NCBI GenBank assembly: GCA_963760285.1
Contig: CAVXCI010000001.1
Location: 2,067,289 to 2,131,288 of the forward strand
Origin: an uncultured Acidobacteriota bacterium
GTDB taxonomy: Bacteria > Acidobacteriota > Terriglobia > Acidiferrales > UBA7541
Direction: 5' to 3'
Length of the DNA: 64,000 nucleotides
Shown here: positions 1 to 64,000 of the stretch, piece by piece
How positions within the stretch are numbered: the stretch's first letter is position 1
Layout: each line of letters opens with the position of its first letter
Program-made: the position numbers and the translations under genes
The notes under the pieces: generated by a model
Told to the model about the DNA's origin: nothing
The model's database searches: none
The model's input: only the letters and a program-made list of their open reading frames with translations

Positions 1-476
1 GTGACGGATTCATGGACATAATCGCCGCGCCATGCGCCGTGGCGGCGATGGTAGAGACGGATCTTCCAGTCGGGATACCAGCCGGAGTGCCCAATCCAGC
101 GTCCCATGTAAAAAGCGCGGCGAGGCCAGCGATAGCCGACGGGCAAGATTTCGCCCCCGGTTGATTCGGTTTCGGAAAAAGACTCCTTCCACTGCTGCAA
201 GGCGGCCTGCGCCCGTGGATTCATCTCTTCGTCAGCGTCCAGGCTCAGAATCCAGTCATGGGTGGCCTGCGAAGCGGCGAAATTCTTCTGCGCGGCATAG
301 CCGGGCCACGGATTGTGCAGGACGCGGGCCCCTTCTGTGGTTGCAATCCGGCATGTATCATCGGTAGAGCCAGAATCCACTACGATGACTTCGTCGGCGG
401 CTGACAGGGAGCGGATCGCACGGGCGATTGTTTCTTGCTCGTTGAGGGTGACAATGGTGGCTGATAAAATAGGCAT
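1..476 (-). CDS. Family 2 glycosyltransferase, partial; gene runs off the left edge
   Basis: Reverse-strand translation from ATG (complement of 474-476) gives MPILSATIVTLNEQETIARAIRSL...VVDSGSTDDT...SLDADE, the GT2 signature. The ORF is open to position 1, so the ORF track missed it (no stop inside the window). Confidence 0.6.
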   Translation of the reverse strand, partial: MPILSATIVTLNEQETIARAIRSLSAADEVIVVDSGSTDDTCRIATTEGARVLHNPWPGYAAQKNFAASQATHDWILSLDADEEMNPRAQAALQQWKESFSETESTGGEILPVGYRWPRRAFYMGRWIGHSGWYPDWKIRLYHRRHGAWRGDYVHESV

Positions 477-704
477 GGCAGGCGTTAGCTTGCGGGAGAT
501 GAAACTTTCCCATGCGCCGCGGGTTGATTCTAAGTGCCAATGGCTGAAAAACCTAGCGCTGGCTGGCTACCCAAATCCGGCCGAAGCCGGGGCGAAGTGG
601 TGCTATTCCCAAAGCCGCCTCGGCTCCCGGCTGCGCGGCGAAAAAGCAGCCTCGCCGCCGCGCAACTTTATGGTGCGCCAAGTGTTAGATACAATGTGTT
701 GGTG

Positions 705-1307
705 ATGGTGAGGTCAGACGTCCAACTGATGCTGGACGTGAAGGCCGGCGACGAGTCGTCATTCGACGAGCTTTTGCAACGTTACCGGACGCACGTGGTG
801 AACTTTCTCCAGCGCATGGTGCGCGATCAGGGCACGGCGGAAGATCTTGCGCAGGAGGTATTTCTCCGCGTTTATAATGCGCGGAACAAATACACCCCCA
901 GCGCGAAATTCACCACATGGCTTTTCCGCATCGCCAGCAACCTGGCGCTGAATTCACTGCGCGACGGGCGGCACCGGCAGAAGGAGATTTCTCTGGATGC
1001 CTCGCCGGAAGAAGATAGTTACGCCCTGGATGTTCCTTCGCGCGAGCCGCGTGTTGACGAGCGCCTGATGGAACGCGACCGGGCCAATTCGATTCGTATG
1101 GCTATCGAGCGTTTGCCGGAAAAGCAGCGGGCCGCGGTGCTGATGCATAAGTATCAGGAAATGGAATATGTGGACATTGCGGAAGCGCTGGATTGTTCGG
1201 AGAGCGCGCTGAAGTCGCTGCTCTTCCGCGCTTATGAGACTTTAAGGGTAGAACTGGCGCCAATGATTGGTGCTCCGGCGGCGATGCGCGCCGGTGGGGG
1301 TAAATAA
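705..1307 (+). CDS. ECF-type RNA polymerase sigma-70 factor
   Basis: Region 2 (AEDLAQEVFLRVYNARNKY) and region 4 (LPEKQRAAVLMHKYQEMEYVDIAEALDCSESALKSLLFRA) motifs are present. I chose ATG 705 inside the longer ORF 534-1307 to give a typical ~200 aa ECF size. Confidence 0.8.
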   Translation: MVRSDVQLMLDVKAGDESSFDELLQRYRTHVVNFLQRMVRDQGTAEDLAQEVFLRVYNARNKYTPSAKFTTWLFRIASNLALNSLRDGRHRQKEISLDASPEEDSYALDVPSREPRVDERLMERDRANSIRMAIERLPEKQRAAVLMHKYQEMEYVDIAEALDCSESALKSLLFRAYETLRVELAPMIGAPAAMRAGGGK

Positions 1308-1308
1308 C

Positions 1309-1794
1309 ATGCGTTGTGAAGAACTGTCGTCTGAATGGCTGTCTTATATGGACGGGCGGGCTACGTCCGCCGAACGGAAACGGCTGGAGGGTCATTTTCT
1401 GGAATGCGCCGCCTGCCACAGCCGCGCGGAGGAGTATCACCAGCTATGGAGCGTGCTGGCGGAGGCTCCCGTGACGGAGCCGTCGCTGGGCTTCAATGCA
1501 CGCGTGCGCGCGCGCATTGCCAGCCAGCGCCAGCCGCATTTCTGGGACTGGATGGTGCCTTCGCGGCGTTTGGCGTTTGCCATGGCGCTGCTGATGGCGC
1601 TATCGGTGTGGTTCGCGCGCGTGCCGGGAGACGTTACTACCGCGCAAAGTGACCAAGAATTCCTGATGATTCGCGACCTGCACGTGCTGGAGAATTATGA
1701 CGTCCTGAAAGACTTCAGCGCGCTCTCCGAGCTTCCGCCCGCATCGCCGGCCGATCAGCCTGCCCAGGTGGCGCCGGACGGCCAGACAATGTAG
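1309..1794 (+). CDS. Anti-sigma factor, zf-HC2 type with a transmembrane segment
   Basis: Its ATG overlaps the sigma-factor stop codon (TAACATG). It carries the HFLECAACHSRAEEYHQLW cysteine/histidine motif and a hydrophobic segment LAFAMALLMALSVWF. This is the classic sigma/anti-sigma pair. Confidence 0.6.
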   Translation: MRCEELSSEWLSYMDGRATSAERKRLEGHFLECAACHSRAEEYHQLWSVLAEAPVTEPSLGFNARVRARIASQRQPHFWDWMVPSRRLAFAMALLMALSVWFARVPGDVTTAQSDQEFLMIRDLHVLENYDVLKDFSALSELPPASPADQPAQVAPDGQTM

Positions 1795-1839
1795 GGTGTG
1801 TTGAAGAGCGGTTTTTGGGAAGTCGTCAAAACGAATTTC

Positions 1840-2487
1840 ATGATTCATAAGAAGCTCAATTCGGTGCTGTCTGCCTTGTTGTTGGGGACCATCCTGCTGA
1901 TGGGTCCGGCGATGGGGCGGCAGACGGCCTATGCCGGTCCACGGAACGCCGCGCAGGGACGCAAGGGCGGCGCGTCGGCGCATAAAAACGAATCCAAGAA
2001 CGACAATGGCGATGCCAGGACTTCCGCCGAAAATCTTCCGCCGCAGTGGGTGAACCACCTGCAGGAGATGTCACCGGAAGACCAGGAACGCTTCCTGAAA
2101 AACAACGAGCGCTTTCGCAAGCTTCCCCCGCAGCAGCAGGCGCAGATTCGCCAGCGGCTGCGTTACTGGAATGGGCTGAGCCCGGACGAGAAACAGGCGC
2201 TGCGCGACCGCCAGCGGGTGTGGGAACAGTTGACTCCGGAACAGCGTGAATATGCGCAGCGCGAAATTCTGCCCAAGTGGCAGAAGTTGCCTGACGAGCG
2301 CAAGCAGATGGTTCTTTCGCGCATGCGCACATTGAGCGGATTGAACGAAACAGACCGCGCGGCCAAGCTGAACGATCCGAATTTCATGCGCGGCCTTACT
2401 CCCGAAGAGCAGGACATGCTGAAGAATTTGAATTCGCTGCGCGGCGGTCCCGCTGAAGCGGCGCCGCTGGCCGTTCCCAACCAGTAG
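1840..2487 (+). CDS. Secreted DUF3106-like repeat protein (Q/R/E-rich)
   Basis: Signal peptide MIHKKLNSVLSALLLGTILLMGPAMG. Repeated LSPE(D/E)Q..F / W..L(S/T)P(D/E) units resemble DUF3106 proteins that often follow ECF/anti-sigma pairs. Confidence 0.45.
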   Translation: MIHKKLNSVLSALLLGTILLMGPAMGRQTAYAGPRNAAQGRKGGASAHKNESKNDNGDARTSAENLPPQWVNHLQEMSPEDQERFLKNNERFRKLPPQQQAQIRQRLRYWNGLSPDEKQALRDRQRVWEQLTPEQREYAQREILPKWQKLPDERKQMVLSRMRTLSGLNETDRAAKLNDPNFMRGLTPEEQDMLKNLNSLRGGPAEAAPLAVPNQ

Positions 2488-2840
2488 TCTCTCCCCCAGT
2501 ACGGCCCACGCGGAAAGTTCGCACCCTTGATTTTTCACCAGGAATCCACTCGCAATTAAATACCTGTTCATGTTTCCGTCCGTGCCGAAGGGTCACGTAG
2601 CGGGGAATCGCGTGCAATTGGAAACCTGATTGGCGGCGCGAGCCTCCGTGGTGATGTGCGCGGAAGGAACACCGCTGGCGGGAATGCGCATGCCCGAAAA
2701 ACGCAGGAAAGCGTGCCACTATATCTAGCTGTTTCCAGCTGCACGCACCACAAAATGTAGTGTGTGCCGCGAAGGCGCGCCGCAATGAATCACGCAGCGC
2801 CTTCCGCCGTGTTTTTTTCGCGGCAATGTCTTCTTTTCCC

Positions 2841-2868
2841 TTGACAAGCATTCCTTCCTGTTTACAAT
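2841..2868 (+). promoter_or_regulatory. Near-consensus sigma-70 promoter, candidate Pmra of the dcw cluster
   Basis: TTGACA (2841-2846), a 16-nt spacer, then TACAAT (2863-2868), about 115 bp upstream of the mraZ ATG. Confidence 0.45.
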
Positions 2869-2879
2869 GAGGGCACAAA

Positions 2880-2946
2880 GTGGGAAATTTTAGAATGTAG
2901 TGGGAAGTTAGTTTGAAGCAGTGGAACGCGGTGTAAGGCTGTGGGA
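2880..2946 (+). promoter_or_regulatory. Array of four GTGG(G/A)A direct repeats, candidate MraZ operator
   Basis: GTGGGA at 2880, GTGGGA at 2900, GTGGAA at 2921 and GTGGGA at 2941, spaced 20-21 bp. They sit between the promoter and the mraZ start. MraZ is known to bind GTGGG-type direct repeats. Confidence 0.35.
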
Positions 2947-2982
2947 GAAGCTGCTCTTTGGCGAAAAAGAGCGGCAATCCAA

Positions 2983-3417
2983 ATGCGCGGTAACTTTCAG
3001 GCAACTGTGGATGACAAAGGGCGGCTGAAGATCCCCGCCGATTTTCTGGCGGAACTGCGCAAGTACGGGCGCCGTTTTTTTGTCACCAGCGAGTCCGGGG
3101 TATTCGGCTTGATCTACCCAATTAAGGAATGGCAGGGGATCGAGAAGAAACTGGTTTCGCTTTCCACGCACAACCGCGCCAAGCAGAAATTTCTGGACCG
3201 CACCAACTACTTCGGGCAGGAAATGGAACTGGACGGGCAGGGACGGCTGCTGTTGCCGCCGGTGTTGCGGGAAGCCGCCGCGCTGGAAGGAGCCGTGGAC
3301 GTGCTGGGAAACCTGAACAGCCTGCGCGTCTGGAACCACTCGCGGTTCATGGAATACCTGAAGGCCAGCGAGATGACCGCGGAAGACGACCAGATTCTGG
3401 ACGCGCTGGGTATCTAA
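2983..3417 (+). CDS. mraZ: Transcriptional regulator MraZ
   Basis: MRGNFQATVDDKGRLKIPADF is a typical MraZ N-terminus and the protein is a two-repeat MraZ fold. It is the first gene of the dcw cluster. Confidence 0.85.
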   Translation: MRGNFQATVDDKGRLKIPADFLAELRKYGRRFFVTSESGVFGLIYPIKEWQGIEKKLVSLSTHNRAKQKFLDRTNYFGQEMELDGQGRLLLPPVLREAAALEGAVDVLGNLNSLRVWNHSRFMEYLKASEMTAEDDQILDALGI

Positions 3418-3421
3418 AGGT

Positions 3422-4333
3422 TTGAACCTGCTGCATACGCCGGTGATGGCCGGCGAGGTGGTTGGAGGGCTGAACATTCAGCCAGACGGAATTTATGTTG
3501 ATGCCACCCTTGGAGCCGCGGGACATGCAGTGGAAATTGCCAGTCGGCTCACGAATGGGCGGTTGGTGGGGCTGGATCGCGACCCGCGGGCCATCGAAGC
3601 GGCGCGCGAGCGGCTGCAAGGTTTGGAAGAAAAGGTGACGCTGGTGCAGGCAAGTTTCTCGCAAATCGGCGAAGTGCAACGGGAGCTGGGGCTTCCGCTG
3701 TTCAGCGGAGTGCTGGCCGATCTGGGCGTTTCCAGCATGCAGCTGGACCGCGCCGAGCGGGGATTCGCCATTCGCCTGCCGGGGCCGCTGGATATGCGCA
3801 TGAACCCGGCGGAAGAGCAGACAGCGGAAGAGATTGTGAACACGTGGCCGGAGAAGGAACTGGCCAATCTCCTCTACGAAAAAGGCGAGGAGAGAGATTC
3901 ACGAAGGATCGCCAGAGCAATTGTCCGGGCGCGGCCCATCCGCGATACCGGACATCTGGCAACGGTTGTGGCAGGGGCCCGCAAAGACAGGGGAAGGCAG
4001 AGACTGCATCCCGCGACAAAAACGTTTCTGGCGCTGCGGATTGCGGTGAATCGAGAAGAGGAGGAACTCGAGCAGTTTCTCGCGCGGACCCCTGCCACTT
4101 TAGCTTCTGGCGGACGGTGGGTGGTGCTGAGCTACCACTCACTGGAAGACCGCGCCGTCAAACAGGCCTTTAAGCGCGAAGCGCAGGCCGGACGGCTGAA
4201 CATTCTTACCCGGAAAGTGGTGCAGCCGGGAGAAGAGGAAGTGAGCACGAATCCTCGCGCGCGGAGCGCCCGGCTGCGCGTGGCGGAGAGGACGGACACA
4301 ACAGGGGCGGAAGGCGCGGAACAATATGACTGA
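3422..4333 (+). CDS. rsmH: 16S rRNA (cytosine1402-N4)-methyltransferase RsmH/MraW
   Basis: HTPVM..EVV..L...DGIYVDATLGAAGHA SAM-binding N-terminus, with conserved synteny after mraZ. TTG start. Confidence 0.9.
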   Translation: MNLLHTPVMAGEVVGGLNIQPDGIYVDATLGAAGHAVEIASRLTNGRLVGLDRDPRAIEAARERLQGLEEKVTLVQASFSQIGEVQRELGLPLFSGVLADLGVSSMQLDRAERGFAIRLPGPLDMRMNPAEEQTAEEIVNTWPEKELANLLYEKGEERDSRRIARAIVRARPIRDTGHLATVVAGARKDRGRQRLHPATKTFLALRIAVNREEEELEQFLARTPATLASGGRWVVLSYHSLEDRAVKQAFKREAQAGRLNILTRKVVQPGEEEVSTNPRARSARLRVAERTDTTGAEGAEQYD

Positions 4334-4715
4334 ATTCGTAACCGTCAAACAGATTGATAACTCGCGCCTGATCCGCGCGGTCCCGCCGGGTCGCACGCGC
4401 GATTGCCTGCGGCGCGCCGCCTGGGGCGCGGTGCTGGCAATTTTCTGCCTGTTCTATGCCTGGCAGCACTTTCAATGCATCCAGACGCGCAGTGACCTGG
4501 AGGGCTTGCAGAATCTGCGCGCCCAGGCGGAGGAGCGCAACCAGGAGTTGCGCATCGAAATGTCGCAATTGCGTTCGCCGATGCGCATTGACGCCATTGC
4601 CCGCCAGCAACTGGGGCTGACGATTCCGCTGCCGGGCCAGGTGGCTCCGGCCTCCGCGGCAAGCGATTCCGTCCTGGCGCAGATGCACAACGTATCCGCT
4701 TCCAACCGGCCGTAA
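4326..4715 (+). CDS. ftsL: Cell division protein FtsL
   Basis: Small bitopic protein with one TM helix (WGAVLAIFCLFYAW) followed by a coiled-coil. Its ATG overlaps the rsmH stop, in the canonical dcw position. Confidence 0.75.
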   Translation: MTEFVTVKQIDNSRLIRAVPPGRTRDCLRRAAWGAVLAIFCLFYAWQHFQCIQTRSDLEGLQNLRAQAEERNQELRIEMSQLRSPMRIDAIARQQLGLTIPLPGQVAPASAASDSVLAQMHNVSASNRP

Positions 4716-4794
4716 TGCACATCCGCCGCGGGGTTTGAGGCGTTGCCTCCGCCACGGGAAACGAGGAGACACCTGACCTGAAAGGCCAGAGCCC

Positions 4795-6861
4795 ATGGAG
4801 CCGTCCAAACCGTCCGCCCGCTGGTTCGCCATTCTTGTTATCGGTGCTCTGTGGACACTGACGGTTACCGCGCGGCTGGGCTGGCTGCAATTAGTCCGCT
4901 ATAGCACCTATCTCGGTAAGGCCCGCCACCAGCAGGAACATCTCATTGAAATCAGCCCGGAACGCGGCGTCATTTACGACCGCAATGGACGTGAACTGGC
5001 CATCAGCACGCCAGTGGATTCCTGCTTCGCCAATCCCAACGAAATCACCGATCCAGGGATGGTTGCCAGGCTGCTCGCGCCCATCCTGAAAGTGCCGGAA
5101 GGCGACCTGCTCACCAGGCTGCAGGAAAAAAAATCATTTGTCTGGATTGAACGCAAGCTGCCCCCGCAGATTTCGCAGCGCATTTCCGGCTTGAACCTCC
5201 GCGGCATTTACCTTCAAAAAGAAACGGAGCGATTTTATCCGCAGGGGACGCTCGCGGCGCATGCGCTGGGGTACGTGGATACGGATGGCCGCGGGCTGGG
5301 TGGCATCGAGTACGAATACGACAAGCAGATTCGCGGGCGCGCGGGACATATGCTGGTGCTGGAAGATGCCCACCGCCGCTGGCTGGATCGCAAGGTGATT
5401 CCTGCCGCGCCGGGAGCCAGCGTGGTCCTGACCATTGACGAGAACATCCAGTACATCGCGGAAAAGGAACTGGACGCGGAGATGGTTTTATCGCACGCCA
5501 AGTCCGGCGTGGTGCTGGTGCAGAATCCGGCCAACGGCGAAATTCTGGCGCTGGCGAGCTGGCCGACGTTCGATCCCAATCATGTGGGGAACGCTCCGAC
5601 GGAAAATCTAATGGACCGCGCGGTGACCGCGGCATACGAGCCCGGCTCGACGTTCAAGCTCATCACCCTGGCCGGCGCGCTGCAGGAAAAAATCACCACA
5701 CCGGAGGAAGTGGTGGACTGCCAGATGGGCAAGATCATGCTGGCCGGGCGTTTGATACACGACCACAAGCCATTTGGATTGCTCACCGTGGCGGACGTTC
5801 TGGCCAAGTCCAGTGATATCGGCGCGATCAAAATCGGCCTGCGTCTGGGCCCCCAGAGGTTTTACCAGCACATCCGCGATTTTGGGTTCGGCGAGGCCAC
5901 GGGAATTGAACTGCCCGGAGAGAATCCGGGGTTGCTACGGCGCGTGGAGAACTGGACGGCCTCGTCGATTGGATCTCTGGCCATGGGGCAGGAGATTAGC
6001 GTCAATCCATTGCAGCTGGTTTCCGCTGTGTCCTCTATCGCTAACGGGGGAATGCTTTACAAGCCGCGTCTCGTCAAGGAAATTCGCCGCGTCAACGGCG
6101 TGGAAACCATCTCGCCGCCGGAACCGCAGCGGGACCTGAGCGCCACGACCGCAGCCACGGTACGCAACATGATGGAGGGGGTTGTCCTGACAGGCACGGC
6201 CAAATCCGCGCAGCTGGCCGGGTATAGCGTGGCGGGAAAAACGGGAACGGCGCAGAAAATCGATCCGGCGACGGGGCGTTATTCGGCCACGCAATACATC
6301 GCTTCGTTTGTGGGCTTTGCGCCGGTGAACAACCCGCCGGTTACCGTGCTAGTGGTGCTGGATTCGCCGGTGGGCTTGCACATGGGAGGCGACACGGCGG
6401 CGCCGCTCTTCAAACGCGTGATGGAGCAGATTCTGGCGTACCTGGGCGTGCCGCACGATCAGCCGCTCTCGCCGCAACAGCAGAAGGAATTCGCCCGGGC
6501 AGGAGTTCCTCCCGCCGCGCCGGCCGCAACGGAGGCGGACCTCGAAGACGCTCCGGGAACGGTTGTCGGCGATTCCGGGGAGCCGGCTAGCAATTCAAAG
6601 GACGCCGATCCATCCACAGTGCAGACGGCGGCATTCAACGACGGTTCCGCGGTGGCCATGCCGAATTTTGCAGGTCGGAGCGTGCGTGACGTGACCGAGT
6701 CGTGTCTGCAGCTCGGATTGAATCCTGTCCTGATTGGCAACGGAATTGCCGCTGAGCAATCACCGGAGCCGGGCACGCAGGTACCGCGAGGCGGACGAGT
6801 GACCATTCATTTCTTCCGCGCGGTGTTTTCGCCGGTGGCGGCGCGCGAGAACGGAAGGTGA
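4795..6861 (+). CDS. ftsI: Peptidoglycan D,D-transpeptidase FtsI (class B PBP) with a C-terminal PASTA domain
   Basis: N-terminal TM helix, PBP dimerisation domain and a transpeptidase domain (STFK at EPGSTFKLIT, KTGT). The C-terminal ~70 aa (MPNFAGRSVRDVTESCLQLGLNPVLIGNGIAAEQSPEPGTQV) is PASTA-like. Confidence 0.85.
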   Translation: MEPSKPSARWFAILVIGALWTLTVTARLGWLQLVRYSTYLGKARHQQEHLIEISPERGVIYDRNGRELAISTPVDSCFANPNEITDPGMVARLLAPILKVPEGDLLTRLQEKKSFVWIERKLPPQISQRISGLNLRGIYLQKETERFYPQGTLAAHALGYVDTDGRGLGGIEYEYDKQIRGRAGHMLVLEDAHRRWLDRKVIPAAPGASVVLTIDENIQYIAEKELDAEMVLSHAKSGVVLVQNPANGEILALASWPTFDPNHVGNAPTENLMDRAVTAAYEPGSTFKLITLAGALQEKITTPEEVVDCQMGKIMLAGRLIHDHKPFGLLTVADVLAKSSDIGAIKIGLRLGPQRFYQHIRDFGFGEATGIELPGENPGLLRRVENWTASSIGSLAMGQEISVNPLQLVSAVSSIANGGMLYKPRLVKEIRRVNGVETISPPEPQRDLSATTAATVRNMMEGVVLTGTAKSAQLAGYSVAGKTGTAQKIDPATGRYSATQYIASFVGFAPVNNPPVTVLVVLDSPVGLHMGGDTAAPLFKRVMEQILAYLGVPHDQPLSPQQQKEFARAGVPPAAPAATEADLEDAPGTVVGDSGEPASNSKDADPSTVQTAAFNDGSAVAMPNFAGRSVRDVTESCLQLGLNPVLIGNGIAAEQSPEPGTQVPRGGRVTIHFFRAVFSPVAARENGR

Positions 6862-6929
6862 AATCATTGGCACAGCAGCCCGAGGCCTGGAACGATGCGC
6901 CGGAAGCGCCTATATTGGAATTGAATAGA

Positions 6930-8411
6930 ATGAAACTTCAGGAAATCTTGAAAGATATAGAAATCACACGAATTTGGGGTTCGCCCGAAGTGGAAATCAA
7001 TTCCGTGGCTTGTGACAGCCGTCAGGTTGTTCCTGGCGCGCTGTTCTTTGCGCTCCAGGGAGCCAGGACGGACGGCAACTTCTTCACACCTGACGCCATA
7101 TCCCGCGGAGCGGTGGCCATTGTCAGTGATGCGCCGCCGCAAGAAGCGCGGCCACCCCTGACGTGGGTTCAGGTGACACATGCGCGCCGGGCGTTGGCAT
7201 CGGCCGCGGCGTCGTTCTACGGGCATCCCGCGCAATCGCTGCAATTGATTGGCATCACCGGAACGAACGGCAAGACCACCACAAGTTACCTGGTGGATTC
7301 CATTTTGCGCGCGGCGGGACGCATCACCGGGCTGGCGGGCACAGTGGAATGGCGGACGCCGGCGGGAGTTCAGGCAGCGCGCAATACCACGCCGGAATCG
7401 CTGGAGCTACAGCGCATGTTCGCGGAAATTCGCGATGCGGCCGGGACGGATGCGGTGCTGGAAGTAAGTTCCCATTCGCTGATGATGGACCGGCTGTGGG
7501 GATGCCATTTTGCGGCGGCGGTGTTCACCAATCTCACGCGCGATCATCTGGATTTTCATCAGGATCTGGAAAATTACTTTGCGGCCAAGAAACGGCTGTT
7601 TGAAGGCACGGGAGCAGGTGCGCCGGACGCGGCGGTGATAAACACAGACGATCCACGCGGCGCGCTCCTGAAGGGGCTGGCGGGACGCACGCTAACCTAC
7701 GGATTGCGCAATGGGGCGCAAATCACCGCGCGCAAAATCCAGCTCTCCTGGGAAGGCCTGGACTTCACGGCGCAGACACCGGAAGGCAAGTTCGAGGTTC
7801 ATTCACCGCTGATTGCGCGCATCAATGTTTACAACATTCTCGCGGCCATCGGCGCGGCGCTGGCGCTGGAGATTCCGCTGGCCGCCATCGAAAAAGGCAT
7901 CGCCCAGGTGCGTAGCGTCTCCGGGCGATTCGAGCGCATTGATGAAGGCCAGCCGTTTCTTGTGGTGGTGGATTTTGCGCACACGGACGATGCTCTGCGC
8001 AGCCTCATTACCACGGCCCGCGAACTGAATCCCTCGGGACGGATCATCACGTTGTTTGGTCCCGGCGGCGAAAAGGACCGCACCAAACGCCCGCTGATGG
8101 GCGAGGCTACCGGCAGCGTGAGCGATCTGGTGATCCTCACCAGCGACAATCCGCGGTCGGAAGATCCGCTGCGTATCATCAATGACGTTCTGGTGGGCAT
8201 GCAGAGAGTGGAAGGGAATTACCGAATTGAACTGGACCGAGAGCGTGCCATCGAGATGGCTTTTGAAGAAGCGCGGCCGGGCGACACCGTTTTGCTGGCC
8301 GGAAAAGGCCACGAGAATTACCAGATATTGAAGGACCGCACACTGGATTTCGACGACCGCGAAGTCGCGCGCCGCATTTTGCGCCAACGCGGGTTTCGCA
8401 AAGAAACGTAA
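6930..8411 (+). CDS. murE: UDP-N-acetylmuramoyl-L-alanyl-D-glutamate--2,6-diaminopimelate ligase
   Basis: Mur ligase domains (GITGTNGKTTT P-loop, DNPR motif) in dcw synteny. The start could instead be the GTG at 6858, which overlaps the ftsI stop. Confidence 0.85.
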   Translation: MKLQEILKDIEITRIWGSPEVEINSVACDSRQVVPGALFFALQGARTDGNFFTPDAISRGAVAIVSDAPPQEARPPLTWVQVTHARRALASAAASFYGHPAQSLQLIGITGTNGKTTTSYLVDSILRAAGRITGLAGTVEWRTPAGVQAARNTTPESLELQRMFAEIRDAAGTDAVLEVSSHSLMMDRLWGCHFAAAVFTNLTRDHLDFHQDLENYFAAKKRLFEGTGAGAPDAAVINTDDPRGALLKGLAGRTLTYGLRNGAQITARKIQLSWEGLDFTAQTPEGKFEVHSPLIARINVYNILAAIGAALALEIPLAAIEKGIAQVRSVSGRFERIDEGQPFLVVVDFAHTDDALRSLITTARELNPSGRIITLFGPGGEKDRTKRPLMGEATGSVSDLVILTSDNPRSEDPLRIINDVLVGMQRVEGNYRIELDRERAIEMAFEEARPGDTVLLAGKGHENYQILKDRTLDFDDREVARRILRQRGFRKET

Positions 8412-8516
8412 ACACCCCTCCGCGCGGGGCATGAGGCAAAGAGGGTTGCGGGCGGCAGTCATCTTGCAAGGGAAGGTGCAGCGCAGAGGCGTGACACTCA
8501 GCCCGTGGGAGATGCG

Positions 8517-10001
8517 ATGCAGTGGACGTTGGAACAAGTGGCTCGCGCTTTGGGCCTTGCGATTCCCAGCGGGCTCAACCCCGTGGCCCGGCTGGCCGGC
8601 GTCTCGATTGATTCCCGCACGATTCGACACGGTGAACTGTTCATCGCCATACGCGGGCCGCGTCACGATGGACACGCTTTCGTGGCGCAAGCCCTGGCCA
8701 CTGGCGCTCTGGCGGCCGTGGTTCAGGACGGCGCGTATTCGGATTTTCCGGCGGAAATTAGTGGCCGGTTCTTCGCCGTGGAGGACACGCTCGGGGCTCT
8801 GCAACAACTGGCCCGCGCCGTCCTGCGCGAATGGCGCGGCGCGCCAGGCCACCGGCTCGCGGCTGTCACCGGTTCGGCGGGAAAAACTACTACCAAGGAG
8901 ATCCTGGCGGCGGTGCTGGGCGCGCGGATGCGCGTGCTGAAATCAGAGGGCAACCTCAACAATGAGTATGGCCTGCCGCTGACGTTGTTGCGCCTCGAAG
9001 AGGCGGACGAGGCCATTGTGGCGGAACTGGGAATGTCGCGCCGGGGGGAATTGGCGCGGCTGGCCGCGCTGTGCGAGCCGGATATCGGCATCGTGACGTG
9101 TGTGGCTCCCGTACATCTGGAGTTTTTTTCATCCGTGGAGGAAATCGCGCTGGCAAAACGGGAGTTGATTGAAGGACTGGGTGGACGCGCGCCGGTGGCG
9201 GTTTTGAACGCCGACGATCATCGCGTGGCGCGCTTTGGAGATGGCTTCCGCGGGAAGGTGGTCACGTTTGGCATTGACGCCGCGGCGGATTACCGCGCGA
9301 TGGACGTAAGAAGTCGCGGCATTGAAGGCTCCGAATGGGATTGCGCCGGTCCGAAGGGCAGCGCGCGCGTTTCGCTGCCGCTGGCTGGTCGCCACAATAT
9401 TTACAACGCGCTGGCGGCCGTGGCTGCGGCGGGCGAGTGGGGAGTCACCGTGGCGGAATCCGCGGCGGTGCTGCGCCGCATCCGGCCCGCTCGCATGCGC
9501 GGCGAACTGCTGCGTTTTGCGGCGGGATTTGTGGTGGTGAACGATGCTTACAATTCCAACCCGTCGGCGATGAAGCAGGTGATGGAAGCGGTGGCTGCCA
9601 CGCCGGGTTATAGCCGGCGACTGGTAGCCATTGGCGAAATGCGCGAGTTGGGACCAACATCCGTTGAATTGCACCGCGAATGCGGCCGCGATGCGGCCGG
9701 CCTGGGCAAACTGGACTGGATTTTCGCCATAAGCGGCGATGCCGCGGAAATTATTTCCGGAGCGGTGGCTGCGGGATTTCCCGCGGAACGCACAAAGTTC
9801 TTTGCTTCTTCCGAAGAAGCGGCGCAATTTCTGGCCGGGTTTGTGGAACCGGGCGATTTGCTCCTGGTGAAAGGTTCGCGCGGCGTGCGCATGGAAGCCA
9901 TCGTGGAGGCCATCCTGGCGCGGCATCCCGAAACAGCGCCGGAGATTTCCGCCAGCGCGGAGCCGGGAGCGATGACTCCATCGCGGCAGGGCGGCAGCTG
10001 A
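8517..10001 (+). CDS. murF: UDP-N-acetylmuramoyl-tripeptide--D-alanyl-D-alanine ligase
   Basis: Mur ligase with GSAGKTTTKE P-loop, in dcw synteny. Confidence 0.85.
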   Translation: MQWTLEQVARALGLAIPSGLNPVARLAGVSIDSRTIRHGELFIAIRGPRHDGHAFVAQALATGALAAVVQDGAYSDFPAEISGRFFAVEDTLGALQQLARAVLREWRGAPGHRLAAVTGSAGKTTTKEILAAVLGARMRVLKSEGNLNNEYGLPLTLLRLEEADEAIVAELGMSRRGELARLAALCEPDIGIVTCVAPVHLEFFSSVEEIALAKRELIEGLGGRAPVAVLNADDHRVARFGDGFRGKVVTFGIDAAADYRAMDVRSRGIEGSEWDCAGPKGSARVSLPLAGRHNIYNALAAVAAAGEWGVTVAESAAVLRRIRPARMRGELLRFAAGFVVVNDAYNSNPSAMKQVMEAVAATPGYSRRLVAIGEMRELGPTSVELHRECGRDAAGLGKLDWIFAISGDAAEIISGAVAAGFPAERTKFFASSEEAAQFLAGFVEPGDLLLVKGSRGVRMEAIVEAILARHPETAPEISASAEPGAMTPSRQGGS

Positions 10002-10002
10002 C

Positions 10003-11136
10003 GTGCTCTACTATCTCTTCGTCGTCCTTCTGCGCCCGCATTTCAGCCCGCTGAATGTTTTTCGTTACATTACCGTCCGCACGGCGCTGGCCAGCTTGAC
10101 TGCGCTCTTCCTTTCGCTGGCGCTGGGGCCCTGGGTGATTCGCCGCCTGCGCGAACTGCAGATTGGACAGTTCATCCGTGAGGAAGGCCCGGAAAGGCAC
10201 TTGGCCAAGGCTGGAACGCCCACCATGGGCGGCATTCTGATTGTGGTTTCTATTGCCGTGCCCACTTTGCTGTGGGCGAATCTACGAAGCCCTTATGCAC
10301 TGCTGGCCCTGGGCGCTACCGTGGCGTTTGCGGCCATCGGCTTTGTGGACGATTACAACAAAGTGGTTCGCAAGCGCAATCAGGGATTGACCGGTCGGCA
10401 GAAACTGTCGTTGCAAATTCTCACCTGCCTCATCGTGGGAGCGGTGCTGTTGCGCTTGCAGGCGCGCGGCGTCTACTCCACGGCGTTGAGCGTGCCGTTT
10501 TTCAAACGGCTTCATCCTGACCTGGTGATTCCCTCGCTGTGGTCGTCGCCACACCTGTGGCCGCTGGCGGTGCTGCCATTTCTGCTGTTTCTGATTCTGG
10601 TGATCGTGGGTTCGTCGAACGCCGTGAATTTGACCGACGGACTGGACGGGCTGGCGATCGGCTGCGTGCTGGTGTCCGCCGGCGCACTCACCGTGCTTAC
10701 CTACGTCACCAGCCACGCAAATTTCGCGGAGTATCTGGAAATCCAGAAACTTCCGGCGGTGAGTGAATTGACCATATTTTGCGGCTCGCTGGTGGGCGCT
10801 TCTCTGGGATTTCTCTGGTACAACGCGCATCCCGCGGAACTTTTCATGGGGGACGTGGGCTCGCTGGCGCTGGGCGGGGCCATCGGCGTGGTGGCGGTGA
10901 TTATCAAGCAGGAGATTCTCTTGCTTTCCATCGGTGGAGTTTTTGTCCTGGAAACGCTCTCGGTGATTTTTCAGGTGGGTTCGTTCAAGCTCACAGGCAA
11001 GCGCATTTTCCGCATGGCGCCCCTCCACCATCATTTCGAAATGCTGGGATGGAGCGAATCGAAAATCATCGTGCGGTTCTGGATTTTGGCGCTGGTCTTC
11101 GCACTTTTCTCGCTGACCACGTTGAAGCTGAGGTGA
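10003..11136 (+). CDS. mraY: Phospho-N-acetylmuramoyl-pentapeptide transferase
   Basis: Polytopic membrane protein with MraY motifs (NAVNLTDGLDGLA, HHHFE). GTG start two bases after the murF stop. Confidence 0.9.
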   Translation: MLYYLFVVLLRPHFSPLNVFRYITVRTALASLTALFLSLALGPWVIRRLRELQIGQFIREEGPERHLAKAGTPTMGGILIVVSIAVPTLLWANLRSPYALLALGATVAFAAIGFVDDYNKVVRKRNQGLTGRQKLSLQILTCLIVGAVLLRLQARGVYSTALSVPFFKRLHPDLVIPSLWSSPHLWPLAVLPFLLFLILVIVGSSNAVNLTDGLDGLAIGCVLVSAGALTVLTYVTSHANFAEYLEIQKLPAVSELTIFCGSLVGASLGFLWYNAHPAELFMGDVGSLALGGAIGVVAVIIKQEILLLSIGGVFVLETLSVIFQVGSFKLTGKRIFRMAPLHHHFEMLGWSESKIIVRFWILALVFALFSLTTLKLR

Positions 11137-11140
11137 GCGT

Positions 11141-12535
11141 TTGAAACCTGGCATCGAACTGGCGGGAAAGAACGTACTGGTGATCGGGCTGGCCCGGACA
11201 GGGCTGGCTACGGCGAGATTCTGCGCGGATCGCGGAGCCAAGGTCACCGCTATCGAGCGGCAGCCGGAATCCGCCGTGGCCGATGCCGCGCAGAGCCTGC
11301 GCGCGCGCGGCGTTCGTGTGGAATGCGGCGGAGATTTTCCGGAGCTTTTTGCGGGAGCGGAGTTGATCATTCCCAGTCCCGGCGTGCCCGCGAATTCGCC
11401 CGCGCTGCTGGAAGCGCGGGCCCGTGGCGCGGTAGTGTGGAGCGAAATTGAACTGGCATGGCGATTTCTGCGCGGACGCCTGGTGGGCATCACCGGATCA
11501 AACGGAAAAACCACCACCACCGCGCTGGTGGGGCACATCCTGCGGACGGCCCAGCTTCCCGTGCAGCTCGGCGGAAATATTGGCGTGCCTTTGATTTCGC
11601 TCGTGGATGAATCCACGGACGCCACTATAACCGTGGCGGAACTAAGCAGCTTCCAACTGGAGTTGGTTGACAAATTCTGCCCGGATATCGCCGTGATTCT
11701 GAATCTGACGCCTGACCATCTGGACCGCCACGCATCCTTCGAGGAGTACGCCGCCGCCAAATGGCGAATTTTTGCCAACCAGCACGAAGGCGACGCCGCG
11801 ATATTGAACGCCGATGACGAGGAAGTGGCCCGCCGGCAGCTGAATGGCCAGCGCATTTTGTGGTTCAGCCGCCAGCGGCGGGTTCCGAATGGCGCGTACA
11901 TTGGCGACAGTCAGATTGTATTGCGCGACGGTAGCGCGGGGATGCCGCTGCTGCGCTGCGATGAAATCCAGTTGCGTGGCAACCACAATCTTGAAAACGC
12001 CATGGGAGCGGCCATCGCCGCGCATCTGGCGGGCGCGTCCATCGAATTTGTAGCGGAAGGCCTGCGGACATTCACCGGCGTGGAGCATCGCCTGGAATTT
12101 CTGGCAGAAATCGCCGGCGTGCGCTTTTACAACGATTCAAAGGCGACCAATGTGGACGCAACGCTTAAAGCGCTGGACTCCTTCACCGAGCCGCTGCGCG
12201 TGATTTTAGGCGGCAAGGACAAGGGCGGCGACTACAGCGTGCTGCGCGAACCGCTGCGCCACCATGCGCGGCAAGCGCTGCTGATCGGCGCGGCGGCGGA
12301 AAAAATTGCAGCGGACATCGGCGGCGCGGTTCCCCTGGAAATGGCGGGAACCCTGGAGGGGGCCGTGGCCCGGGCGTTTGCCGCGGCGCAGCCGGGAGAC
12401 GTAGTGCTCCTTGCGCCGGCGTGCGCCAGCTTTGACCAGTTCCAGAATTTTGAACACCGCGGACACGTTTTCAAGCAGCTGGTCGCGGAGTTGAATCAGC
12501 ATGTCGCGGCGGCGGTGCCCGCCCGGAGAGGTTAA
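11141..12535 (+). CDS. murD: UDP-N-acetylmuramoylalanine--D-glutamate ligase
   Basis: Rossmann N-terminus VLVIGLARTG plus a Mur ligase core (GITGSNGKTTTT). TTG start. Confidence 0.85.
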   Translation: MKPGIELAGKNVLVIGLARTGLATARFCADRGAKVTAIERQPESAVADAAQSLRARGVRVECGGDFPELFAGAELIIPSPGVPANSPALLEARARGAVVWSEIELAWRFLRGRLVGITGSNGKTTTTALVGHILRTAQLPVQLGGNIGVPLISLVDESTDATITVAELSSFQLELVDKFCPDIAVILNLTPDHLDRHASFEEYAAAKWRIFANQHEGDAAILNADDEEVARRQLNGQRILWFSRQRRVPNGAYIGDSQIVLRDGSAGMPLLRCDEIQLRGNHNLENAMGAAIAAHLAGASIEFVAEGLRTFTGVEHRLEFLAEIAGVRFYNDSKATNVDATLKALDSFTEPLRVILGGKDKGGDYSVLREPLRHHARQALLIGAAAEKIAADIGGAVPLEMAGTLEGAVARAFAAAQPGDVVLLAPACASFDQFQNFEHRGHVFKQLVAELNQHVAAAVPARRG

Positions 12536-12538
12536 TTT

Positions 12539-13642
12539 ATGCCCCGCAGTCTGCAATATGACCGCCAGCTATTTGGCGTCACCCTGGCGCTGTGCTTCAT
12601 TGGCGCGGTGATGGTGTTTAGCGCTTCCGCGGTGATGTCCCGCGAAACGTATGGCAACGCGTATGCCTTTCTGTTTCGCCAACTCATCTGGCTGGGACTG
12701 GGCGTGGCGGGAATGCTGGTGCTGATGAACGCGGATTACCGGCGGCTGCGCCAGCCAAGGACTGTGCTGACGGCACTCTCCGTCACCATCCTGCTCTTGC
12801 TGCTGGTTTTTCTATTCGACCGCGCGCACGCTACCCACCGGTGGATTCGCTATGGCGCCATCGGCATTCAGCCATCGGAGTTCGCCAAACTTTCTGTGAT
12901 TCTTTATTTGGCCTGGTTTCTGGAGTCCCGCAGCCGCCAGCCCGGCTTCAATATTAACGATGTGCGGCGAACGCTGGCGCCCGCCCTGGGGCCGATCTTA
13001 CTCATTATGGTGCTGGTCCTCATCGAACCGGATATGGGGACTGCGGCCATGCTGCTCTTCGTGGCTATGGCCATGCTTTTCGTCATGGGATTCTCGCTGC
13101 GGTACCTTTTTGGCGCGATCCTGGCGGCTATTCCCATTGTTTATCTGCTGATTGTGCGCGTGCCTTACCGCTATGCCCGCATGATGGCGTTTCTTTTTCC
13201 CAGCACCGATCCGCAGGGCCGGGGGTTTCAGCTGATTCAATCGCTTATCGCCGTAGGGTCCGGCGGGCTGACGGGCGTGGGATTGATGGACAGCCGGCAG
13301 AAACTTTTCTACCTGCCGGAAGCGCACACGGATTTCATTTTTGCGGTCCTATCCGAGGAACTGGGCTTCATCGGCGCGCTGATTGTGGTGGCGCTTTTCG
13401 CCTGGTATGCCTGGCGCGGCCTGCGCACGGCGTGGCGCGCGCCAGACCAGTTCGGCCGCCTGCTGGCGCTGGGCATCACCGTACTGGTAGCTGGCCAGGC
13501 GCTCATCAATTTAAGCGTGGTGCTCGGCCTAATGCCCACAAAGGGGATTCCGCTGCCGTTCATCAGCTATGGCGGCTCCAGTTTGCTGGTGATGCTGCTG
13601 GCCACCGGCGTTCTGTTGAATATCAGCCAGCATGCCGAGTGA
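12539..13642 (+). CDS. ftsW: Peptidoglycan glycosyltransferase FtsW (SEDS family)
   Basis: 10-TM SEDS protein with PSEFAK and LPTKGIPLPFISYGGSS motifs. Confidence 0.85.
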   Translation: MPRSLQYDRQLFGVTLALCFIGAVMVFSASAVMSRETYGNAYAFLFRQLIWLGLGVAGMLVLMNADYRRLRQPRTVLTALSVTILLLLLVFLFDRAHATHRWIRYGAIGIQPSEFAKLSVILYLAWFLESRSRQPGFNINDVRRTLAPALGPILLIMVLVLIEPDMGTAAMLLFVAMAMLFVMGFSLRYLFGAILAAIPIVYLLIVRVPYRYARMMAFLFPSTDPQGRGFQLIQSLIAVGSGGLTGVGLMDSRQKLFYLPEAHTDFIFAVLSEELGFIGALIVVALFAWYAWRGLRTAWRAPDQFGRLLALGITVLVAGQALINLSVVLGLMPTKGIPLPFISYGGSSLLVMLLATGVLLNISQHAE

Positions 13643-13655
13643 GAAGTGCGGGTCC

Positions 13656-14738
13656 ATGAAATTATTAATCGCCGGCGGCGGAACGGGCGGGCATGTTTTC
13701 CCTGCTCTGGAAGTGGCGCGCGCCTGGCGGCGACTGGGTGAGGAGCAGGGCAGGGAATATAGCGTTACATTCGTCGGCACGGCGCGCGGCCTGGAAACCC
13801 GCCTCGTCCCCGCCGCGGGATTCCCGCTGGAATTGATTCGCGCCGCGGGATTAAAGGGCATCGCGGGCCTGCGATTCTGGCGCAACGCTTCCAGTCTTCT
13901 GCCCGGATTTTTGGATTCAATATCCATCTTGCGGAAGCATCGTCCGCATGTGGCGCTGGGAATGGGCGGCTACGCATCTGGTCCGCTGATGCTGGCCGCG
14001 GTTATGAGGAGAACAGCTACGGCAATATTTGAACCCAATATGGAGCCGGGATTCACGAACCGCGTTCTCGCGGGAATGGTGACTCGCGTGGCCACCGCCT
14101 TTCCTCCCACGGCGGAGCGCTGGGGTTCGCGCGCGGAGGTGACCGGCTGTCCGGTGCGCGCGGAGTTTTTTCAGATTGCCGGGAAGGAGCACCGTCCGCC
14201 ATTTTGCATCTTGATCACCGGCGGCAGCCAGGGCGCGTCGCCTGTTAACAAAGTTATTATTGATTCTCTGCCAAACCTAGAATTCCTGCGGGAGCAGCTT
14301 TTTCTGGTGCATCAAACCGGGGAGCGCGACTATAATGCCGTCCGCACCGCGTATGACCGGCACGGCTTTCAGGCGGAGGTCTTACCGTTTATCGCCGGCA
14401 TGGCGGAGCGCTTCGCTCAGGCCGACCTTATTATTTGTCGCGCCGGAGCCATCACCGCGGCGGAAGTAGCAGCCGCGGGTCGCGCCGCGATTTTTATTCC
14501 GTTCGGAGCCGCCACCGACGCTCATCAGCTGGTCAATGCCCAATGGCTTCATAGTTGTGGCGCGGGTCGCGTAATCCCGCAAGACTGCCTGACACCGGAG
14601 CGTTTGGTGAAGGAGATCACCTCGCTCCTCGGTCAGCCAGCCGGGATGCGCGATATGGAGCGGCGCGTACACGCCTTCGCCAACCCGCGGGCAGCTTTCA
14701 ACATCGCCCAAATGCTCCAAAGAATCGCCCGGCCATGA
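13656..14738 (+). CDS. murG: Undecaprenyldiphospho-muramoylpentapeptide beta-N-acetylglucosaminyltransferase
   Basis: GT28 family with the GGGTGGHVFPAL N-terminus. Confidence 0.9.
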   Translation: MKLLIAGGGTGGHVFPALEVARAWRRLGEEQGREYSVTFVGTARGLETRLVPAAGFPLELIRAAGLKGIAGLRFWRNASSLLPGFLDSISILRKHRPHVALGMGGYASGPLMLAAVMRRTATAIFEPNMEPGFTNRVLAGMVTRVATAFPPTAERWGSRAEVTGCPVRAEFFQIAGKEHRPPFCILITGGSQGASPVNKVIIDSLPNLEFLREQLFLVHQTGERDYNAVRTAYDRHGFQAEVLPFIAGMAERFAQADLIICRAGAITAAEVAAAGRAAIFIPFGAATDAHQLVNAQWLHSCGAGRVIPQDCLTPERLVKEITSLLGQPAGMRDMERRVHAFANPRAAFNIAQMLQRIARP

Positions 14739-16141
14739 CATTCACATTTCGCAACTTTCAACGCGTCCATTTTGTAGGCATCGGCGGCACCGGCATGAGC
14801 GGCATCGCCGAAGTGCTGCTGTCCCTTGGTTACTCCGTTTCCGGCTCGGATCTGCGCGCCACCGCTGTCACCCAGCGCCTGCGCAACCTGGGCGCGGCGG
14901 TGTATGAAGGGCATAGCGAGGAAAACGTCCACGGCGCCCACGTGGTGGTGGCCTCCTCCGCCGTCCGCCTGGAAAATCCGGAGCTGGCGGAAGCGCACCG
15001 TTTGAAAATTCCCATCATTCCGCGGGCCGAAATGCTGGCGGAATTGATGCGGCTGAAATGCGGCATTGCCGTGGCGGGCGCGCACGGGAAAACCACCACT
15101 ACCTCGCTGATCGCCAGCGTGCTGGCGGCAGCCGATTTGGACCCCACCTTCGTCGTGGGCGGCCGGTTGAACCACGCCGGGACGGGCGGACGTCTGGGCC
15201 AGGGCGAATACATGGTGGTGGAAGCGGATGAAAGCGACCGCTCCTTCCTGCTGTTGAATCCCGTCGTCGCCGTGGTGACCACCATTGATCGCGAGCACTT
15301 GGACCAGTACTCCTCGCTGGCGGACATCCAGCAAGCCTTCATTCAGTTCGTCAACCGCGTGCCGTTTTATGGCGTGGCCGTGCTGTGCATGGATGATCCC
15401 AGCGTGCAGGCGATTACTCCGCGCGTGAAGCGGCCGGTGATGACCTATGGCCTTTCCAGCCAGGCGGACGTGCTCATCACTGATGTGCGTCCCCTCAGCA
15501 TGGGCAGTGAGTTTCGGTTGTCGCACCATGGCGAGGACCTGGGCATTTTCCGTTTGCCCACCCCGCCGGGACTCCACAACGTGCGCAATGCCGCCGCCGC
15601 CGTGGCCGTTGGACTGCATCTGAATCTGCCGATCGAATTGATTCGCCTGGGCCTGGCGCGCTTTGGCGGCGTGGGACGCCGCTTTGAAGTGAAGGGGCCT
15701 TTCAATGGAGTCACATTAGTAGATGATTACGGCCACCACCCCGCGGAAATACGCGCCACCCTGCGCGCCGCCCGGGACTGCAATTTCAAGCGGCTGCTGG
15801 TTCTCTTCCAGCCGCACCGCTATTCCCGCACGCAGCATCTTTGGGATGACTTCTCCCGGGCTTTCAACCACGCGGATCTTCTGGTGGTAACGGACATCTA
15901 TCCGGCGGGCGAGCAGCCCATTCCCGGCATTACCGGCGCCGCGCTGGCCGAAGCAATCCTTGACGCGGGGCACCGACACGTGTTCTATATGCAGTCTATG
16001 CAGGACGCGATTGAATTCCTCCTCCGCGAGGCGCGTCCCGGCGATGCCGTGATGGCCATAGGCGCCGGGAGCGTGGGCCGCGCGCTGGAACAGCTTGCGT
16101 TGCTGCTGGGGGCACAGGTACCGACGGCGCATGCGGATTAG
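14735..16141 (+). CDS. murC: UDP-N-acetylmuramate--L-alanine ligase
   Basis: HFVGIGGTGMSGIAEVL N-terminus and GAHGKTTTTS P-loop. ATGA overlap with the murG stop. The ORF track's upstream 60-aa extension reads through the murG 3' end and is not real. Confidence 0.9.
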   Translation: MTFTFRNFQRVHFVGIGGTGMSGIAEVLLSLGYSVSGSDLRATAVTQRLRNLGAAVYEGHSEENVHGAHVVVASSAVRLENPELAEAHRLKIPIIPRAEMLAELMRLKCGIAVAGAHGKTTTTSLIASVLAAADLDPTFVVGGRLNHAGTGGRLGQGEYMVVEADESDRSFLLLNPVVAVVTTIDREHLDQYSSLADIQQAFIQFVNRVPFYGVAVLCMDDPSVQAITPRVKRPVMTYGLSSQADVLITDVRPLSMGSEFRLSHHGEDLGIFRLPTPPGLHNVRNAAAAVAVGLHLNLPIELIRLGLARFGGVGRRFEVKGPFNGVTLVDDYGHHPAEIRATLRAARDCNFKRLLVLFQPHRYSRTQHLWDDFSRAFNHADLLVVTDIYPAGEQPIPGITGAALAEAILDAGHRHVFYMQSMQDAIEFLLREARPGDAVMAIGAGSVGRALEQLALLLGAQVPTAHAD

Positions 16142-17039
16142 CCATCTGCCGATAGCCGGCCCGCTCCAGGAGATGGGGGCGGAGTTTCGTCCTCAGTCTT
16201 CCCTCGCCGAACTTACTTCACTGGGCATCGGTGGAACCACCGATCGCCTGCTCATCCGTCGTTACGAGAATATTCCGCGCATTCTTGGATTGCTCGATGA
16301 AGCCGATATTCCACACCGCCTTCTGGGTGGTGGAACGAATCTTCTGGTGGCGGACGGAGAATTACCCTGGGTGGTGGTGCAACTGCCGCCTGCTCATCCC
16401 GGCGTGCGCGTCGAAGGGAATTTTGCGTATGTGGACGCGGCGGCCGATCTCGGCGGCACGGTGACGTTTTGTGCGCGCCATGATTTGGGTGGGATGGAAG
16501 GATTGATTGGCGTCCCCGGCTCGATTGGCGGGGCGTTGCGCATGAATGCCGGGGCTTACGGCATGCAGATTGGCAGCTATGTCCGCGAGGTGCAGATTTA
16601 TCGCCGGGCCACGCGCGCGCTGGAAACGCTGCGCGGCGATGACGTCCATTTCGAATACCGTCACACATCCTTTGCTCCGGATGACGTGATGCTGCGCGTA
16701 ACGCTGGAGCTTCCCTCGCGCCCTTACCGGGAAATCGTGGAAGGAATTCGCGTCTGCAACGTGAAGCGCCGCGCCAGTCAGCCGCTGAACCAGAAAAGCG
16801 CCGGCTGCATTTTCAAGAATCCGCCGGGCGGCTCCGCGGGACGTATGCTGGACGAACTGGGGCTGAAGGGATTTCATGTGGGTGATGCCACGGTAAGCGA
16901 CCGCCACGCCAATTTTTTCGTCAATGCCGGAAAGGCCACCTGCGCGGACATGCTGGCGCTGATAGAGACCGTCCGGCGGCGCGTGCATGGCGCTTACGGC
17001 TTGGAGCTTGAGAACGAGGTGATCCTCTGGCAAAACTGA
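16131..17039 (+). CDS. murB: UDP-N-acetylenolpyruvoylglucosamine reductase
   Basis: FAD-binding MurB fold (LGIGGTTDRL...GGGTNLLV), overlapping the murC stop. Confidence 0.85.
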   Translation: MRISHLPIAGPLQEMGAEFRPQSSLAELTSLGIGGTTDRLLIRRYENIPRILGLLDEADIPHRLLGGGTNLLVADGELPWVVVQLPPAHPGVRVEGNFAYVDAAADLGGTVTFCARHDLGGMEGLIGVPGSIGGALRMNAGAYGMQIGSYVREVQIYRRATRALETLRGDDVHFEYRHTSFAPDDVMLRVTLELPSRPYREIVEGIRVCNVKRRASQPLNQKSAGCIFKNPPGGSAGRMLDELGLKGFHVGDATVSDRHANFFVNAGKATCADMLALIETVRRRVHGAYGLELENEVILWQN

Positions 17040-17044
17040 GAAAC

Positions 17045-17974
17045 ATGCCGGCTGGCGGTTATCCTCCCGACGCCTTTATGGAGGAAGAGCCGCGCTATCT
17101 GCGCCGGCAAAAGCCGGTGGAGATCAAGCGCCGGAAATTCGGCGGGCGCGCCTGGCGCACTTATTTTCGCGCGTCCTACCTGGCGGCGCTGGGCGTTACG
17201 ATTGCATTTATTTTGGGGTTCGGCGTCCATTTCTTTCTCTTCTCGCCGCGTTTTCTGCTGGAGCATCCGTCGCAGATTTCAGTCAGCGGCAACACATACG
17301 TTTCCACCGCCAGCGTCCTGGAAATTTTTACGCCGGACCGCGGCCGCAGCATTTTGCGCGTTCCGCTGGACCAGCGGCGCAGCCAGATTGAAGCCATTCC
17401 CTGGGTGGACCAGGCTGTGGTTCGGCGCACGCTTCCCAACCATCTCTCCGTGGAAATTCACGAGCGCACGCCGGTGGCCTCGCTGCGCCTGGGGACGGGG
17501 CTGTCCTTGATTGACGCCGACGGTGTGATTTTGGACCGCCCGTTGCAAGGCAATTTTCATTTTCCTGCCATCACCGGCCTGGTGCCGGAAATGCCGCGCG
17601 CGGAACGCAGCCAGCGTGTCCACATGATGCTGGATTTTCTGCAACAGATTGACATGGCGCGCCCCGGTTCCAGCAATCGCGTCAGCGAAGCGGACCTTTC
17701 GGACGCCGCGGACGTCCGCGTGACTTTCGCGCGCCTGGCCGACCTCGATCCTGCCTCTGCAACTGACCCGCGCCAGACGGGCGCAGTCGTGATAGAGTTC
17801 GGTGACCGGGATTTTCAGGACAAGTTTCGCATGCTGCTCGAAAACCTGGAGCAGTGGCGCGCCACGGTCGGAAAAATTGAGGCAGTGGACATTCGGTTCG
17901 GCCGCGAAGCGGTGGTGAACCCGCAGTCTGCCAATGTGTCCGCCGCGGCGCAGGGCAGCGCGCAGAAGCCATGA
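17045..17974 (+). CDS. ftsQ: Cell division protein FtsQ/DivIB
   Basis: Single TM helix followed by a POTRA-like domain, sitting between murB and ftsA. Confidence 0.75.
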   Translation: MPAGGYPPDAFMEEEPRYLRRQKPVEIKRRKFGGRAWRTYFRASYLAALGVTIAFILGFGVHFFLFSPRFLLEHPSQISVSGNTYVSTASVLEIFTPDRGRSILRVPLDQRRSQIEAIPWVDQAVVRRTLPNHLSVEIHERTPVASLRLGTGLSLIDADGVILDRPLQGNFHFPAITGLVPEMPRAERSQRVHMMLDFLQQIDMARPGSSNRVSEADLSDAADVRVTFARLADLDPASATDPRQTGAVVIEFGDRDFQDKFRMLLENLEQWRATVGKIEAVDIRFGREAVVNPQSANVSAAAQGSAQKP

Positions 17975-18032
17975 TTCCCGGCGCGGTCCTGGCCGCCCCG
18001 GCGTTTGCGCAATTTTGAAGGAGCAGGAGTTT

Positions 18033-19238
18033 TTGGGCCGCAAAAATCACTTCATCGTCGGACTGGATATTGGCACCACCAAAACCTGCGCCCTCATTGT
18101 CGAACCTCAGGGTGACAGCCTTCGTTTCCTCGCTTTCGGCGCCGCGGAATCCCGCGGCTGGCGCCGGGGACAAATCATCAATCTCGATCTGGCGGTAACT
18201 TCCATCCGCCACGCCGTGGAAGCGGCGGAAAGTGAAGCGGGGTTTCCCGTGGAGTCCGCGCTGATTGGCGTGGCAGGCAACCACGTGCGCGGGCTCAATA
18301 GCCGCGGCGGGATTTCGCTGGGCCGGCGGCCGCGCGACGTGCAGCGCGAAGACGTGCGCCGGTCCGTGGACGCGGCGCGGAACGTCACGCTTCCGGAAGA
18401 CCGCGAAATTCTTCACGTTCTCCCGCAGGAGTTTCTTCTCGATTCACAGGATGGCATCCGCGAGCCCGTCGGCATGGTGGGCCAGCGCCTGGAGGCCAAC
18501 GTTCACATCGTCACTTCTTCCGCCACGGCCACGCAGAATGTGGTCACGGCGGTAAATCGTGCTGGCGTGGTGGTTAGCGATACCGTCCTGGAGCCCCTGG
18601 CTTCCGCCGAGGCCTGCCTGACGCAGGATGAACGCGACTTGGGCTGCTGTCTCCTGGATTTCGGCGGTGGCACCACCGAGCTGATTGTTTACACCGGCGG
18701 AGTGGTCCGCCACACCGCCGCGTTTCCCGTGGGCGGCGACCATTTCACCAATGACCTTGCCGTGGGCCTGCGGACGCCCATGCCGGACGCCGAGCGCGTG
18801 AAATGCGAGCACGCCTCCGCATGGCATGGCGTGTTTCCTGACGGAACGGAGATTGAAGTCGCCAGCGTGGGCGACCGTCCTCCGCGGACGGTGCTGGCGC
18901 GCTCCATCGCGGAAATCACTGAAGCGCGCGCGCAGGAACTGCTGCTGCTGGTCCGCGAAGAGCTTCGCCGCGCTGGCCTGGATACGCAAATCCCCGCCGG
19001 AATAGTCCTCACCGGAGGAGCGGCGCAATTGCGCGGACTGGAAGATCTGGCGGTGGAAGTGTTCGCGCTGCCGGTGCGGCTCGCGTCACCGCAGGGCATT
19101 GATGGTCTGGACGGCAAGTTGAACAGCCCGGAATATTCCGCGGCGGTGGGACTGGTCCTTTATGGAGCGCGCATGCGCCGCCTGGCCTCGGAGAATGGCA
19201 ACGGCGGAGGCTGGTGGCGCGGGATTTTTGGTTCGTAG
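18033..19238 (+). CDS. ftsA: Cell division protein FtsA
   Basis: Actin-fold N-terminus IVGLDIGTTKTCALIV. TTG start 9 nt after an AAGGAG Shine-Dalgarno sequence. The longer ORF from 17934 overlaps ftsQ and lacks a plausible start. Confidence 0.85.
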   Translation: MGRKNHFIVGLDIGTTKTCALIVEPQGDSLRFLAFGAAESRGWRRGQIINLDLAVTSIRHAVEAAESEAGFPVESALIGVAGNHVRGLNSRGGISLGRRPRDVQREDVRRSVDAARNVTLPEDREILHVLPQEFLLDSQDGIREPVGMVGQRLEANVHIVTSSATATQNVVTAVNRAGVVVSDTVLEPLASAEACLTQDERDLGCCLLDFGGGTTELIVYTGGVVRHTAAFPVGGDHFTNDLAVGLRTPMPDAERVKCEHASAWHGVFPDGTEIEVASVGDRPPRTVLARSIAEITEARAQELLLLVREELRRAGLDTQIPAGIVLTGGAAQLRGLEDLAVEVFALPVRLASPQGIDGLDGKLNSPEYSAAVGLVLYGARMRRLASENGNGGGWWRGIFGS

Positions 19239-19305
19239 GGCGCGGCGCTGCGGGCTGCGAGGCGGGAAGAAAGTTTAGTGCTGTGATTCATATTCGGGAG
19301 GGCGC

Positions 19306-20514
19306 ATGACGCCAAAGGAAACACCGATTCGCGTTTCATTCACTGACGATTCGCTCAGCGGGGCGAAAATCAAAGTCATCGGTGTGGGTGGCGGCGGGAC
19401 CAACGCCGTCAACCGCATGATCAAGGCCAAAGTGGAAGGCGTGGAGTTCATCGCCGCCAACACGGACCTGCAGGCGCTGAAACTTTCCCAGGCGCCGCTC
19501 AAGCTGCAACTGGGCGGCAAACTCACCAAGGGTCTTGGCGCTGGCGCCAATCCCGAGATCGGCCGCAAGGCCGCGCTGGAAGACACCGAAAAAATCCTCG
19601 AAGCCCTCGACGGCGCGGACATGGTGTTCGTCACCTCCGGCCTCGGCGGCGGCACGGGCAGCGGCGCCGCGCCTGTGGTGGCCAATCTGGCCAGCGAACT
19701 GGGCGCGCTCACCGTGGCCGTGGTCACCAAGCCGTTTTCTTTTGAAGGCAAGCGCCGCATGTTGCAGGCCGAGCAGGCATTGAATGACCTGGTGGCCTGC
19801 GTGGACACGGTCATCGTGATTCCCAACGAGCGCCTTCTGGAATGCGTGGAGCACGGCACCAGTTTCTTCGAAGCGTTCCGCATCGCTGACGACATTCTGC
19901 GCCAGGCGGTGCAGGGCATCAGCGACATCATCACCGTTCCCGGCATCATCAACCGCGATTTTGCGGACGTAAAAACCATCATGCACGGCCAGGGCTACGC
20001 GGTGATGGGCACGGCCGTGGCCTCCGGCGCCAACCGCGCCATTGACGCCGCCACCCGCGCTATCAACAGCCCGCTGCTGGAAGATAATTGCATCCAGGGT
20101 GCGCAGGGCATTCTCATCAACGTCACCGGCTCGCCCAGCCTCACGCTGCACGAGGTGCATGAGGCATCTTCGGTGATCGAGAAGGCCGCGCACGAAAACG
20201 CCAATATTATTTTCGGCGCGGTGCTGGACGAATCGCTGAAGGAGTCCGTGAAAATCACCGTCATCGCCGCGGGCTTCCGCGAAGTGGGGCAGAGAAAAGG
20301 CCAGCCCACGCGCCAGTCTTACATGCCCAAGACGTGGAAGGCCGGCCGCGAACCCGGCGAAACAGAGCGCGAGCAGGAGACGGAGCAGGAAATCCGGGCG
20401 CAGCGTCCCGCGCCCATCACCACTCCGCAGCCCACGCAGGTGATTCAGGAAGTGCGCACCGACGATCTCGATGTGCCCACGTTTCTTCGCCGCCAGGCGG
20501 CCCAGAAGGCCTGA
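19306..20514 (+). CDS. ftsZ: Cell division GTPase FtsZ
   Basis: [17 protein letters not shown] and the [13 protein letters not shown] tubulin signature, with a disordered C-terminal linker and tail ([11 protein letters not shown]). Good SD (GGGAGGG). Confidence 0.95.
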
Positions 20515-20588
20515 GCGGAAACAATGTCGTCCGAAAAAGCGCGGTTTGTATAGTACAGGCCAGCCTGCGCCGCGGCAGGTTTAGCGAG

Positions 20589-21017
20589 ATGCCGGATTCA
20601 GTCGCCGTGATGAGCCGGGTGATCGAAGAAATTTCCGCCGAGGCAGCGCGCCGGCCGGAAATCGAATGCTGCGGACTGCTGGGCGGAGCCGGTGAGGCGA
20701 TCACCCGCGCCTATCCCGCGGCCAACGCCGGTGCCAGTCCCACCGCCTACGAAATCGCGCCGGAAGAACTTTTTCGCATCATGCGCCGGATGCGCGCGGA
20801 CGGCGTGCAGTTCGCGGGCATCTACCATTCCCATCCGCGTGGCGAAAATTACCCTTCGCCATCGGATATTGCGCGCGCTTACTATCCCGACGCCGCCTAT
20901 TTCATCATTTCCCCTGCAAAAAACGCACCGCAACCGGTGCGCGCGTTCCGCATCCGCGATGGCGTCGTCACCGAGCTTCGCATCGAAACGCCAGCAGATC
21001 CCGAGAGCGCCGCATGA
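20589..21017 (+). CDS. JAMM/MPN (Mov34) family metalloprotease, 142 aa
   Basis: JAMM motif E...HSHPRGENYPSPSD (HxH-x7-S-x2-D) with an upstream conserved glutamate (EIECCGLLGG). Lies directly downstream of ftsZ. Confidence 0.75.
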   Translation: MPDSVAVMSRVIEEISAEAARRPEIECCGLLGGAGEAITRAYPAANAGASPTAYEIAPEELFRIMRRMRADGVQFAGIYHSHPRGENYPSPSDIARAYYPDAAYFIISPAKNAPQPVRAFRIRDGVVTELRIETPADPESAA

Positions 21018-21077
21018 AGTGCCGTCTCGCTGGTTCGGTGATAAAATTTCCATGAAGAATTCAACGAGGAGACCATC

Positions 21078-21326
21078 GTGTCAGAACCAACGCGCGAAGA
21101 GCTGATGGCTCGGATCGCCGAGCTGGAACAAAATGCCGGTGCAAAAAAACACGGCAAACTTGAATTCAGGGTAAGCGAAAAAGGCGGCGTCAGCGTGTAC
21201 GGCCTGGGCCGCTTTCCCGTCACGCTCTATTACGAGCAGTGGGTTCGCTTGCTGGATTCCGCCGACCCTCTGCGTGTTTTCATCGAGGAGAACAAGAGTA
21301 AACTTAAAATGAAGGTCAGTTCTTAG
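21078..21326 (+). CDS. Hypothetical protein, 82 aa
   Basis: GTG start 6 nt after a GAGGAG SD. I found no similarity to a known family. Confidence 0.4.
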   Translation: MSEPTREELMARIAELEQNAGAKKHGKLEFRVSEKGGVSVYGLGRFPVTLYYEQWVRLLDSADPLRVFIEENKSKLKMKVSS

Positions 21327-21490
21327 ATTTCTTATCACCGTCCAAACGAAATCGTAATCCGACCACTAGGCCTCGTGCCAAGCGTGGCGCTAAGGATGTA
21401 TGATTTTCGCAAGAGGCAGCGGTAGCATCCAAAGTTACTTCCGGCCACTGCCGCGGGGACTTGTATCATTACCATTATGAGGCGGCCACG

Positions 21491-21973
21491 ATGCTTTTCA
21501 AGAGAAGAGTGACGGTTGCGGAGTACTGCCCCGAAAAACTAATGCGCCTTTTCTCTCGGGAACGTGAGGCGACTTGGGACAATTTGAGGATTCGGTGCAA
21601 CGATGCTCATCTGAATCAAGCGGACACACAAGCCTATTACGATAACTTGAGGGCGGTCATGGTCGAGTTGATGCAGATTGCGGTCACGAGAAACTGCGAC
21701 TGGAAAACATCCTCCCAGTTACGGGTATTTGTAGATGATTATCTGGAAAAACGCGACTTGAAAGACATTGACTCTCTGCGGCAAGAATACAATCGAGCTT
21801 TTGGCGCGCCATCACCGGACGGCGTGGCGCTCATGGTTCAGCTCTTCGCAGAGAAACTGACCCAGTCTGCGATGGGTGAGATAACGAGGCAAGTATTCTT
21901 GGCCGAGTTCTACGCTATACTTAGAACTTTGTTTGAAGAGTTTAAGTCTATGAAGTTGAAACCTGGAAACTAG
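21491..21973 (+). CDS. Hypothetical protein, ~160 aa, in the lower-GC islet
   Basis: Clean ORF in a region that drops to about 50% GC. No recognisable motifs. The start (TTG 21461 or ATG 21491) is uncertain. Confidence 0.4.
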   Translation: MLFKRRVTVAEYCPEKLMRLFSREREATWDNLRIRCNDAHLNQADTQAYYDNLRAVMVELMQIAVTRNCDWKTSSQLRVFVDDYLEKRDLKDIDSLRQEYNRAFGAPSPDGVALMVQLFAEKLTQSAMGEITRQVFLAEFYAILRTLFEEFKSMKLKPGN

Positions 21974-21978
21974 GAAGC

Positions 21979-22251
21979 ATGAAGAGGGGTGTTCGTATGG
22001 CAAATCCGGCGCTCGGAGAAGGTACCGCCGCCACCGCCAAGACAGACGTGCGCCATGTGTCCCTAAGGGTCGAATACACGCAAACCGGTTGGGTCGCACG
22101 GGTTGTTGAGACCGACGGTGGCACTGAGGTTGCGCATGAAATGGTGGATAGTCTGGAGGGCGGCCAGCATCGCGCTGAAGAAATCGCCAAAAGCTATCTC
22201 GCCGATAAGGACGTCACGTTGCCTGCAATTAAATGGAAGAAAATAGAGTAG
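21979..22251 (+). CDS. Hypothetical small protein, 90 aa, weakly YegP/DUF1508-like
   Basis: AGGAAG SD precedes the ATG. The segment GWVARVVETDGGTEVAHEMVDSLEGGQHRAEEIAKSYLA resembles one DUF1508 repeat, but this is a low-confidence guess. Confidence 0.35.
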   Translation: MKRGVRMANPALGEGTAATAKTDVRHVSLRVEYTQTGWVARVVETDGGTEVAHEMVDSLEGGQHRAEEIAKSYLADKDVTLPAIKWKKIE

Positions 22252-22264
22252 CCCGCGCCCCTCT

Positions 22265-22903
22265 TCACGACGCAGAGGAATCGGGGTCACCCTCGATCAA
22301 GTCGACCTCAGATAGGACCTCTGCCACTTGGCAAATGTAGTCAGCGTTAGAAACCCAATGCACCCCTCCGTCTGAGCGCACGAGATGTGAAAATGCAAGC
22401 GCATACTGTCCGGTTGGCGTCAGGATGAAGAATGCAAGCGCGGCGTCAGGCGGGTCTGTAAATTCCTTTAACAGATTCAGCTTTGTTTCCGGAATGAGTC
22501 TCCATGCACCGGGCGAACCATCGGGATTGAGGTGTCCCTTGCTAAAGATTTTAATTGTCAGGGCGATGTCGCCATGCGGGACAACGAGTCCCGCGAGGAC
22601 CGCTCCACGGTATTTTCGCACCGCGATGACGGACGACTGTTTTGGCATCTCGTGCAGTACCTTGGCGATATCCACCATCATAAGACTATCTTGCGATTCA
22701 ACGGAGGCGGCGAGTTCCTCGCGGAGTTGCGCCCGCCCGCTATCACCGGTTCGCTCAGCAAGGCATTTCTTAAGCATGTCCATCGCGGTATCCACCGTCA
22801 TGAGACTATCTTGCGATTCAACGGAGGCGGCGAGTTCCTCGCGGAGTTGCGCCCGCTCTCTATCACCGGTTCGCTCAGCAAGCCATTTCTTAAGCATGTC
22901 CAT
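22265..22903 (-). CDS. Hypothetical protein, 212 aa, with a duplicated N-terminal 40-aa module
   Basis: The N-terminus repeats MDMLKK(W/C)LAERTGD(R/S)(E/G)RAQLREELAASVESQDSLM(T/M)VD twice, encoded by a 120-bp DNA tandem repeat. The C-terminal 130 aa are unassigned. Confidence 0.45.
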   Translation of the reverse strand: MDMLKKWLAERTGDRERAQLREELAASVESQDSLMTVDTAMDMLKKCLAERTGDSGRAQLREELAASVESQDSLMMVDIAKVLHEMPKQSSVIAVRKYRGAVLAGLVVPHGDIALTIKIFSKGHLNPDGSPGAWRLIPETKLNLLKEFTDPPDAALAFFILTPTGQYALAFSHLVRSDGGVHWVSNADYICQVAEVLSEVDLIEGDPDSSAS

Positions 22904-22907
22904 CGCA
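22668..22907. repeat. Two tandem copies of a 120-bp direct repeat, about 95% identical, in-frame within the 22265-22903 CDS
   Basis: Unit 1 (22668-22787) and unit 2 (22788-22907) differ at roughly 6 positions. The shared core is ...ctatcttgcgattcaacggaggcggcgagttcctcgcggagttgcgcccgc... Confidence 0.8.
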
Positions 22908-22959
22908 CCCTCGTGTTCTGCACCTACATCTCGGACTCGCGCCTAGGCTCACTTGCGCC

Positions 22960-24258
22960 TCAACCTCGGAGCCCTGCTCCGGGGATAACTGCACCCGTGG
23001 CCTCCGCTTCCGCCAGCAGGCGCGGATAAAGCGGGAATCGCGCGGCGAGCGCGGCGACTTCCTTGCGCACGCGTTCCTGAATGGCCGCATCACTGGCGTG
23101 AGCCATTACTTCCGCCATCCACTTGGCAATCTGCGCCATTTCCGGCTCGCGCATTCCGCGAGTGGTCACCGCCGGGCTGCCCACGCGAATTCCCCCGGCC
23201 TTAAGCGGCGGGTTCGGATCGAAGGGAATGGCATTCTTGTTGACGGTCATGCCTGCATTTTCCAATGCGTTTTCCGCGTCGCGACCGGTCATCCCGCGCG
23301 CAGTCAGGTCCACCAGAAAAAGATGATTGTCCGTTCCGCCGGTAACAATCCGAAAACCTTCCGCCGCCAGCCCCGCCGCCAATGCCTGCGCATTTTTCAC
23401 TACCTGCTGCTGATATTCGCGGAAGTCCGGCTCCATGGCTTCCCTCAGGCAGACGGCTTTCGCGGCGATCACGTGCTCCAGCGGCCCGCCCTGCGTTCCC
23501 GGGAACACCACGCGATCCAAATCCTTGGCGTATTTTTCGCGGCAAAGAATCAAACCGCCGCGCGGTCCGCGCAGAGTTTTGTGTGTGGTAGTGGTTACAA
23601 AATCCGCGTGCGGGACGGGACTGGGATGAATGCCCGCGGCCACCAGTCCGGCGATGTGCGCCATATCCACAAACAGCAGCGCGCCGGCATTGCGCGCGAT
23701 TTCTCCCAGACGCGCAAAATCAATCACGCGCGCGTAGGCGCTGGCTCCGGCGACAATCATTTTCGGCTGATGTTCCTTGGCCAGGCGCTCGACTTCGTCG
23801 TAATCCAGCAGTTCCGTGTCCCTGGTCACGCCATAGGCCGTGAATTTGTATGTTTTCCCGGAAAAATTCAGCGGATGCCCGTGCGTCAAGTGCCCGCCGT
23901 GCGACAAATTCATTCCCATCACGATGTCGCCCGGCTGCAACGCGGCAATGTACACCGCGATATTCGCCTGCGTGCCGGAATGCGGCTGGACGTTGGCGTG
24001 CTCCCCTCCGAAAACTTCCTTGGCGCGCGCAATGGCGAGGCGTTCCACGGTGTCCACATTTTCGCAGCCGCCGTAGTACCGTTTTCCGGGATAGCCTTCC
24101 GCATATTTATTTGTGAACACCGAACCCATCGCGGCCATCACCGCTTCCGAGACCAGATTTTCGGATGCGATTAATTCCAGTCCGGTGGCTTGCCGTATCA
24201 CTTCCGCGCGCAGCGCTGCCGCCACGTCCGGGTCGGCCTCCGCCAGCGTGCGCCCCAT
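22960..24258 (-). CDS. glyA: Serine hydroxymethyltransferase
   Basis: [40 protein letters not shown] and the PLP site [15 protein letters not shown] chose the [12 protein letters not shown] start; the longer ORF to 24300 has an atypical N-terminal extension. Confidence 0.9.
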
Positions 24259-24296
24259 TCTGCGCGATTCCCGAGTCTCCATCGTCCCGCTCCCTT

Positions 24297-24893
24297 TCAA
24301 CGAATCCTGTCTTCGTCCATCTGCATGATCTTGTCGACGCGCTGCTGGTGGCGACCGCCCAGAAACTGCGCGGAGAGAAATTCTCGGACCATCGCTTCGG
24401 CGTCCGCGTCATTCACCAGCCGCGCGCCCAGCGCAATCACGTTGGCGTTGTTGTGCTCGCGCGACAGCCGCGCCGTTTCCGCGCTGAATACCTCCGCCGC
24501 GCGCACGCCTTCCACTTTGTTGGCCGCAATGGCCATCCCGATTCCCGTCCCGCACACCAGCACACCAAGATCGCTTTGTCCCAGCGCCACGCGCTCGCCC
24601 ACGGCGCGCGCAAAATCCGGATAGTCCACGGACTCTTCCGACGACGTTCCCATATCCTCGCAGGGATATCCCTCTCCTTGCAGAAAGGTTTTCAGCGTTT
24701 CTTTCATGCGGAATCCGGCGTGATCCGCGCCCAGCGCGATGCGCGGCTTGGCTGCGGTTGCGCGGCTGGACGCGGGCCCTTCCAGTGCGGTACTGGAATT
24801 CTTCGGATTGGCGGCCGAACTGCCGGGCGCGCTTGTGGACTTGCCTTTTGCAACCGTCAGATTTTCCGGCGCGGTGGATGGATTTTCACTCAT
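24297..24893 (-). CDS. rpiB: Ribose-5-phosphate isomerase B with a ~50-aa low-complexity N-terminal extension
   Basis: [20 protein letters not shown]...[17 protein letters not shown] is the RpiB/LacAB core. The N-terminal S/A/P-rich stretch has no alternative internal start codon. Confidence 0.7.
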
Positions 24894-25085
24894 GTCAGAA
24901 ATCCCCGCGATTCTATCCGACGCCCATTCTCAATGCAATGAACCCGCCGCCGCAAACCTTCGCGGAGACAAAAAACTGCGTGGTTGATCTGAACGCAGGT
25001 GTATTGCGCGCGCCTCACCGCGAATTGACTTGGCGCAACGCCTGCCTTAACCTAGGAAATCCCGTCGGCAATTCTTGCGCGGTGA

Positions 25086-26536
<1,451 letters not shown>

Positions 26537-26660
26537 GCCGCCACTTTTCATCCACAGACAAACGTTCCATCCGGCCGCAAAATGCGTCTAAACTAGGTAG
26601 TTGGATTCCGCGCGCTCGCCGTCGGGCGTGCGGGATTTTTGCGCAGTCCTCGGAGGTTTT

Positions 26661-29223
26661 TTGCGGTTGGCGAAGATTGAGAGCTTTCTGAGAACGCGCT
26701 TCGGCCGCGGGCTGCTGATTGGCCTGGGCGTGGTGCTGCTTGCCAGCCTGGGCGTCCTGGAATACTACAACTTTCGCTTCTCCCGCCTGATTGACCAGCA
26801 TCTTTCCGGCGCAATTTTTGAAAACACCTCGCACGTCTATTCCGCGCCGCCGATTATTTATTCCGGCGAGGCGCTGACTACCGTGCAGCTGGAGGACCAT
26901 CTTCTCCACGCGGGATACTCCTCCGGCCCGCTGGAGGGCAGCCCCGGATGGTTCCGCGTGGCCGGTTCAACGGTTGAAATCCATCCGTCGGACGCTTCCT
27001 TTTTCCGTGGTGGCAATGCTTTGCGCGTGGATTTCGGCGGGAAATCCATCGCGCGCATCGCTCTGCTTTCCGGCGGCGACGCGGTCAGCTCCGCGGAAAT
27101 TGAGCCGGCGCTGTTGACGAATTTGTTTGGAGCCTCGCGTGAAAAGCGGCGCGTCCTGACATTTGACGAGCTGCCCAAGCCTCTGGTCAATGCCGTTCTT
27201 AGCGTGGAAGACCGGCGTTTCTTCGAGCACCCCGGTTTCGACTTCGTTCGCGTGCTGGGCGCCGCCTGGGCGGACCTCCATCATGCGGCGCGCTCGCAGG
27301 GCGCCAGCACCCTGGACATGCAGGTGGCGCGCAGTTTTTTCTTTTCCAATGAGCGCACCTGGAGCCGCAAGATTGCCGAGACGCTGATGGCCCTGGAACT
27401 GGAACATCGTTTCACCAAGCAGCAGATTTTCGAACTCTACGCCAACGAAATCTATCTGGGCAACCGCGGCAGCTTTTCGATTCGCGGTTTCGGCGAAGCC
27501 GCGCAGGCCTATTTCGGCAGGGACGTGCGCGAATTGAACCTCGCGGAGATCGCTTTTCTCGCCGGCATCATTCATTCGCCCAACCGCTATTCCACCGCGG
27601 AACGCCATCCGCAGCGCGCCGCCGAAGGACGCGACCGCGGCCTTAACGCCATGGTGGACAATGGGGTGATCACTGCGCCGCAGGCCGCGGCTGCGCGGGC
27701 CATGCCATTGCGTTTCACCACCGCCGCGAATACCGGCGCCGCGCCCTATTTTGTGGACATGGTGCGCGACAAGCTGCTGGAGGATTTTTCCGAGACCGAT
27801 CTGACCACCCAGAGCTACCGTATTTACACCACGCTGGATCCTGATTTGCAGCAGGCCGCCAACGAAGCCGTAAATGAGGGAATGAAGAGCGTGGACCAGT
27901 TGCTGGCGCGCAAATATGAGCGCTGGCGCAAGAGCGGAGAGGCCGCCCCGCAAGTGCAGGTGGCGCTGGTGGCCCTGGACCCGCGCACCGGAGAGATTCG
28001 CGCGCTGGTCGGCGGACGCAACTACGGCGAAAGCCAGTTGAACCACGTGCTCGCGCGGCGGCAGCCCGGCTCGTCCTTTAAGCCCTTCGTTTATGCGGCG
28101 GCATTCAATACCGCTCTCGACGGCCAGCAGCCGGTGGTCACGCCGGCCACCACCGTGGTGGACGAACCGACCACGTTCACATTCGACGGCCGCGACTATA
28201 CGCCAAACAATTATGGCGAGCAGTTTTACGGCTCCGTCACCGTCCGCGACGCCCTGATCATTCCCTGAATGTGGCCACAGTGAAAGTGGCGGAAATGATT
28301 GGTTACAACCGCGTGGCCCAGATGGCGCGGCAAATGGACCTGGGCCCGCACATCGAGGGCACGCCGGCCGTGGCCCTGGGCGCGTATGAAATGACGCCGC
28401 TGGAAGTCGCCGCCGGTTACACCGCCTTCGCCACCGACGGCACGCGCGCCGAGCCGCTTTTTCTTCGCGAGGTGGTCAGCACGCAGGGGCAGGAGTTGGA
28501 AAAGACCGACATTTCCCGGCGCGAAGTTTGGATCCGCGCGTGGCCTATCTGGTCACCAGTTTGATGGAAGACGTACTCAACCGCGGCACCGGCGGCGTGG
28601 TCCGCAAACTTGGATTCACCGCTCCCGCCGCGGGAAAAACCGGCACGTCGCGCGATGGCTGGTTCGCCGGCTTCACTTCCAATCTGGTCACCGTTGTTTG
28701 GGTTGGTTTTGACGACAACCGTGATCTGGGACTTTCCGGCGGCGCCGCGGCCGCGCCTCTGTGGGCGGAATTTATGAAGCGCGCCGTCGCGCTTCCGCGT
28801 TACCGCGACCCGCAGCCTTTTACCGCGCCGGCTGGCGTGGTGGAAGTCAGCTTGGACCCGCAATCCGGCTACCTGGCCGCGCCCGGTTGCCCGGACCCGC
28901 GCGAAGAGGTTTTCATCGCCGGCACGCAGCCCACGGAGTACTGCCCGCTGCATGGCCCGCCTCCCGCGGGCGGAGTAATGGCTGCTGCGGTTCCCGTCGA
29001 GGGCCTGCCTCAAGTGGCCGCTCCGGTGACGCCGGGAGCGCAGCCCGGGTCGGAGCACCGCAAGGCCGACGGCGCGCCCGGCGCGGATCCGCAACAGCCC
29101 GCCAATATCGGCCCGGTGGCAAAAAAGAAAAAGAACCTCCTGGACAAGATTTTTGGTATCTTTGGGGGTAGTAAGAAATCTGCGGATCCACCCTCGACCC
29201 CTAATCCGGGTCCGAATCCGTAG
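26661..29223 (+). pseudogene. Class A penicillin-binding protein (GT51 transglycosylase plus transpeptidase) interrupted by two -1 homopolymer frameshifts
   Basis: GT51 motifs (VLSVEDRRFFEHPG, RKIAE), transpeptidase SxxK (RQPGSSFKPFVY), SxN and KTGT. Reading breaks at about 28265 (ccc where cccc is expected: ALIIP|LNVATVK) and about 28525 (ttt where tttt is expected: RREVL|DPRVAYLV). GGAGG SD before TTG 26661. Confidence 0.75.
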
Positions 29224-29244
29224 GCGCGGAAAAGGAGAGGAGCG

Positions 29245-30051
29245 ATGAGTCGAAAGCCGCTCGTTTCGTTCCTGCTGATTCTGATTGTGGCGCTCGCCGC
29301 ACAGGCGCAGCAGCCCGCCGCGGAGAAGGCCTCCGCCAGCAATCCCGCCGCGCAGCCCGCGGCCTCGCCCGTCAGTTCACTGAATCCACGCCAAATGGCC
29401 GAATTGCGCGCGGACATTCTTGTCGCCCGCAAAATGTATGAAGAGGGCATCGCCGCCTACAAGAATTTGCTCCAGGATCATTCACGGGACGCCGGCGTTC
29501 TCAACAAGATCGGCATCGCCTATCAGGAAATGGGCGATCAGCGCGAGGCGGGACATTACTACAAGCAGGCCACCAAGGCGGACCACAAATTTGCCAGTCC
29601 CTATAACAATCTTGGCACCATCGAATATGAGCAGAAGAAGTATGCCCGCGCGGTGAAGCTCTACCACAAGGCGCTGAAGGCCAATGGCGACGCCGCCACC
29701 GTCTACAGCAATCTGGGCTACGCCTATTTCGCGCAGAAGCAATACAGTGACGCCATGGCATCGTTCCATCAGGCGCTGGCCATTGATCCTCGGGTCTTCG
29801 AGCGCCACAACGATATGGGCAGCATCGTCCAGCAGCGCACCATGACCGATCCCGGCATGTTCTATTTCTTCATTGCCAAGTCCTACGCGGAAAACGGCGA
29901 CGCCGAGCGTTGCGCGCACTACCTGAAGCTGGCGCGCGATGATGGCTATACCCAGTTTGTTCAGGCGCAGTCGGATCCAGGGTTTGTCCGCGTGATTCAC
30001 GATCAGCGCGTGCAGGAACTATTCCACGCCAACGATCCCGTGGCCAACTAG
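29245..30051 (+). CDS. Secreted TPR-repeat protein
   Basis: Signal peptide MSRKPLVSFLLILIVALAAQA, then 4-5 TPR units (AYKNLL, GIAYQEMGDQREAGHYYKQA, NLGTIEYEQKKYARAVKLYHKAL). Intact, despite sitting between frameshifted genes. Confidence 0.7.
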   Translation: MSRKPLVSFLLILIVALAAQAQQPAAEKASASNPAAQPAASPVSSLNPRQMAELRADILVARKMYEEGIAAYKNLLQDHSRDAGVLNKIGIAYQEMGDQREAGHYYKQATKADHKFASPYNNLGTIEYEQKKYARAVKLYHKALKANGDAATVYSNLGYAYFAQKQYSDAMASFHQALAIDPRVFERHNDMGSIVQQRTMTDPGMFYFFIAKSYAENGDAERCAHYLKLARDDGYTQFVQAQSDPGFVRVIHDQRVQELFHANDPVAN

Positions 30052-30154
30052 CATTTGTCACGGCATTCGGTTGTTTCCTTGGAGTACCGGAAAATCTTCG
30101 CGTAGTTGTGGAATTGCCGCCAGGCAGTTACGCCTGCTGCTATAATGTCCGCGA

Positions 30155-31554
30155 ATGGCCCCGCGAATCCTTCGCTGGTTGTTGCTGGGTTTCCTGCTGG
30201 GTGTACCGGCATTCGCCCAGTCGCCGCCTGTTCCGTCTTCATCGCGCGTTTTGGAAATTGATATCCGTGGAGAGATTGAGCCGGTCCTCGCCGAATACGT
30301 GGTCCAGTCCGTCGATTCCGCCAGTCCCGCCGATTACAGCCTCATCCTGATCACCCTGGACACGCCCGGTGGGCTGGACAGCGCCATGCGCAAAATCATC
30401 AGAGCATCATCCATTCCCGGGTTCCCGTGGCGACATACGTCTATCCCTCGGGTTCGCGCGCGGCTTCGGCGGGATTTTTCATATTGATGTCGGGTGACGT
30501 GGCCGCCATGGCTCCCGGAACGGATACCGGCGCGGCATCGCCGCTGCTGGTTGTGGGCGGACGCGCCATTCAGATTGACGAAACCCTGCGCAACAAAATC
30601 GTCAACGAAGCTTCGGCCTATCTGCGCAGCATCACCACCAAGCGCGGCCGCAATCCCGCATTGGCCGAAGAGGCGGTGACCAAAGCCACAGCGTTCAGCG
30701 ACAGCGAAGCGCTTTCCGGCAAGCTGATTGACCTCAGCGCTACTTCGCCGCAGGACCTGTTCGCCAAACTGAATGGCCGCGTCATCCATCGCTTCGACGG
30801 TTCCACGGTGACTCTCGCGCTGGCGAACCCCACAATCGAGGTCCGCGAAATGACCGCGCGGCAAAAATTTCTCTCGCGCATCGTCCAGCCGGACGTATTC
30901 TTTGTTCTGCTGATTGTCGGCGTGCTGGGACTTTACGCCGAGTTCACTCATCCCGGCATGTTTGCGCCGGGCGTCATCGGCGTCATTTGTCTGGTGCTGG
31001 CCTTTTTGCCATGCACCTGCTGCCCGTGAACTTGACCGGGCTGCTGTTGCTGATTCTGGCGCTGATGTTATTCGGGCTGGAGGCGAAATTTCCCAGCCAC
31101 GGAGTGTTGGGAGTGGGAGGCGCGGTGGCCATGGTGCTCGGTGCGTTGATGCTGGTTCGCTCGCCGTTGACGGGCATGGGCGTGAGTCCCGGCACGGCCA
31201 TCGGAATCACGATTCCTGTTGCCGTGCTGGTGGTGATTTTAATGCGTCTGGTTTTGCGTTCGCGCGGCTGGAAGCAGATCCACCGGGCGGGAGCAGCTCG
31301 TCGGCGAAATCGGCGAAGTGGCCGAATCGATTGAGGCCCCGGAATGGTGCTGGTGCACGGCGAATTGTGGCGGCCGTTTCACGCAGAGCCTGCCGCGTGG
31401 CGCGCGCGTGCGCGTCCGTAAAGTGAATGGGTTGACGGTCTCCGTGGAACCAACGGGAGCGGGCCCGGCGCCCGCTCCTGTGAGTCTGATATTTTCGTCT
31501 CTAAGAGGAATTGCGAAGAGGAGAGAACGATGGATTTCTTCAATGCCGTGGTGA
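30155..31554 (+). pseudogene. NfeD-family membrane-bound ClpP-class serine protease, fragmented by about 5 frameshifts
   Basis: Segments in three frames: signal peptide plus ClpP-like fold (IDIRGEIEPVLAEYVVQSV...LDTPGGLDSAMRKII | PVATYVYPSGSRAASAGFFILMSGD...), a TM region (FAMHLLPVNLTGLLLLILALMLFGLEAKF...) and a C-terminal OB-fold (LVGEIGEVAESIEAPEG|MVLVHGELWR|...LPRGARVRVRKVNGLTVSVEP). Breaks near 30415, 31005, 31265, 31345 and 31385. Confidence 0.7.
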
Positions 31555-32289
31555 TCGGGGCGGTGCTGCTGTTCCTGATTTGGTTCGTCAATTCCGTCTA
31601 CGTGATCAAGGAGTGGGAGCGCGGCGTGGTCCTGCGCCTGGGCAGAATGCTGCCGCAGCCCAAACCGCCGGCTTTGCCTGGTGTTCTGGCCCATTGACAA
31701 GCTGACAAAACTTTCGCTGCGCGTTGAGGCGCTGGACGTGCCTCACAGGACGTGATCACCAAGGACAATGTCTCCGCGAAGGTGAACGCGGTGTGTTATT
31801 TCCGCGTGGTGGAGGCCAACCTTGCTCTTTCGCAGGTGCAGAATTATCTTTACGCCACCTCCCAACTGGCGCAGACGAATTTGCGCAGCGTGCTGGGTCA
31901 ATTTGAACTGGACGAGATTTTATCGGATCGCGAAAAGGTAAACGCCAAGCTGCAATTAATCCTTGACCAGGATACCGAGCCCTGGGGTATCAAGGTAACG
32001 AAGGTGGAAGTCAAACAGGTTGATATTCCGGAAAATATGCAGCGCGCCATCGCCCGCCAGGCGGAGGCCGAACGCGAGCGCCGGGCCAAAATTATTCATG
32101 CGGATGGAGAAATTCAAGCCTCCGCGAAGCTGGCGGAGGCCGCCAATATCATGGAGGCCGCGCCGGTCTCAATCCAGTTGCGCTATTTGCAGACGTTGAC
32201 GGAAATCGGCGTGGAAAAAAATACCACGGTTATTTTTCCGTGCCCTTGATTTGCTCACTCACTGGCTGAAGAGAAAGGAAGGGAAATAA
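31530..32289 (+). pseudogene. SPFH/band-7 (stomatin-like) protein, the usual NfeD partner, with about 3 frameshifts
   Basis: MDFFNAVVIGAVLLFLIWFVNSVYVIKEWERGVVLRLGR...|[24 protein letters not shown]|[27 protein letters not shown]...[16 protein letters not shown]...TVIFP|[14 protein letters not shown]. Breaks near 31660, 31742 (cc to c) and 32235. Confidence 0.7.
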
Positions 32290-33011
32290 TGGCTGCGGGC
32301 AATGGAAGACGGGGCGGGGAACGGGTGCTCGGCAGCGGGCATCTGGTGGGACTGTTTCTCGCGGTCGTCGTGCTGTGCTGCGTTTTTTACACTTTGGGCT
32401 TCATGATGGGACGTTCGCAGGAAGATTCCGTCGTGCGGGCCGCCTCCGTGGAGGATACCGGCACGGTTACCGCGCCAACGCGCGTCACTCCGGCCAACCT
32501 TCCGGCATCCGCCGCGCCAACGGATAACTCTTCGGCTGCCCCCGCGAACGGGGAGTGGGATTTCTCCGCTAAGAATAGTGCGCAGCCGTCCGGATTGACG
32601 CCGTCCGCTGGCAACACGGCGGCCGTGGGCGCGTCCGCCAACGGCGCCATGCCTGCTGATCTACAGCCGGCGCAAGTTGCTCCGCCGAATTCTGCCGCCC
32701 TTCCCGCTGTCCCATCGGCGAAGAAGCCAGCCGCCGCCGCGCGCGCTTCAAATTCAGGCCTTGCGCATTTCCAGCCTCCGCGCATTCCCAACGGAGCCTT
32801 TATTCTGCAGATGGCCGCGCTGAATAGCGAGAGCGACGCACTGGCCATGGCTTCCGCTCTGCAGAACAAGGAGTTTCCCGCATTTGTGGTCACTCCCACC
32901 ACGGATAAATTTTTCCGCGTGCAGGTGGGCCCTTACGCCGACGCGGAATCCACCAAGGTGGCGCGCGCCGCTCTCGATCGCGCGGGATTCACGTCCATCG
33001 TCAAGCACTGA
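32289..33011 (+). CDS. SPOR-domain (sporulation-related repeat) cell-division protein
   Basis: N-terminal TM helix (LVGLFLAVVVLCCVFYTLGF), a long A/P-rich linker, and a C-terminal SPOR domain (FILQMAALNSESDALAMASALQNKEFPAFVV...FRVQVGPYADAESTKVARAALD). Confidence 0.75.
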   Translation: MAAGNGRRGGERVLGSGHLVGLFLAVVVLCCVFYTLGFMMGRSQEDSVVRAASVEDTGTVTAPTRVTPANLPASAAPTDNSSAAPANGEWDFSAKNSAQPSGLTPSAGNTAAVGASANGAMPADLQPAQVAPPNSAALPAVPSAKKPAAAARASNSGLAHFQPPRIPNGAFILQMAALNSESDALAMASALQNKEFPAFVVTPTTDKFFRVQVGPYADAESTKVARAALDRAGFTSIVKH

Positions 33012-33038
33012 GACCGCCATTCGCGGCGCCGAACCTGA

Positions 33039-34580
33039 ATGAGTCTTCCCCGAAGCGCCCGATGGCTGCTCTCGCTGGCCTCGGGATTTCTTCTCGCATT
33101 CTCTCTCCCTGACTACAACTGGCCTGTGCTGGCCTGGGTGGCCGTGGCGCTGCTGCTGGTGGCCGTCAGCGGAGCAGGCGTTCGGGAAGCGGCATTTTGC
33201 GGCTGGCTGCACGGCGCGGCGTTTTATCCCGCCACGCTGCCGTGGATTTTTGTGGTCATGCGGCAGTACGGAAATTTGGACGCCGTAACCGCGGCCGCCG
33301 TTTTGGGATTGCTTGCCGCTGTGGGTGGATTGCTTTCCGGCGCATTCACCGCCGGTTTTGTTTTCATTGAGAGCCGGAAAAAAGGCTGGGGGTTTCTCGC
33401 CGCGCCGTTTTTGTGGGTGGCCATAGAAGAAGTCCGCACGCATCTTCCGGACATTGGCTTTCCCTGGAATTTATCGGGCTATGCGGCGGCGCAAAATTTG
33501 GCGTTGATGCAGCTTGCGCCGTGGATGGGAGTTTACGGCCTGTCATTCCTGATCGTGGCCTTCAACGCGCTGCTGGCGTGGGCTTTCCTGCGGCGCGACC
33601 GGCGCTCCATCGCCATTCTGACCGCCGCGATTATTATTTTGACTTGCGTGGCGGCGATCGGCCCGCGCTTCGTGCCCACCGCCGCGCCGTCTGGCGTCGC
33701 GCATCTGGTGCAGACCGATTTTCCGCAGTCGGAAAGCTATCCCGCCAATTGGATGGCGCTCCACGCCGCCGACTTGGACCAACTCGAACGCATCAGCGTG
33801 GACGCCGCGCGCCGCGCGCCCGGTCCGGTGATCTGGCCGGAAGTCCCCGCGCCATTCTCGTTCCTGGACCCGCGCTTCGCCGCGCGCATGCAGCGCATCG
33901 TTCACGACGGCGGTCAGCCGCTGCTGGTGGGCGTGGTGGAGTGGCGTCCCAATGCGAATCTCAGCGCGTATCACGCCTTCAACAGCGTGGTCCTGCTGGA
34001 TTCCAGCGGCCAGCGCACTTTCACCTATGACAAAATTCACCTCGTTCCCTTCGGCGAATATGTCCCCTGGCGAAAATGGATTCCCTTTGCCGGGCGGCTC
34101 ACCGCGGACATTTCCGATTTCACTCCCGGCGCGAGCTACCGCACCGGCGAATTTCCCGGCGGACCGTTTGGCGTGTTCATCTGCTACGAATCCATTTTCC
34201 CCGCGGAAGTGCGCCGCTTTGTTCTGAACGGCGCGCAGCTTCTGATTAACGTTTCCAACGACGGCTGGTTTGGCCGTTCCGCCGCGCCGGCGCAGCACTT
34301 GCTGATGGTCCGGGTGCGCGCCGCGGAGAACCGCCGCTGGATTTTGCGCGACACCAACAACGGTTACACTGTTTCCATTGATCCCTATGGCCGCATTGTG
34401 GCCGCGCTGCCCACGGACGTTCGCGGCCAGCTCGACGCGCCATTCGCCTTTCGCTCGGATGAAACTATTTACACCCGCTGCGGCGATTGGGTTGCGTGGC
34501 TGTCCATCATCGCGTCCCTTGTTTTTCTTCTTGCATGCCTCGGGCGCCGCGCGATGGCCGCGCCAGGGAGCGAAACTTGA
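33039..34580 (+). CDS. lnt: Apolipoprotein N-acyltransferase
   Basis: Polytopic N-terminal domain plus a CN-hydrolase domain with the catalytic triad context (VVEW...NSVVLLDSSGQ, HLVPFGEYVP, ICYESIFPA). Confidence 0.85.
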   Translation: MSLPRSARWLLSLASGFLLAFSLPDYNWPVLAWVAVALLLVAVSGAGVREAAFCGWLHGAAFYPATLPWIFVVMRQYGNLDAVTAAAVLGLLAAVGGLLSGAFTAGFVFIESRKKGWGFLAAPFLWVAIEEVRTHLPDIGFPWNLSGYAAAQNLALMQLAPWMGVYGLSFLIVAFNALLAWAFLRRDRRSIAILTAAIIILTCVAAIGPRFVPTAAPSGVAHLVQTDFPQSESYPANWMALHAADLDQLERISVDAARRAPGPVIWPEVPAPFSFLDPRFAARMQRIVHDGGQPLLVGVVEWRPNANLSAYHAFNSVVLLDSSGQRTFTYDKIHLVPFGEYVPWRKWIPFAGRLTADISDFTPGASYRTGEFPGGPFGVFICYESIFPAEVRRFVLNGAQLLINVSNDGWFGRSAAPAQHLLMVRVRAAENRRWILRDTNNGYTVSIDPYGRIVAALPTDVRGQLDAPFAFRSDETIYTRCGDWVAWLSIIASLVFLLACLGRRAMAAPGSET

Positions 34581-34653
34581 GACGGGCGAGCCAGCCAGCT
34601 TGCGCCTCGGCGGCGCATGCAGCGGACGCGGTTTTCCCGGCATCAAAGTCCTT

Positions 34654-36234
34654 ATGAGACTCTTGCGCGCATTAGCGTTGCTCTCGATACTGACAATTCT
34701 CCACGGCCCGGCAAGGTCGCGCGCCCAAACGCTGGACGCGTCTTCCGCAACGCCAATGCTCTCGGCGCAAGGACCGTGGAATTCAAACCAGCGCCTGACA
34801 TGGCGGAATGCCGCGTCGCCATCCGCGCCCGGTCCTGGAGCCATCATGGGAGGCCCGGGGAACGGTCCCGAGCCGGGCCAGCCGATGTACATCTGCCGGG
34901 CGAAAGTTCAGGGCAGCGTGACTCCCGGAAAATGGCTGAAGGGCAACTGCAACGTCGCCTATGGCGGCCGTGAAATAGTGATGACGCAGTATCAGGTGGC
35001 GTATGGCAATGCGTCGTGGCAGCGGTATACGGGCAATACCAACGGGCTGATCCAGACGGGCACCGATAGCAACGGCACGCCGCTTTTTTCCTGCCGCGCG
35101 CGATATCGTTCCGGAGGGGATCAGGGTTATCAGCCCGGAAAGCTGCTGAACGGCATGTGCAGAATTCCGCTTGGCGGACAGGAAGTGGTCGTCAGGCCGC
35201 CATTCGATGTGCTATGCGTGACGGGAAGCAGCTACCCGCCGGCGTATCCTCCTTCATATCCGCCTTCGGGATATCCGCCATATCCGGCTCCCGGTTATCC
35301 ACCGCCAGGATATCCGCCGCCGGGATATCCGCCGGCGCCGCCGTATCCGCCTCGGATAATCTATCCGGCGCCGAATCCGAGCACGGTGACGTGGCAAACG
35401 GCGCAGTCCGGCAATGTGCCGGGTGCGGGAGCGATTCAGGGAGGTCCCGGCAACGGACCAAAAGAAGGTTCGCCGCTTTATATTTGCCGCGCGGCGGGTT
35501 ACGGCGGAGGCCTTTATCCCGGCAAATGGATTGAGGGCAAGTGCAGCATAGCGACCGCCGGCCGGGAATTAAAAGCCAGGCAATATGAGTTGGCCTACGG
35601 CGCGGCGGTGTGGGGTCCGTTCAATGGGATCACGCCAGACATGGTGCAGGGCGGCTACGATATTGATCGCACGCCGCTCTACGTCTGCCGCGTGCCGCAT
35701 TTCCAGTCGGGATTTGGCGACAAGGGCAATCAGCCGGGATATTTGAAGAATGGCTACTGCATCGTTTCGTACAATTCGGCGACGTTCAATCCTCCGCCGT
35801 TTGAAGTTCTGTACAACGCTCCAGGAGCCAATCCGCCCGCGAATCGGGGCCAGAACAACAACGCTCCGGGCGGGAACGCCGTTGAAAATAATGGCGCGAA
35901 CGCCGGCCAGAGCAATGGCGCGGACAATGGCTCGGACAATGGCGCGGGAGACAACGAGGATGCCACGCCGGCGCCGCAGGGAATGCGCGTGGTTTTTGAT
36001 ACCGGCACGGGAGCGGAGGGGGGAGGACTGGTCGTCACCAATGCCGACACGGGGAAGTCAGTAACCCGGGACCTCGCTCCCAACATGACTGCGGCGGCAT
36101 GTTTGAAGGCGCTTCAGCGGTTGGCGTTGGACGCGGGCTTGCAGATTCAAATGGACGGCGACGGCCTCAAAATCGCCGGGCCGGATAACCGGCTGGACGT
36201 TAAAGGCGCCAATGTGACCGTGACGTCATACTGA
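34654..36234 (+). CDS. Secreted protein with four DM9 (DUF3421) repeats split by a PGYPP-rich linker
   Basis: Signal peptide MRLLRALALLSILTILHGPARSRAQT. Four repeats of GAIxGGPGNGP..G.P(M/L)YICRA......PGK(W/L)..G.C...(G)G.E, matching the DM9 consensus. A linker YPPAYPPSYPPSGYPPYPAPGYPPPGYPPPGYPPAPPYPP sits between repeats 2 and 3, and the tail is Asn/Gly-rich. Confidence 0.65.
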   Translation: MRLLRALALLSILTILHGPARSRAQTLDASSATPMLSAQGPWNSNQRLTWRNAASPSAPGPGAIMGGPGNGPEPGQPMYICRAKVQGSVTPGKWLKGNCNVAYGGREIVMTQYQVAYGNASWQRYTGNTNGLIQTGTDSNGTPLFSCRARYRSGGDQGYQPGKLLNGMCRIPLGGQEVVVRPPFDVLCVTGSSYPPAYPPSYPPSGYPPYPAPGYPPPGYPPPGYPPAPPYPPRIIYPAPNPSTVTWQTAQSGNVPGAGAIQGGPGNGPKEGSPLYICRAAGYGGGLYPGKWIEGKCSIATAGRELKARQYELAYGAAVWGPFNGITPDMVQGGYDIDRTPLYVCRVPHFQSGFGDKGNQPGYLKNGYCIVSYNSATFNPPPFEVLYNAPGANPPANRGQNNNAPGGNAVENNGANAGQSNGADNGSDNGAGDNEDATPAPQGMRVVFDTGTGAEGGGLVVTNADTGKSVTRDLAPNMTAAACLKALQRLALDAGLQIQMDGDGLKIAGPDNRLDVKGANVTVTSY

Positions 36235-36444
36235 TGGCGGCCGGAGCGGTGTCCCGGCGGGCAGGCGGAGGCTTTGCAGCGGGGCGCTGGAGATTTTTCT
36301 TCCCGTCGCGTGGCTGTCGCGGCTTGGGTCCGGCCTTTTCCGCGCGTTCGCGCGCCGGGGGACGGGTTGAGGTGCTCAGGAGTGGAGGATACCGGGCGAG
36401 GCGGCGGGATTTTGGGGGTTGAAAAGCCGCAAAAATGAGAAGTC

Positions 36445-36618
36445 AAAAAGTGTCCCTATTAGAAAAGTGTATGTTATTGATTATGTGAGAGTTGCGGTTT
36501 TGCGACTGTCACATGTGTCCCTATTAGAAATTGTGGTTTTGGCCCTTTCTTCGGTGTTTGGACATAGTTCTGACTCATTGTCCCCGTTCAACAGAAAAAA
36601 TCAACAGCAGCTTCTGTA
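36445..36618 (+). repeat. 174-bp structured repeat element, copy L, with two internal 16-20-nt direct repeats gtgtCCCTattagaaa
   Basis: Conserved blocks aaaagtgt-NNNN-attagaaa, ttgatt, ttttgcgactgt, (a)catgtgt-NNNN-attagaaat, acatagttctgac and aaaaaatcaacagcagcttctgtaa. It aligns block-for-block, at about 75% identity, with the reverse complement of 59343-59516. Confidence 0.85.
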
Positions 36619-36744
36619 ATGCGGCGCCGGTCGCAGGGAAAACAGAACTGCGGGAGGCACAATGCCGAAAAAGGCTGGCGGCCTAAAGCCGCCGCTACAT
36701 GGCTATGCCGGACGCTACACCCTGCCATAAACAAAAATGGGCAG

Positions 36745-36768
36745 GAAAATCAACAGCAGGTTCTGTAA
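36745..36768 (+). repeat. Partial extra copy of the terminal block (aaaatcaacagcaGgttctgtaac) of the 174-bp element
   Basis: 23/24 identity to block D of copy L. Lies between copy L and the SIR2-like gene stop. Confidence 0.6.
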
Positions 36769-36819
36769 CGATTCTTAGGCCGGGACCTTCTCCCAAACGG
36801 GTGAGTTTATCAGCCCCGT

Positions 36820-37818
36820 CTATTCAGCAGCCAAGAAGTCTTCGAATCGCCCTCTACCAAGTGTCTCAATGCGTCGGAAACCCCGCGATGTGAACTCGTG
36901 TGCAATCTGGGTACCCCTCCCTCCGGAGAATATGGCGATCTGCGCGTCGCGATTGCATCGCCGGAATAGCAGATCTCTAGCCCTTTCGTCCGCATCAGGC
37001 ATGCTGTAGCCGATGATGACGATCTTGTCGGAAGAATTCAGGACGTCTCCAGCTTGCCCCCAGAGGGCGTTCCAGAAGGGTTCCCATTCGCGCCCACCAA
37101 TTGAGGTTCTTATGTAGAAGAACTTCCGGCGAGAGAGAGATATAAGGGCAGGCACTGCCGGAGATGTTTGTGTGCCACACAACGGGTCCGATATCTCGTT
37201 AGAGTAGGAAAAGAAGCCAAACTCTCGCTGAAGGATAACAGGTCGGTCAGGCAGAGATTTCGAACCGGCCTGAAAGGAACCCGTCATTCCCCCAAACACT
37301 GGTCCCCACCAATTGGTGCTGCCATGCAATTTCAAGACCTTGACGCTAGACGGAGGAATAGCATCGATACCGAGCCGAAAGCCGTACCCATCGCTGATTT
37401 CCCATATCCCAGCCTCTTTGAGCGCGTGCTCGCAGGCCAAGTCGTAGTTGAAAGTGATTACCACGTCGCCCGATCGTAGGTTGGTGCGCGCAAATTGATC
37501 GTAGAGTGGAGACGGGCCGTATTTCCGGTCATTGAAGAATTCAATGGTTGACAATAAAAGGGCTTGGCGACATGCGGCGCGCTCAGGTTCGCGCAGGGCT
37601 GCCGCTCGTGACAAGGGTGGGTACTCGTCGAGTTCTGTCAATACTTGTTCCAAGTCCGCCCTCTCTCCGTAGACCTCGCGGACAGTCGCAAGAGGGTTGT
37701 ACCAATGGTGTTCGAACTGCCTATGTGAGTACCAGGCGCACAATTCGCTCCACAGGTTGCGGGCAAGCGGATAACCGGCGTGGAGGGAAGCACCCGCACC
37801 AAGTATGTAGGTTGTCAT
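36820..37818 (-). CDS. SIR2_2-family (DHS-like NAD-binding fold) protein, 332 aa, stand-alone
   Basis: N-terminus YILGAGASLHAGYPLARNLWSEL and motifs VITFNYDLACEHAL (the family TTNYD motif) and VLKLHGSTNW. GC about 55% against roughly 65% for flanking genes. ATG at the complement of 37816-37818. Confidence 0.7.
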   Translation of the reverse strand: MTTYILGAGASLHAGYPLARNLWSELCAWYSHRQFEHHWYNPLATVREVYGERADLEQVLTELDEYPPLSRAAALREPERAACRQALLLSTIEFFNDRKYGPSPLYDQFARTNLRSGDVVITFNYDLACEHALKEAGIWEISDGYGFRLGIDAIPPSSVKVLKLHGSTNWWGPVFGGMTGSFQAGSKSLPDRPVILQREFGFFSYSNEISDPLCGTQTSPAVPALISLSRRKFFYIRTSIGGREWEPFWNALWGQAGDVLNSSDKIVIIGYSMPDADERARDLLFRRCNRDAQIAIFSGGRGTQIAHEFTSRGFRRIETLGRGRFEDFLAAE

Positions 37819-38021
37819 CAGTGCCCGTTCGTGTTCTGCTCTGTACTCGAAACACAGTCTTGCGCTGGTTGCCACCGACAGCTGCACTTATGCCGCGTCG
37901 TAACATCACGCTACGCCAGCGGAATCGGTGTGTCAATGCGGCGGGCGCCAGCCGATTGGACAAGCTGGCGGCGCGCGGACGGGGTTTGCGCGGGGGCGGG
38001 GATTTCCCTTAGGATTGAAGC

Positions 38022-39183
38022 ATGCACATTGAGGATTTGCAGCGGCATTTCACCGAGCTCCAGCAGCGCATCGAGACGGTGCGGAGCTTTCTTTGACGTT
38101 CCCCTGCACCGCCAGCGGCTGAGCGAGCTGGACGAAAAAGTTAACAACCCCGATCTGTGGTCCAATCCCGAAGAGGCGCAAGTTTTATTCCAGCGGCGCA
38201 AGCAGGCTTCCGAGCGCATCGAAGCGGACACCAAACTTCAGCGGTACGTCGGCGATCTCGAAACCTATTTCCATCTGGCGCAGGAAGAGACCGATCCGCA
38301 ACAGCGTGAATCGGTGCTGCGCGAGCTGACCGAAGAGCTGGCGCAGGCGGAGGCGTACACCTCGCAACTGGAAACGCAGACGCTTCTCGCCGGAGAAAGC
38401 GACGCGCTGAACGCCATCATGACCATCAAGCCCGGCGCGGGCGGTACGGAATCGCAGGACTGGGCGGAAATGCTTCTGCGCATGTACATGCGCTGGGCGG
38501 ACGGAAAGGGTTTTCGCACCACGGTGATTGATTCCACTCCCGGCGAGGAAGCGGGACTGAAACTGGCCACGGTGCGCATCGAAGGCGAAAATGCCTACGG
38601 ATTGCTGGTGGGAGAGAGCGGCGTCCATCGTTTGGTGCGCATTTCGCCGTTTGACCAGGCGGCGCGGCGGCACACTTCGTTTGCGTCCGTCTACGTGATT
38701 CCGGAAATTGACGACAAAATCGAAATCGTCATCAAGCCGGACGACATTCGCATCGATACTTTCCGCGCGGGCGGCGCTGGCGGCCAGCATGTGAACATGA
38801 CCGACTCGGCGGTGCGCATCACCCACTTCGCGTCCGGGATCGTGGTGCAGTGCCAGAACGAGCGCAGCCAGCACAAGAACAAGGACATGGCCATGAAGGT
38901 GCTGCGGTCACGGCTTTACGAATTCGAAATGGACAAGCGCCGCGAGGAGTCGCGCAAGCTGAACGCCTCCAAGGCGGATATCAGCTTCGGCAGCCAGATT
39001 CGGTCCTACGTTTTGCAGCCGTACCAGATTATTAAGGACCATCGCACGCGGCACGAGCGCGGCGACGTCCAAAAAGTGCTGGATGGCGACATTGACGACT
39101 TCATCCGCACTTTTCTGCTGTGGCGGCGCGACCCCGGCAAATTTGCCGCCGCGCAAGCCGCCGATGATGAGCTGGACGTCTGA
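38022..39183 (+). CDS. prfB: Peptide chain release factor 2, expressed via a programmed +1 ribosomal frameshift, join(38022..38096, 38098..39183)
   Basis: ORF0 is MHIEDLQRHFTELQQRIETVRSFL, ending at CTT TGA C (38091-38097) with an upstream GGAG. The +1 frame continues DVPLHRQRLSELDEKVNNPDLW...SPFDQ...GGQHVN (GGQ motif)...KDHRT. The ORF-track entry 37780-39183 is just the +1 frame artificially extended upstream. Confidence 0.9.
38091..38097 (+). other. RF2 autoregulatory +1 frameshift site (CUU UGA C)
   Basis: The sequence CTTTGAC follows 25 codons of prfB with an SD-like GGAG 5 nt upstream. This site is conserved across bacteria. Confidence 0.85.
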
Positions 39184-39414
39184 CCGCCTTGCCACGCTTC
39201 ATATGGGTGTGGCGATGGCCCCCGGGGCTTCCATTCGACTCCCGTTTGCGCCCCTTCCACCCCCAAATCTCGCCATTCAATGCGGCTAATTACAGTTCTG
39301 GCGTTCCGCGTTGACACGCTCCAAATCGCATGTTACCTTCGCATTTTCAGCAATTTCCGCCGTATTTGGGGATCCGAAAAATCAAAGAGCTTTGATCCGT
39401 GACAGGAGACAATT

Positions 39415-40596
39415 TTGGCCCAATCCTCTGAACGATTTCTGTTTACGTCCGAGTCCGTAACCGAAGGCCATCCCGATAAGATGGCCGACCAGATTTCCGA
39501 CGCCGTGCTGGATGCGGTGCTCACGCAGGACCCCTTCGGGCGCGTGGGTTGCGAGACGCTGCTGACCACCGGGCTGGTGGTCATCGCCGGTGAAATCACC
39601 ACCAAGGCGCATTTTGACTATTCCGGCATCGCCCGCGAAGTGATCCGCGAAATCGGATACACCGATTCCGACTACGGATTTGACGCCGATACCTGCGGGA
39701 TCATCACCGCCATCAAGCAGCAAAGCCCGGACATCGCCATGGGCGTGGATATCGGTGGGGCGGGCGACCAGGGCATGATGTTCGGCTACGCCTGCGATGA
39801 AACCAACGATTTAATGCCCATGCCCATCGAACTGGCGCACCGCCTCACGCGGCGTCTGGCGCACGTCCGCAAGGAAGGCCTGCTGGATTTTCTGCGGCCC
39901 GACGGCAAATCGCAGGTCACCGTGGAATACTTGAACGGCCGGCCGGAGCGCATTGATTGCGTTGTGGTTTCGTCGCAGCACAGCGATAAAGTTTCCGACA
40001 AGATTCTGCGCGAAGGCATCATCCGCGAGGTGATCAAGCCCGAGCTTCCCGCCCACATGCTGGACAGCCATACCAAGTACCACATCAATCCCACCGGGCG
40101 TTTCGTCACCGGCGGACCCATGGGCGACGCGGGGCTCACCGGGCGCAAAATTATCGTGGATACCTACGGCGGCTACAGCCGCCACGGCGGCGGCGCGCTT
40201 TCCGGCAAGGATCCAACCAAGGTGGACCGTTCCGCGTGCTACATCGCGCGGTACATCGCCAAGAATCTGGTGGCCGCGGGCGTGGCGCGCAGAGTGGAAG
40301 TGCAGCTGGCCTATGCCATCGGCGTGGCCGAGCCGGTTTCGGTGATGGCGGAGACATTCGGCACCGGAATGCTTCCCGACTGGCAGATTACGGAACTGAT
40401 TCGTTCCTTCTTCTCGCTGACGCCTCTCGGAATTATCGAAAGCCTTCAGTTGCGCCGGCCCATTTACCAGCAGACGGCTTCTTACGGCCATTTTGGACGG
40501 ACCGAGCCCGGCTTTAGCTGGGAACGGACCGACAAGGCGGAAGCCATCCGCCAGCAGGCGTCACAATTGAACGGAGCGGTTGCGGCCCACCGCTAG
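39415..40596 (+). CDS. metK: S-adenosylmethionine synthetase
   Basis: [22 protein letters not shown] and [17 protein letters not shown] motifs. TTG start after an AGGAGA SD. Confidence 0.9.
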
Positions 40597-41922
<1,326 letters not shown>

Positions 41923-41943
41923 TTTCCGCTCCACCAGTTCTCC

Positions 41944-43401
41944 ATGAGGGAATTCGCCGAATGGGCCATTGAAACCGCGCGCCTGCGCGGCGCGCGTTAT
42001 GCCGACGCGCGGGTGATGGACGTTCGCCAGCGGGACATCTCCACAAAGAACGGCGAAGTCGGCGCGCTGATGGAAAGCGAATCGCGCGGCATCGGCGTCC
42101 GCGTCCTGATGAACGGCGCGTGGGGATTTGCCTCCACCGACCGCCTTACGCGCGAAGGTGTGCAGGCTTGCGCGGCGCGCGCCGTGGCCATCGCCCGCGC
42201 ATCCGCGCGCGTCCGGCTGCATCAGGTAGTCCTGGCCGATGAGCAGGCCTTCGTGGATACCTGGCAGAATCCTTACATCAAGGATCCTTTTCGCGTTCCC
42301 GTGGAGCGTCAGTTGGAGTTGCTGCTGGCCGCGGACCGCGAAATGCGCGCTGTTTCCGGCGTGACGCTGGCGGAGGGCAGCATGTCCTTCCGGCGTATCG
42401 AGCAGATTTTCGTGTCCACGCTGGGCTCGGTGATCCGGCAGCGCAAGATGCAGTCCGGCGCGGGAATCACCGCCACCAGCTTTCGTAAAGACGAAATCCA
42501 GAAGCGCTCCTATCCCAATAGCGCTGGCGGCCAATACGCCTTGCAAGGCTACGAATTGGTGGAAGCCATGGACCTTCCCGCGCATGGCCGGCGCATCGGC
42601 GAAGAGGCCGTGGCGCTGCACTCCGCCGCGCAGTGTCCCGAAGGCGCGCGCACGGTTATCCTGGGCGCCTCGCAACTGGGCTTGCAGATTCACGAGTCCA
42701 TCGGCCATCCCATAGAACTGGACCGCGTTCTCGGCGTGGAAGCCAATTATGCGGGCATGAGTTTTCTCACCACGGAAAAACTGCGGCGGCTGCAATATGG
42801 CTCTGAAATTGTGAATGTGGTGGCCGACGCCCGGCTGGAGCATGGCGCGGGATTGGGGACGTTCGCCTATGACGACGAAGGCGTGCCCGCGCAATGCACT
42901 CCCATCATTACTAATGGCCTGTTCACCGGCTATCTCACCAGCCGCGAAACCGCTGCGGCCGTCGGTGAAAAACGTTCCGGTGGGACCATGCGCGCCGAAA
43001 GCTGGAACCGCGTGGCCATGATCCGCATGACCAACGTCAGCCTGCTGCCCGGCGCGTGGCGCTTCGAGGATTTAATCGCCGACACCGACGACGGAATTTT
43101 GATGGAGACCAATCACTCCTGGTCCATTGACGATCGTCGCTATCATTTTCAGTTTTCAACCGAAATTGGCTGGGAGATTCGCGGCGGCCGCAAAGCCCGC
43201 ATGTTGAAGAATTGCAGCTACAGCGGCATCACCACGGAATTCTGGTCTTCCTGCGACGCCATCTGCTCGCGCGATTACTGGACGCTGTGGGGCACGCCGA
43301 ATTGCGGCAAGGGACAGCCTCCGCAGACCATGGGCACCGGCCACGGTGCCGCGCCCGCGCGTTTTCGCAACGTGCGCGTGGGAGTGGCGTTCTCGCAATG
43401 A
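41944..43401 (+). CDS. tldD: TldD-family metalloprotease (peptidase U62)
   Basis: 485-aa U62/PmbA_TldD fold with a HExxxGH-like motif (HESIGHPIELD) and the C-terminal GTPNCGKG. Confidence 0.8.
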   Translation: MREFAEWAIETARLRGARYADARVMDVRQRDISTKNGEVGALMESESRGIGVRVLMNGAWGFASTDRLTREGVQACAARAVAIARASARVRLHQVVLADEQAFVDTWQNPYIKDPFRVPVERQLELLLAADREMRAVSGVTLAEGSMSFRRIEQIFVSTLGSVIRQRKMQSGAGITATSFRKDEIQKRSYPNSAGGQYALQGYELVEAMDLPAHGRRIGEEAVALHSAAQCPEGARTVILGASQLGLQIHESIGHPIELDRVLGVEANYAGMSFLTTEKLRRLQYGSEIVNVVADARLEHGAGLGTFAYDDEGVPAQCTPIITNGLFTGYLTSRETAAAVGEKRSGGTMRAESWNRVAMIRMTNVSLLPGAWRFEDLIADTDDGILMETNHSWSIDDRRYHFQFSTEIGWEIRGGRKARMLKNCSYSGITTEFWSSCDAICSRDYWTLWGTPNCGKGQPPQTMGTGHGAAPARFRNVRVGVAFSQ

Positions 43402-44819
43402 AGCCGCGCCAGCGCAAATCGCCCGCCCGTCCGCGCCGCGCCGCAGCCGCGCGCTCCGTTGCCGCGCACGCGATGGCCGGTCCGTCGGATGGTTTCGCCG
43501 AACTCCGCCGCATCGCCGAACGCATCCTGCATTTCAGTCCCGCACGCGAAACGGAAGTGGAAATCACTTCCCTGACGGACGCGCTTACGCGCTTCGCCAA
43601 CAATGGAATCACGCAGAACGTAGCCGAGGAAAATCGCCAGGTTTCCATCCGCGTGGTGGTGGACGGCCGCACTGCCCGCGCCACCACCAATAAGACCGAC
43701 GACCATTCGCTCCACCAGGTGGTGCAGTCCGCGATGGCGCTGGCGCGTTTCCAGCCGAAAAATCCGGAACTGTTGCACATGCCCGGCGCGCAAAAACAGC
43801 AGCCCGTCCGCCGCTTTTTTCCGAAGACTGCGGGAGCCACGCCCGAAGATCGCGCCGGCGTGGTGCGCGGCGTGGTGAGACTGGCAGCGGAACGCAAACA
43901 AACCGCCGCGGGGGTTTATTCGACCGGCTGGTCACAAACGGTATTCGCGAATTCGCGCGGACTCTTCGCGCAACATGGCGAAACCAAGGCGGAATTCTCC
44001 GTCACCATGATGGACGCGGATTCCTCCGGCTGGGCCAAAGCCACTTCGCCGGATGCGTCGTCACTCGACCCGCTGGCAATGGCGGGGCGCGCCAGCGAAA
44101 AAGCCGCCGCATCGCGCCAGCCCCGGGAGATTGCTCCCGGACATTACACCGTGATTCTGGAACCGGCGGCGGTTCTCGATCTTGTCGGGTTCCTCTTCTA
44201 CGATTTTGCCGCCACGGCGGTGAAGGATCAGCGCTCCTGTCTCACCGGCCGTATCGGCAAGCCGCTGTTCGGCTCCAACGTCACGCTCTGGGATGACGCC
44301 TATCATCCCCGGCAATCCGGTGTTCCATTCGATGGCGAAGGAATGCCGCGCCAGCGCGTCCTGCTGGTGGATCGCGGCGTGCCGCGCAATCTTGTCTACG
44401 CCCGCGCCACCGCGCGAAAAATGAAGGCGCGTCCCACCGGTCACGGATTTTCGCTGCCCAACGAATTCGGAGAAGCGCCCATGAATCTGGTTTTCGCCGG
44501 CGGGAACATCTCCGTGGAAAACATGGTGAGCCAGACGGAGCGCGGCATCCTGGCCACGCGCATGTGGTACATCCGCGAAGTGGACCCCTACGAAAAAATT
44601 ATGACCGGCATGACCCGCGACGGAACGTTCCTGGTGGAAAACGGGCACATCGTGTGCGGCATTCGCAATTTCCGCTTCAATCAGAGCCTCATCGCCATGC
44701 TCTCCGCTGTTGAAGAACTAGGCCCTCCCGTGCGCGCTTCGGGCGAAGAGTCATTCGACATGGTGGTTCCGGCGATGAAAGTCCGCGATTTCCACTTCAC
44801 CGAAGTCACCCGCTTCTAG
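43398..44819 (+). CDS. pmbA: PmbA/TldE-family protease partner of TldD
   Basis: U62 fold lacking the HExxxH motif. The ATG at 43398 overlaps the tldD stop (ATGA). The ORF-track start at 43212 overextends into tldD. Confidence 0.75.
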   Translation: MKPRQRKSPARPRRAAAARSVAAHAMAGPSDGFAELRRIAERILHFSPARETEVEITSLTDALTRFANNGITQNVAEENRQVSIRVVVDGRTARATTNKTDDHSLHQVVQSAMALARFQPKNPELLHMPGAQKQQPVRRFFPKTAGATPEDRAGVVRGVVRLAAERKQTAAGVYSTGWSQTVFANSRGLFAQHGETKAEFSVTMMDADSSGWAKATSPDASSLDPLAMAGRASEKAAASRQPREIAPGHYTVILEPAAVLDLVGFLFYDFAATAVKDQRSCLTGRIGKPLFGSNVTLWDDAYHPRQSGVPFDGEGMPRQRVLLVDRGVPRNLVYARATARKMKARPTGHGFSLPNEFGEAPMNLVFAGGNISVENMVSQTERGILATRMWYIREVDPYEKIMTGMTRDGTFLVENGHIVCGIRNFRFNQSLIAMLSAVEELGPPVRASGEESFDMVVPAMKVRDFHFTEVTRF

Positions 44820-44888
44820 GAGTTTGTTGAAATGCCGTGGCGCGCGCCACGGCGGGATAACCCGTTAAGGCAGCTCCTCCTCTACGAT

Positions 44889-46547
44889 TTAGCGGCCAAG
44901 AAATTTCTCGAGCTTTTCGGCGTCAGCCTCCGCGAGATCGAGGTATTTCCGGGTACTGGGAATGTCCTGCGCCTGGAGCGCCGCCTGCGCCTTGGCCGCA
45001 TTTATTTGCATGCGCTGCTGCGCGGCCACCATGTCGCCGCGGAGTCCCACGCCCTGCGCGCTCTGCTGCCGCTGCAAATTCTCAAGACTGGCGTTCACCG
45101 CGGCCTCGCGGCTGGTGAGCTGATCCACTTCGTGGTCCAGTTCCGCGAGTTGCGCCGGATCGGGCTGCGGCGGCAGTGCCTGTTCAGGCGGCGCGGGCTG
45201 CGCAGGCTGGGCCCTATCGCTGGAAGGCGAAGGTTCCTTCTGATTCCTGGCCGCGATGTTACCGCGCGGCGCACTGGAAGGCGTGACGGAATTCTCAGCA
45301 GCGGGCGCGGCAGCGGGTTGAGCGGTCAAACCCGGCTGCACAGGCGCGGGCGGCACGGTTGCGGGCGGAGCTGTGGCCGCAGCGGGATTCGCGGCGTTCG
45401 GCGCCATCGTATTCGCGGGAGATGATGTGGCTCCCGCTCGAGCATTGCGCCAGCGGGGCACAAGGAAGCTCGCGGCCACAAGAATGGCCACGACGATCAG
45501 AGCGCCCAGAGTGATGTAAAGGCCGCGATGACCGCCGGTGTTTGGCGGCGGAACATGACTCTGCGATCCCGCAGGCATCTGTGTGGAGGGAATCGCGGGA
45601 GCGAATGCCGGAGACGGCGAAGGCGTTCGATTTAAGGAAATGGGCGCGGCTCCACGGCCCTCGGCTGACGGCTGTGGTTGCGCCGACGGAGCATTCGATA
45701 CCGCGGGTCTCGCTGCTCCCCCATCCGCCGCGGCGGCTTTAAGCGCGTTCCGGAATGCGTCCGCCGACTGGAACCGGCGCGCCGGATCTTTTTCCATGGC
45801 CATCAGGATGATTTGGTTTACGGCCACGGGCAAGCCAGGTTGCACCTGAATCGGCGGCTTGGGCGGCTCCTGCAGATGCGCCTGCATGATCAGGAAGTCG
45901 CTGTCGGCCTGGAAAGGCCGCTTGCCTGTCACCATCTCATACAAAGAGACGCCCACGGAGTAGAGATCGGAGCGCGCGTCAATGGTTCCGCATTTCACCT
46001 GCTCCGGTGACATATACGGCAGAGATCCCAGAGTTGTGCCGGTCATCGTCAGGCCCATGTCCGGGCCCACGCGCGCAATGCCGAAATCCATCAGCTTTAT
46101 GACGCCATCCTCGGTCAGCATCATGTTCGAGGGCTTGATGTCGCGGTGGATCACCTGCCGCTGGTGCGCGTAGCTCAGCGCGTCCAGAACACGGTCAATA
46201 TAGCCGAGCGCCTCTCCGCAGGGGATGGCGCCTCGCTCGATCAGCGCCGCCAGAGTGGTTCCCGGCACGTATTCCATAATCATGACGAGCTGGTTATCAA
46301 TGGTCAGCGCAGTCCGCAATTCGGCGATGTTGGGATGATGGAGGGCCGCCAGCACCTTGATTTCCTGCAGAAAACGGCCGGCCAGTTCTTTCTGGCCAGC
46401 CAGGTTGGGGAGAAGCACCTTCATGGCCTCGACGCGGTCCGAAAGCACGTTGCGTACCTTGTAGACTTTGCCCATGCCTCCGGCGCCCAACACGGCGAGG
46501 ATTTCGTAATCGCCCATGCGCGCGCCGATCGCTGATTCTTCGCTCAT
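44889..46547 (-). CDS. Ser/Thr protein kinase with a TM helix and a long Pro/Ala-rich region plus a coiled-coil C-terminal region
   Basis: Hanks kinase motifs (LGAGGMGKVYKV, HRDIKPSNMML, DFG, SPEQ), a TM helix (LYITLGALIVVAILVAASFLV), then a P/A/Q-rich stretch and a coiled-coil (QLAELDHEVDQLTSREAAVNASLENLQRQQ). Confidence 0.85.
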   Translation of the reverse strand: MSEESAIGARMGDYEILAVLGAGGMGKVYKVRNVLSDRVEAMKVLLPNLAGQKELAGRFLQEIKVLAALHHPNIAELRTALTIDNQLVMIMEYVPGTTLAALIERGAIPCGEALGYIDRVLDALSYAHQRQVIHRDIKPSNMMLTEDGVIKLMDFGIARVGPDMGLTMTGTTLGSLPYMSPEQVKCGTIDARSDLYSVGVSLYEMVTGKRPFQADSDFLIMQAHLQEPPKPPIQVQPGLPVAVNQIILMAMEKDPARRFQSADAFRNALKAAAADGGAARPAVSNAPSAQPQPSAEGRGAAPISLNRTPSPSPAFAPAIPSTQMPAGSQSHVPPPNTGGHRGLYITLGALIVVAILVAASFLVPRWRNARAGATSSPANTMAPNAANPAAATAPPATVPPAPVQPGLTAQPAAAPAAENSVTPSSAPRGNIAARNQKEPSPSSDRAQPAQPAPPEQALPPQPDPAQLAELDHEVDQLTSREAAVNASLENLQRQQSAQGVGLRGDMVAAQQRMQINAAKAQAALQAQDIPSTRKYLDLAEADAEKLEKFLGR

Positions 46548-46955
46548 TTCAACCTCCCGCGGCGTGATTTCCCGCTACGCCAGATTACGATTCTAGGCCG
46601 TGGCAAACCTGAATGCTTTGGCCTGCACAGGTCATCTGCATCGAATAGCCTCGCCCGAAAAGACTCTGTAATGCCAAGGATTCTGCACCCGCCGGAACAG
46701 GAATGCAACGAATCGCGCCATCGAAAGCACGGCAAAATTCTGCGTGACGCGAGTGTGAAAGATGGGCGCAAACGAAAAGCGCGGGAACTTATCGAAAAAG
46801 CGGAAGGCGGTGAATCCAAAGGAAGCCGCGGTCCACATGCCCAAAGACGAACTTGAGCGGCGGATGGGCACGTCCGCTCATCTGATTTACCGCGCGATAT
46901 TTGACGATCCGCCGCACAAGTTCTCACCGGCCGTCGAGTGCATATGCACTTTGTC

Positions 46956-47699
46956 TCAGGAGGATTTTCTTGCGCAGCACCAGGCCATCGGAGTGTCTTC
47001 GCCGGAGAGCTCCAGGACGGACGCGGCGCTTGCGCGAATCGTGGCGGCGACGTTTTCGCTTCTGACTCCCGCGCCATGCCAGCTCTTTCCCGCCATCTCC
47101 GGGTCCAGGCCCAGGAGTTTTGCCGCGGATCGGCTTGCGCCCGGCAGGTTCGCCGACCAAAGCGCGTCCACCACGCCCCAGATCGCCCGCCCCTTCCAAT
47201 TCATGTACTTTTCCGCCGTTCCGTTAAATTGAAACAGGCAAACGCCTCCGTCCGTCAGGACGCGAAGGATCTCCCGAATGTAAGAGTGGACCAGGACTTC
47301 GGCCGGCAAATGCTGAAGCACAAGATAACTGAAGACGAAATCCACGGAAGCCGTGGGCACGGGGCTGAGATCGGTCCCATTGCCCTGCACCCAGGTGATG
47401 TTTTCGATTCCACGGTGCAAGGTGCGCGCCCGGTCCAGCATTTCGGAGGAGACATCAAATCCCTGGACGCCGGTAAATTCCCGCGCGAATACCCGCGTCA
47501 TCCGGCCGGTGCCGCAGCCAAGTTCCAGCATGGTCTTTCCGCGCGGTGAAAAGCCCTGCCGCTCCAGCGCGGGCTTCACGAATTTTTCGTAATCGTCCTC
47601 GCCGGACCGCAAAAATGAGGCCTCGTCCCAATCCTTGCGCCAGGAGGCGATGTAGTAGAAGGCGTCCTTGCGGGCGCGTTTATCCCAATCGCGGCGCAT
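46956..47699 (-). CDS. Class I SAM-dependent methyltransferase
   Basis: Motif I MLELGCGTGRMT and motif II/III (VDFVFSYLVLQHLP, LTDGGVCLFQF). Start chosen at MRRDWDKRARKDAFYY (complement of 47697-47699). The longer ORF to 48032 overlaps the neighbouring gene. Confidence 0.7.
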   Translation of the reverse strand: MRRDWDKRARKDAFYYIASWRKDWDEASFLRSGEDDYEKFVKPALERQGFSPRGKTMLELGCGTGRMTRVFAREFTGVQGFDVSSEMLDRARTLHRGIENITWVQGNGTDLSPVPTASVDFVFSYLVLQHLPAEVLVHSYIREILRVLTDGGVCLFQFNGTAEKYMNWKGRAIWGVVDALWSANLPGASRSAAKLLGLDPEMAGKSWHGAGVRSENVAATIRASAASVLELSGEDTPMAWCCARKSS

Positions 47700-47863
47700 G
47701 GATTCGGCGGCCTTCACGTGGTCTCTCCCATGCGAGGTTTGGCTTTGCTCGCAACGCGCTCGAGGCCCCGGCGCGCCCGTGCTCCGATGAATTGAGGGGA
47801 ACGGCTGCCGGCCATTAAGTTTGCCTGCAAGGAAATCCACCCGGCCAGATTCACCCGCCGGCG

Positions 47864-48307
47864 CTATACAAGAAACGCCAGCGAAAGGCAGAGCGCAACC
47901 AGAAGAACGGCGGCCAGCGCCACAATAATCCGCGCGCGTTTTTTGCGCACCGCGAACACCACGATGCTCATCGCCGCCAGGACAAAGATAAGCTGGAGCC
48001 AAAAAAGACTGCCTGCGGAGTGCGCAGCCCATTCGCCGGCGGTTTTCTGTTCAAAGAGAGAAATGCCCGTGGCCAGCGCGGCGGCGAAAAGGCCGCCAAT
48101 GGCCAGTCCTCCGGCCCATGCGGAAGCTGCTGAAGAGCGGTGCGCCGCGCGCCAGTCGTACCACGTCTGCGCGAGCACCATACCCACGAAAAGCACAACC
48201 AAAAGAGCCACGGTACCCTCCCAAGCGGGCCGTTGCCGTCTGCCGGAAATTCCGAGCGAACGTCTCGTTCTTGGAGCCAATATACCACGCGGCGGGATGG
48301 CGGTCAT
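47864..48307 (-). CDS. Small integral membrane protein, about 4 TM helices, 147 aa
   Basis: Hydrophobic helices VALLVVLFVGMVLA, LAIGGLFAAALATGISLF, LFWLQLIFVLAAMSIVVFAV and IIVALAAVLLVALCLSLAFLV. The call rests on composition only. Confidence 0.4.
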   Translation of the reverse strand: MTAIPPRGILAPRTRRSLGISGRRQRPAWEGTVALLVVLFVGMVLAQTWYDWRAAHRSSAASAWAGGLAIGGLFAAALATGISLFEQKTAGEWAAHSAGSLFWLQLIFVLAAMSIVVFAVRKKRARIIVALAAVLLVALCLSLAFLV

Positions 48308-48338
48308 CCGCGTATCGCGAGGATATAATCGCGTGCAT

Positions 48339-49097
48339 ATGGAGCGCGCGCCAATGACCAGCAAGTATCCGTGGCGCATCGCGCATCGCGGCGCTTCCAG
48401 CCAGGCTCCGGAAAACACTCTCGCGGCGTTTCGCCTGGCGGTGGAGCAGGGCGCGCGATTCATCGAAACGGATTTGCAGGCCACGCGCGGCGACCATCTT
48501 GTGGTTCTCCATGACTCCACGCTGGGCCGCACCACCAATGGCATCGGCGCCGTGGAGGAGTCCACGCTAGCGGAAATTCGCGCGCTGGACGCCGGAAGCT
48601 GGTTTGCCCCGCGTTTTGCCGGTGAACGCATTCCGCTGCTGGAGGAAGCGCTGGCGTTCGCGCGCCAATACGGAGTGGGCCTTTACCTCGAAGTGAAATT
48701 CGCGGCTTCGCGGCCGCTGCTCGGCCAGCTGGCTGTTGCCATCGCAAAATCCGCCGTGGCGGAACGCTGCACAGTTTTGTCTTTCGGGGACGCCGTGCTC
48801 GCCTCGCTCCACTCCATCGCGCCGGATGTGGCCACGGGTCTGCTGCTGGAAGAATGGGACGACCGCGTGTTCACACATGCGGCGCGCATCGGCGCAAGAC
48901 AATTGGCTCCGCGCGCGGACTTGATTACTCCGGAACGCGTGCGCTCCGCCGCAGCCGCTGGTTTGCCGCTGGTCGCCTGGACGGTGAATGATGTTGACGA
49001 AATGCGCGCCCTGGCGGCATCGGGCGTGCGGGGAATTATGAGCGATTATCCCGGTCGCCTGCACGCCGCTTTCTCTGCGGACGCCGGTCGGGAATGA
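48339..49097 (+). CDS. Glycerophosphodiester phosphodiesterase family protein
   Basis: IAHRGAS...ENTLAAF...ETDLQATRGDHLVVLHDSTLGRTTNG are GDPD signature residues (HRG, E/D, H). Confidence 0.8.
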   Translation: MERAPMTSKYPWRIAHRGASSQAPENTLAAFRLAVEQGARFIETDLQATRGDHLVVLHDSTLGRTTNGIGAVEESTLAEIRALDAGSWFAPRFAGERIPLLEEALAFARQYGVGLYLEVKFAASRPLLGQLAVAIAKSAVAERCTVLSFGDAVLASLHSIAPDVATGLLLEEWDDRVFTHAARIGARQLAPRADLITPERVRSAAAAGLPLVAWTVNDVDEMRALAASGVRGIMSDYPGRLHAAFSADAGRE

Positions 49098-49893
49098 AGA
49101 AAATCGGGCCGCGTGATTGCAACTCCCGGAACAGCCGCACCATTTCCGCCAGGCCGAGCTCCTCGGCGCGCGCCGCCGGCGGAATCTTCGCCGCGGCAAA
49201 GGCGGCATCTACGTGGCCCGTGTCCGCGTGGGCGCGAAGATTGTTGCGCAGCATTTTGCGTTTCTGCCCGAAACATACTTTCACGAAATTCAGGAACCCC
49301 GGCGCGGCGTCCGCTGAAACGCCCAGCCGCGCGCCTTCGCCCGGCAGAGTCAGACGCAGCAGTGCAGAAGCCACTTGCGGCGCGGGTTGAAACGCTCCCG
49401 AGGGAATGCGCAGCAGGATTTCCGGCCGCGCGTAAAACTGGCAAAAGGCGGAGAGATATCCGTATTCGCGCCGCCCGGGCCGCGCTGCGATGCGCTCCGC
49501 CACTTCCCACTGAATCACGATGTGGATGTCGCGAATGCTGGCGGCAAAGTGGGTGAGCAGATGATGCAGAATCGGCGAGGTGATGTAGTAGGGCAGATTT
49601 CCGTAGACGCGAAACGCGCCGCGGGCCAGCGCCGCCAGGTCCTCGTGCAGCACGTCGCCGTGCACCACCTCCACGTGCGGAATTTTCTCCGCCCAGAGAA
49701 TGTCCGCCAGCCGCGGATCGGTTTCGATGGCCACCACGTGGACGCCGTCCGCCGCCAGCTCGCGCGTCATTTCTCCCCGGCCCGCGCCAATTTCCACCCA
49801 CGGCACGCGAGCCGGGGGCTGGAGCGCCTTGCGAATGCGCGCGCGCCACGCCGCGCTTACCAGAAAATGTTGTCCCAACGGTTGCCGCGCCAT
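49036..49893 (-). CDS. rsmA: 16S rRNA (adenine1518/1519-N6)-dimethyltransferase RsmA/KsgA
   Basis: PLGQHFLVS, VEIGAGRGEMT and GNLPYYITSPIL motifs. The C-terminal ~30 aa extension up to the first stop may be non-conserved. Confidence 0.8.
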   Translation of the reverse strand: MARQPLGQHFLVSAAWRARIRKALQPPARVPWVEIGAGRGEMTRELAADGVHVVAIETDPRLADILWAEKIPHVEVVHGDVLHEDLAALARGAFRVYGNLPYYITSPILHHLLTHFAASIRDIHIVIQWEVAERIAARPGRREYGYLSAFCQFYARPEILLRIPSGAFQPAPQVASALLRLTLPGEGARLGVSADAAPGFLNFVKVCFGQKRKMLRNNLRAHADTGHVDAAFAAAKIPPAARAEELGLAEMVRLFRELQSRGPIFFIPDRRPQRKRRAGDRDNRS

Positions 49894-50060
49894 GCAGGAA
49901 GAGTGTAGCAATACCCGCGCCGAATTTTCTGCCCGCGATGTGGCGGAGCATTTTTCGCCGCGTTTCCGCCGTTACCTGGCCGTGAGAACACAAGCGGCCC
50001 GCGCTACGGGTATCGGGAGGCATCTTGTGGTTTTCGTGATCAGGAACCGCTAATGTGAGG

Positions 50061-50735
50061 TCACAACCCATCCTGGCAAAGACTGTTGATGTCCTGGTTC
50101 TCAAGCACATGTTTGGGAGCGCCTTGTCTTGCGACTTTGAGCATCGCGCGACCCACGCATTCCGTCGTTGTCACGTACCTGGGAAAAAGCAACTTCCACA
50201 ACGGATAGAGCGGCCCCATCACCGCGTAAAACGCCCTGTACCACTTCGTCTTGGTCCGAATCCCGCGGCTTGGCTGGATGTAGCCGGGACGGAACATATA
50301 TGTAGCCTTGAATGGCATCTGCAACAGCGCGTTTTCTGTTTTGCCCTTCACCCGCGCCCACATCATGCGCCCGCGTTCCGTGCCATCGGTGCCCGCGCCA
50401 GACACATAAATGAACGTCATCGCAGGGTTGAGCCTGGCCAGCCTACCCGCCGCCGATACCGTAAGGTCGTATGTCACGCGCCGATACGCCTGCTCGTTCA
50501 TCCCTGCCGAGGAGACGCCGAGACAGAAAAAGCATGCGTCGTAGCCCGAGAGCTTGCCCTCAACCGCCGAAAGATCCGAAAGGTCCTCTTGTATGAACTC
50601 ATGCAGCTTCTCGTGCTGCTGTCCGGGAGAGCTGCGCCCAATCGCGAGGACGCTTTCCACCCCGGGATCGAGCAGACATTCTTGCAAGACACCCTGTCCG
50701 ACCATACCCGTCGCGCCAAAGAGAATTACTTTCAC
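50061..50735 (-). CDS. NAD(P)H-binding SDR-family protein (NmrA/YwnB-like)
   Basis: VKVILFGATGMVGQGVL Rossmann N-terminus. GTG start 7 nt after a GAGGTGA SD (complement of 50733-50735). Confidence 0.65.
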   Translation of the reverse strand: MKVILFGATGMVGQGVLQECLLDPGVESVLAIGRSSPGQQHEKLHEFIQEDLSDLSAVEGKLSGYDACFFCLGVSSAGMNEQAYRRVTYDLTVSAAGRLARLNPAMTFIYVSGAGTDGTERGRMMWARVKGKTENALLQMPFKATYMFRPGYIQPSRGIRTKTKWYRAFYAVMGPLYPLWKLLFPRYVTTTECVGRAMLKVARQGAPKHVLENQDINSLCQDGL

Positions 50736-50905
50736 GTTCGGATCACCTCTCAACTGGAACTGGCCCCACGCGGTGTTTCGATTCGAGCCGACTACATGAT
50801 AGCCCCCGGATCATCGCCAATCCGAAAACTGCGCCACCGCCCCGGCCGCGCCCGCCTTGACGAACCCGACGATACCGGATAATTTTGTAAGTTTGCCGAG
50901 GACTG

Positions 50906-52387
50906 ATGAAAATACTCTTTGTCGCACCGGAAGGCGTTCCATTCTCGAAGACTGGCGGATTGGCCGACGTGGTCGGCGCGCTGCCGCAGGCGCTGATTGA
51001 CCAGGGCCACGAAGCGGCCGTCCTGCTGCCGCGCTACCACGGAAATCCCACGGGAAAACAGGCGGCGCGCAGCCTGACCGTTCCGCTGGGCCGCGGACTG
51101 AGCCGCTTTCCCGCCATCGTGGATGCCGGGAAGCAGCAGGACGTGCCGTACTATCTGGTGGACGATCCCGCTTATTTTGACCGTCCCGGCCTCTATGGCG
51201 ACAAGTCCGGCGACTATCCGGACAACGCCGAGCGTTTTGCCGCCTTCAGCCGCGCGGCCATCGAATTTGCCAAGCACGTCTGGACTCCTGACGTGATTCA
51301 TTGCCACGATTGGCAGTCCGCGCTGGTGCCTGTCCTGCTGCGCACGGTTTACGCCGAGGATCCCGTGGTCAGCCAGATTCCCGTGGTGTTCACCATCCAC
51401 AACCTTGCGTATCAGGGTATTTTCGGCCGCGACGCGCTGGACCGCGCCGGCTTACCGGATTATCTCTTCGCGCTGCATGGGCTGGAATTCTGGGGCAATA
51501 TCAGCTACCTGAAAGGCGGGCTGATTTTTTCGGATTATCTCACCACCGTCAGCCGGAAATATGCGGAGGAGATTCAGACCCGGGAATTTGGCTACGGACT
51601 GGACGCGGTGATTCGCATGCGCGTGGATCATCTGGAAGGCATTCTCAACGGCGCGGATTACGCCGTCTGGGATCCCAAAGTGGACACCAGGATCGCATCG
51701 AAATATACGGCGCGATCCCTCTCCGGAAAGCAGAAGTGCAAGAAAGACCTGCTTCAAGTGATGGGCCTCTCCGAAGACAACATGAAGCGGCCCGTGGTGG
51801 GCATTGTTTCGCGATTCACGGATCAAAAGGGATTCGATCTGCTGGCCGAAGTCGCCGATGCCATGCTGAAGGAAGACCTGGCGCTGGTGGCGCTGGGCGC
51901 CGGCGATCCTAAATACCAGGATTTGTTCGCCGCGCTGGCCGCCCATGCTCCTGACCGCGTCGCGGTGAAAATCGCGTATGATGACACCCTGGCCCACAAA
52001 ATCGAAGCCGGCGCGGACATGTTCCTGATGCCGTCAAAATTTGAGCCGTGCGGATTGAATCAGATTTACAGCCTGCGCTATGGAACCGTCCCCGTGGTGC
52101 GCGCCACCGGCGGCCTGGACGACACCGTGGCGGAGTACAATCCGAAGACGGGCGAGGGAACCGGGTTCAAGTTCAGCGAATATTCAGGGCCGGCGCTTCT
52201 GGAATGCCTGAGCCAGGCGCTGGCCGTGTGCAAAGACCAAAAGGCGTGGAAGAAGATTCAGACACGCGGGATGGCCCAGGATTTTTCATGGAAAGCTTCC
52301 GCGGCGGCCTATGCGAAACTATACGAGCGGGCCCGCAAGGACCGAATCACACCGGCGCCCGCCGCATCTAAAGTAGCTGGTAAATAA
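50906..52387 (+). CDS. glgA: Glycogen synthase (ADP-glucose type, GT5)
   Basis: MKILFVAPEGVPFSKTGGLADVVGALP and the C-terminal SRFEPCGL motif. Confidence 0.9.
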   Translation: MKILFVAPEGVPFSKTGGLADVVGALPQALIDQGHEAAVLLPRYHGNPTGKQAARSLTVPLGRGLSRFPAIVDAGKQQDVPYYLVDDPAYFDRPGLYGDKSGDYPDNAERFAAFSRAAIEFAKHVWTPDVIHCHDWQSALVPVLLRTVYAEDPVVSQIPVVFTIHNLAYQGIFGRDALDRAGLPDYLFALHGLEFWGNISYLKGGLIFSDYLTTVSRKYAEEIQTREFGYGLDAVIRMRVDHLEGILNGADYAVWDPKVDTRIASKYTARSLSGKQKCKKDLLQVMGLSEDNMKRPVVGIVSRFTDQKGFDLLAEVADAMLKEDLALVALGAGDPKYQDLFAALAAHAPDRVAVKIAYDDTLAHKIEAGADMFLMPSKFEPCGLNQIYSLRYGTVPVVRATGGLDDTVAEYNPKTGEGTGFKFSEYSGPALLECLSQALAVCKDQKAWKKIQTRGMAQDFSWKASAAAYAKLYERARKDRITPAPAASKVAGK

Positions 52388-52435
52388 TCGCAACGGGCCG
52401 GGGTCCAGTTGCGTGAAGATTGAGGGCAACGAAAA

Positions 52436-52768
52436 ATGTCCAATTTAGCAGCGGTTACCGACGCGAATTTTCAGGCCGAAGTGATTGACGCCAGCCAGAC
52501 CCAGCCGGTGATGGTGGACTTCTGGGCGGAGTGGTGCCGGCCCTGCCACATGCTGTCGCCCACGGTGGAGGAACTCGCCACGGAGCACGCCGGCAAGCTG
52601 AAAGTGGTGAAGATGAACGTGGACGAAAACATCAATTCGCCGGGCAAGTTCAATATCCGCGGGATTCCCACGCTCCTGATTTTCAAGGGCGGTCAGGTGG
52701 CGGAGCAGATTGTGGGAGCGGTGCCCAAGGATCAGATCGAAAAAATCCTGCAGCGGCACCTGAGCTGA
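52436..52768 (+). CDS. trxA: Thioredoxin
   Basis: WCRPCH active site (a WCxPC variant) in a 110-aa thioredoxin fold. Confidence 0.85.
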   Translation: MSNLAAVTDANFQAEVIDASQTQPVMVDFWAEWCRPCHMLSPTVEELATEHAGKLKVVKMNVDENINSPGKFNIRGIPTLLIFKGGQVAEQIVGAVPKDQIEKILQRHLS

Positions 52769-52986
52769 TTCCACTTGCCAGGCGGAGGCGCGCCCGTCCC
52801 TATATTGGTGACTGGCCGGCGGCGGTGCATGGCGCAAAATTCGCGCCAGGCTTGTCATCCACCGCCGCGAGGCTTAGACTCAGACCCGGCATTCACTGCC
52901 TGGACCATTCCGAAATGACTCACAATTACTAAGTGCGCGTGGAAAAGTGTGAAATCGAAATTGGAAATTAAAATGGATGACGCCGA

Positions 52987-54285
52987 ATGAGAGCCATTGC
53001 TGTGGTCGGCGCCCAGTGGGGCGACGAGGGCAAAGGCAAGGTGGTTGACTACCTCGCCGGTTCTTTCGATCTGATTGCGCGATACGCCGGCGGCCACAAT
53101 GCCGGCCATACAGTGATCGCCAATGGGCACCGCTTTGTTCTTCAATTGATTCCTTGCGGAATCCTGCGTCCCGGAAAGAAAGCCCTGATCGGCCCCGGAG
53201 CGGTGATTGATCCCGCCGCGCTGGTGGCGGAAATCGAAAATCTGGAAAAAGCCGGCGTCGAAGTGACCGGCCGCCTGTTCCTCAGCAATCGCGCCCACGT
53301 GATTTTTCCTTATCATCGCCAGATGGAAGAGGCTTCCGAAGCCGCGCTGGGCGAGGCCAAGATCGGCACCACGCATCGCGGCATCGGTCCGGCCTATGAA
53401 GACAAGGCCGCGCGCCGCGGATTGCGCATTTGCGATCTGGTGGACCCAGAAAAATTCCGCGCGCATCTGAAAGCGGCGCTGAAGGAAAAAAGCCACATCG
53501 CCTCCACGGCGTTCGGCGTGAAATTGGACGAAGCGGGAATCGAGGAAACTTATCTGCGTCTGGCCGACCGCATTCGCGGTTACGTCACCGACGTGGCCGC
53601 GCTGCTGGATCGCGCGCTGGAAGCGGGCCGGAACGTCCTGTTCGAAGGCGCGCAGGGCACCATGCTGGACCTGGACCACGGGACCTATCCGTTCGTGACC
53701 TCGTCCAGCGCCACGTCCGGCGGCGCCGCCACAGGACTGGGCATTCCTCCCACGCGGGTGACCGGAGTTGTCGGCGTGACCAAGGCTTACACCACGCGCG
53801 TGGGCAGCGGACCGTTCCCCACGGAAATGCCCGACCTCGAAGCCAAAGGACTGCGCGACCGCGGCAAGGAATATGGAGCGGTCACCGGCCGACCGCGGCG
53901 GTGCGGCTGGCTGGACCTGGAAATGCTCCGCTACGCAAAAATGGTCAACGGAATTGGTTCCCTGGTGGTCACCAAGCTGGACGTTTTCGACGCCCAGGAA
54001 AACATTCAGGCCTGCGTGGGCTATCGCTACAAAGGCTCCAAGCTCACGGAAATGCCGCCGGATATTGAAACGCTCGCGCAGGTGACTCCCGAATACCGCA
54101 AGCTGCACGGCTGGCGGCGCAGCACCGAAGGCGTTTCCGACGCCGGCGATCTTCCCGAAGCCGCGCGCGATTATCTGAAATTTATTTCCGACGCGCTGGA
54201 AGTGGAAATCGGGATGATTTCCACCGGACCGGAACGCGAAGCCACCATCCTGCCGCCGGGGACCACTCTCGCCAGCTGGCTCTGA
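52987..54285 (+). CDS. purA: Adenylosuccinate synthetase
   Basis: GAQWGDEGKGKVVD P-loop, GIGPAYEDK and GTTHRG motifs. Confidence 0.9.
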   Translation: MRAIAVVGAQWGDEGKGKVVDYLAGSFDLIARYAGGHNAGHTVIANGHRFVLQLIPCGILRPGKKALIGPGAVIDPAALVAEIENLEKAGVEVTGRLFLSNRAHVIFPYHRQMEEASEAALGEAKIGTTHRGIGPAYEDKAARRGLRICDLVDPEKFRAHLKAALKEKSHIASTAFGVKLDEAGIEETYLRLADRIRGYVTDVAALLDRALEAGRNVLFEGAQGTMLDLDHGTYPFVTSSSATSGGAATGLGIPPTRVTGVVGVTKAYTTRVGSGPFPTEMPDLEAKGLRDRGKEYGAVTGRPRRCGWLDLEMLRYAKMVNGIGSLVVTKLDVFDAQENIQACVGYRYKGSKLTEMPPDIETLAQVTPEYRKLHGWRRSTEGVSDAGDLPEAARDYLKFISDALEVEIGMISTGPEREATILPPGTTLASWL

Positions 54286-54290
54286 CGAAC

Positions 54291-55505
54291 ATGGTCACGT
54301 GGCAGGAGGCGCGGCGCATCATTGAAGAGGCCGTTCGCGCGCGCTCCACGCCCACCGCCATCGAGTCCCTTCCGCTGGAAGACGCGCTGGGCCGCGTGCT
54401 CGCGGAGACCATTCACGCCGACCGCGACTATCCTCCCTTTCGCCGCGCCACGCGCGATGGTTACGCGGTTCTTTCCGCGGATTTGCGGAAATCACCCCGC
54501 ACGCTTTCTTTGGCCGGCGAAGTGCGCGCGGGGCAGTCGTTCGCTCGCGCGCTGCGTACCGGAGAGTGCATCGCCATCATGACCGGCGCTCCTGTTCCCG
54601 AAGGCGCGGACGCTGTTGTGATGCGCGAATTCACGCGTGTGGACGGCGAGGCAATTATTTTTGAACGCACCGCCGCGCCCGGCGAGAATATTGTTCTCCG
54701 CGGCAGTGAATCGAAGGCTGGCCAGGAATTGCTCCTGCCGGGAACGCATTTGAACTACGCGTCGCTGGCGCTGGCCGCGCAGGTTGGACATACGCCCGTG
54801 CAGGTCCATGAGCGCCCGCGCGTGGCCGTTCTTTCCACCGGCGATGAAGTGATTCCCCACGCGGATACGCCCGGCCCATTTCAAATTCGCAACAGCAATT
54901 CGCTGGCGCTTTCCTTGCTGGCGAAAATCTCCGGCGCGGAGCCGGTGGCGCTGGGCAACGCTCCCGACGAGCGCGATGCGCTTCGCGAAGGCATCGAGCA
55001 CGGCCTGGAAGAGGACGCGCTGATCCTGAGCGGCGGCGTTTCCATGGGGAAGTATGATTTGGTGGAAGAAGTTCTCGCAGTATTAGGCGCGGAGTTTTTT
55101 TTCGACGCCGTGGCCATTCGTCCCGGAAAGCCCGCGGTCTTCGGCTACTGCCAGGGCAAGCCGGTGTTTGGACTGCCGGGAAATCCGCTGTCCACCATGG
55201 TGACGTTTGAGCTTTTCGTCCAGCCCGCGCTGGATATTTTGAGCGGTATGGACGTGCGCCCGCTGCCGTTCGTCGGCGCAAAGATGGCGCGGGAGTCGAA
55301 AGAGAATCCGGCCATGGCGCATTTTGTCCCCGCGCTGATGACGTGGGAAGGGGATCAGCCCGTCGTGGAAGAGCTGCCCTGGCAGGGTTCCGGCGACATG
55401 GCGGCGTTCACGCGCGCCAATTGCCTGTTGTACGTTCCACAGGGACAATCGCTGGTCGCCGAAGGCCAGCCGGTTCAGGTACTCTTGCGGCGGGGCGCAT
55501 TTTGA
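54291..55505 (+). CDS. moeA: Molybdopterin molybdenumtransferase
   Basis: MoeA N-terminal domain plus an MoCF-biosynthesis domain (GGVSMGKYD) plus a C-terminal domain. Confidence 0.8.
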   Translation: MVTWQEARRIIEEAVRARSTPTAIESLPLEDALGRVLAETIHADRDYPPFRRATRDGYAVLSADLRKSPRTLSLAGEVRAGQSFARALRTGECIAIMTGAPVPEGADAVVMREFTRVDGEAIIFERTAAPGENIVLRGSESKAGQELLLPGTHLNYASLALAAQVGHTPVQVHERPRVAVLSTGDEVIPHADTPGPFQIRNSNSLALSLLAKISGAEPVALGNAPDERDALREGIEHGLEEDALILSGGVSMGKYDLVEEVLAVLGAEFFFDAVAIRPGKPAVFGYCQGKPVFGLPGNPLSTMVTFELFVQPALDILSGMDVRPLPFVGAKMARESKENPAMAHFVPALMTWEGDQPVVEELPWQGSGDMAAFTRANCLLYVPQGQSLVAEGQPVQVLLRRGAF

Positions 55506-55507
55506 CC

Positions 55508-56014
55508 ATGCCGAAACTTTCGCACTACGGCCGCAAAGGCAACGTTCGCATGGTGGACGTGAGCGCCAAGCCGGAAACCACGCGCATCGCGCGCGCCCGC
55601 GGATTTATCGCCATTGCGCCGGCCGCGCTTCGCCTGGTGCGCAAGCTGAAAAACCCCAAGGGCAATCCGCTGGAAATCGCGCGCATCGCGGGAATCGCCG
55701 CGGCCAAGCGAACGTCCGAACTGATTCCGCTGTGCCATCCGCTTCTGCTGACGCACATTGATTTGAAAGCGGAGTTGCGCCCCCGGGGCGTCGAGATTCG
55801 CGCCGAAGTCCGAACCAACGGGCCCACCGGCGTGGAGATGGAGGCGCTGACCGCCGTGGCCGTCGCCGCGCTCACCATTTATGATATGTGCAAGGCCGCG
55901 GACCGCTCCATGAAGATTGGCGAGATTTATCTCGAGGAAAAAATCGGCGGCCGAAGCGGCCATTACGTCCGCCGCGCGAAACCGGCAGAATCGCGCGTGA
56001 AGAAGACGAACTGA
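55508..56014 (+). CDS. moaC: Cyclic pyranopterin monophosphate synthase accessory protein MoaC
   Basis: MVDVSAK...LIPLCHPL...GVEMEALTAVAVAALTIYDMCKA. The ATG is 2 nt after the moeA stop. The ORF-track N-terminal extension is not real. Confidence 0.85.
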   Translation: MPKLSHYGRKGNVRMVDVSAKPETTRIARARGFIAIAPAALRLVRKLKNPKGNPLEIARIAGIAAAKRTSELIPLCHPLLLTHIDLKAELRPRGVEIRAEVRTNGPTGVEMEALTAVAVAALTIYDMCKAADRSMKIGEIYLEEKIGGRSGHYVRRAKPAESRVKKTN

Positions 56015-56270
56015 GCACCTGAAGAAGGGCTGCGAGTAATCGGGTGTCAGTCACAGCCTAATGCATGAGAGAGGCACAGTGTGCCACGTGTGGCCCCCCC
56101 CTCGGGTTCTTTTGATCGCGTGAGAATTCATATATCAAAATTGATGTTAGATTCAAAATCTTACACAAGTCTCCGGTTGTAGTATATCTTTTTTGTGGTA
56201 GACTGTGACACGAGAATCTAATTGGCGGTGGCATTGGTTTGGATTTCAATCCGAGGAAGAGGGCTGTCCA

Positions 56271-56615
56271 GTGCAGACTCACTTTGACAGCCTGCCGGAC
56301 GCCCACAGGGACGAAATCCTTGACCTCCTCGGCTATCTACAGAACGCGATACAGAGCCTTTGGAGAAGGCCAGAATTTGACCCCTTGGATGGTGAATATG
56401 GGATTTCAGAGATCAGACCAGCCGACATCCGCGACGACGAAGGCGTTACATATTACCGAATTTACGGTTACTTTGGGCCATGTGAGGGCGAATACACATT
56501 TCTGCACTTGACGGCCAAAAGGGTGAAAAATGACAGGGATGGCAAGAAGATCGCTAGGGAACGCCTTGACAGAATCCGATGTGGAAAGGCAACCGTCCAC
56601 AAATTTGAATTCTAG
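56271..56615 (+). CDS. Gp49/HigB-like toxin of the RelE/ParE superfamily (PF05973-like)
   Basis: The ...ISEIRPADIRDDEGVTYYRIYGYFGPCEGEYTFLHLTAKRVKNDRDGKKIARERLDRI C-terminal pattern (yRi.y.f....i.LLh.F.KK.qk.p..ei.iA.kRl) matches the family. GTG 56271 follows a GAGGAAGAGGG SD. The ORF is open from 56205. Confidence 0.6.
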   Translation: MQTHFDSLPDAHRDEILDLLGYLQNAIQSLWRRPEFDPLDGEYGISEIRPADIRDDEGVTYYRIYGYFGPCEGEYTFLHLTAKRVKNDRDGKKIARERLDRIRCGKATVHKFEF

Positions 56616-57306
56616 AAAAAGCCTTTGGGAGAGATTTCGCAGAGGTGTGGAGACACGGGCTAGGTTCGTTGAGTCGCATATTAGCAAAACGATTGCGTTC
56701 CAGATCAGAGGCTTGCGAGAAGAAAAGGGTTGGAGCCAAGAGAAGTTTTGTGAAATGTCGGGGATGAATCAGAATGCTATTTCCAGACTGGAGAATCCCA
56801 GATACGGCAGACCCACAATCACGACTCTCAAGAGGATTGCGGCAGTGTTCGATGTGGCGTTGGTAGTCCGGTTTGTACCATTTAGCCAATTGGTAGATTG
56901 GGTTAGCGGGACGCTGCACCCTGACAAGGGGCTTTCCGCTGATACTTTTAGGGTGCCCAATTTTGCCGACGAAGAAAAGGCGCTACAGTTTAAGGACGTG
57001 GCAGAATTCCAATGGCACGTTCCGATGGCGGAGAGCAATGAGCAATTCTTGGCAATGATTGATCGTTATAATCGCCTAAATTCGCCGATGGAATATTCTC
57101 CTGGCGAGACGCTGGTGGAAGAAATTGTCCATAGAGTACAAGACAGGCTAAGAAAATCGAGTGCAAACTCAGGGGCTCTCCAGAAGGTCGCTTTTCCTGG
57201 AGGCGCTGCCTCACCGAGTCTCCAAGCACAGAAAGGGAAACTCATCGATTTTCCTAAGCACGTTCCAAAGACGCTTTCACTTTTTGCCAATGAACATGAC
57301 CAATGA
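56530..57306 (+). CDS. HTH-XRE family regulator (HigA-like antitoxin) with a ~130-aa C-terminal extension
   Basis: Helix-turn-helix region RFVESHISKTIAFQIRGLREEKGWSQEKFCEMSGMNQNAISRLENPRY. The gene overlaps the 3' end of the toxin gene. The C-terminal extension is unassigned and the start codon is uncertain (56530, 56539 or 56647). Confidence 0.55.
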   Translation: MTGMARRSLGNALTESDVERQPSTNLNSRKSLWERFRRGVETRARFVESHISKTIAFQIRGLREEKGWSQEKFCEMSGMNQNAISRLENPRYGRPTITTLKRIAAVFDVALVVRFVPFSQLVDWVSGTLHPDKGLSADTFRVPNFADEEKALQFKDVAEFQWHVPMAESNEQFLAMIDRYNRLNSPMEYSPGETLVEEIVHRVQDRLRKSSANSGALQKVAFPGGAASPSLQAQKGKLIDFPKHVPKTLSLFANEHDQ

Positions 57307-57335
57307 CTGCAAGCGATTGCGGGAGGAAAATCATA

Positions 57336-57731
57336 ATGGACATCAAAGAGACCGAATCGAATAAACCAAAAACCATACTTCAAGTTTCGCCGGATTTTTT
57401 CTCAGAGTATGCCAATAACGCATACCTGCAGGGTAGTGCATGGGACCTGACCATAGTCTTTGGTCAACTAAATCAGAAGTTTGAACCTGCAGTGGCTGAT
57501 TGGTTCGGGCAGGTCACCATGCCGTGGGCGCAAGCAAAAATACTCAGCTACATTCTTCGGATGCATATTATCGCGCATGAATTGCAGAACGGAAAAATTT
57601 CTATACCGAAGAGTGTCCTTCCGCAAGGAATTCCCGACCCAACCCCCGAAGAGATACAGCGGGACCCTATGGCGCCGGAAGTGGTGAAAAAACTGCAAGA
57701 AATTCACGCTGAGCTCGTTGCCAGTCTTTAA
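57336..57731 (+). CDS. DUF3467-family protein
   Basis: YANNAYLQGSAWDLTIVFGQL...MPWAQAKILSYILRMHIIAHELQNGKISIP matches the DUF3467 pattern (YAN......efvLdFg...lsP.hAK.L...L..n...YE..fG.I). The ATG at 57336 has a GGGAGG SD. Confidence 0.55.
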   Translation: MDIKETESNKPKTILQVSPDFFSEYANNAYLQGSAWDLTIVFGQLNQKFEPAVADWFGQVTMPWAQAKILSYILRMHIIAHELQNGKISIPKSVLPQGIPDPTPEEIQRDPMAPEVVKKLQEIHAELVASL

Positions 57732-57789
57732 GCCTATAACCAATTCATCGGGTAAGGCAGCACTCAAGCTTAAACCTAGGATAGAATCC

Positions 57790-58284
57790 ATGCGAGTTGC
57801 CATTCTCACCATCAGCGATTCTGTAAGTTCCGGTAAATCCGAAGACCGCTCCGGGGCGGCGCTTCAGGCCGAATGCGCGGCGCGCGGCATGGACGTGGTG
57901 CATACCGGCGTTTTGGCGGATGACGACTCCGCGATTCGCGCGCGGTTGAGCGAGCTCTGCGACAGTGGGACTGCCGACCTGATTCTCACCACCGGCGGCA
58001 CTGGGCTTGGTCCGCGGGACGTAACTCCCGAAGCCACGCAGGCTGTCGCTGAACGGCTGGTCCCCGGCCTGCCGGAGTTGATGCGCCGCGCCGGTTATGC
58101 GGCGAATCCTCGCGCCGCGCTTTCGCGTGGAGTGGCCGCGCTGCGCGGCAATTCTTTGATCGTCAATCTGCCCGGCAGCCCCGAAGGCGCCGTGGAGTCG
58201 TTCTACGCCATCGCCGGCGTGCTCGCCCACGCCATTGACGTCATCCACGGCGCCCGCCACGACCCCAATCCGAAAGCAGTTTGA
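57790..58284 (+). CDS. mogA: Molybdenum cofactor biosynthesis protein MogA/MoaB
   Basis: MoCF-biosynthesis domain with AILTISD and LILTTGGTGLGPRDVTPEA motifs. Confidence 0.8.
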   Translation: MRVAILTISDSVSSGKSEDRSGAALQAECAARGMDVVHTGVLADDDSAIRARLSELCDSGTADLILTTGGTGLGPRDVTPEATQAVAERLVPGLPELMRRAGYAANPRAALSRGVAALRGNSLIVNLPGSPEGAVESFYAIAGVLAHAIDVIHGARHDPNPKAV

Positions 58285-58358
58285 CGGCAAACACGAGGGG
58301 CCCCGATTGGCGCCGATGTCCAGCCCGTGCCGCAAGCAGAAGAAAGGTGTTTTGACCC

Positions 58359-59138
58359 GTGCGGATTGTAATCGATAGCAACCAGCTCGTTTCGTTCCTC
58401 GACAAAATAGACCGAACTGATGCATACCAGCGAGTCACGTTGGCACCATACGTGTTTGTCGACGTGATGCTGCACCCGCACGCGCAGAAGTTGATAACAC
58501 GATTGCGATCTTTCGACATTCTGGTTGGCCATGAGCCTTCGGATGCCTTGGCGGGGATCGCTGGACTTGACGAAGAAGATATACGCGCCTTCACACCCTA
58601 CAACGGGGAGTTCGAACTGCCGATTCGCCTAACCCGCAAAGATGTTTCAATAGCGCAGAATGTTAAGGAGAGGCACCGAGTGTTCGGGGCAAACATGTTC
58701 AATCGCGCCCAGCTTTTCCGCAACCATCTGAGAAATGAGGGTCTGAAGGACAAGTTCTCCGGCTTTTCGGAGGCACTTGAATTACTGGGGCCGTCCTTCT
58801 TCCAGTCGTTCGTATTCAACTCAATTTCCTACAAGGGCTCAAGACCACTCACGGTGTCTGACGAAAAGACGCTATACACCGCGGTGATGGATAATCGTTA
58901 TTTCTCTCGGTACTTTAGAATGATCTTCTTCTACATAATCAGCTATTCACGGATGTGGAAGAATCAAACACAGAATTTTGATCCCTCCGATCGTGTTGAC
59001 GACTGGACTGATATCACTCTGCCCTTCTATGCGGCCGACGGCGATATCATCTTAACTGCGGACAAAAAGCTTCGGGCCGCGATCGGGGCGGTTGAGGCTT
59101 CGGACGCCGTCCATGTGAGGACGGCTCAGGAACTCTAG
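58359..59138 (+). CDS. Hypothetical protein with a PIN-like N-terminus, 259 aa, low GC
   Basis: N-terminus MRIVIDSNQLVSFL resembles PIN beta-1 with an Asp at position 6, and a C-terminal DITLPFYAADGDIILTADKKL is reminiscent of the PIN C-terminal acidic cluster. GC about 48%. GTG start after an AGAAAGGTG SD. Confidence 0.4.
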   Translation: MRIVIDSNQLVSFLDKIDRTDAYQRVTLAPYVFVDVMLHPHAQKLITRLRSFDILVGHEPSDALAGIAGLDEEDIRAFTPYNGEFELPIRLTRKDVSIAQNVKERHRVFGANMFNRAQLFRNHLRNEGLKDKFSGFSEALELLGPSFFQSFVFNSISYKGSRPLTVSDEKTLYTAVMDNRYFSRYFRMIFFYIISYSRMWKNQTQNFDPSDRVDDWTDITLPFYAADGDIILTADKKLRAAIGAVEASDAVHVRTAQEL

Positions 59139-59342
59139 CCCTTTAACTTGTTAGGCTGGACTGAACTGTTTGTTTCCAGGACTCGCCCCGACCTGCTCTC
59201 CGAGTTCACGGCACAGAGCTAAGGACTATTCCCGCGTAGCGCGTCGAGAATCGATCGGGAATATGCGCGGGCAGCGGTTCAACGGTTGCCCAGCAGTCCT
59301 AATGGCGATGCCGCCGCATGGGCTCTCCGCGCGCATTCAGCG

Positions 59343-59516
59343 TTACAGAAGCTGCTGTTGATTTTTTCCGCGAAATTCTGACAATCGGTCAGAACTATGC
59401 CCAGACGGCGGGAACAGGCGCAAAATGGCGATTTCTAATCGCTACACTTTTTACAGTCGCAAAACGCTAACTCCCGCGAAATCAACCACATCCACATTTC
59501 TAATCGCTACACTTTT
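59343..59516 (-). repeat. 174-bp structured repeat element, copy R, inverted relative to copy L, with two internal direct repeats tttctaatCGCTacac(tttt)
   Basis: The reverse complement aligns block-for-block with 36445-36618. The 4 variable nucleotides of the 20-mer are identical in both internal repeats of a copy but differ between copies (CCCT in L, AGCG in R on the same reading). Confidence 0.85.
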
Positions 59517-59942
59517 GGCCTCTTAATTTTCGTCGCATTTCACCCCCCAAAAACCCGTTTTCCCCGCCCAGGTTCGAGCGTCCGCCGCACATGGCAGGAC
59601 GCGGCTGGCCCGCGGCGGCCAGATTTCATGTTCCTCGCCAGGAATGGAAGCTGCTTCGCGGCGCCAGCCCGCGGCCGGTTGTGATGCGGCGCCGCGGATT
59701 CGCCGTTGAGAATATCCACAAGCAAGCCCATAATTTGCATGGGCAAGTAAAGGAGAACCTATGATGCGCGCGGGAATTGCATTGGTGCGAGGGTGGGTTG
59801 CGCTGGATGGGCAGACGATGAAATTGCCGCGTGGCTCGCGGCGCGAAGCAGCGGACTCCGGCGCGCGCCAACTGAACCCTGGAGATGACTACGCCAAATT
59901 CATAATTCCTCCGGCAAGCGCCGCCAGGAATGGAGCCGCCCG

Positions 59943-61343
59943 ATGAAAACCTCGCACTCTGACACGCTGGTGGTCTTTGGCGTGACCGGCGACCTGGCCC
60001 ATAAGATGGTCTTCCCGGCGCTTTACGCGATGGTGAAACATGGCGCGCTCAAGGTCCCGGTAATCGGCGTGGCCCTGCCGAACTGGAGTCTGGATCGTCT
60101 GCGCAAACGCATCACCGACAGCATCAAGCGATCCGGGGGAATTGATGACCGGCGCGCCTTCCGCCAACTGCTGTCCCTGTTCAAGTATGTGAGTGGCAAT
60201 TACAATGATCCGGCCACGTTCGCGGCAATAAGAAAGAGCCTGGGCGGCGCCCGGCGGCCCGCCTACTACCTGGCCATCCCGCCATCGCTCTTTAAGACGG
60301 TGATCGAAGGGCTTGGCGCGGCGAACCTGGCCAAGAATGCGCGCGTCATTGTCGAAAAGCCGTTCGGACGCGACCTGCCCTCCGCGCGCGAGCTCAACCG
60401 CGCCGCGCTCAAGGTGTTTCCGGAAGATTCGATCTTCCGCATAGACCACTTCCTCGGAAAAGAGGCCATCATGAATATCCTCTATTTCCGGTTCGCCAAC
60501 TCGTTCCTGGAGCCCATCTGGAACCGCAACTATGTGGCCAGTGTCCAGATAACCATGTCCGAGGATTTCGGCGTGAAGAAGCGCGGCGCGTTTTACGAAA
60601 CCGCCGGCTGCCTGCGCGACGTGGTGGAGAACCATCTGTTCCAGGTCATCGCGCTCCTGGCCATGGAGCCGCCAGCCGACAGGGATTTTGGAGCCGTGCA
60701 TACCGAGCAGGCCAAGGTCTTTGAAGCGATGCGGCCGCTCAAATCCCGCGATTTGGTGCGCGGGCAATATGCCGGCTACCGGAAAGAACCGCACGTGGCG
60801 AAGAAGTCCGACGTGGAGACTTTCTGCGCGCTGCGCCTATTCATAGACTCGTGGCGATGGCAGGGAGTGCCGTGGTACGTCCGCGCCGGCAAGAATCTGC
60901 CCAATACCGCGACGGAGGTGCTGGTGGAGCTAAAGGCGCCGCCGCAGAGACTTTTCGCCGACTCGGCGCCGGCGACCGGCCCGGCGAACTACCTGCGCTT
61001 CCGGATATCTCCCAAAACGGCCGTCGCCCTTGCCGCTCGCATCAAACACCCCGGCGAGGAGTTCGTGGGGGACCTGCGAGAGCTTTACCTGTTCGAAGAA
61101 CAGCCGGGCGAGGAACCTCCCTACGAGCGGCTGCTGGGCGACGCCATGATTGGCGATGGAGCGCTCTTCGCTCGTGAAGACGCGGTCGAAGCGGCCTGGG
61201 CGGTCGTCGAGCCAGTCCGTAAGAACCACCACCGAGTGCTTCCCTACAAGCGGCGCACCTGGGGCCCGAAGGAATCTGACGCGCTCATCGCTCCAAACGG
61301 TCCCTGGCACAATCCCAAACCCAAAGAGGCCGCGGAATGTTGA
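59943..61343 (+). CDS. zwf: Glucose-6-phosphate 1-dehydrogenase
   Basis: [18 protein letters not shown]-binding motif and the RIDHFLGKE active-site motif. Confidence 0.9.
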
Positions 61344-61467
61344 GCCGGCCGCGGCCGAGCTTCCAGTTCGTTCTGATTGCAGCACGCCACGCACCACACC
61401 AGGCCGTTATTCTGGAATGATGAAATGGGCGTAAGGTCAGCGGACGGGGATTTGGCGTGAAGGCGCT

Positions 61468-62685
61468 ATGAACATACTGGCCCTCAACAGCGGATCTTCC
61501 TCGATCAAATTCTCGATGTTCGACTCCGGGTCTGGGCAGAGCCTCACTCAGCCGGCGCCCCTATTCGACGGAGAGTTGAGCGAGATCGGCGGTCCAGACG
61601 CCAAACTTGAACTTCGGGGAGCGGATGGGACGAAACTGAGTGGCGGAGGATCCGCGTCGAAGGCGAAGACGCAGACGGAAGCGATCCGGCTGGTTCTGGA
61701 CGCGGTGTGCGCGCCGCGGATGCCGACAGTGCAGGCGGTGGGATATCGCGTGGTGCATCCCGGGCCGAAGCTGGACAAACATCAGAGGATAACCGCGCCG
61801 GTGCTGAGAGACATTGAGGAGGCGGTGGCTTTCGCTCCGCTGCATGATCCCGCCGCGATCGTGGCCATTCACGAAGGAATGGCGCGATTTTCAAATGTTT
61901 CGCACTACGCCTGCTTCGATACCGTTTTTCACCAGACCATGCCCGAGGAGGCCACTACTTATCCGCTGCCACGGGCGTACCGTGAAAAAGGCGTTCGGCG
62001 GTATGGATTCCACGGGCTGAGTTGCGAGTCCATTGTGCGGCAGATGCGCGCGAATGGCGTCGCGCTCCCGAAGCGCATGGTGATTGCGCACCTGGGCAGT
62101 GGATGCAGTGTCACGGCGTTGGTGGATGGCCGCTCCGTGGACACGACCATGGGCCTAACGCCGACCGGCGGAGTGGTGATGGGAACGCGCCCCGGCGATC
62201 TGGATCCCGGGCTGCTTCTGTACCTGCTGCGGCAGGAGAAAAGCGGCAAGGACGGCGAGATTTCGGCGGTAGAGACGATGTTGAACAAAGAATCGGGAAT
62301 GGTGGCGCTGAGCGGAATGCCGAACGATGTGAAAGCCGTGCGGAAGGCGGCGGCGAAGGGCGACGCGCAGGCCTCGCTGGCGCTGAAGGTATTCACGCGA
62401 AGTGTGACCAAGGCCATCGGCGGGTTCTGCTGGCTGCTGGGTGGTCTGGATGCGATTGTGTTTGCGGGGGGGATCGGCGAAAACGATGCGCTTACACGCA
62501 CCGAGATACTCGCGAATCTTCAGGGAATGGGGATTGCAATTGTTTCCGCGCTGAATGGGATTGCGGAGCACGGCGCCCGGCGGATCAGCGCATCGGATGA
62601 AAAGACGGCGGTGCTGGTCGTTCCCGCCCAGGAAGATCTCATGATCGCCGTGCATGTGGCCCGCATGGCTCGGTCAGACGATTAG
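61468..62685 (+). CDS. ackA: Acetate kinase
   Basis: MNILALNSGSSSIKFSMF and the VVHPG...HLGSGCSV motifs of the ASKHA fold. Confidence 0.85.
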   Translation: MNILALNSGSSSIKFSMFDSGSGQSLTQPAPLFDGELSEIGGPDAKLELRGADGTKLSGGGSASKAKTQTEAIRLVLDAVCAPRMPTVQAVGYRVVHPGPKLDKHQRITAPVLRDIEEAVAFAPLHDPAAIVAIHEGMARFSNVSHYACFDTVFHQTMPEEATTYPLPRAYREKGVRRYGFHGLSCESIVRQMRANGVALPKRMVIAHLGSGCSVTALVDGRSVDTTMGLTPTGGVVMGTRPGDLDPGLLLYLLRQEKSGKDGEISAVETMLNKESGMVALSGMPNDVKAVRKAAAKGDAQASLALKVFTRSVTKAIGGFCWLLGGLDAIVFAGGIGENDALTRTEILANLQGMGIAIVSALNGIAEHGARRISASDEKTAVLVVPAQEDLMIAVHVARMARSDD

Positions 62686-62772
62686 CTCAGGCGATGGACA
62701 GCCGTTGACACGGGATTTGCGCGGGGCATCCCGCTTCGAATCGCATCATTTGTTTCCCCGGCTTGGCGAAGT

Positions 62773-64000
62773 TTACGAACCCGAGGCCGGCGCGGTAAAT
62801 GCCTTGCCAACGATAGTCTGCGCCTCTGCCTCAATTTTTTGGAGATGGTCCTGGCCGGCGAAACTTTCGGCGTAGATTTTGTAGATAGCCTCGGTGCCGG
62901 AAGGACGCGCGGCGAACCACCCGCTTTTGGCGACAACCTTGACGCCGCCAATCGAGATGCCATCTCCGGGCGCGTTGGTCAGAACAGCCAGGATTTTCTC
63001 GCCAGCCAGATCGGAAACCTGGATGCTTCCCTTGGTGATTTTTTCGAGCATCATCTTCTGCTGGGTGGTGGCGGGCGCTTCGGTCCGGTCATAAAGTGGA
63101 TCGCCAAGGTCTTTCGTGAGTTCCTTGTAAATCTCTCCGGGATCCTTGTGCATTTTGGCGGTAATCTCCGCCGCCAGCAACGCGGCGATGATGCCGTCCT
63201 TATCCGTGGTCCACACAGCGCCGTCACGGCGCAAAAATGACGAGCCGGCGCTTTCCTCGCCCGCAAAGCCGAGATGGCCGTGCAACAGGCCATCCACGAA
63301 AAACTTGAAACCCACGGGAACTTCGTAAAGCTTCCTGCCGAGTGTGGCCGTGACGCGATCAATCATGCTGCTGCTGACCACCGTCTTTCCTACCGCGGCA
63401 TCCTTGCCCCACTGAGGACGATTGGCAAACAAATAATGGATGCAAACCGCCAGGTAGTGGTTGGGAGCCAGCAGTCCCGTGCTCCTGGTGACAATTCCAT
63501 GCCGGTCATGATCCGTGTCGCAGGCAAAAGCGACATCGAACTTGTCCTTCAAGGCGATGAGAGACTGCATTGCGTACGGCGACGAGGGATCCATGCGAAT
63601 CCGGCCATCCCAGTCGAGGGTCATGAAGCGGAAAGTGGGATCGACAATATCATTTACAACTTTGAGATTGAGGCCATAGCGCTCGGCGATGGGTTGCCAG
63701 TAATGCACGCCAGCCCCGCCCAATGGATCAACTCCCAACGTGATCCCGGAGTTGCGGACAGCCTCCATATCAATGACGTTTTGAAGGTCCTGGACATAGG
63801 CTGTCCGGTAGTCGTGCCTGTGCGTCGTGGGGGACGAAAGAGCCTTTTCGATGGGCATGCGCTTGACGCCGCTGAGATTTTTTGTGAGGAACTCATTGGC
63901 TCGCGCTTCGATCCAGGAGGTGACTTCCTCTTCCGCCGGACCCCCATGAGGCGGGTTGTACTTGAAGCCACCCGATTCAGGAGGGTTATGAGAGGGGGTG
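62773..64000 (-). CDS. pgm: Phosphoglucomutase (alpha-D-glucose-phosphate specific), partial; N-terminus lies beyond the right edge
   Basis: The ORF track starts at MPIEKA, but the reverse frame stays open to position 64000: ...[35 protein letters not shown] matches the PGM GGxKYNPPxGGPA motif. The C-terminus [29 protein letters not shown] is also typical. Confidence 0.8.

Follow-up and report, generated by a model that had tools for sequence, protein, structure and literature searches.

A block-conserved AT-rich repeat beside two acquired defense-type genes in an acidobacterial chromosome: a putative array of protein-binding sites

In a 64-kb window, the whole stretch of DNA analyzed here from a 2.3-Mb contig, we found two full copies (A and B) of a 218-nt noncoding element in opposite orientation and 22.7 kb apart, together with one solitary example of its terminal motif (Table 1). 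With low confidence, we read the element as a lineage-restricted, DNA-level platform of putative protein-binding sites that resembles a recombination-site (att) arm with its core, probably either a relic or a platform that is used in trans. Protein binding by the element, and any role in recombination, are what we infer from its architecture.

Table 1 Coordinates of the element copies, their internal features, and the neighboring genes.
Feature	Position	Strand	Description
Element copy A	36405..36622	+	218-nt noncoding repeat, AT-rich, GC 0.41
Element copy B	59340..59557	-	218-nt noncoding repeat, AT-rich, GC 0.47
Copy A direct repeat 1	36450..36465	+	GTGTCCCTATTAGAAA; pattern GTGT[CCCT]ATTAGAAA
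Copy A direct repeat 2	36515..36530	+	GTGTCCCTATTAGAAA; 65 nt from repeat 1
Copy B direct repeat 1	59496..59516	-	AAAAGTGTAGCGATTAGAAAT, 21 nt; 16-nt pattern GTGT[AGCG]ATTAGAAA at 59497-59512
Copy B direct repeat 2	59431..59451	-	AAAAGTGTAGCGATTAGAAAT; 65 nt from repeat 1; GTGT[AGCG]ATTAGAAA at 59432-59447
Terminal motif of copy A, invariant 26 nt	36594..36619	+	GAAAAAATCAACAGCAGCTTCTGTAA
Terminal motif of copy B, invariant 26 nt	59343..59368	-	Located by pattern search
Solitary third terminal motif	36746..36770	+	AAAATCAACAGCAGGTTCTGTAACG; one mismatch, at the center of the dyad
Terminator-like hairpin (intrinsic) for the SIR2-like gene	36677..36693	-	GGCGGCTTTAGGCCGCC then T-run; between the solitary motif and copy A
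SIR2-like gene, neighbor of copy A	36820..37818	-	332 aa in public records; longest ORF to 37887; GC 0.55
PIN-like gene, neighbor of copy B	58359..59138	+	259-aa PIN-fold protein, GC 0.51

A repeat search of the window returned a single inverted pair for the element, which spans the two 218-nt extents in Table 1 and is 74% complementary. The preliminary description had likewise reported two inverted copies, and its 174-nt coordinates fall inside the full extent; the solitary terminal motif had been overlooked. Upon ungapped, in-register alignment of A and B, we found 162 of the 218 positions identical, with 56 mismatches and no indels. Identity was 100% in nine blocks, the longest identical run being 26 nt, and about 54% between the blocks, and transversions outnumbered transitions. 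Because so many substitutions have accumulated with no indels, with nine invariant blocks and with this excess of transversions, the copies are old, and both block sequence and spacing are constrained. Similarity drops off sharply right after the TGTAA end, such that in copy A it is gone 3 nt past the terminal motif, while on the outer side of the pair weak similarity runs on for ∼18 nt more with a 1-nt shift. Each copy forms a discrete AT-rich block (GC 0.41–0.47) within GC-rich intergenic DNA (0.59–0.72). Since locus A is 100% identical in an independent assembly (JGI contig L022), the element is no assembly artifact. No helical-phase periodicity was seen in its conservation.

In both copies, a pair of direct repeats is spaced exactly 65 nt apart, for which 0.03 matches are expected by chance. 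The true repeat is 16 to 21 nt long; extension to 34 nt fails in register. Within it, a 4-mer is identical in both sites of one copy, and three of its four positions differ between the copies, in the same way at both sites, a covariation with a chance probability that we roughly estimate at ∼5e-4. These homogenized bases (CCCT/CCCT and AGCG/AGCG) had been noticed before and were recovered by our pattern search, and the earlier suggestion of paired protein-binding sites is still their best reading, as putative sites. A and B agree at every base of blocks GTTTTGCGACTGT and CATAGTTCTGAC and of the 26-nt end GAAAAAATCAACAGCAGCTTCTGTAA. The terminal motif includes a near-palindrome with halves ACAGCAG and CTTCTGT, although its dyad is weak (six of seven pairs in the inner 14 bp, 6/11 in 11-nt arms). 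The solitary motif lies in direct orientation 127 bp from the motif of copy A and 50 bp from the SIR2-like stop, and has no counterpart at locus B. Two Logan contigs from one run both end at the same terminal-motif position, which is compatible with sequence variants branching there. By eye, copy B also has a DnaA-box-like sequence (7/9 positions) that is absent from copy A.

Copy A sits between a DM9-repeat gene (stop 36234) and the SIR2-like gene, and copy B between the PIN-like gene and zwf (start 59943), so that in both loci the element adjoins low-GC acquired genes. The stops of the SIR2-like (36820) and PIN-like (59138) genes are each ∼200 bp from the motif end of the element; the arrangement described previously, with the element following its gene and oriented alike relative to it at both loci, is thus confirmed from the ORF positions. 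That these neighbors are acquired, defense-type genes is supported by their GC of 0.51 to 0.55 versus 0.605 for the window and by homologues in varied contexts (more than 1000 for the SIR2-like gene). The defense cargo proposed earlier therefore stands in kind, with qualifications on its family labels. The SIR2-like protein matches PADLOC SIR2 (E = 2e-8 over residues 25–194) and reaches 23.7 bits against Pfam SIR2_2, just under the 24.5 cut-off, while several homologues carry a precomputed PF13289 match. The PIN-like protein has no sequence-family match at all; its label holds by fold comparison, which predicts a PIN fold with conserved acidic residues and a helical insertion of ∼100 aa within it. 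The two ∼200-bp spacers between gene and element are unrelated (P = 0.98) and of native GC (0.59–0.62), and therefore gene and element are separate AT-rich blocks rather than one imported unit.

The 22.7-kb interval contains prfB, metK, ahcY, tldD/pmbA, a kinase, ksgA, glgA, purA, moeA, moaC, and moaB, and housekeeping genes also lie outside the pair, with the dcw cluster on one side and zwf/ackA on the other. Among the ORFs of the 64-kb window we found no recombinase, integrase, resolvase, transposase, or Rep genes, and the window has no cas genes. The search suggested previously for a nearby tyrosine or serine recombinase or a RAYT-like transposase thus came back empty within 64 kb, and, as had been stated, the pair is not a composite transposon, given its housekeeping interior and the lack of a transposase in the whole window.

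Further copies beside accessory genes of related genomes, another earlier suggestion, did not turn up in the accessible collections: the element had no copy in reference genomes, JGI metagenomes, viral contigs, plasmids, phages, or protein libraries, and a scan of the viral collection with the long repeat pattern gave no match. At homologue loci compared by nhmmer and blastn, it was absent beside PIN homologues of 56% and 42% identity and a SIR2 homologue of 57%, a comparison that left out a 59% SIR2 homologue, whose DNA stops 16 bp past the gene, and the closest PIN homologues (61%). An element confined to these two loci, with neither RNA nor recombination evidence, had been named as the outcome that would count against the original model, and this is the picture in the accessible data.

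An alternative that we regard as unlikely is that the copies are paralogous small-RNA genes or cis-regulatory modules, in which the repeats are duplicated seeds or protein-titration sites, or that they hold an antisense promoter into the 3′ end of the SIR2/PIN genes. A discrete AT-rich island with block conservation would fit such a module, as would repeated identical segments suited to duplicated seeds and an orientation toward the 3′ ends of genes that are both potentially toxic. However, Rfam gave no match at gathering thresholds over the whole window, and at E ≤ 10 around copy A only chance-level matches (E ≥ 0.2), none of them inside the element. Consensus folding by RNAalifold equaled column-shuffled controls (z of +0.17 forward and −0.12 reverse, with the limited power of two sequences), and the two-sequence alignment held four compensatory pairs against a null mean of 4.0. 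Single-sequence RNA folds reached z-scores of only −1.8 to +0.2 and differed between A and B. The covariation check proposed for the element hence gave no conserved-structure signal on either strand of these two sequences, and its label as structured was not sustained. A consensus scan found no promoter or terminator within the element. The best conserved hexamer pair, TTGATT-16-GACAAT on the reverse strand (8/12), would speak weakly for a promoter but was equaled in 25% of shuffles (P = 0.25), and a terminator-like hairpin ∼50 nt past copy B on that strand has no equivalent at copy A. Moreover, paralogous small RNAs at 74% identity normally have loop indels, and here there are none. With Rfam, folding, terminator, and promoter searches all null or nonsignificant, the 3′ small-RNA or terminator module of the preliminary description finds no support. 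As for coding, A and B share no open reading frame, and the mismatches show no codon periodicity (p = 0.52).

We also judge it unlikely that the element is a decayed nonautonomous mobile element (a MITE, an IS end, or a multi-site transposon end), now inert. Like MITEs and REP/BIME sequences, it is a short noncoding intergenic repeat without a gene of its own, dispersed here beside acquired genes. It has one sharp boundary, and the contig breaks at the motif could mean more genomic copies. Ends of the Tn7, Mu, and Tn402 types typically have, within one end, several identical sites specific to their cognate transposase, a pattern that the element would fit. On the other hand, the repeat search found no inverted repeat within the element or at its ends, there are no palindromic units, and no target-site duplication could be read by eye in the flanks. 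The window has no transposase, and the sharp ends face each other, such that transposons would run outward into the dcw cluster and zwf/ackA. Inert DNA would not retain nine invariant blocks without a single indel at 26% divergence, and in place of a typical MITE or REP family we see two full copies in the window, very diverged and conserved block-wise.

That the copies are left over from an old duplication or replicative inversion, and matter today as sequences through which the 22.7-kb segment could invert by homologous recombination, seems to us very improbable. Inverted copies do flank a chromosomal segment, a geometry known from intramolecular replicative transposition. However, the longest identity is 26 nt within 74%, which does not exceed the minimum that RecA-dependent exchange usually requires; contig L022 has only the arrangement of the window, at locus A; and the invariant blocks and co-varying sites would be left unexplained. 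The inversion raised earlier is thus conceivable, but the short identity and the lack of an isomer in the few contigs available speak against it.

Still harder to credit is the model from which the preliminary description started, in which the two genes are cassettes, integron-like or other, and the element is their attC-like 3′ recombination site. An attC is an imperfect palindrome whose single-stranded hairpin (R″-L″…L′-R′) is recognized by IntI (PMC8946536). Both loci do pair an acquired, defense-type and promoterless-looking accessory gene with a conserved noncoding element ∼200 bp downstream in fixed orientation. However, when each strand of each copy was folded as DNA, no end-to-end stem formed (z of −1.65, −1.09, +0.95, and −1.17) and the folds differed between the copies, so the attC hairpin is absent, and no R″/R′ boxes could be seen by eye. 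There is neither an integrase nor an array, only two units in opposite orientation and 22.7 kb apart, and no terminal inverted repeats bound the element. The terminator of the SIR2-like gene sits between the gene and copy A, homologues of both genes occur in other genomes without the element, and a neighboring low-GC island (56205–57731) has no copy. Together with the unrelated, native-GC spacers, the missing hairpin, integrase, and array largely refute the cassette model. Least probable of all is an orphan CRISPR-like mini-array (repeat-spacer-repeat) or a relic of an iteron-type replication origin: two direct repeats at 65-nt spacing, homogenized within a copy, and the DnaA-box-like sequence of copy B would suit it, but the repeat is only 16 to 21 nt versus 23 to 47 nt for CRISPR, the intervening 44 to 49 nt are homologous between the copies and so are not an independently acquired spacer, cas and rep genes are lacking in the window, and the viral-collection scan was null.

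Under the binding-site reading, the element would act as double-stranded DNA, a fixed-geometry site array for sequence-specific proteins. Its parts would be a pair of identical 16- to 21-bp sites with 65-bp spacing, several further invariant boxes, and, at one end, a 26-bp partly dyad-symmetric site able to stand alone. Constraint on both blocks and spacing, where coding and RNA-structure explanations fail, points to such an array at the sequence level, and the co-varying 4-mers resemble multiple sites for one cognate protein. Copies A and B may be related arrays that have diverged so that each suits its own variant of the cognate protein, which would account for a 4-mer shared within a copy and different between copies.

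The closest architecture would be one recombination-site arm joined to a crossover core, as in attL/attR, attI1, and cer/psi. The lambda-type attP of tyrosine integrases combines arm-type sites with a core. By analogy, a best-conserved part at one extreme end, plus a solitary 25-nt version, matches core-with-arm and core-only forms. The likeness to attL/attR extends to an arm of ∼190 bp with repeated identical sites in direct orientation (two per copy, at the fixed 65-bp spacing), to a shared ∼25-bp core at the end with abrupt loss beyond it, to a core-only version comparable to attB, and to AT-richness; the site sequence would be specific to the cognate protein. In contrast to attL/attR, the element has no cognate integrase in the window and no partner site in direct orientation bounding an island, as the only directly repeated motif pair encloses 127 bp. 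The core dyad is weak, and arm and acquired genes flank the core on different sides, whereas classical attL/attR would have both on one side. Two copies are few enough for their position beside acquired genes to be coincidental, and since no other copy turned up in any collection searched, nothing indicates past or present recombination at the site.

Other systems share parts of this layout. The integron attI1 comprises a simple site (L/R) and direct repeats DR1 and DR2 (PMC8946536), and so resembles the element in having its crossover site at the edge, two direct-repeat accessory sites upstream of that site, and variable cargo past the edge. However, attI1 is ∼65 to 70 bp long and lies beside intI with its cargo pointing away, whereas the element is 218 bp long without intI, and its cargo points toward the site, one gene per site and no array. 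In cer/psi, a ∼28-bp core likewise ends ∼180 to 200 bp of accessory DNA, and in the pdif modules of Acinetobacter plasmids, small accessory or toxin-antitoxin modules lie between inverse short sites and are mobilized by a host recombinase whose gene is elsewhere (PMC6449649); unlike pdif, the inverse motifs here enclose 22.7 kb of housekeeping genes and not a module. A Xer site has 28 bp (11 + 6 + 11) with XerD and XerC arms and palindromic inner parts (PMC6449649). We rejected the terminal motif as a Xer site: its inner ACAG/CTGT dyad with a 6-bp center fits that layout loosely, but its best match covers 11 to 12 positions (of 28 in Escherichia coli and Bacillus subtilis dif, of 30 in cer), which does not improve on shuffled sequence (null mean, 11.7).

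As att-like binding arrays, the copies would mark junctions of native chromosome with small acquired genes. Because the window has no recombinase, they would either be relics or serve in trans as sites for an enzyme whose gene lies elsewhere. A more specific version, which we find improbable, is that the element is an undescribed recombinase-in-trans capture platform of this acidobacterial lineage. Here, a ∼220-bp landing pad would use its two cognate-specific sites and further boxes to bring a recombinase, host-encoded or distant, onto the 26-bp motif. Single-gene defense modules such as the SIR2-like and PIN-like genes would be inserted or exchanged beside that motif, and one such event would have left the solitary motif as its scar.

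We found a single long inverted repeat in the window, whose two 218-nt arms (copies A and B) are 74% complementary and align in register with 56 mismatches and no indels. The pair is real and had been accurately reported in the preliminary description, whose 174-nt coordinates fall inside these arms. Locus A was also found at 100% identity in a JGI contig, which excludes an assembly artefact. The copies share nine identical blocks of 6 nt or more, the longest being the terminal 26-mer GAAAAAATCAACAGCAGCTTCTGTAA; a 26-nt identical run would have P ∼0.02 if the 74% identity were uniform. Similarity between the copies stops ∼3 nt past the common ...CTTCTGTAA. A third, solitary copy of this terminal motif, missed by the preliminary description, lies 127 bp from the copy A motif and 50 bp from the SIR2 stop. 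Inside copy A, two direct repeats of the form GTGT-CCCT-ATTAGAAA stand exactly 65 nt apart, and inside copy B two 21-nt repeats of the form GTGT-AGCG-ATTAGAAA stand at exactly the same distance, a pattern for which 0.03 matches are expected by chance. The sites are thus identical within each copy and differ between copies in the same way. Divergence between copies A and B is 26%, with more transversions than transitions, and the pair is old.

In run ERR10755941, two short Logan contigs (L018, 1667-1693, and L019, 3513-3543, corresponding to window 36744 and 59367) stop at the same motif position, 8 nt past GTTGA, and the JGI contig passes straight through locus A. The shared stop suggests branching of the assembly graph at this point, caused by strain variants or further copies; it is compatible with sequence variants branching at the motif and supports nothing further.

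Features of the window, with observations on each
Feature	Position (nt)	Orientation	Observation
Copy A	36405-36622	plus	Between the DM9-repeat protein gene (stop 36234) and the 3′ end of the SIR2-like gene
Copy B	59340-59557	minus	Between the 3′ end of the 259-aa (PIN-like) protein gene and zwf
Solitary terminal motif	36746-36770	direct to copy A motif	25 nt, one mismatch
SIR2-like gene	36820-37818	minus	
259-aa (PIN-like) protein gene	58359-59138		
Low-GC island	56205-57731		Between moaC and moaB; GC 0.49; no element copy
DM9-repeat secreted protein gene	34378-36234		
Short tandem DNA repeat	35256-35333		Encodes a proline-/tyrosine-rich GYPPP linker in the DM9-repeat protein
Tandem duplication	22660-22899		2 x 120 nt, 93% identity, within an ORF (22265-22903, minus) without Pfam match
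prfB frameshift site	38020-38100		Classical programmed +1 site (CTT TGA C) following a short initial frame; noticed while reading the SIR2-prfB intergenic region
ORF, 177 aa	46544-47077	minus	In the housekeeping interval; no Pfam match; slightly low GC (0.57); not near an element copy
ORF, 137 aa	52445-52858	minus	In the housekeeping interval; no Pfam match; not near an element copy

Nine invariant blocks at exact spacing, the lack of any indel despite 26% divergence, the absence of coding or RNA-fold signal, internal sites that co-vary within copies, and an invariant, sharply bounded end that is also found alone lead us to propose that the element may work as double-stranded DNA, with protein-binding sites arrayed in a fixed geometry. 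The co-varying 4-mers would then be explained by a single cognate protein for each copy. By analogy, the nearest known architecture might be one half, arm plus core, of a site-specific recombination site, as in lambda-type attL/attR, attI1 and its DR1/DR2 (PMC8946536) or cer/psi-type accessory sequences plus core; the solitary motif would be the core-only form. We hold this assignment only tentatively, because no recombinase lies nearby, the dyad symmetry of the motif is weak, the acquired genes sit on the side of the core opposite to that expected of a classical attL/attR, and there is no sign of recombination. The preliminary description had suggested looking for a nearby recombinase; none is encoded anywhere in the 64-kb window, nor is a transposase, Cas or Rep protein. 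A Xer site was rejected since the likeness of the motif to dif and cer is at the level of shuffled sequence. The dyad of the motif is present solely in the three motif copies, so a dispersed operator was dropped as well. Conservation showed no helical periodicity after multiple-testing correction.

A paralogous sRNA or antisense-promoter module would be another reading, which we consider rather unlikely. RNAalifold proposed a long-range helix in which three pairs are compensatory, and the best promoter-type hexamer pair kept in both copies is TTGATT-16-GACAAT on the reverse strand. The helix was dropped because 500 column shuffles of the two-copy alignment gave the same consensus-fold energy (z = +0.17 forward, -0.12 reverse) and a mean of 4.0 compensatory pairs against 4 observed. 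The covariation check put forward in the preliminary description thus yielded no excess, and single-copy folds of A and B are unlike each other. At gathering thresholds Rfam gave no match in the window, and around copy A there were only chance-level matches; no tRNA or tmRNA is present. The element therefore did not prove to be "structured" in the sense of a structured RNA. A consensus scan found neither promoter nor terminator inside it, and a conserved promoter was dropped since the hexamer pair occurs in 25% of shuffles (P = 0.25). Coding sequence or a pseudogene was likewise ruled out: the 66-codon frame open in copy A is interrupted by three stops in copy B, the two copies share no open frame, and the mismatches lack codon periodicity (15/19/22, p = 0.52). 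The spurious 66-aa ORF of copy A had no match among 1.84 billion protein representatives. A reverse-strand 13-codon ORF seen by eye in both copies (ATG to TAA) was dropped at an estimated chance probability of ∼0.35.

We regard a decayed mobile-element end or MITE as unlikely. At the outer boundary we noticed by eye a TGGGCGG likeness to Tn7-like ends, but a 5-bp duplication and tns genes are both absent. Counting against a MITE, the repeat search of the window found no terminal inverted repeats of the element and reading of the flanks by eye found no target duplication. Searches for further copies, which covered the source genome only within the window, were negative. The 19-base motif core gave 17 single matches in GTDB (one genome per species) in unrelated taxa, none accompanied by another block and hence attributable to chance; such exact-match scans rely on the motif being conserved, and the species itself is not in the reference set. 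Using 22 specified bases, we obtained two matches in JGI metagenomes, both within AT-rich coding sequence and thus also chance. Four patterns (the motif, the long repeat, CATAGTTCTGAC..ATTGTC and the double repeat) each gave none in the IMG/VR viral collection, and blastn in distant mode found no copy in plasmids and phages. Among the fetched PIN, SIR2 and Zwf homologue loci, nhmmer and blastn matched only the same strain (the JGI contig of locus A and the two Logan contigs).

The source is an Acidobacteriota chromosome, here on a 2.3-Mb contig, and its best Zwf relatives, with 82-84% identity, bear the names Candidatus Acidiferrum or Acidiferrales. With zwf as a synteny anchor, these closest relatives are not syntenic, and gene order around zwf differs between them. 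One related organism of the same JGI sample (contig L032; its Zwf is 84% identical) has a gene for a phage-type integrase (3574-4734) ∼1.4 kb downstream of zwf. The left half of our window is the dcw cell-division cluster, and the 22.7 kb between the copies hold prfB, metK, ahcY, tldD/pmbA, a Ser/Thr kinase gene, ksgA, glgA, purA, moeA, moaC and moaB. The low-GC island within this interval probably represents a toxin-antitoxin-type insertion, with genes for a 258-aa HTH protein of the XRE family and a DUF3467 protein beside a weak Gp49/HigB-like ORF. That the pair is a mere duplication relic serving as an inversion substrate seems very improbable.

Slightly less credible still is the gene-cassette model of the preliminary description, in which each low-GC gene and its element form a unit. 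In its favor, both copies adjoin the 3′ end of a low-GC gene at a distance of ∼200 bp and in equal relative orientation. Against a physical unit, the two gene-element spacers are unrelated (P = 0.98) and have genome-typical GC (0.59-0.62, compared with 0.41-0.47 for the element and 0.51-0.55 for the genes), and the SIR2 gene's own terminator sits between the gene and copy A. Furthermore, we found no trace of the element at the loci of PIN homologues (56 and 42% identity) or of a SIR2 homologue (57%). Homologues of both genes occur in varied contexts, which marks them as mobile single genes, and they move without the element. Only 17 sequences make up the family of the 259-aa protein, which matches no Pfam, PADLOC or NCBIfam model and has a predicted PIN fold with a helical insertion of ∼100 residues; no antitoxin gene lies upstream of it. 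A degenerate second motif noticed by eye in the PIN spacer was rejected (P = 0.23-0.73). An attC site has to form an imperfect palindromic fold as single-stranded DNA (PMC8946536); because DNA folds of both copies on both strands contain no end-to-end stem of this type, attC was rejected too.

Least probable of all is a CRISPR-like or iteron relic: despite the paired direct repeats, a CRISPR mini-array was rejected because the repeats span only 16-21 nt and the inter-repeat sequence is homologous between copies, and extension to a CRISPR-like 34-nt repeat fails in register. The probability left over falls to none of the listed explanations.

Judged from its sequence, the element falls into the broad class of dispersed non-coding repeats, as an orphan restricted to one lineage and built like a putative protein-binding site array. 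The main value of this result is negative, in that the data speak against an integron-like cassette system, a structured RNA or a transposon. The co-variation of its two internal sites offers a simple handle on the putative binding protein. The element would matter if it recurs at the borders of different accessory genes, in the rest of the genome or in sister strains, or if rearrangement occurs at the 26-nt motif. Either finding would point to a new route for single-gene defence modules into the core chromosome of poorly studied soil Acidobacteriota without a linked integrase.
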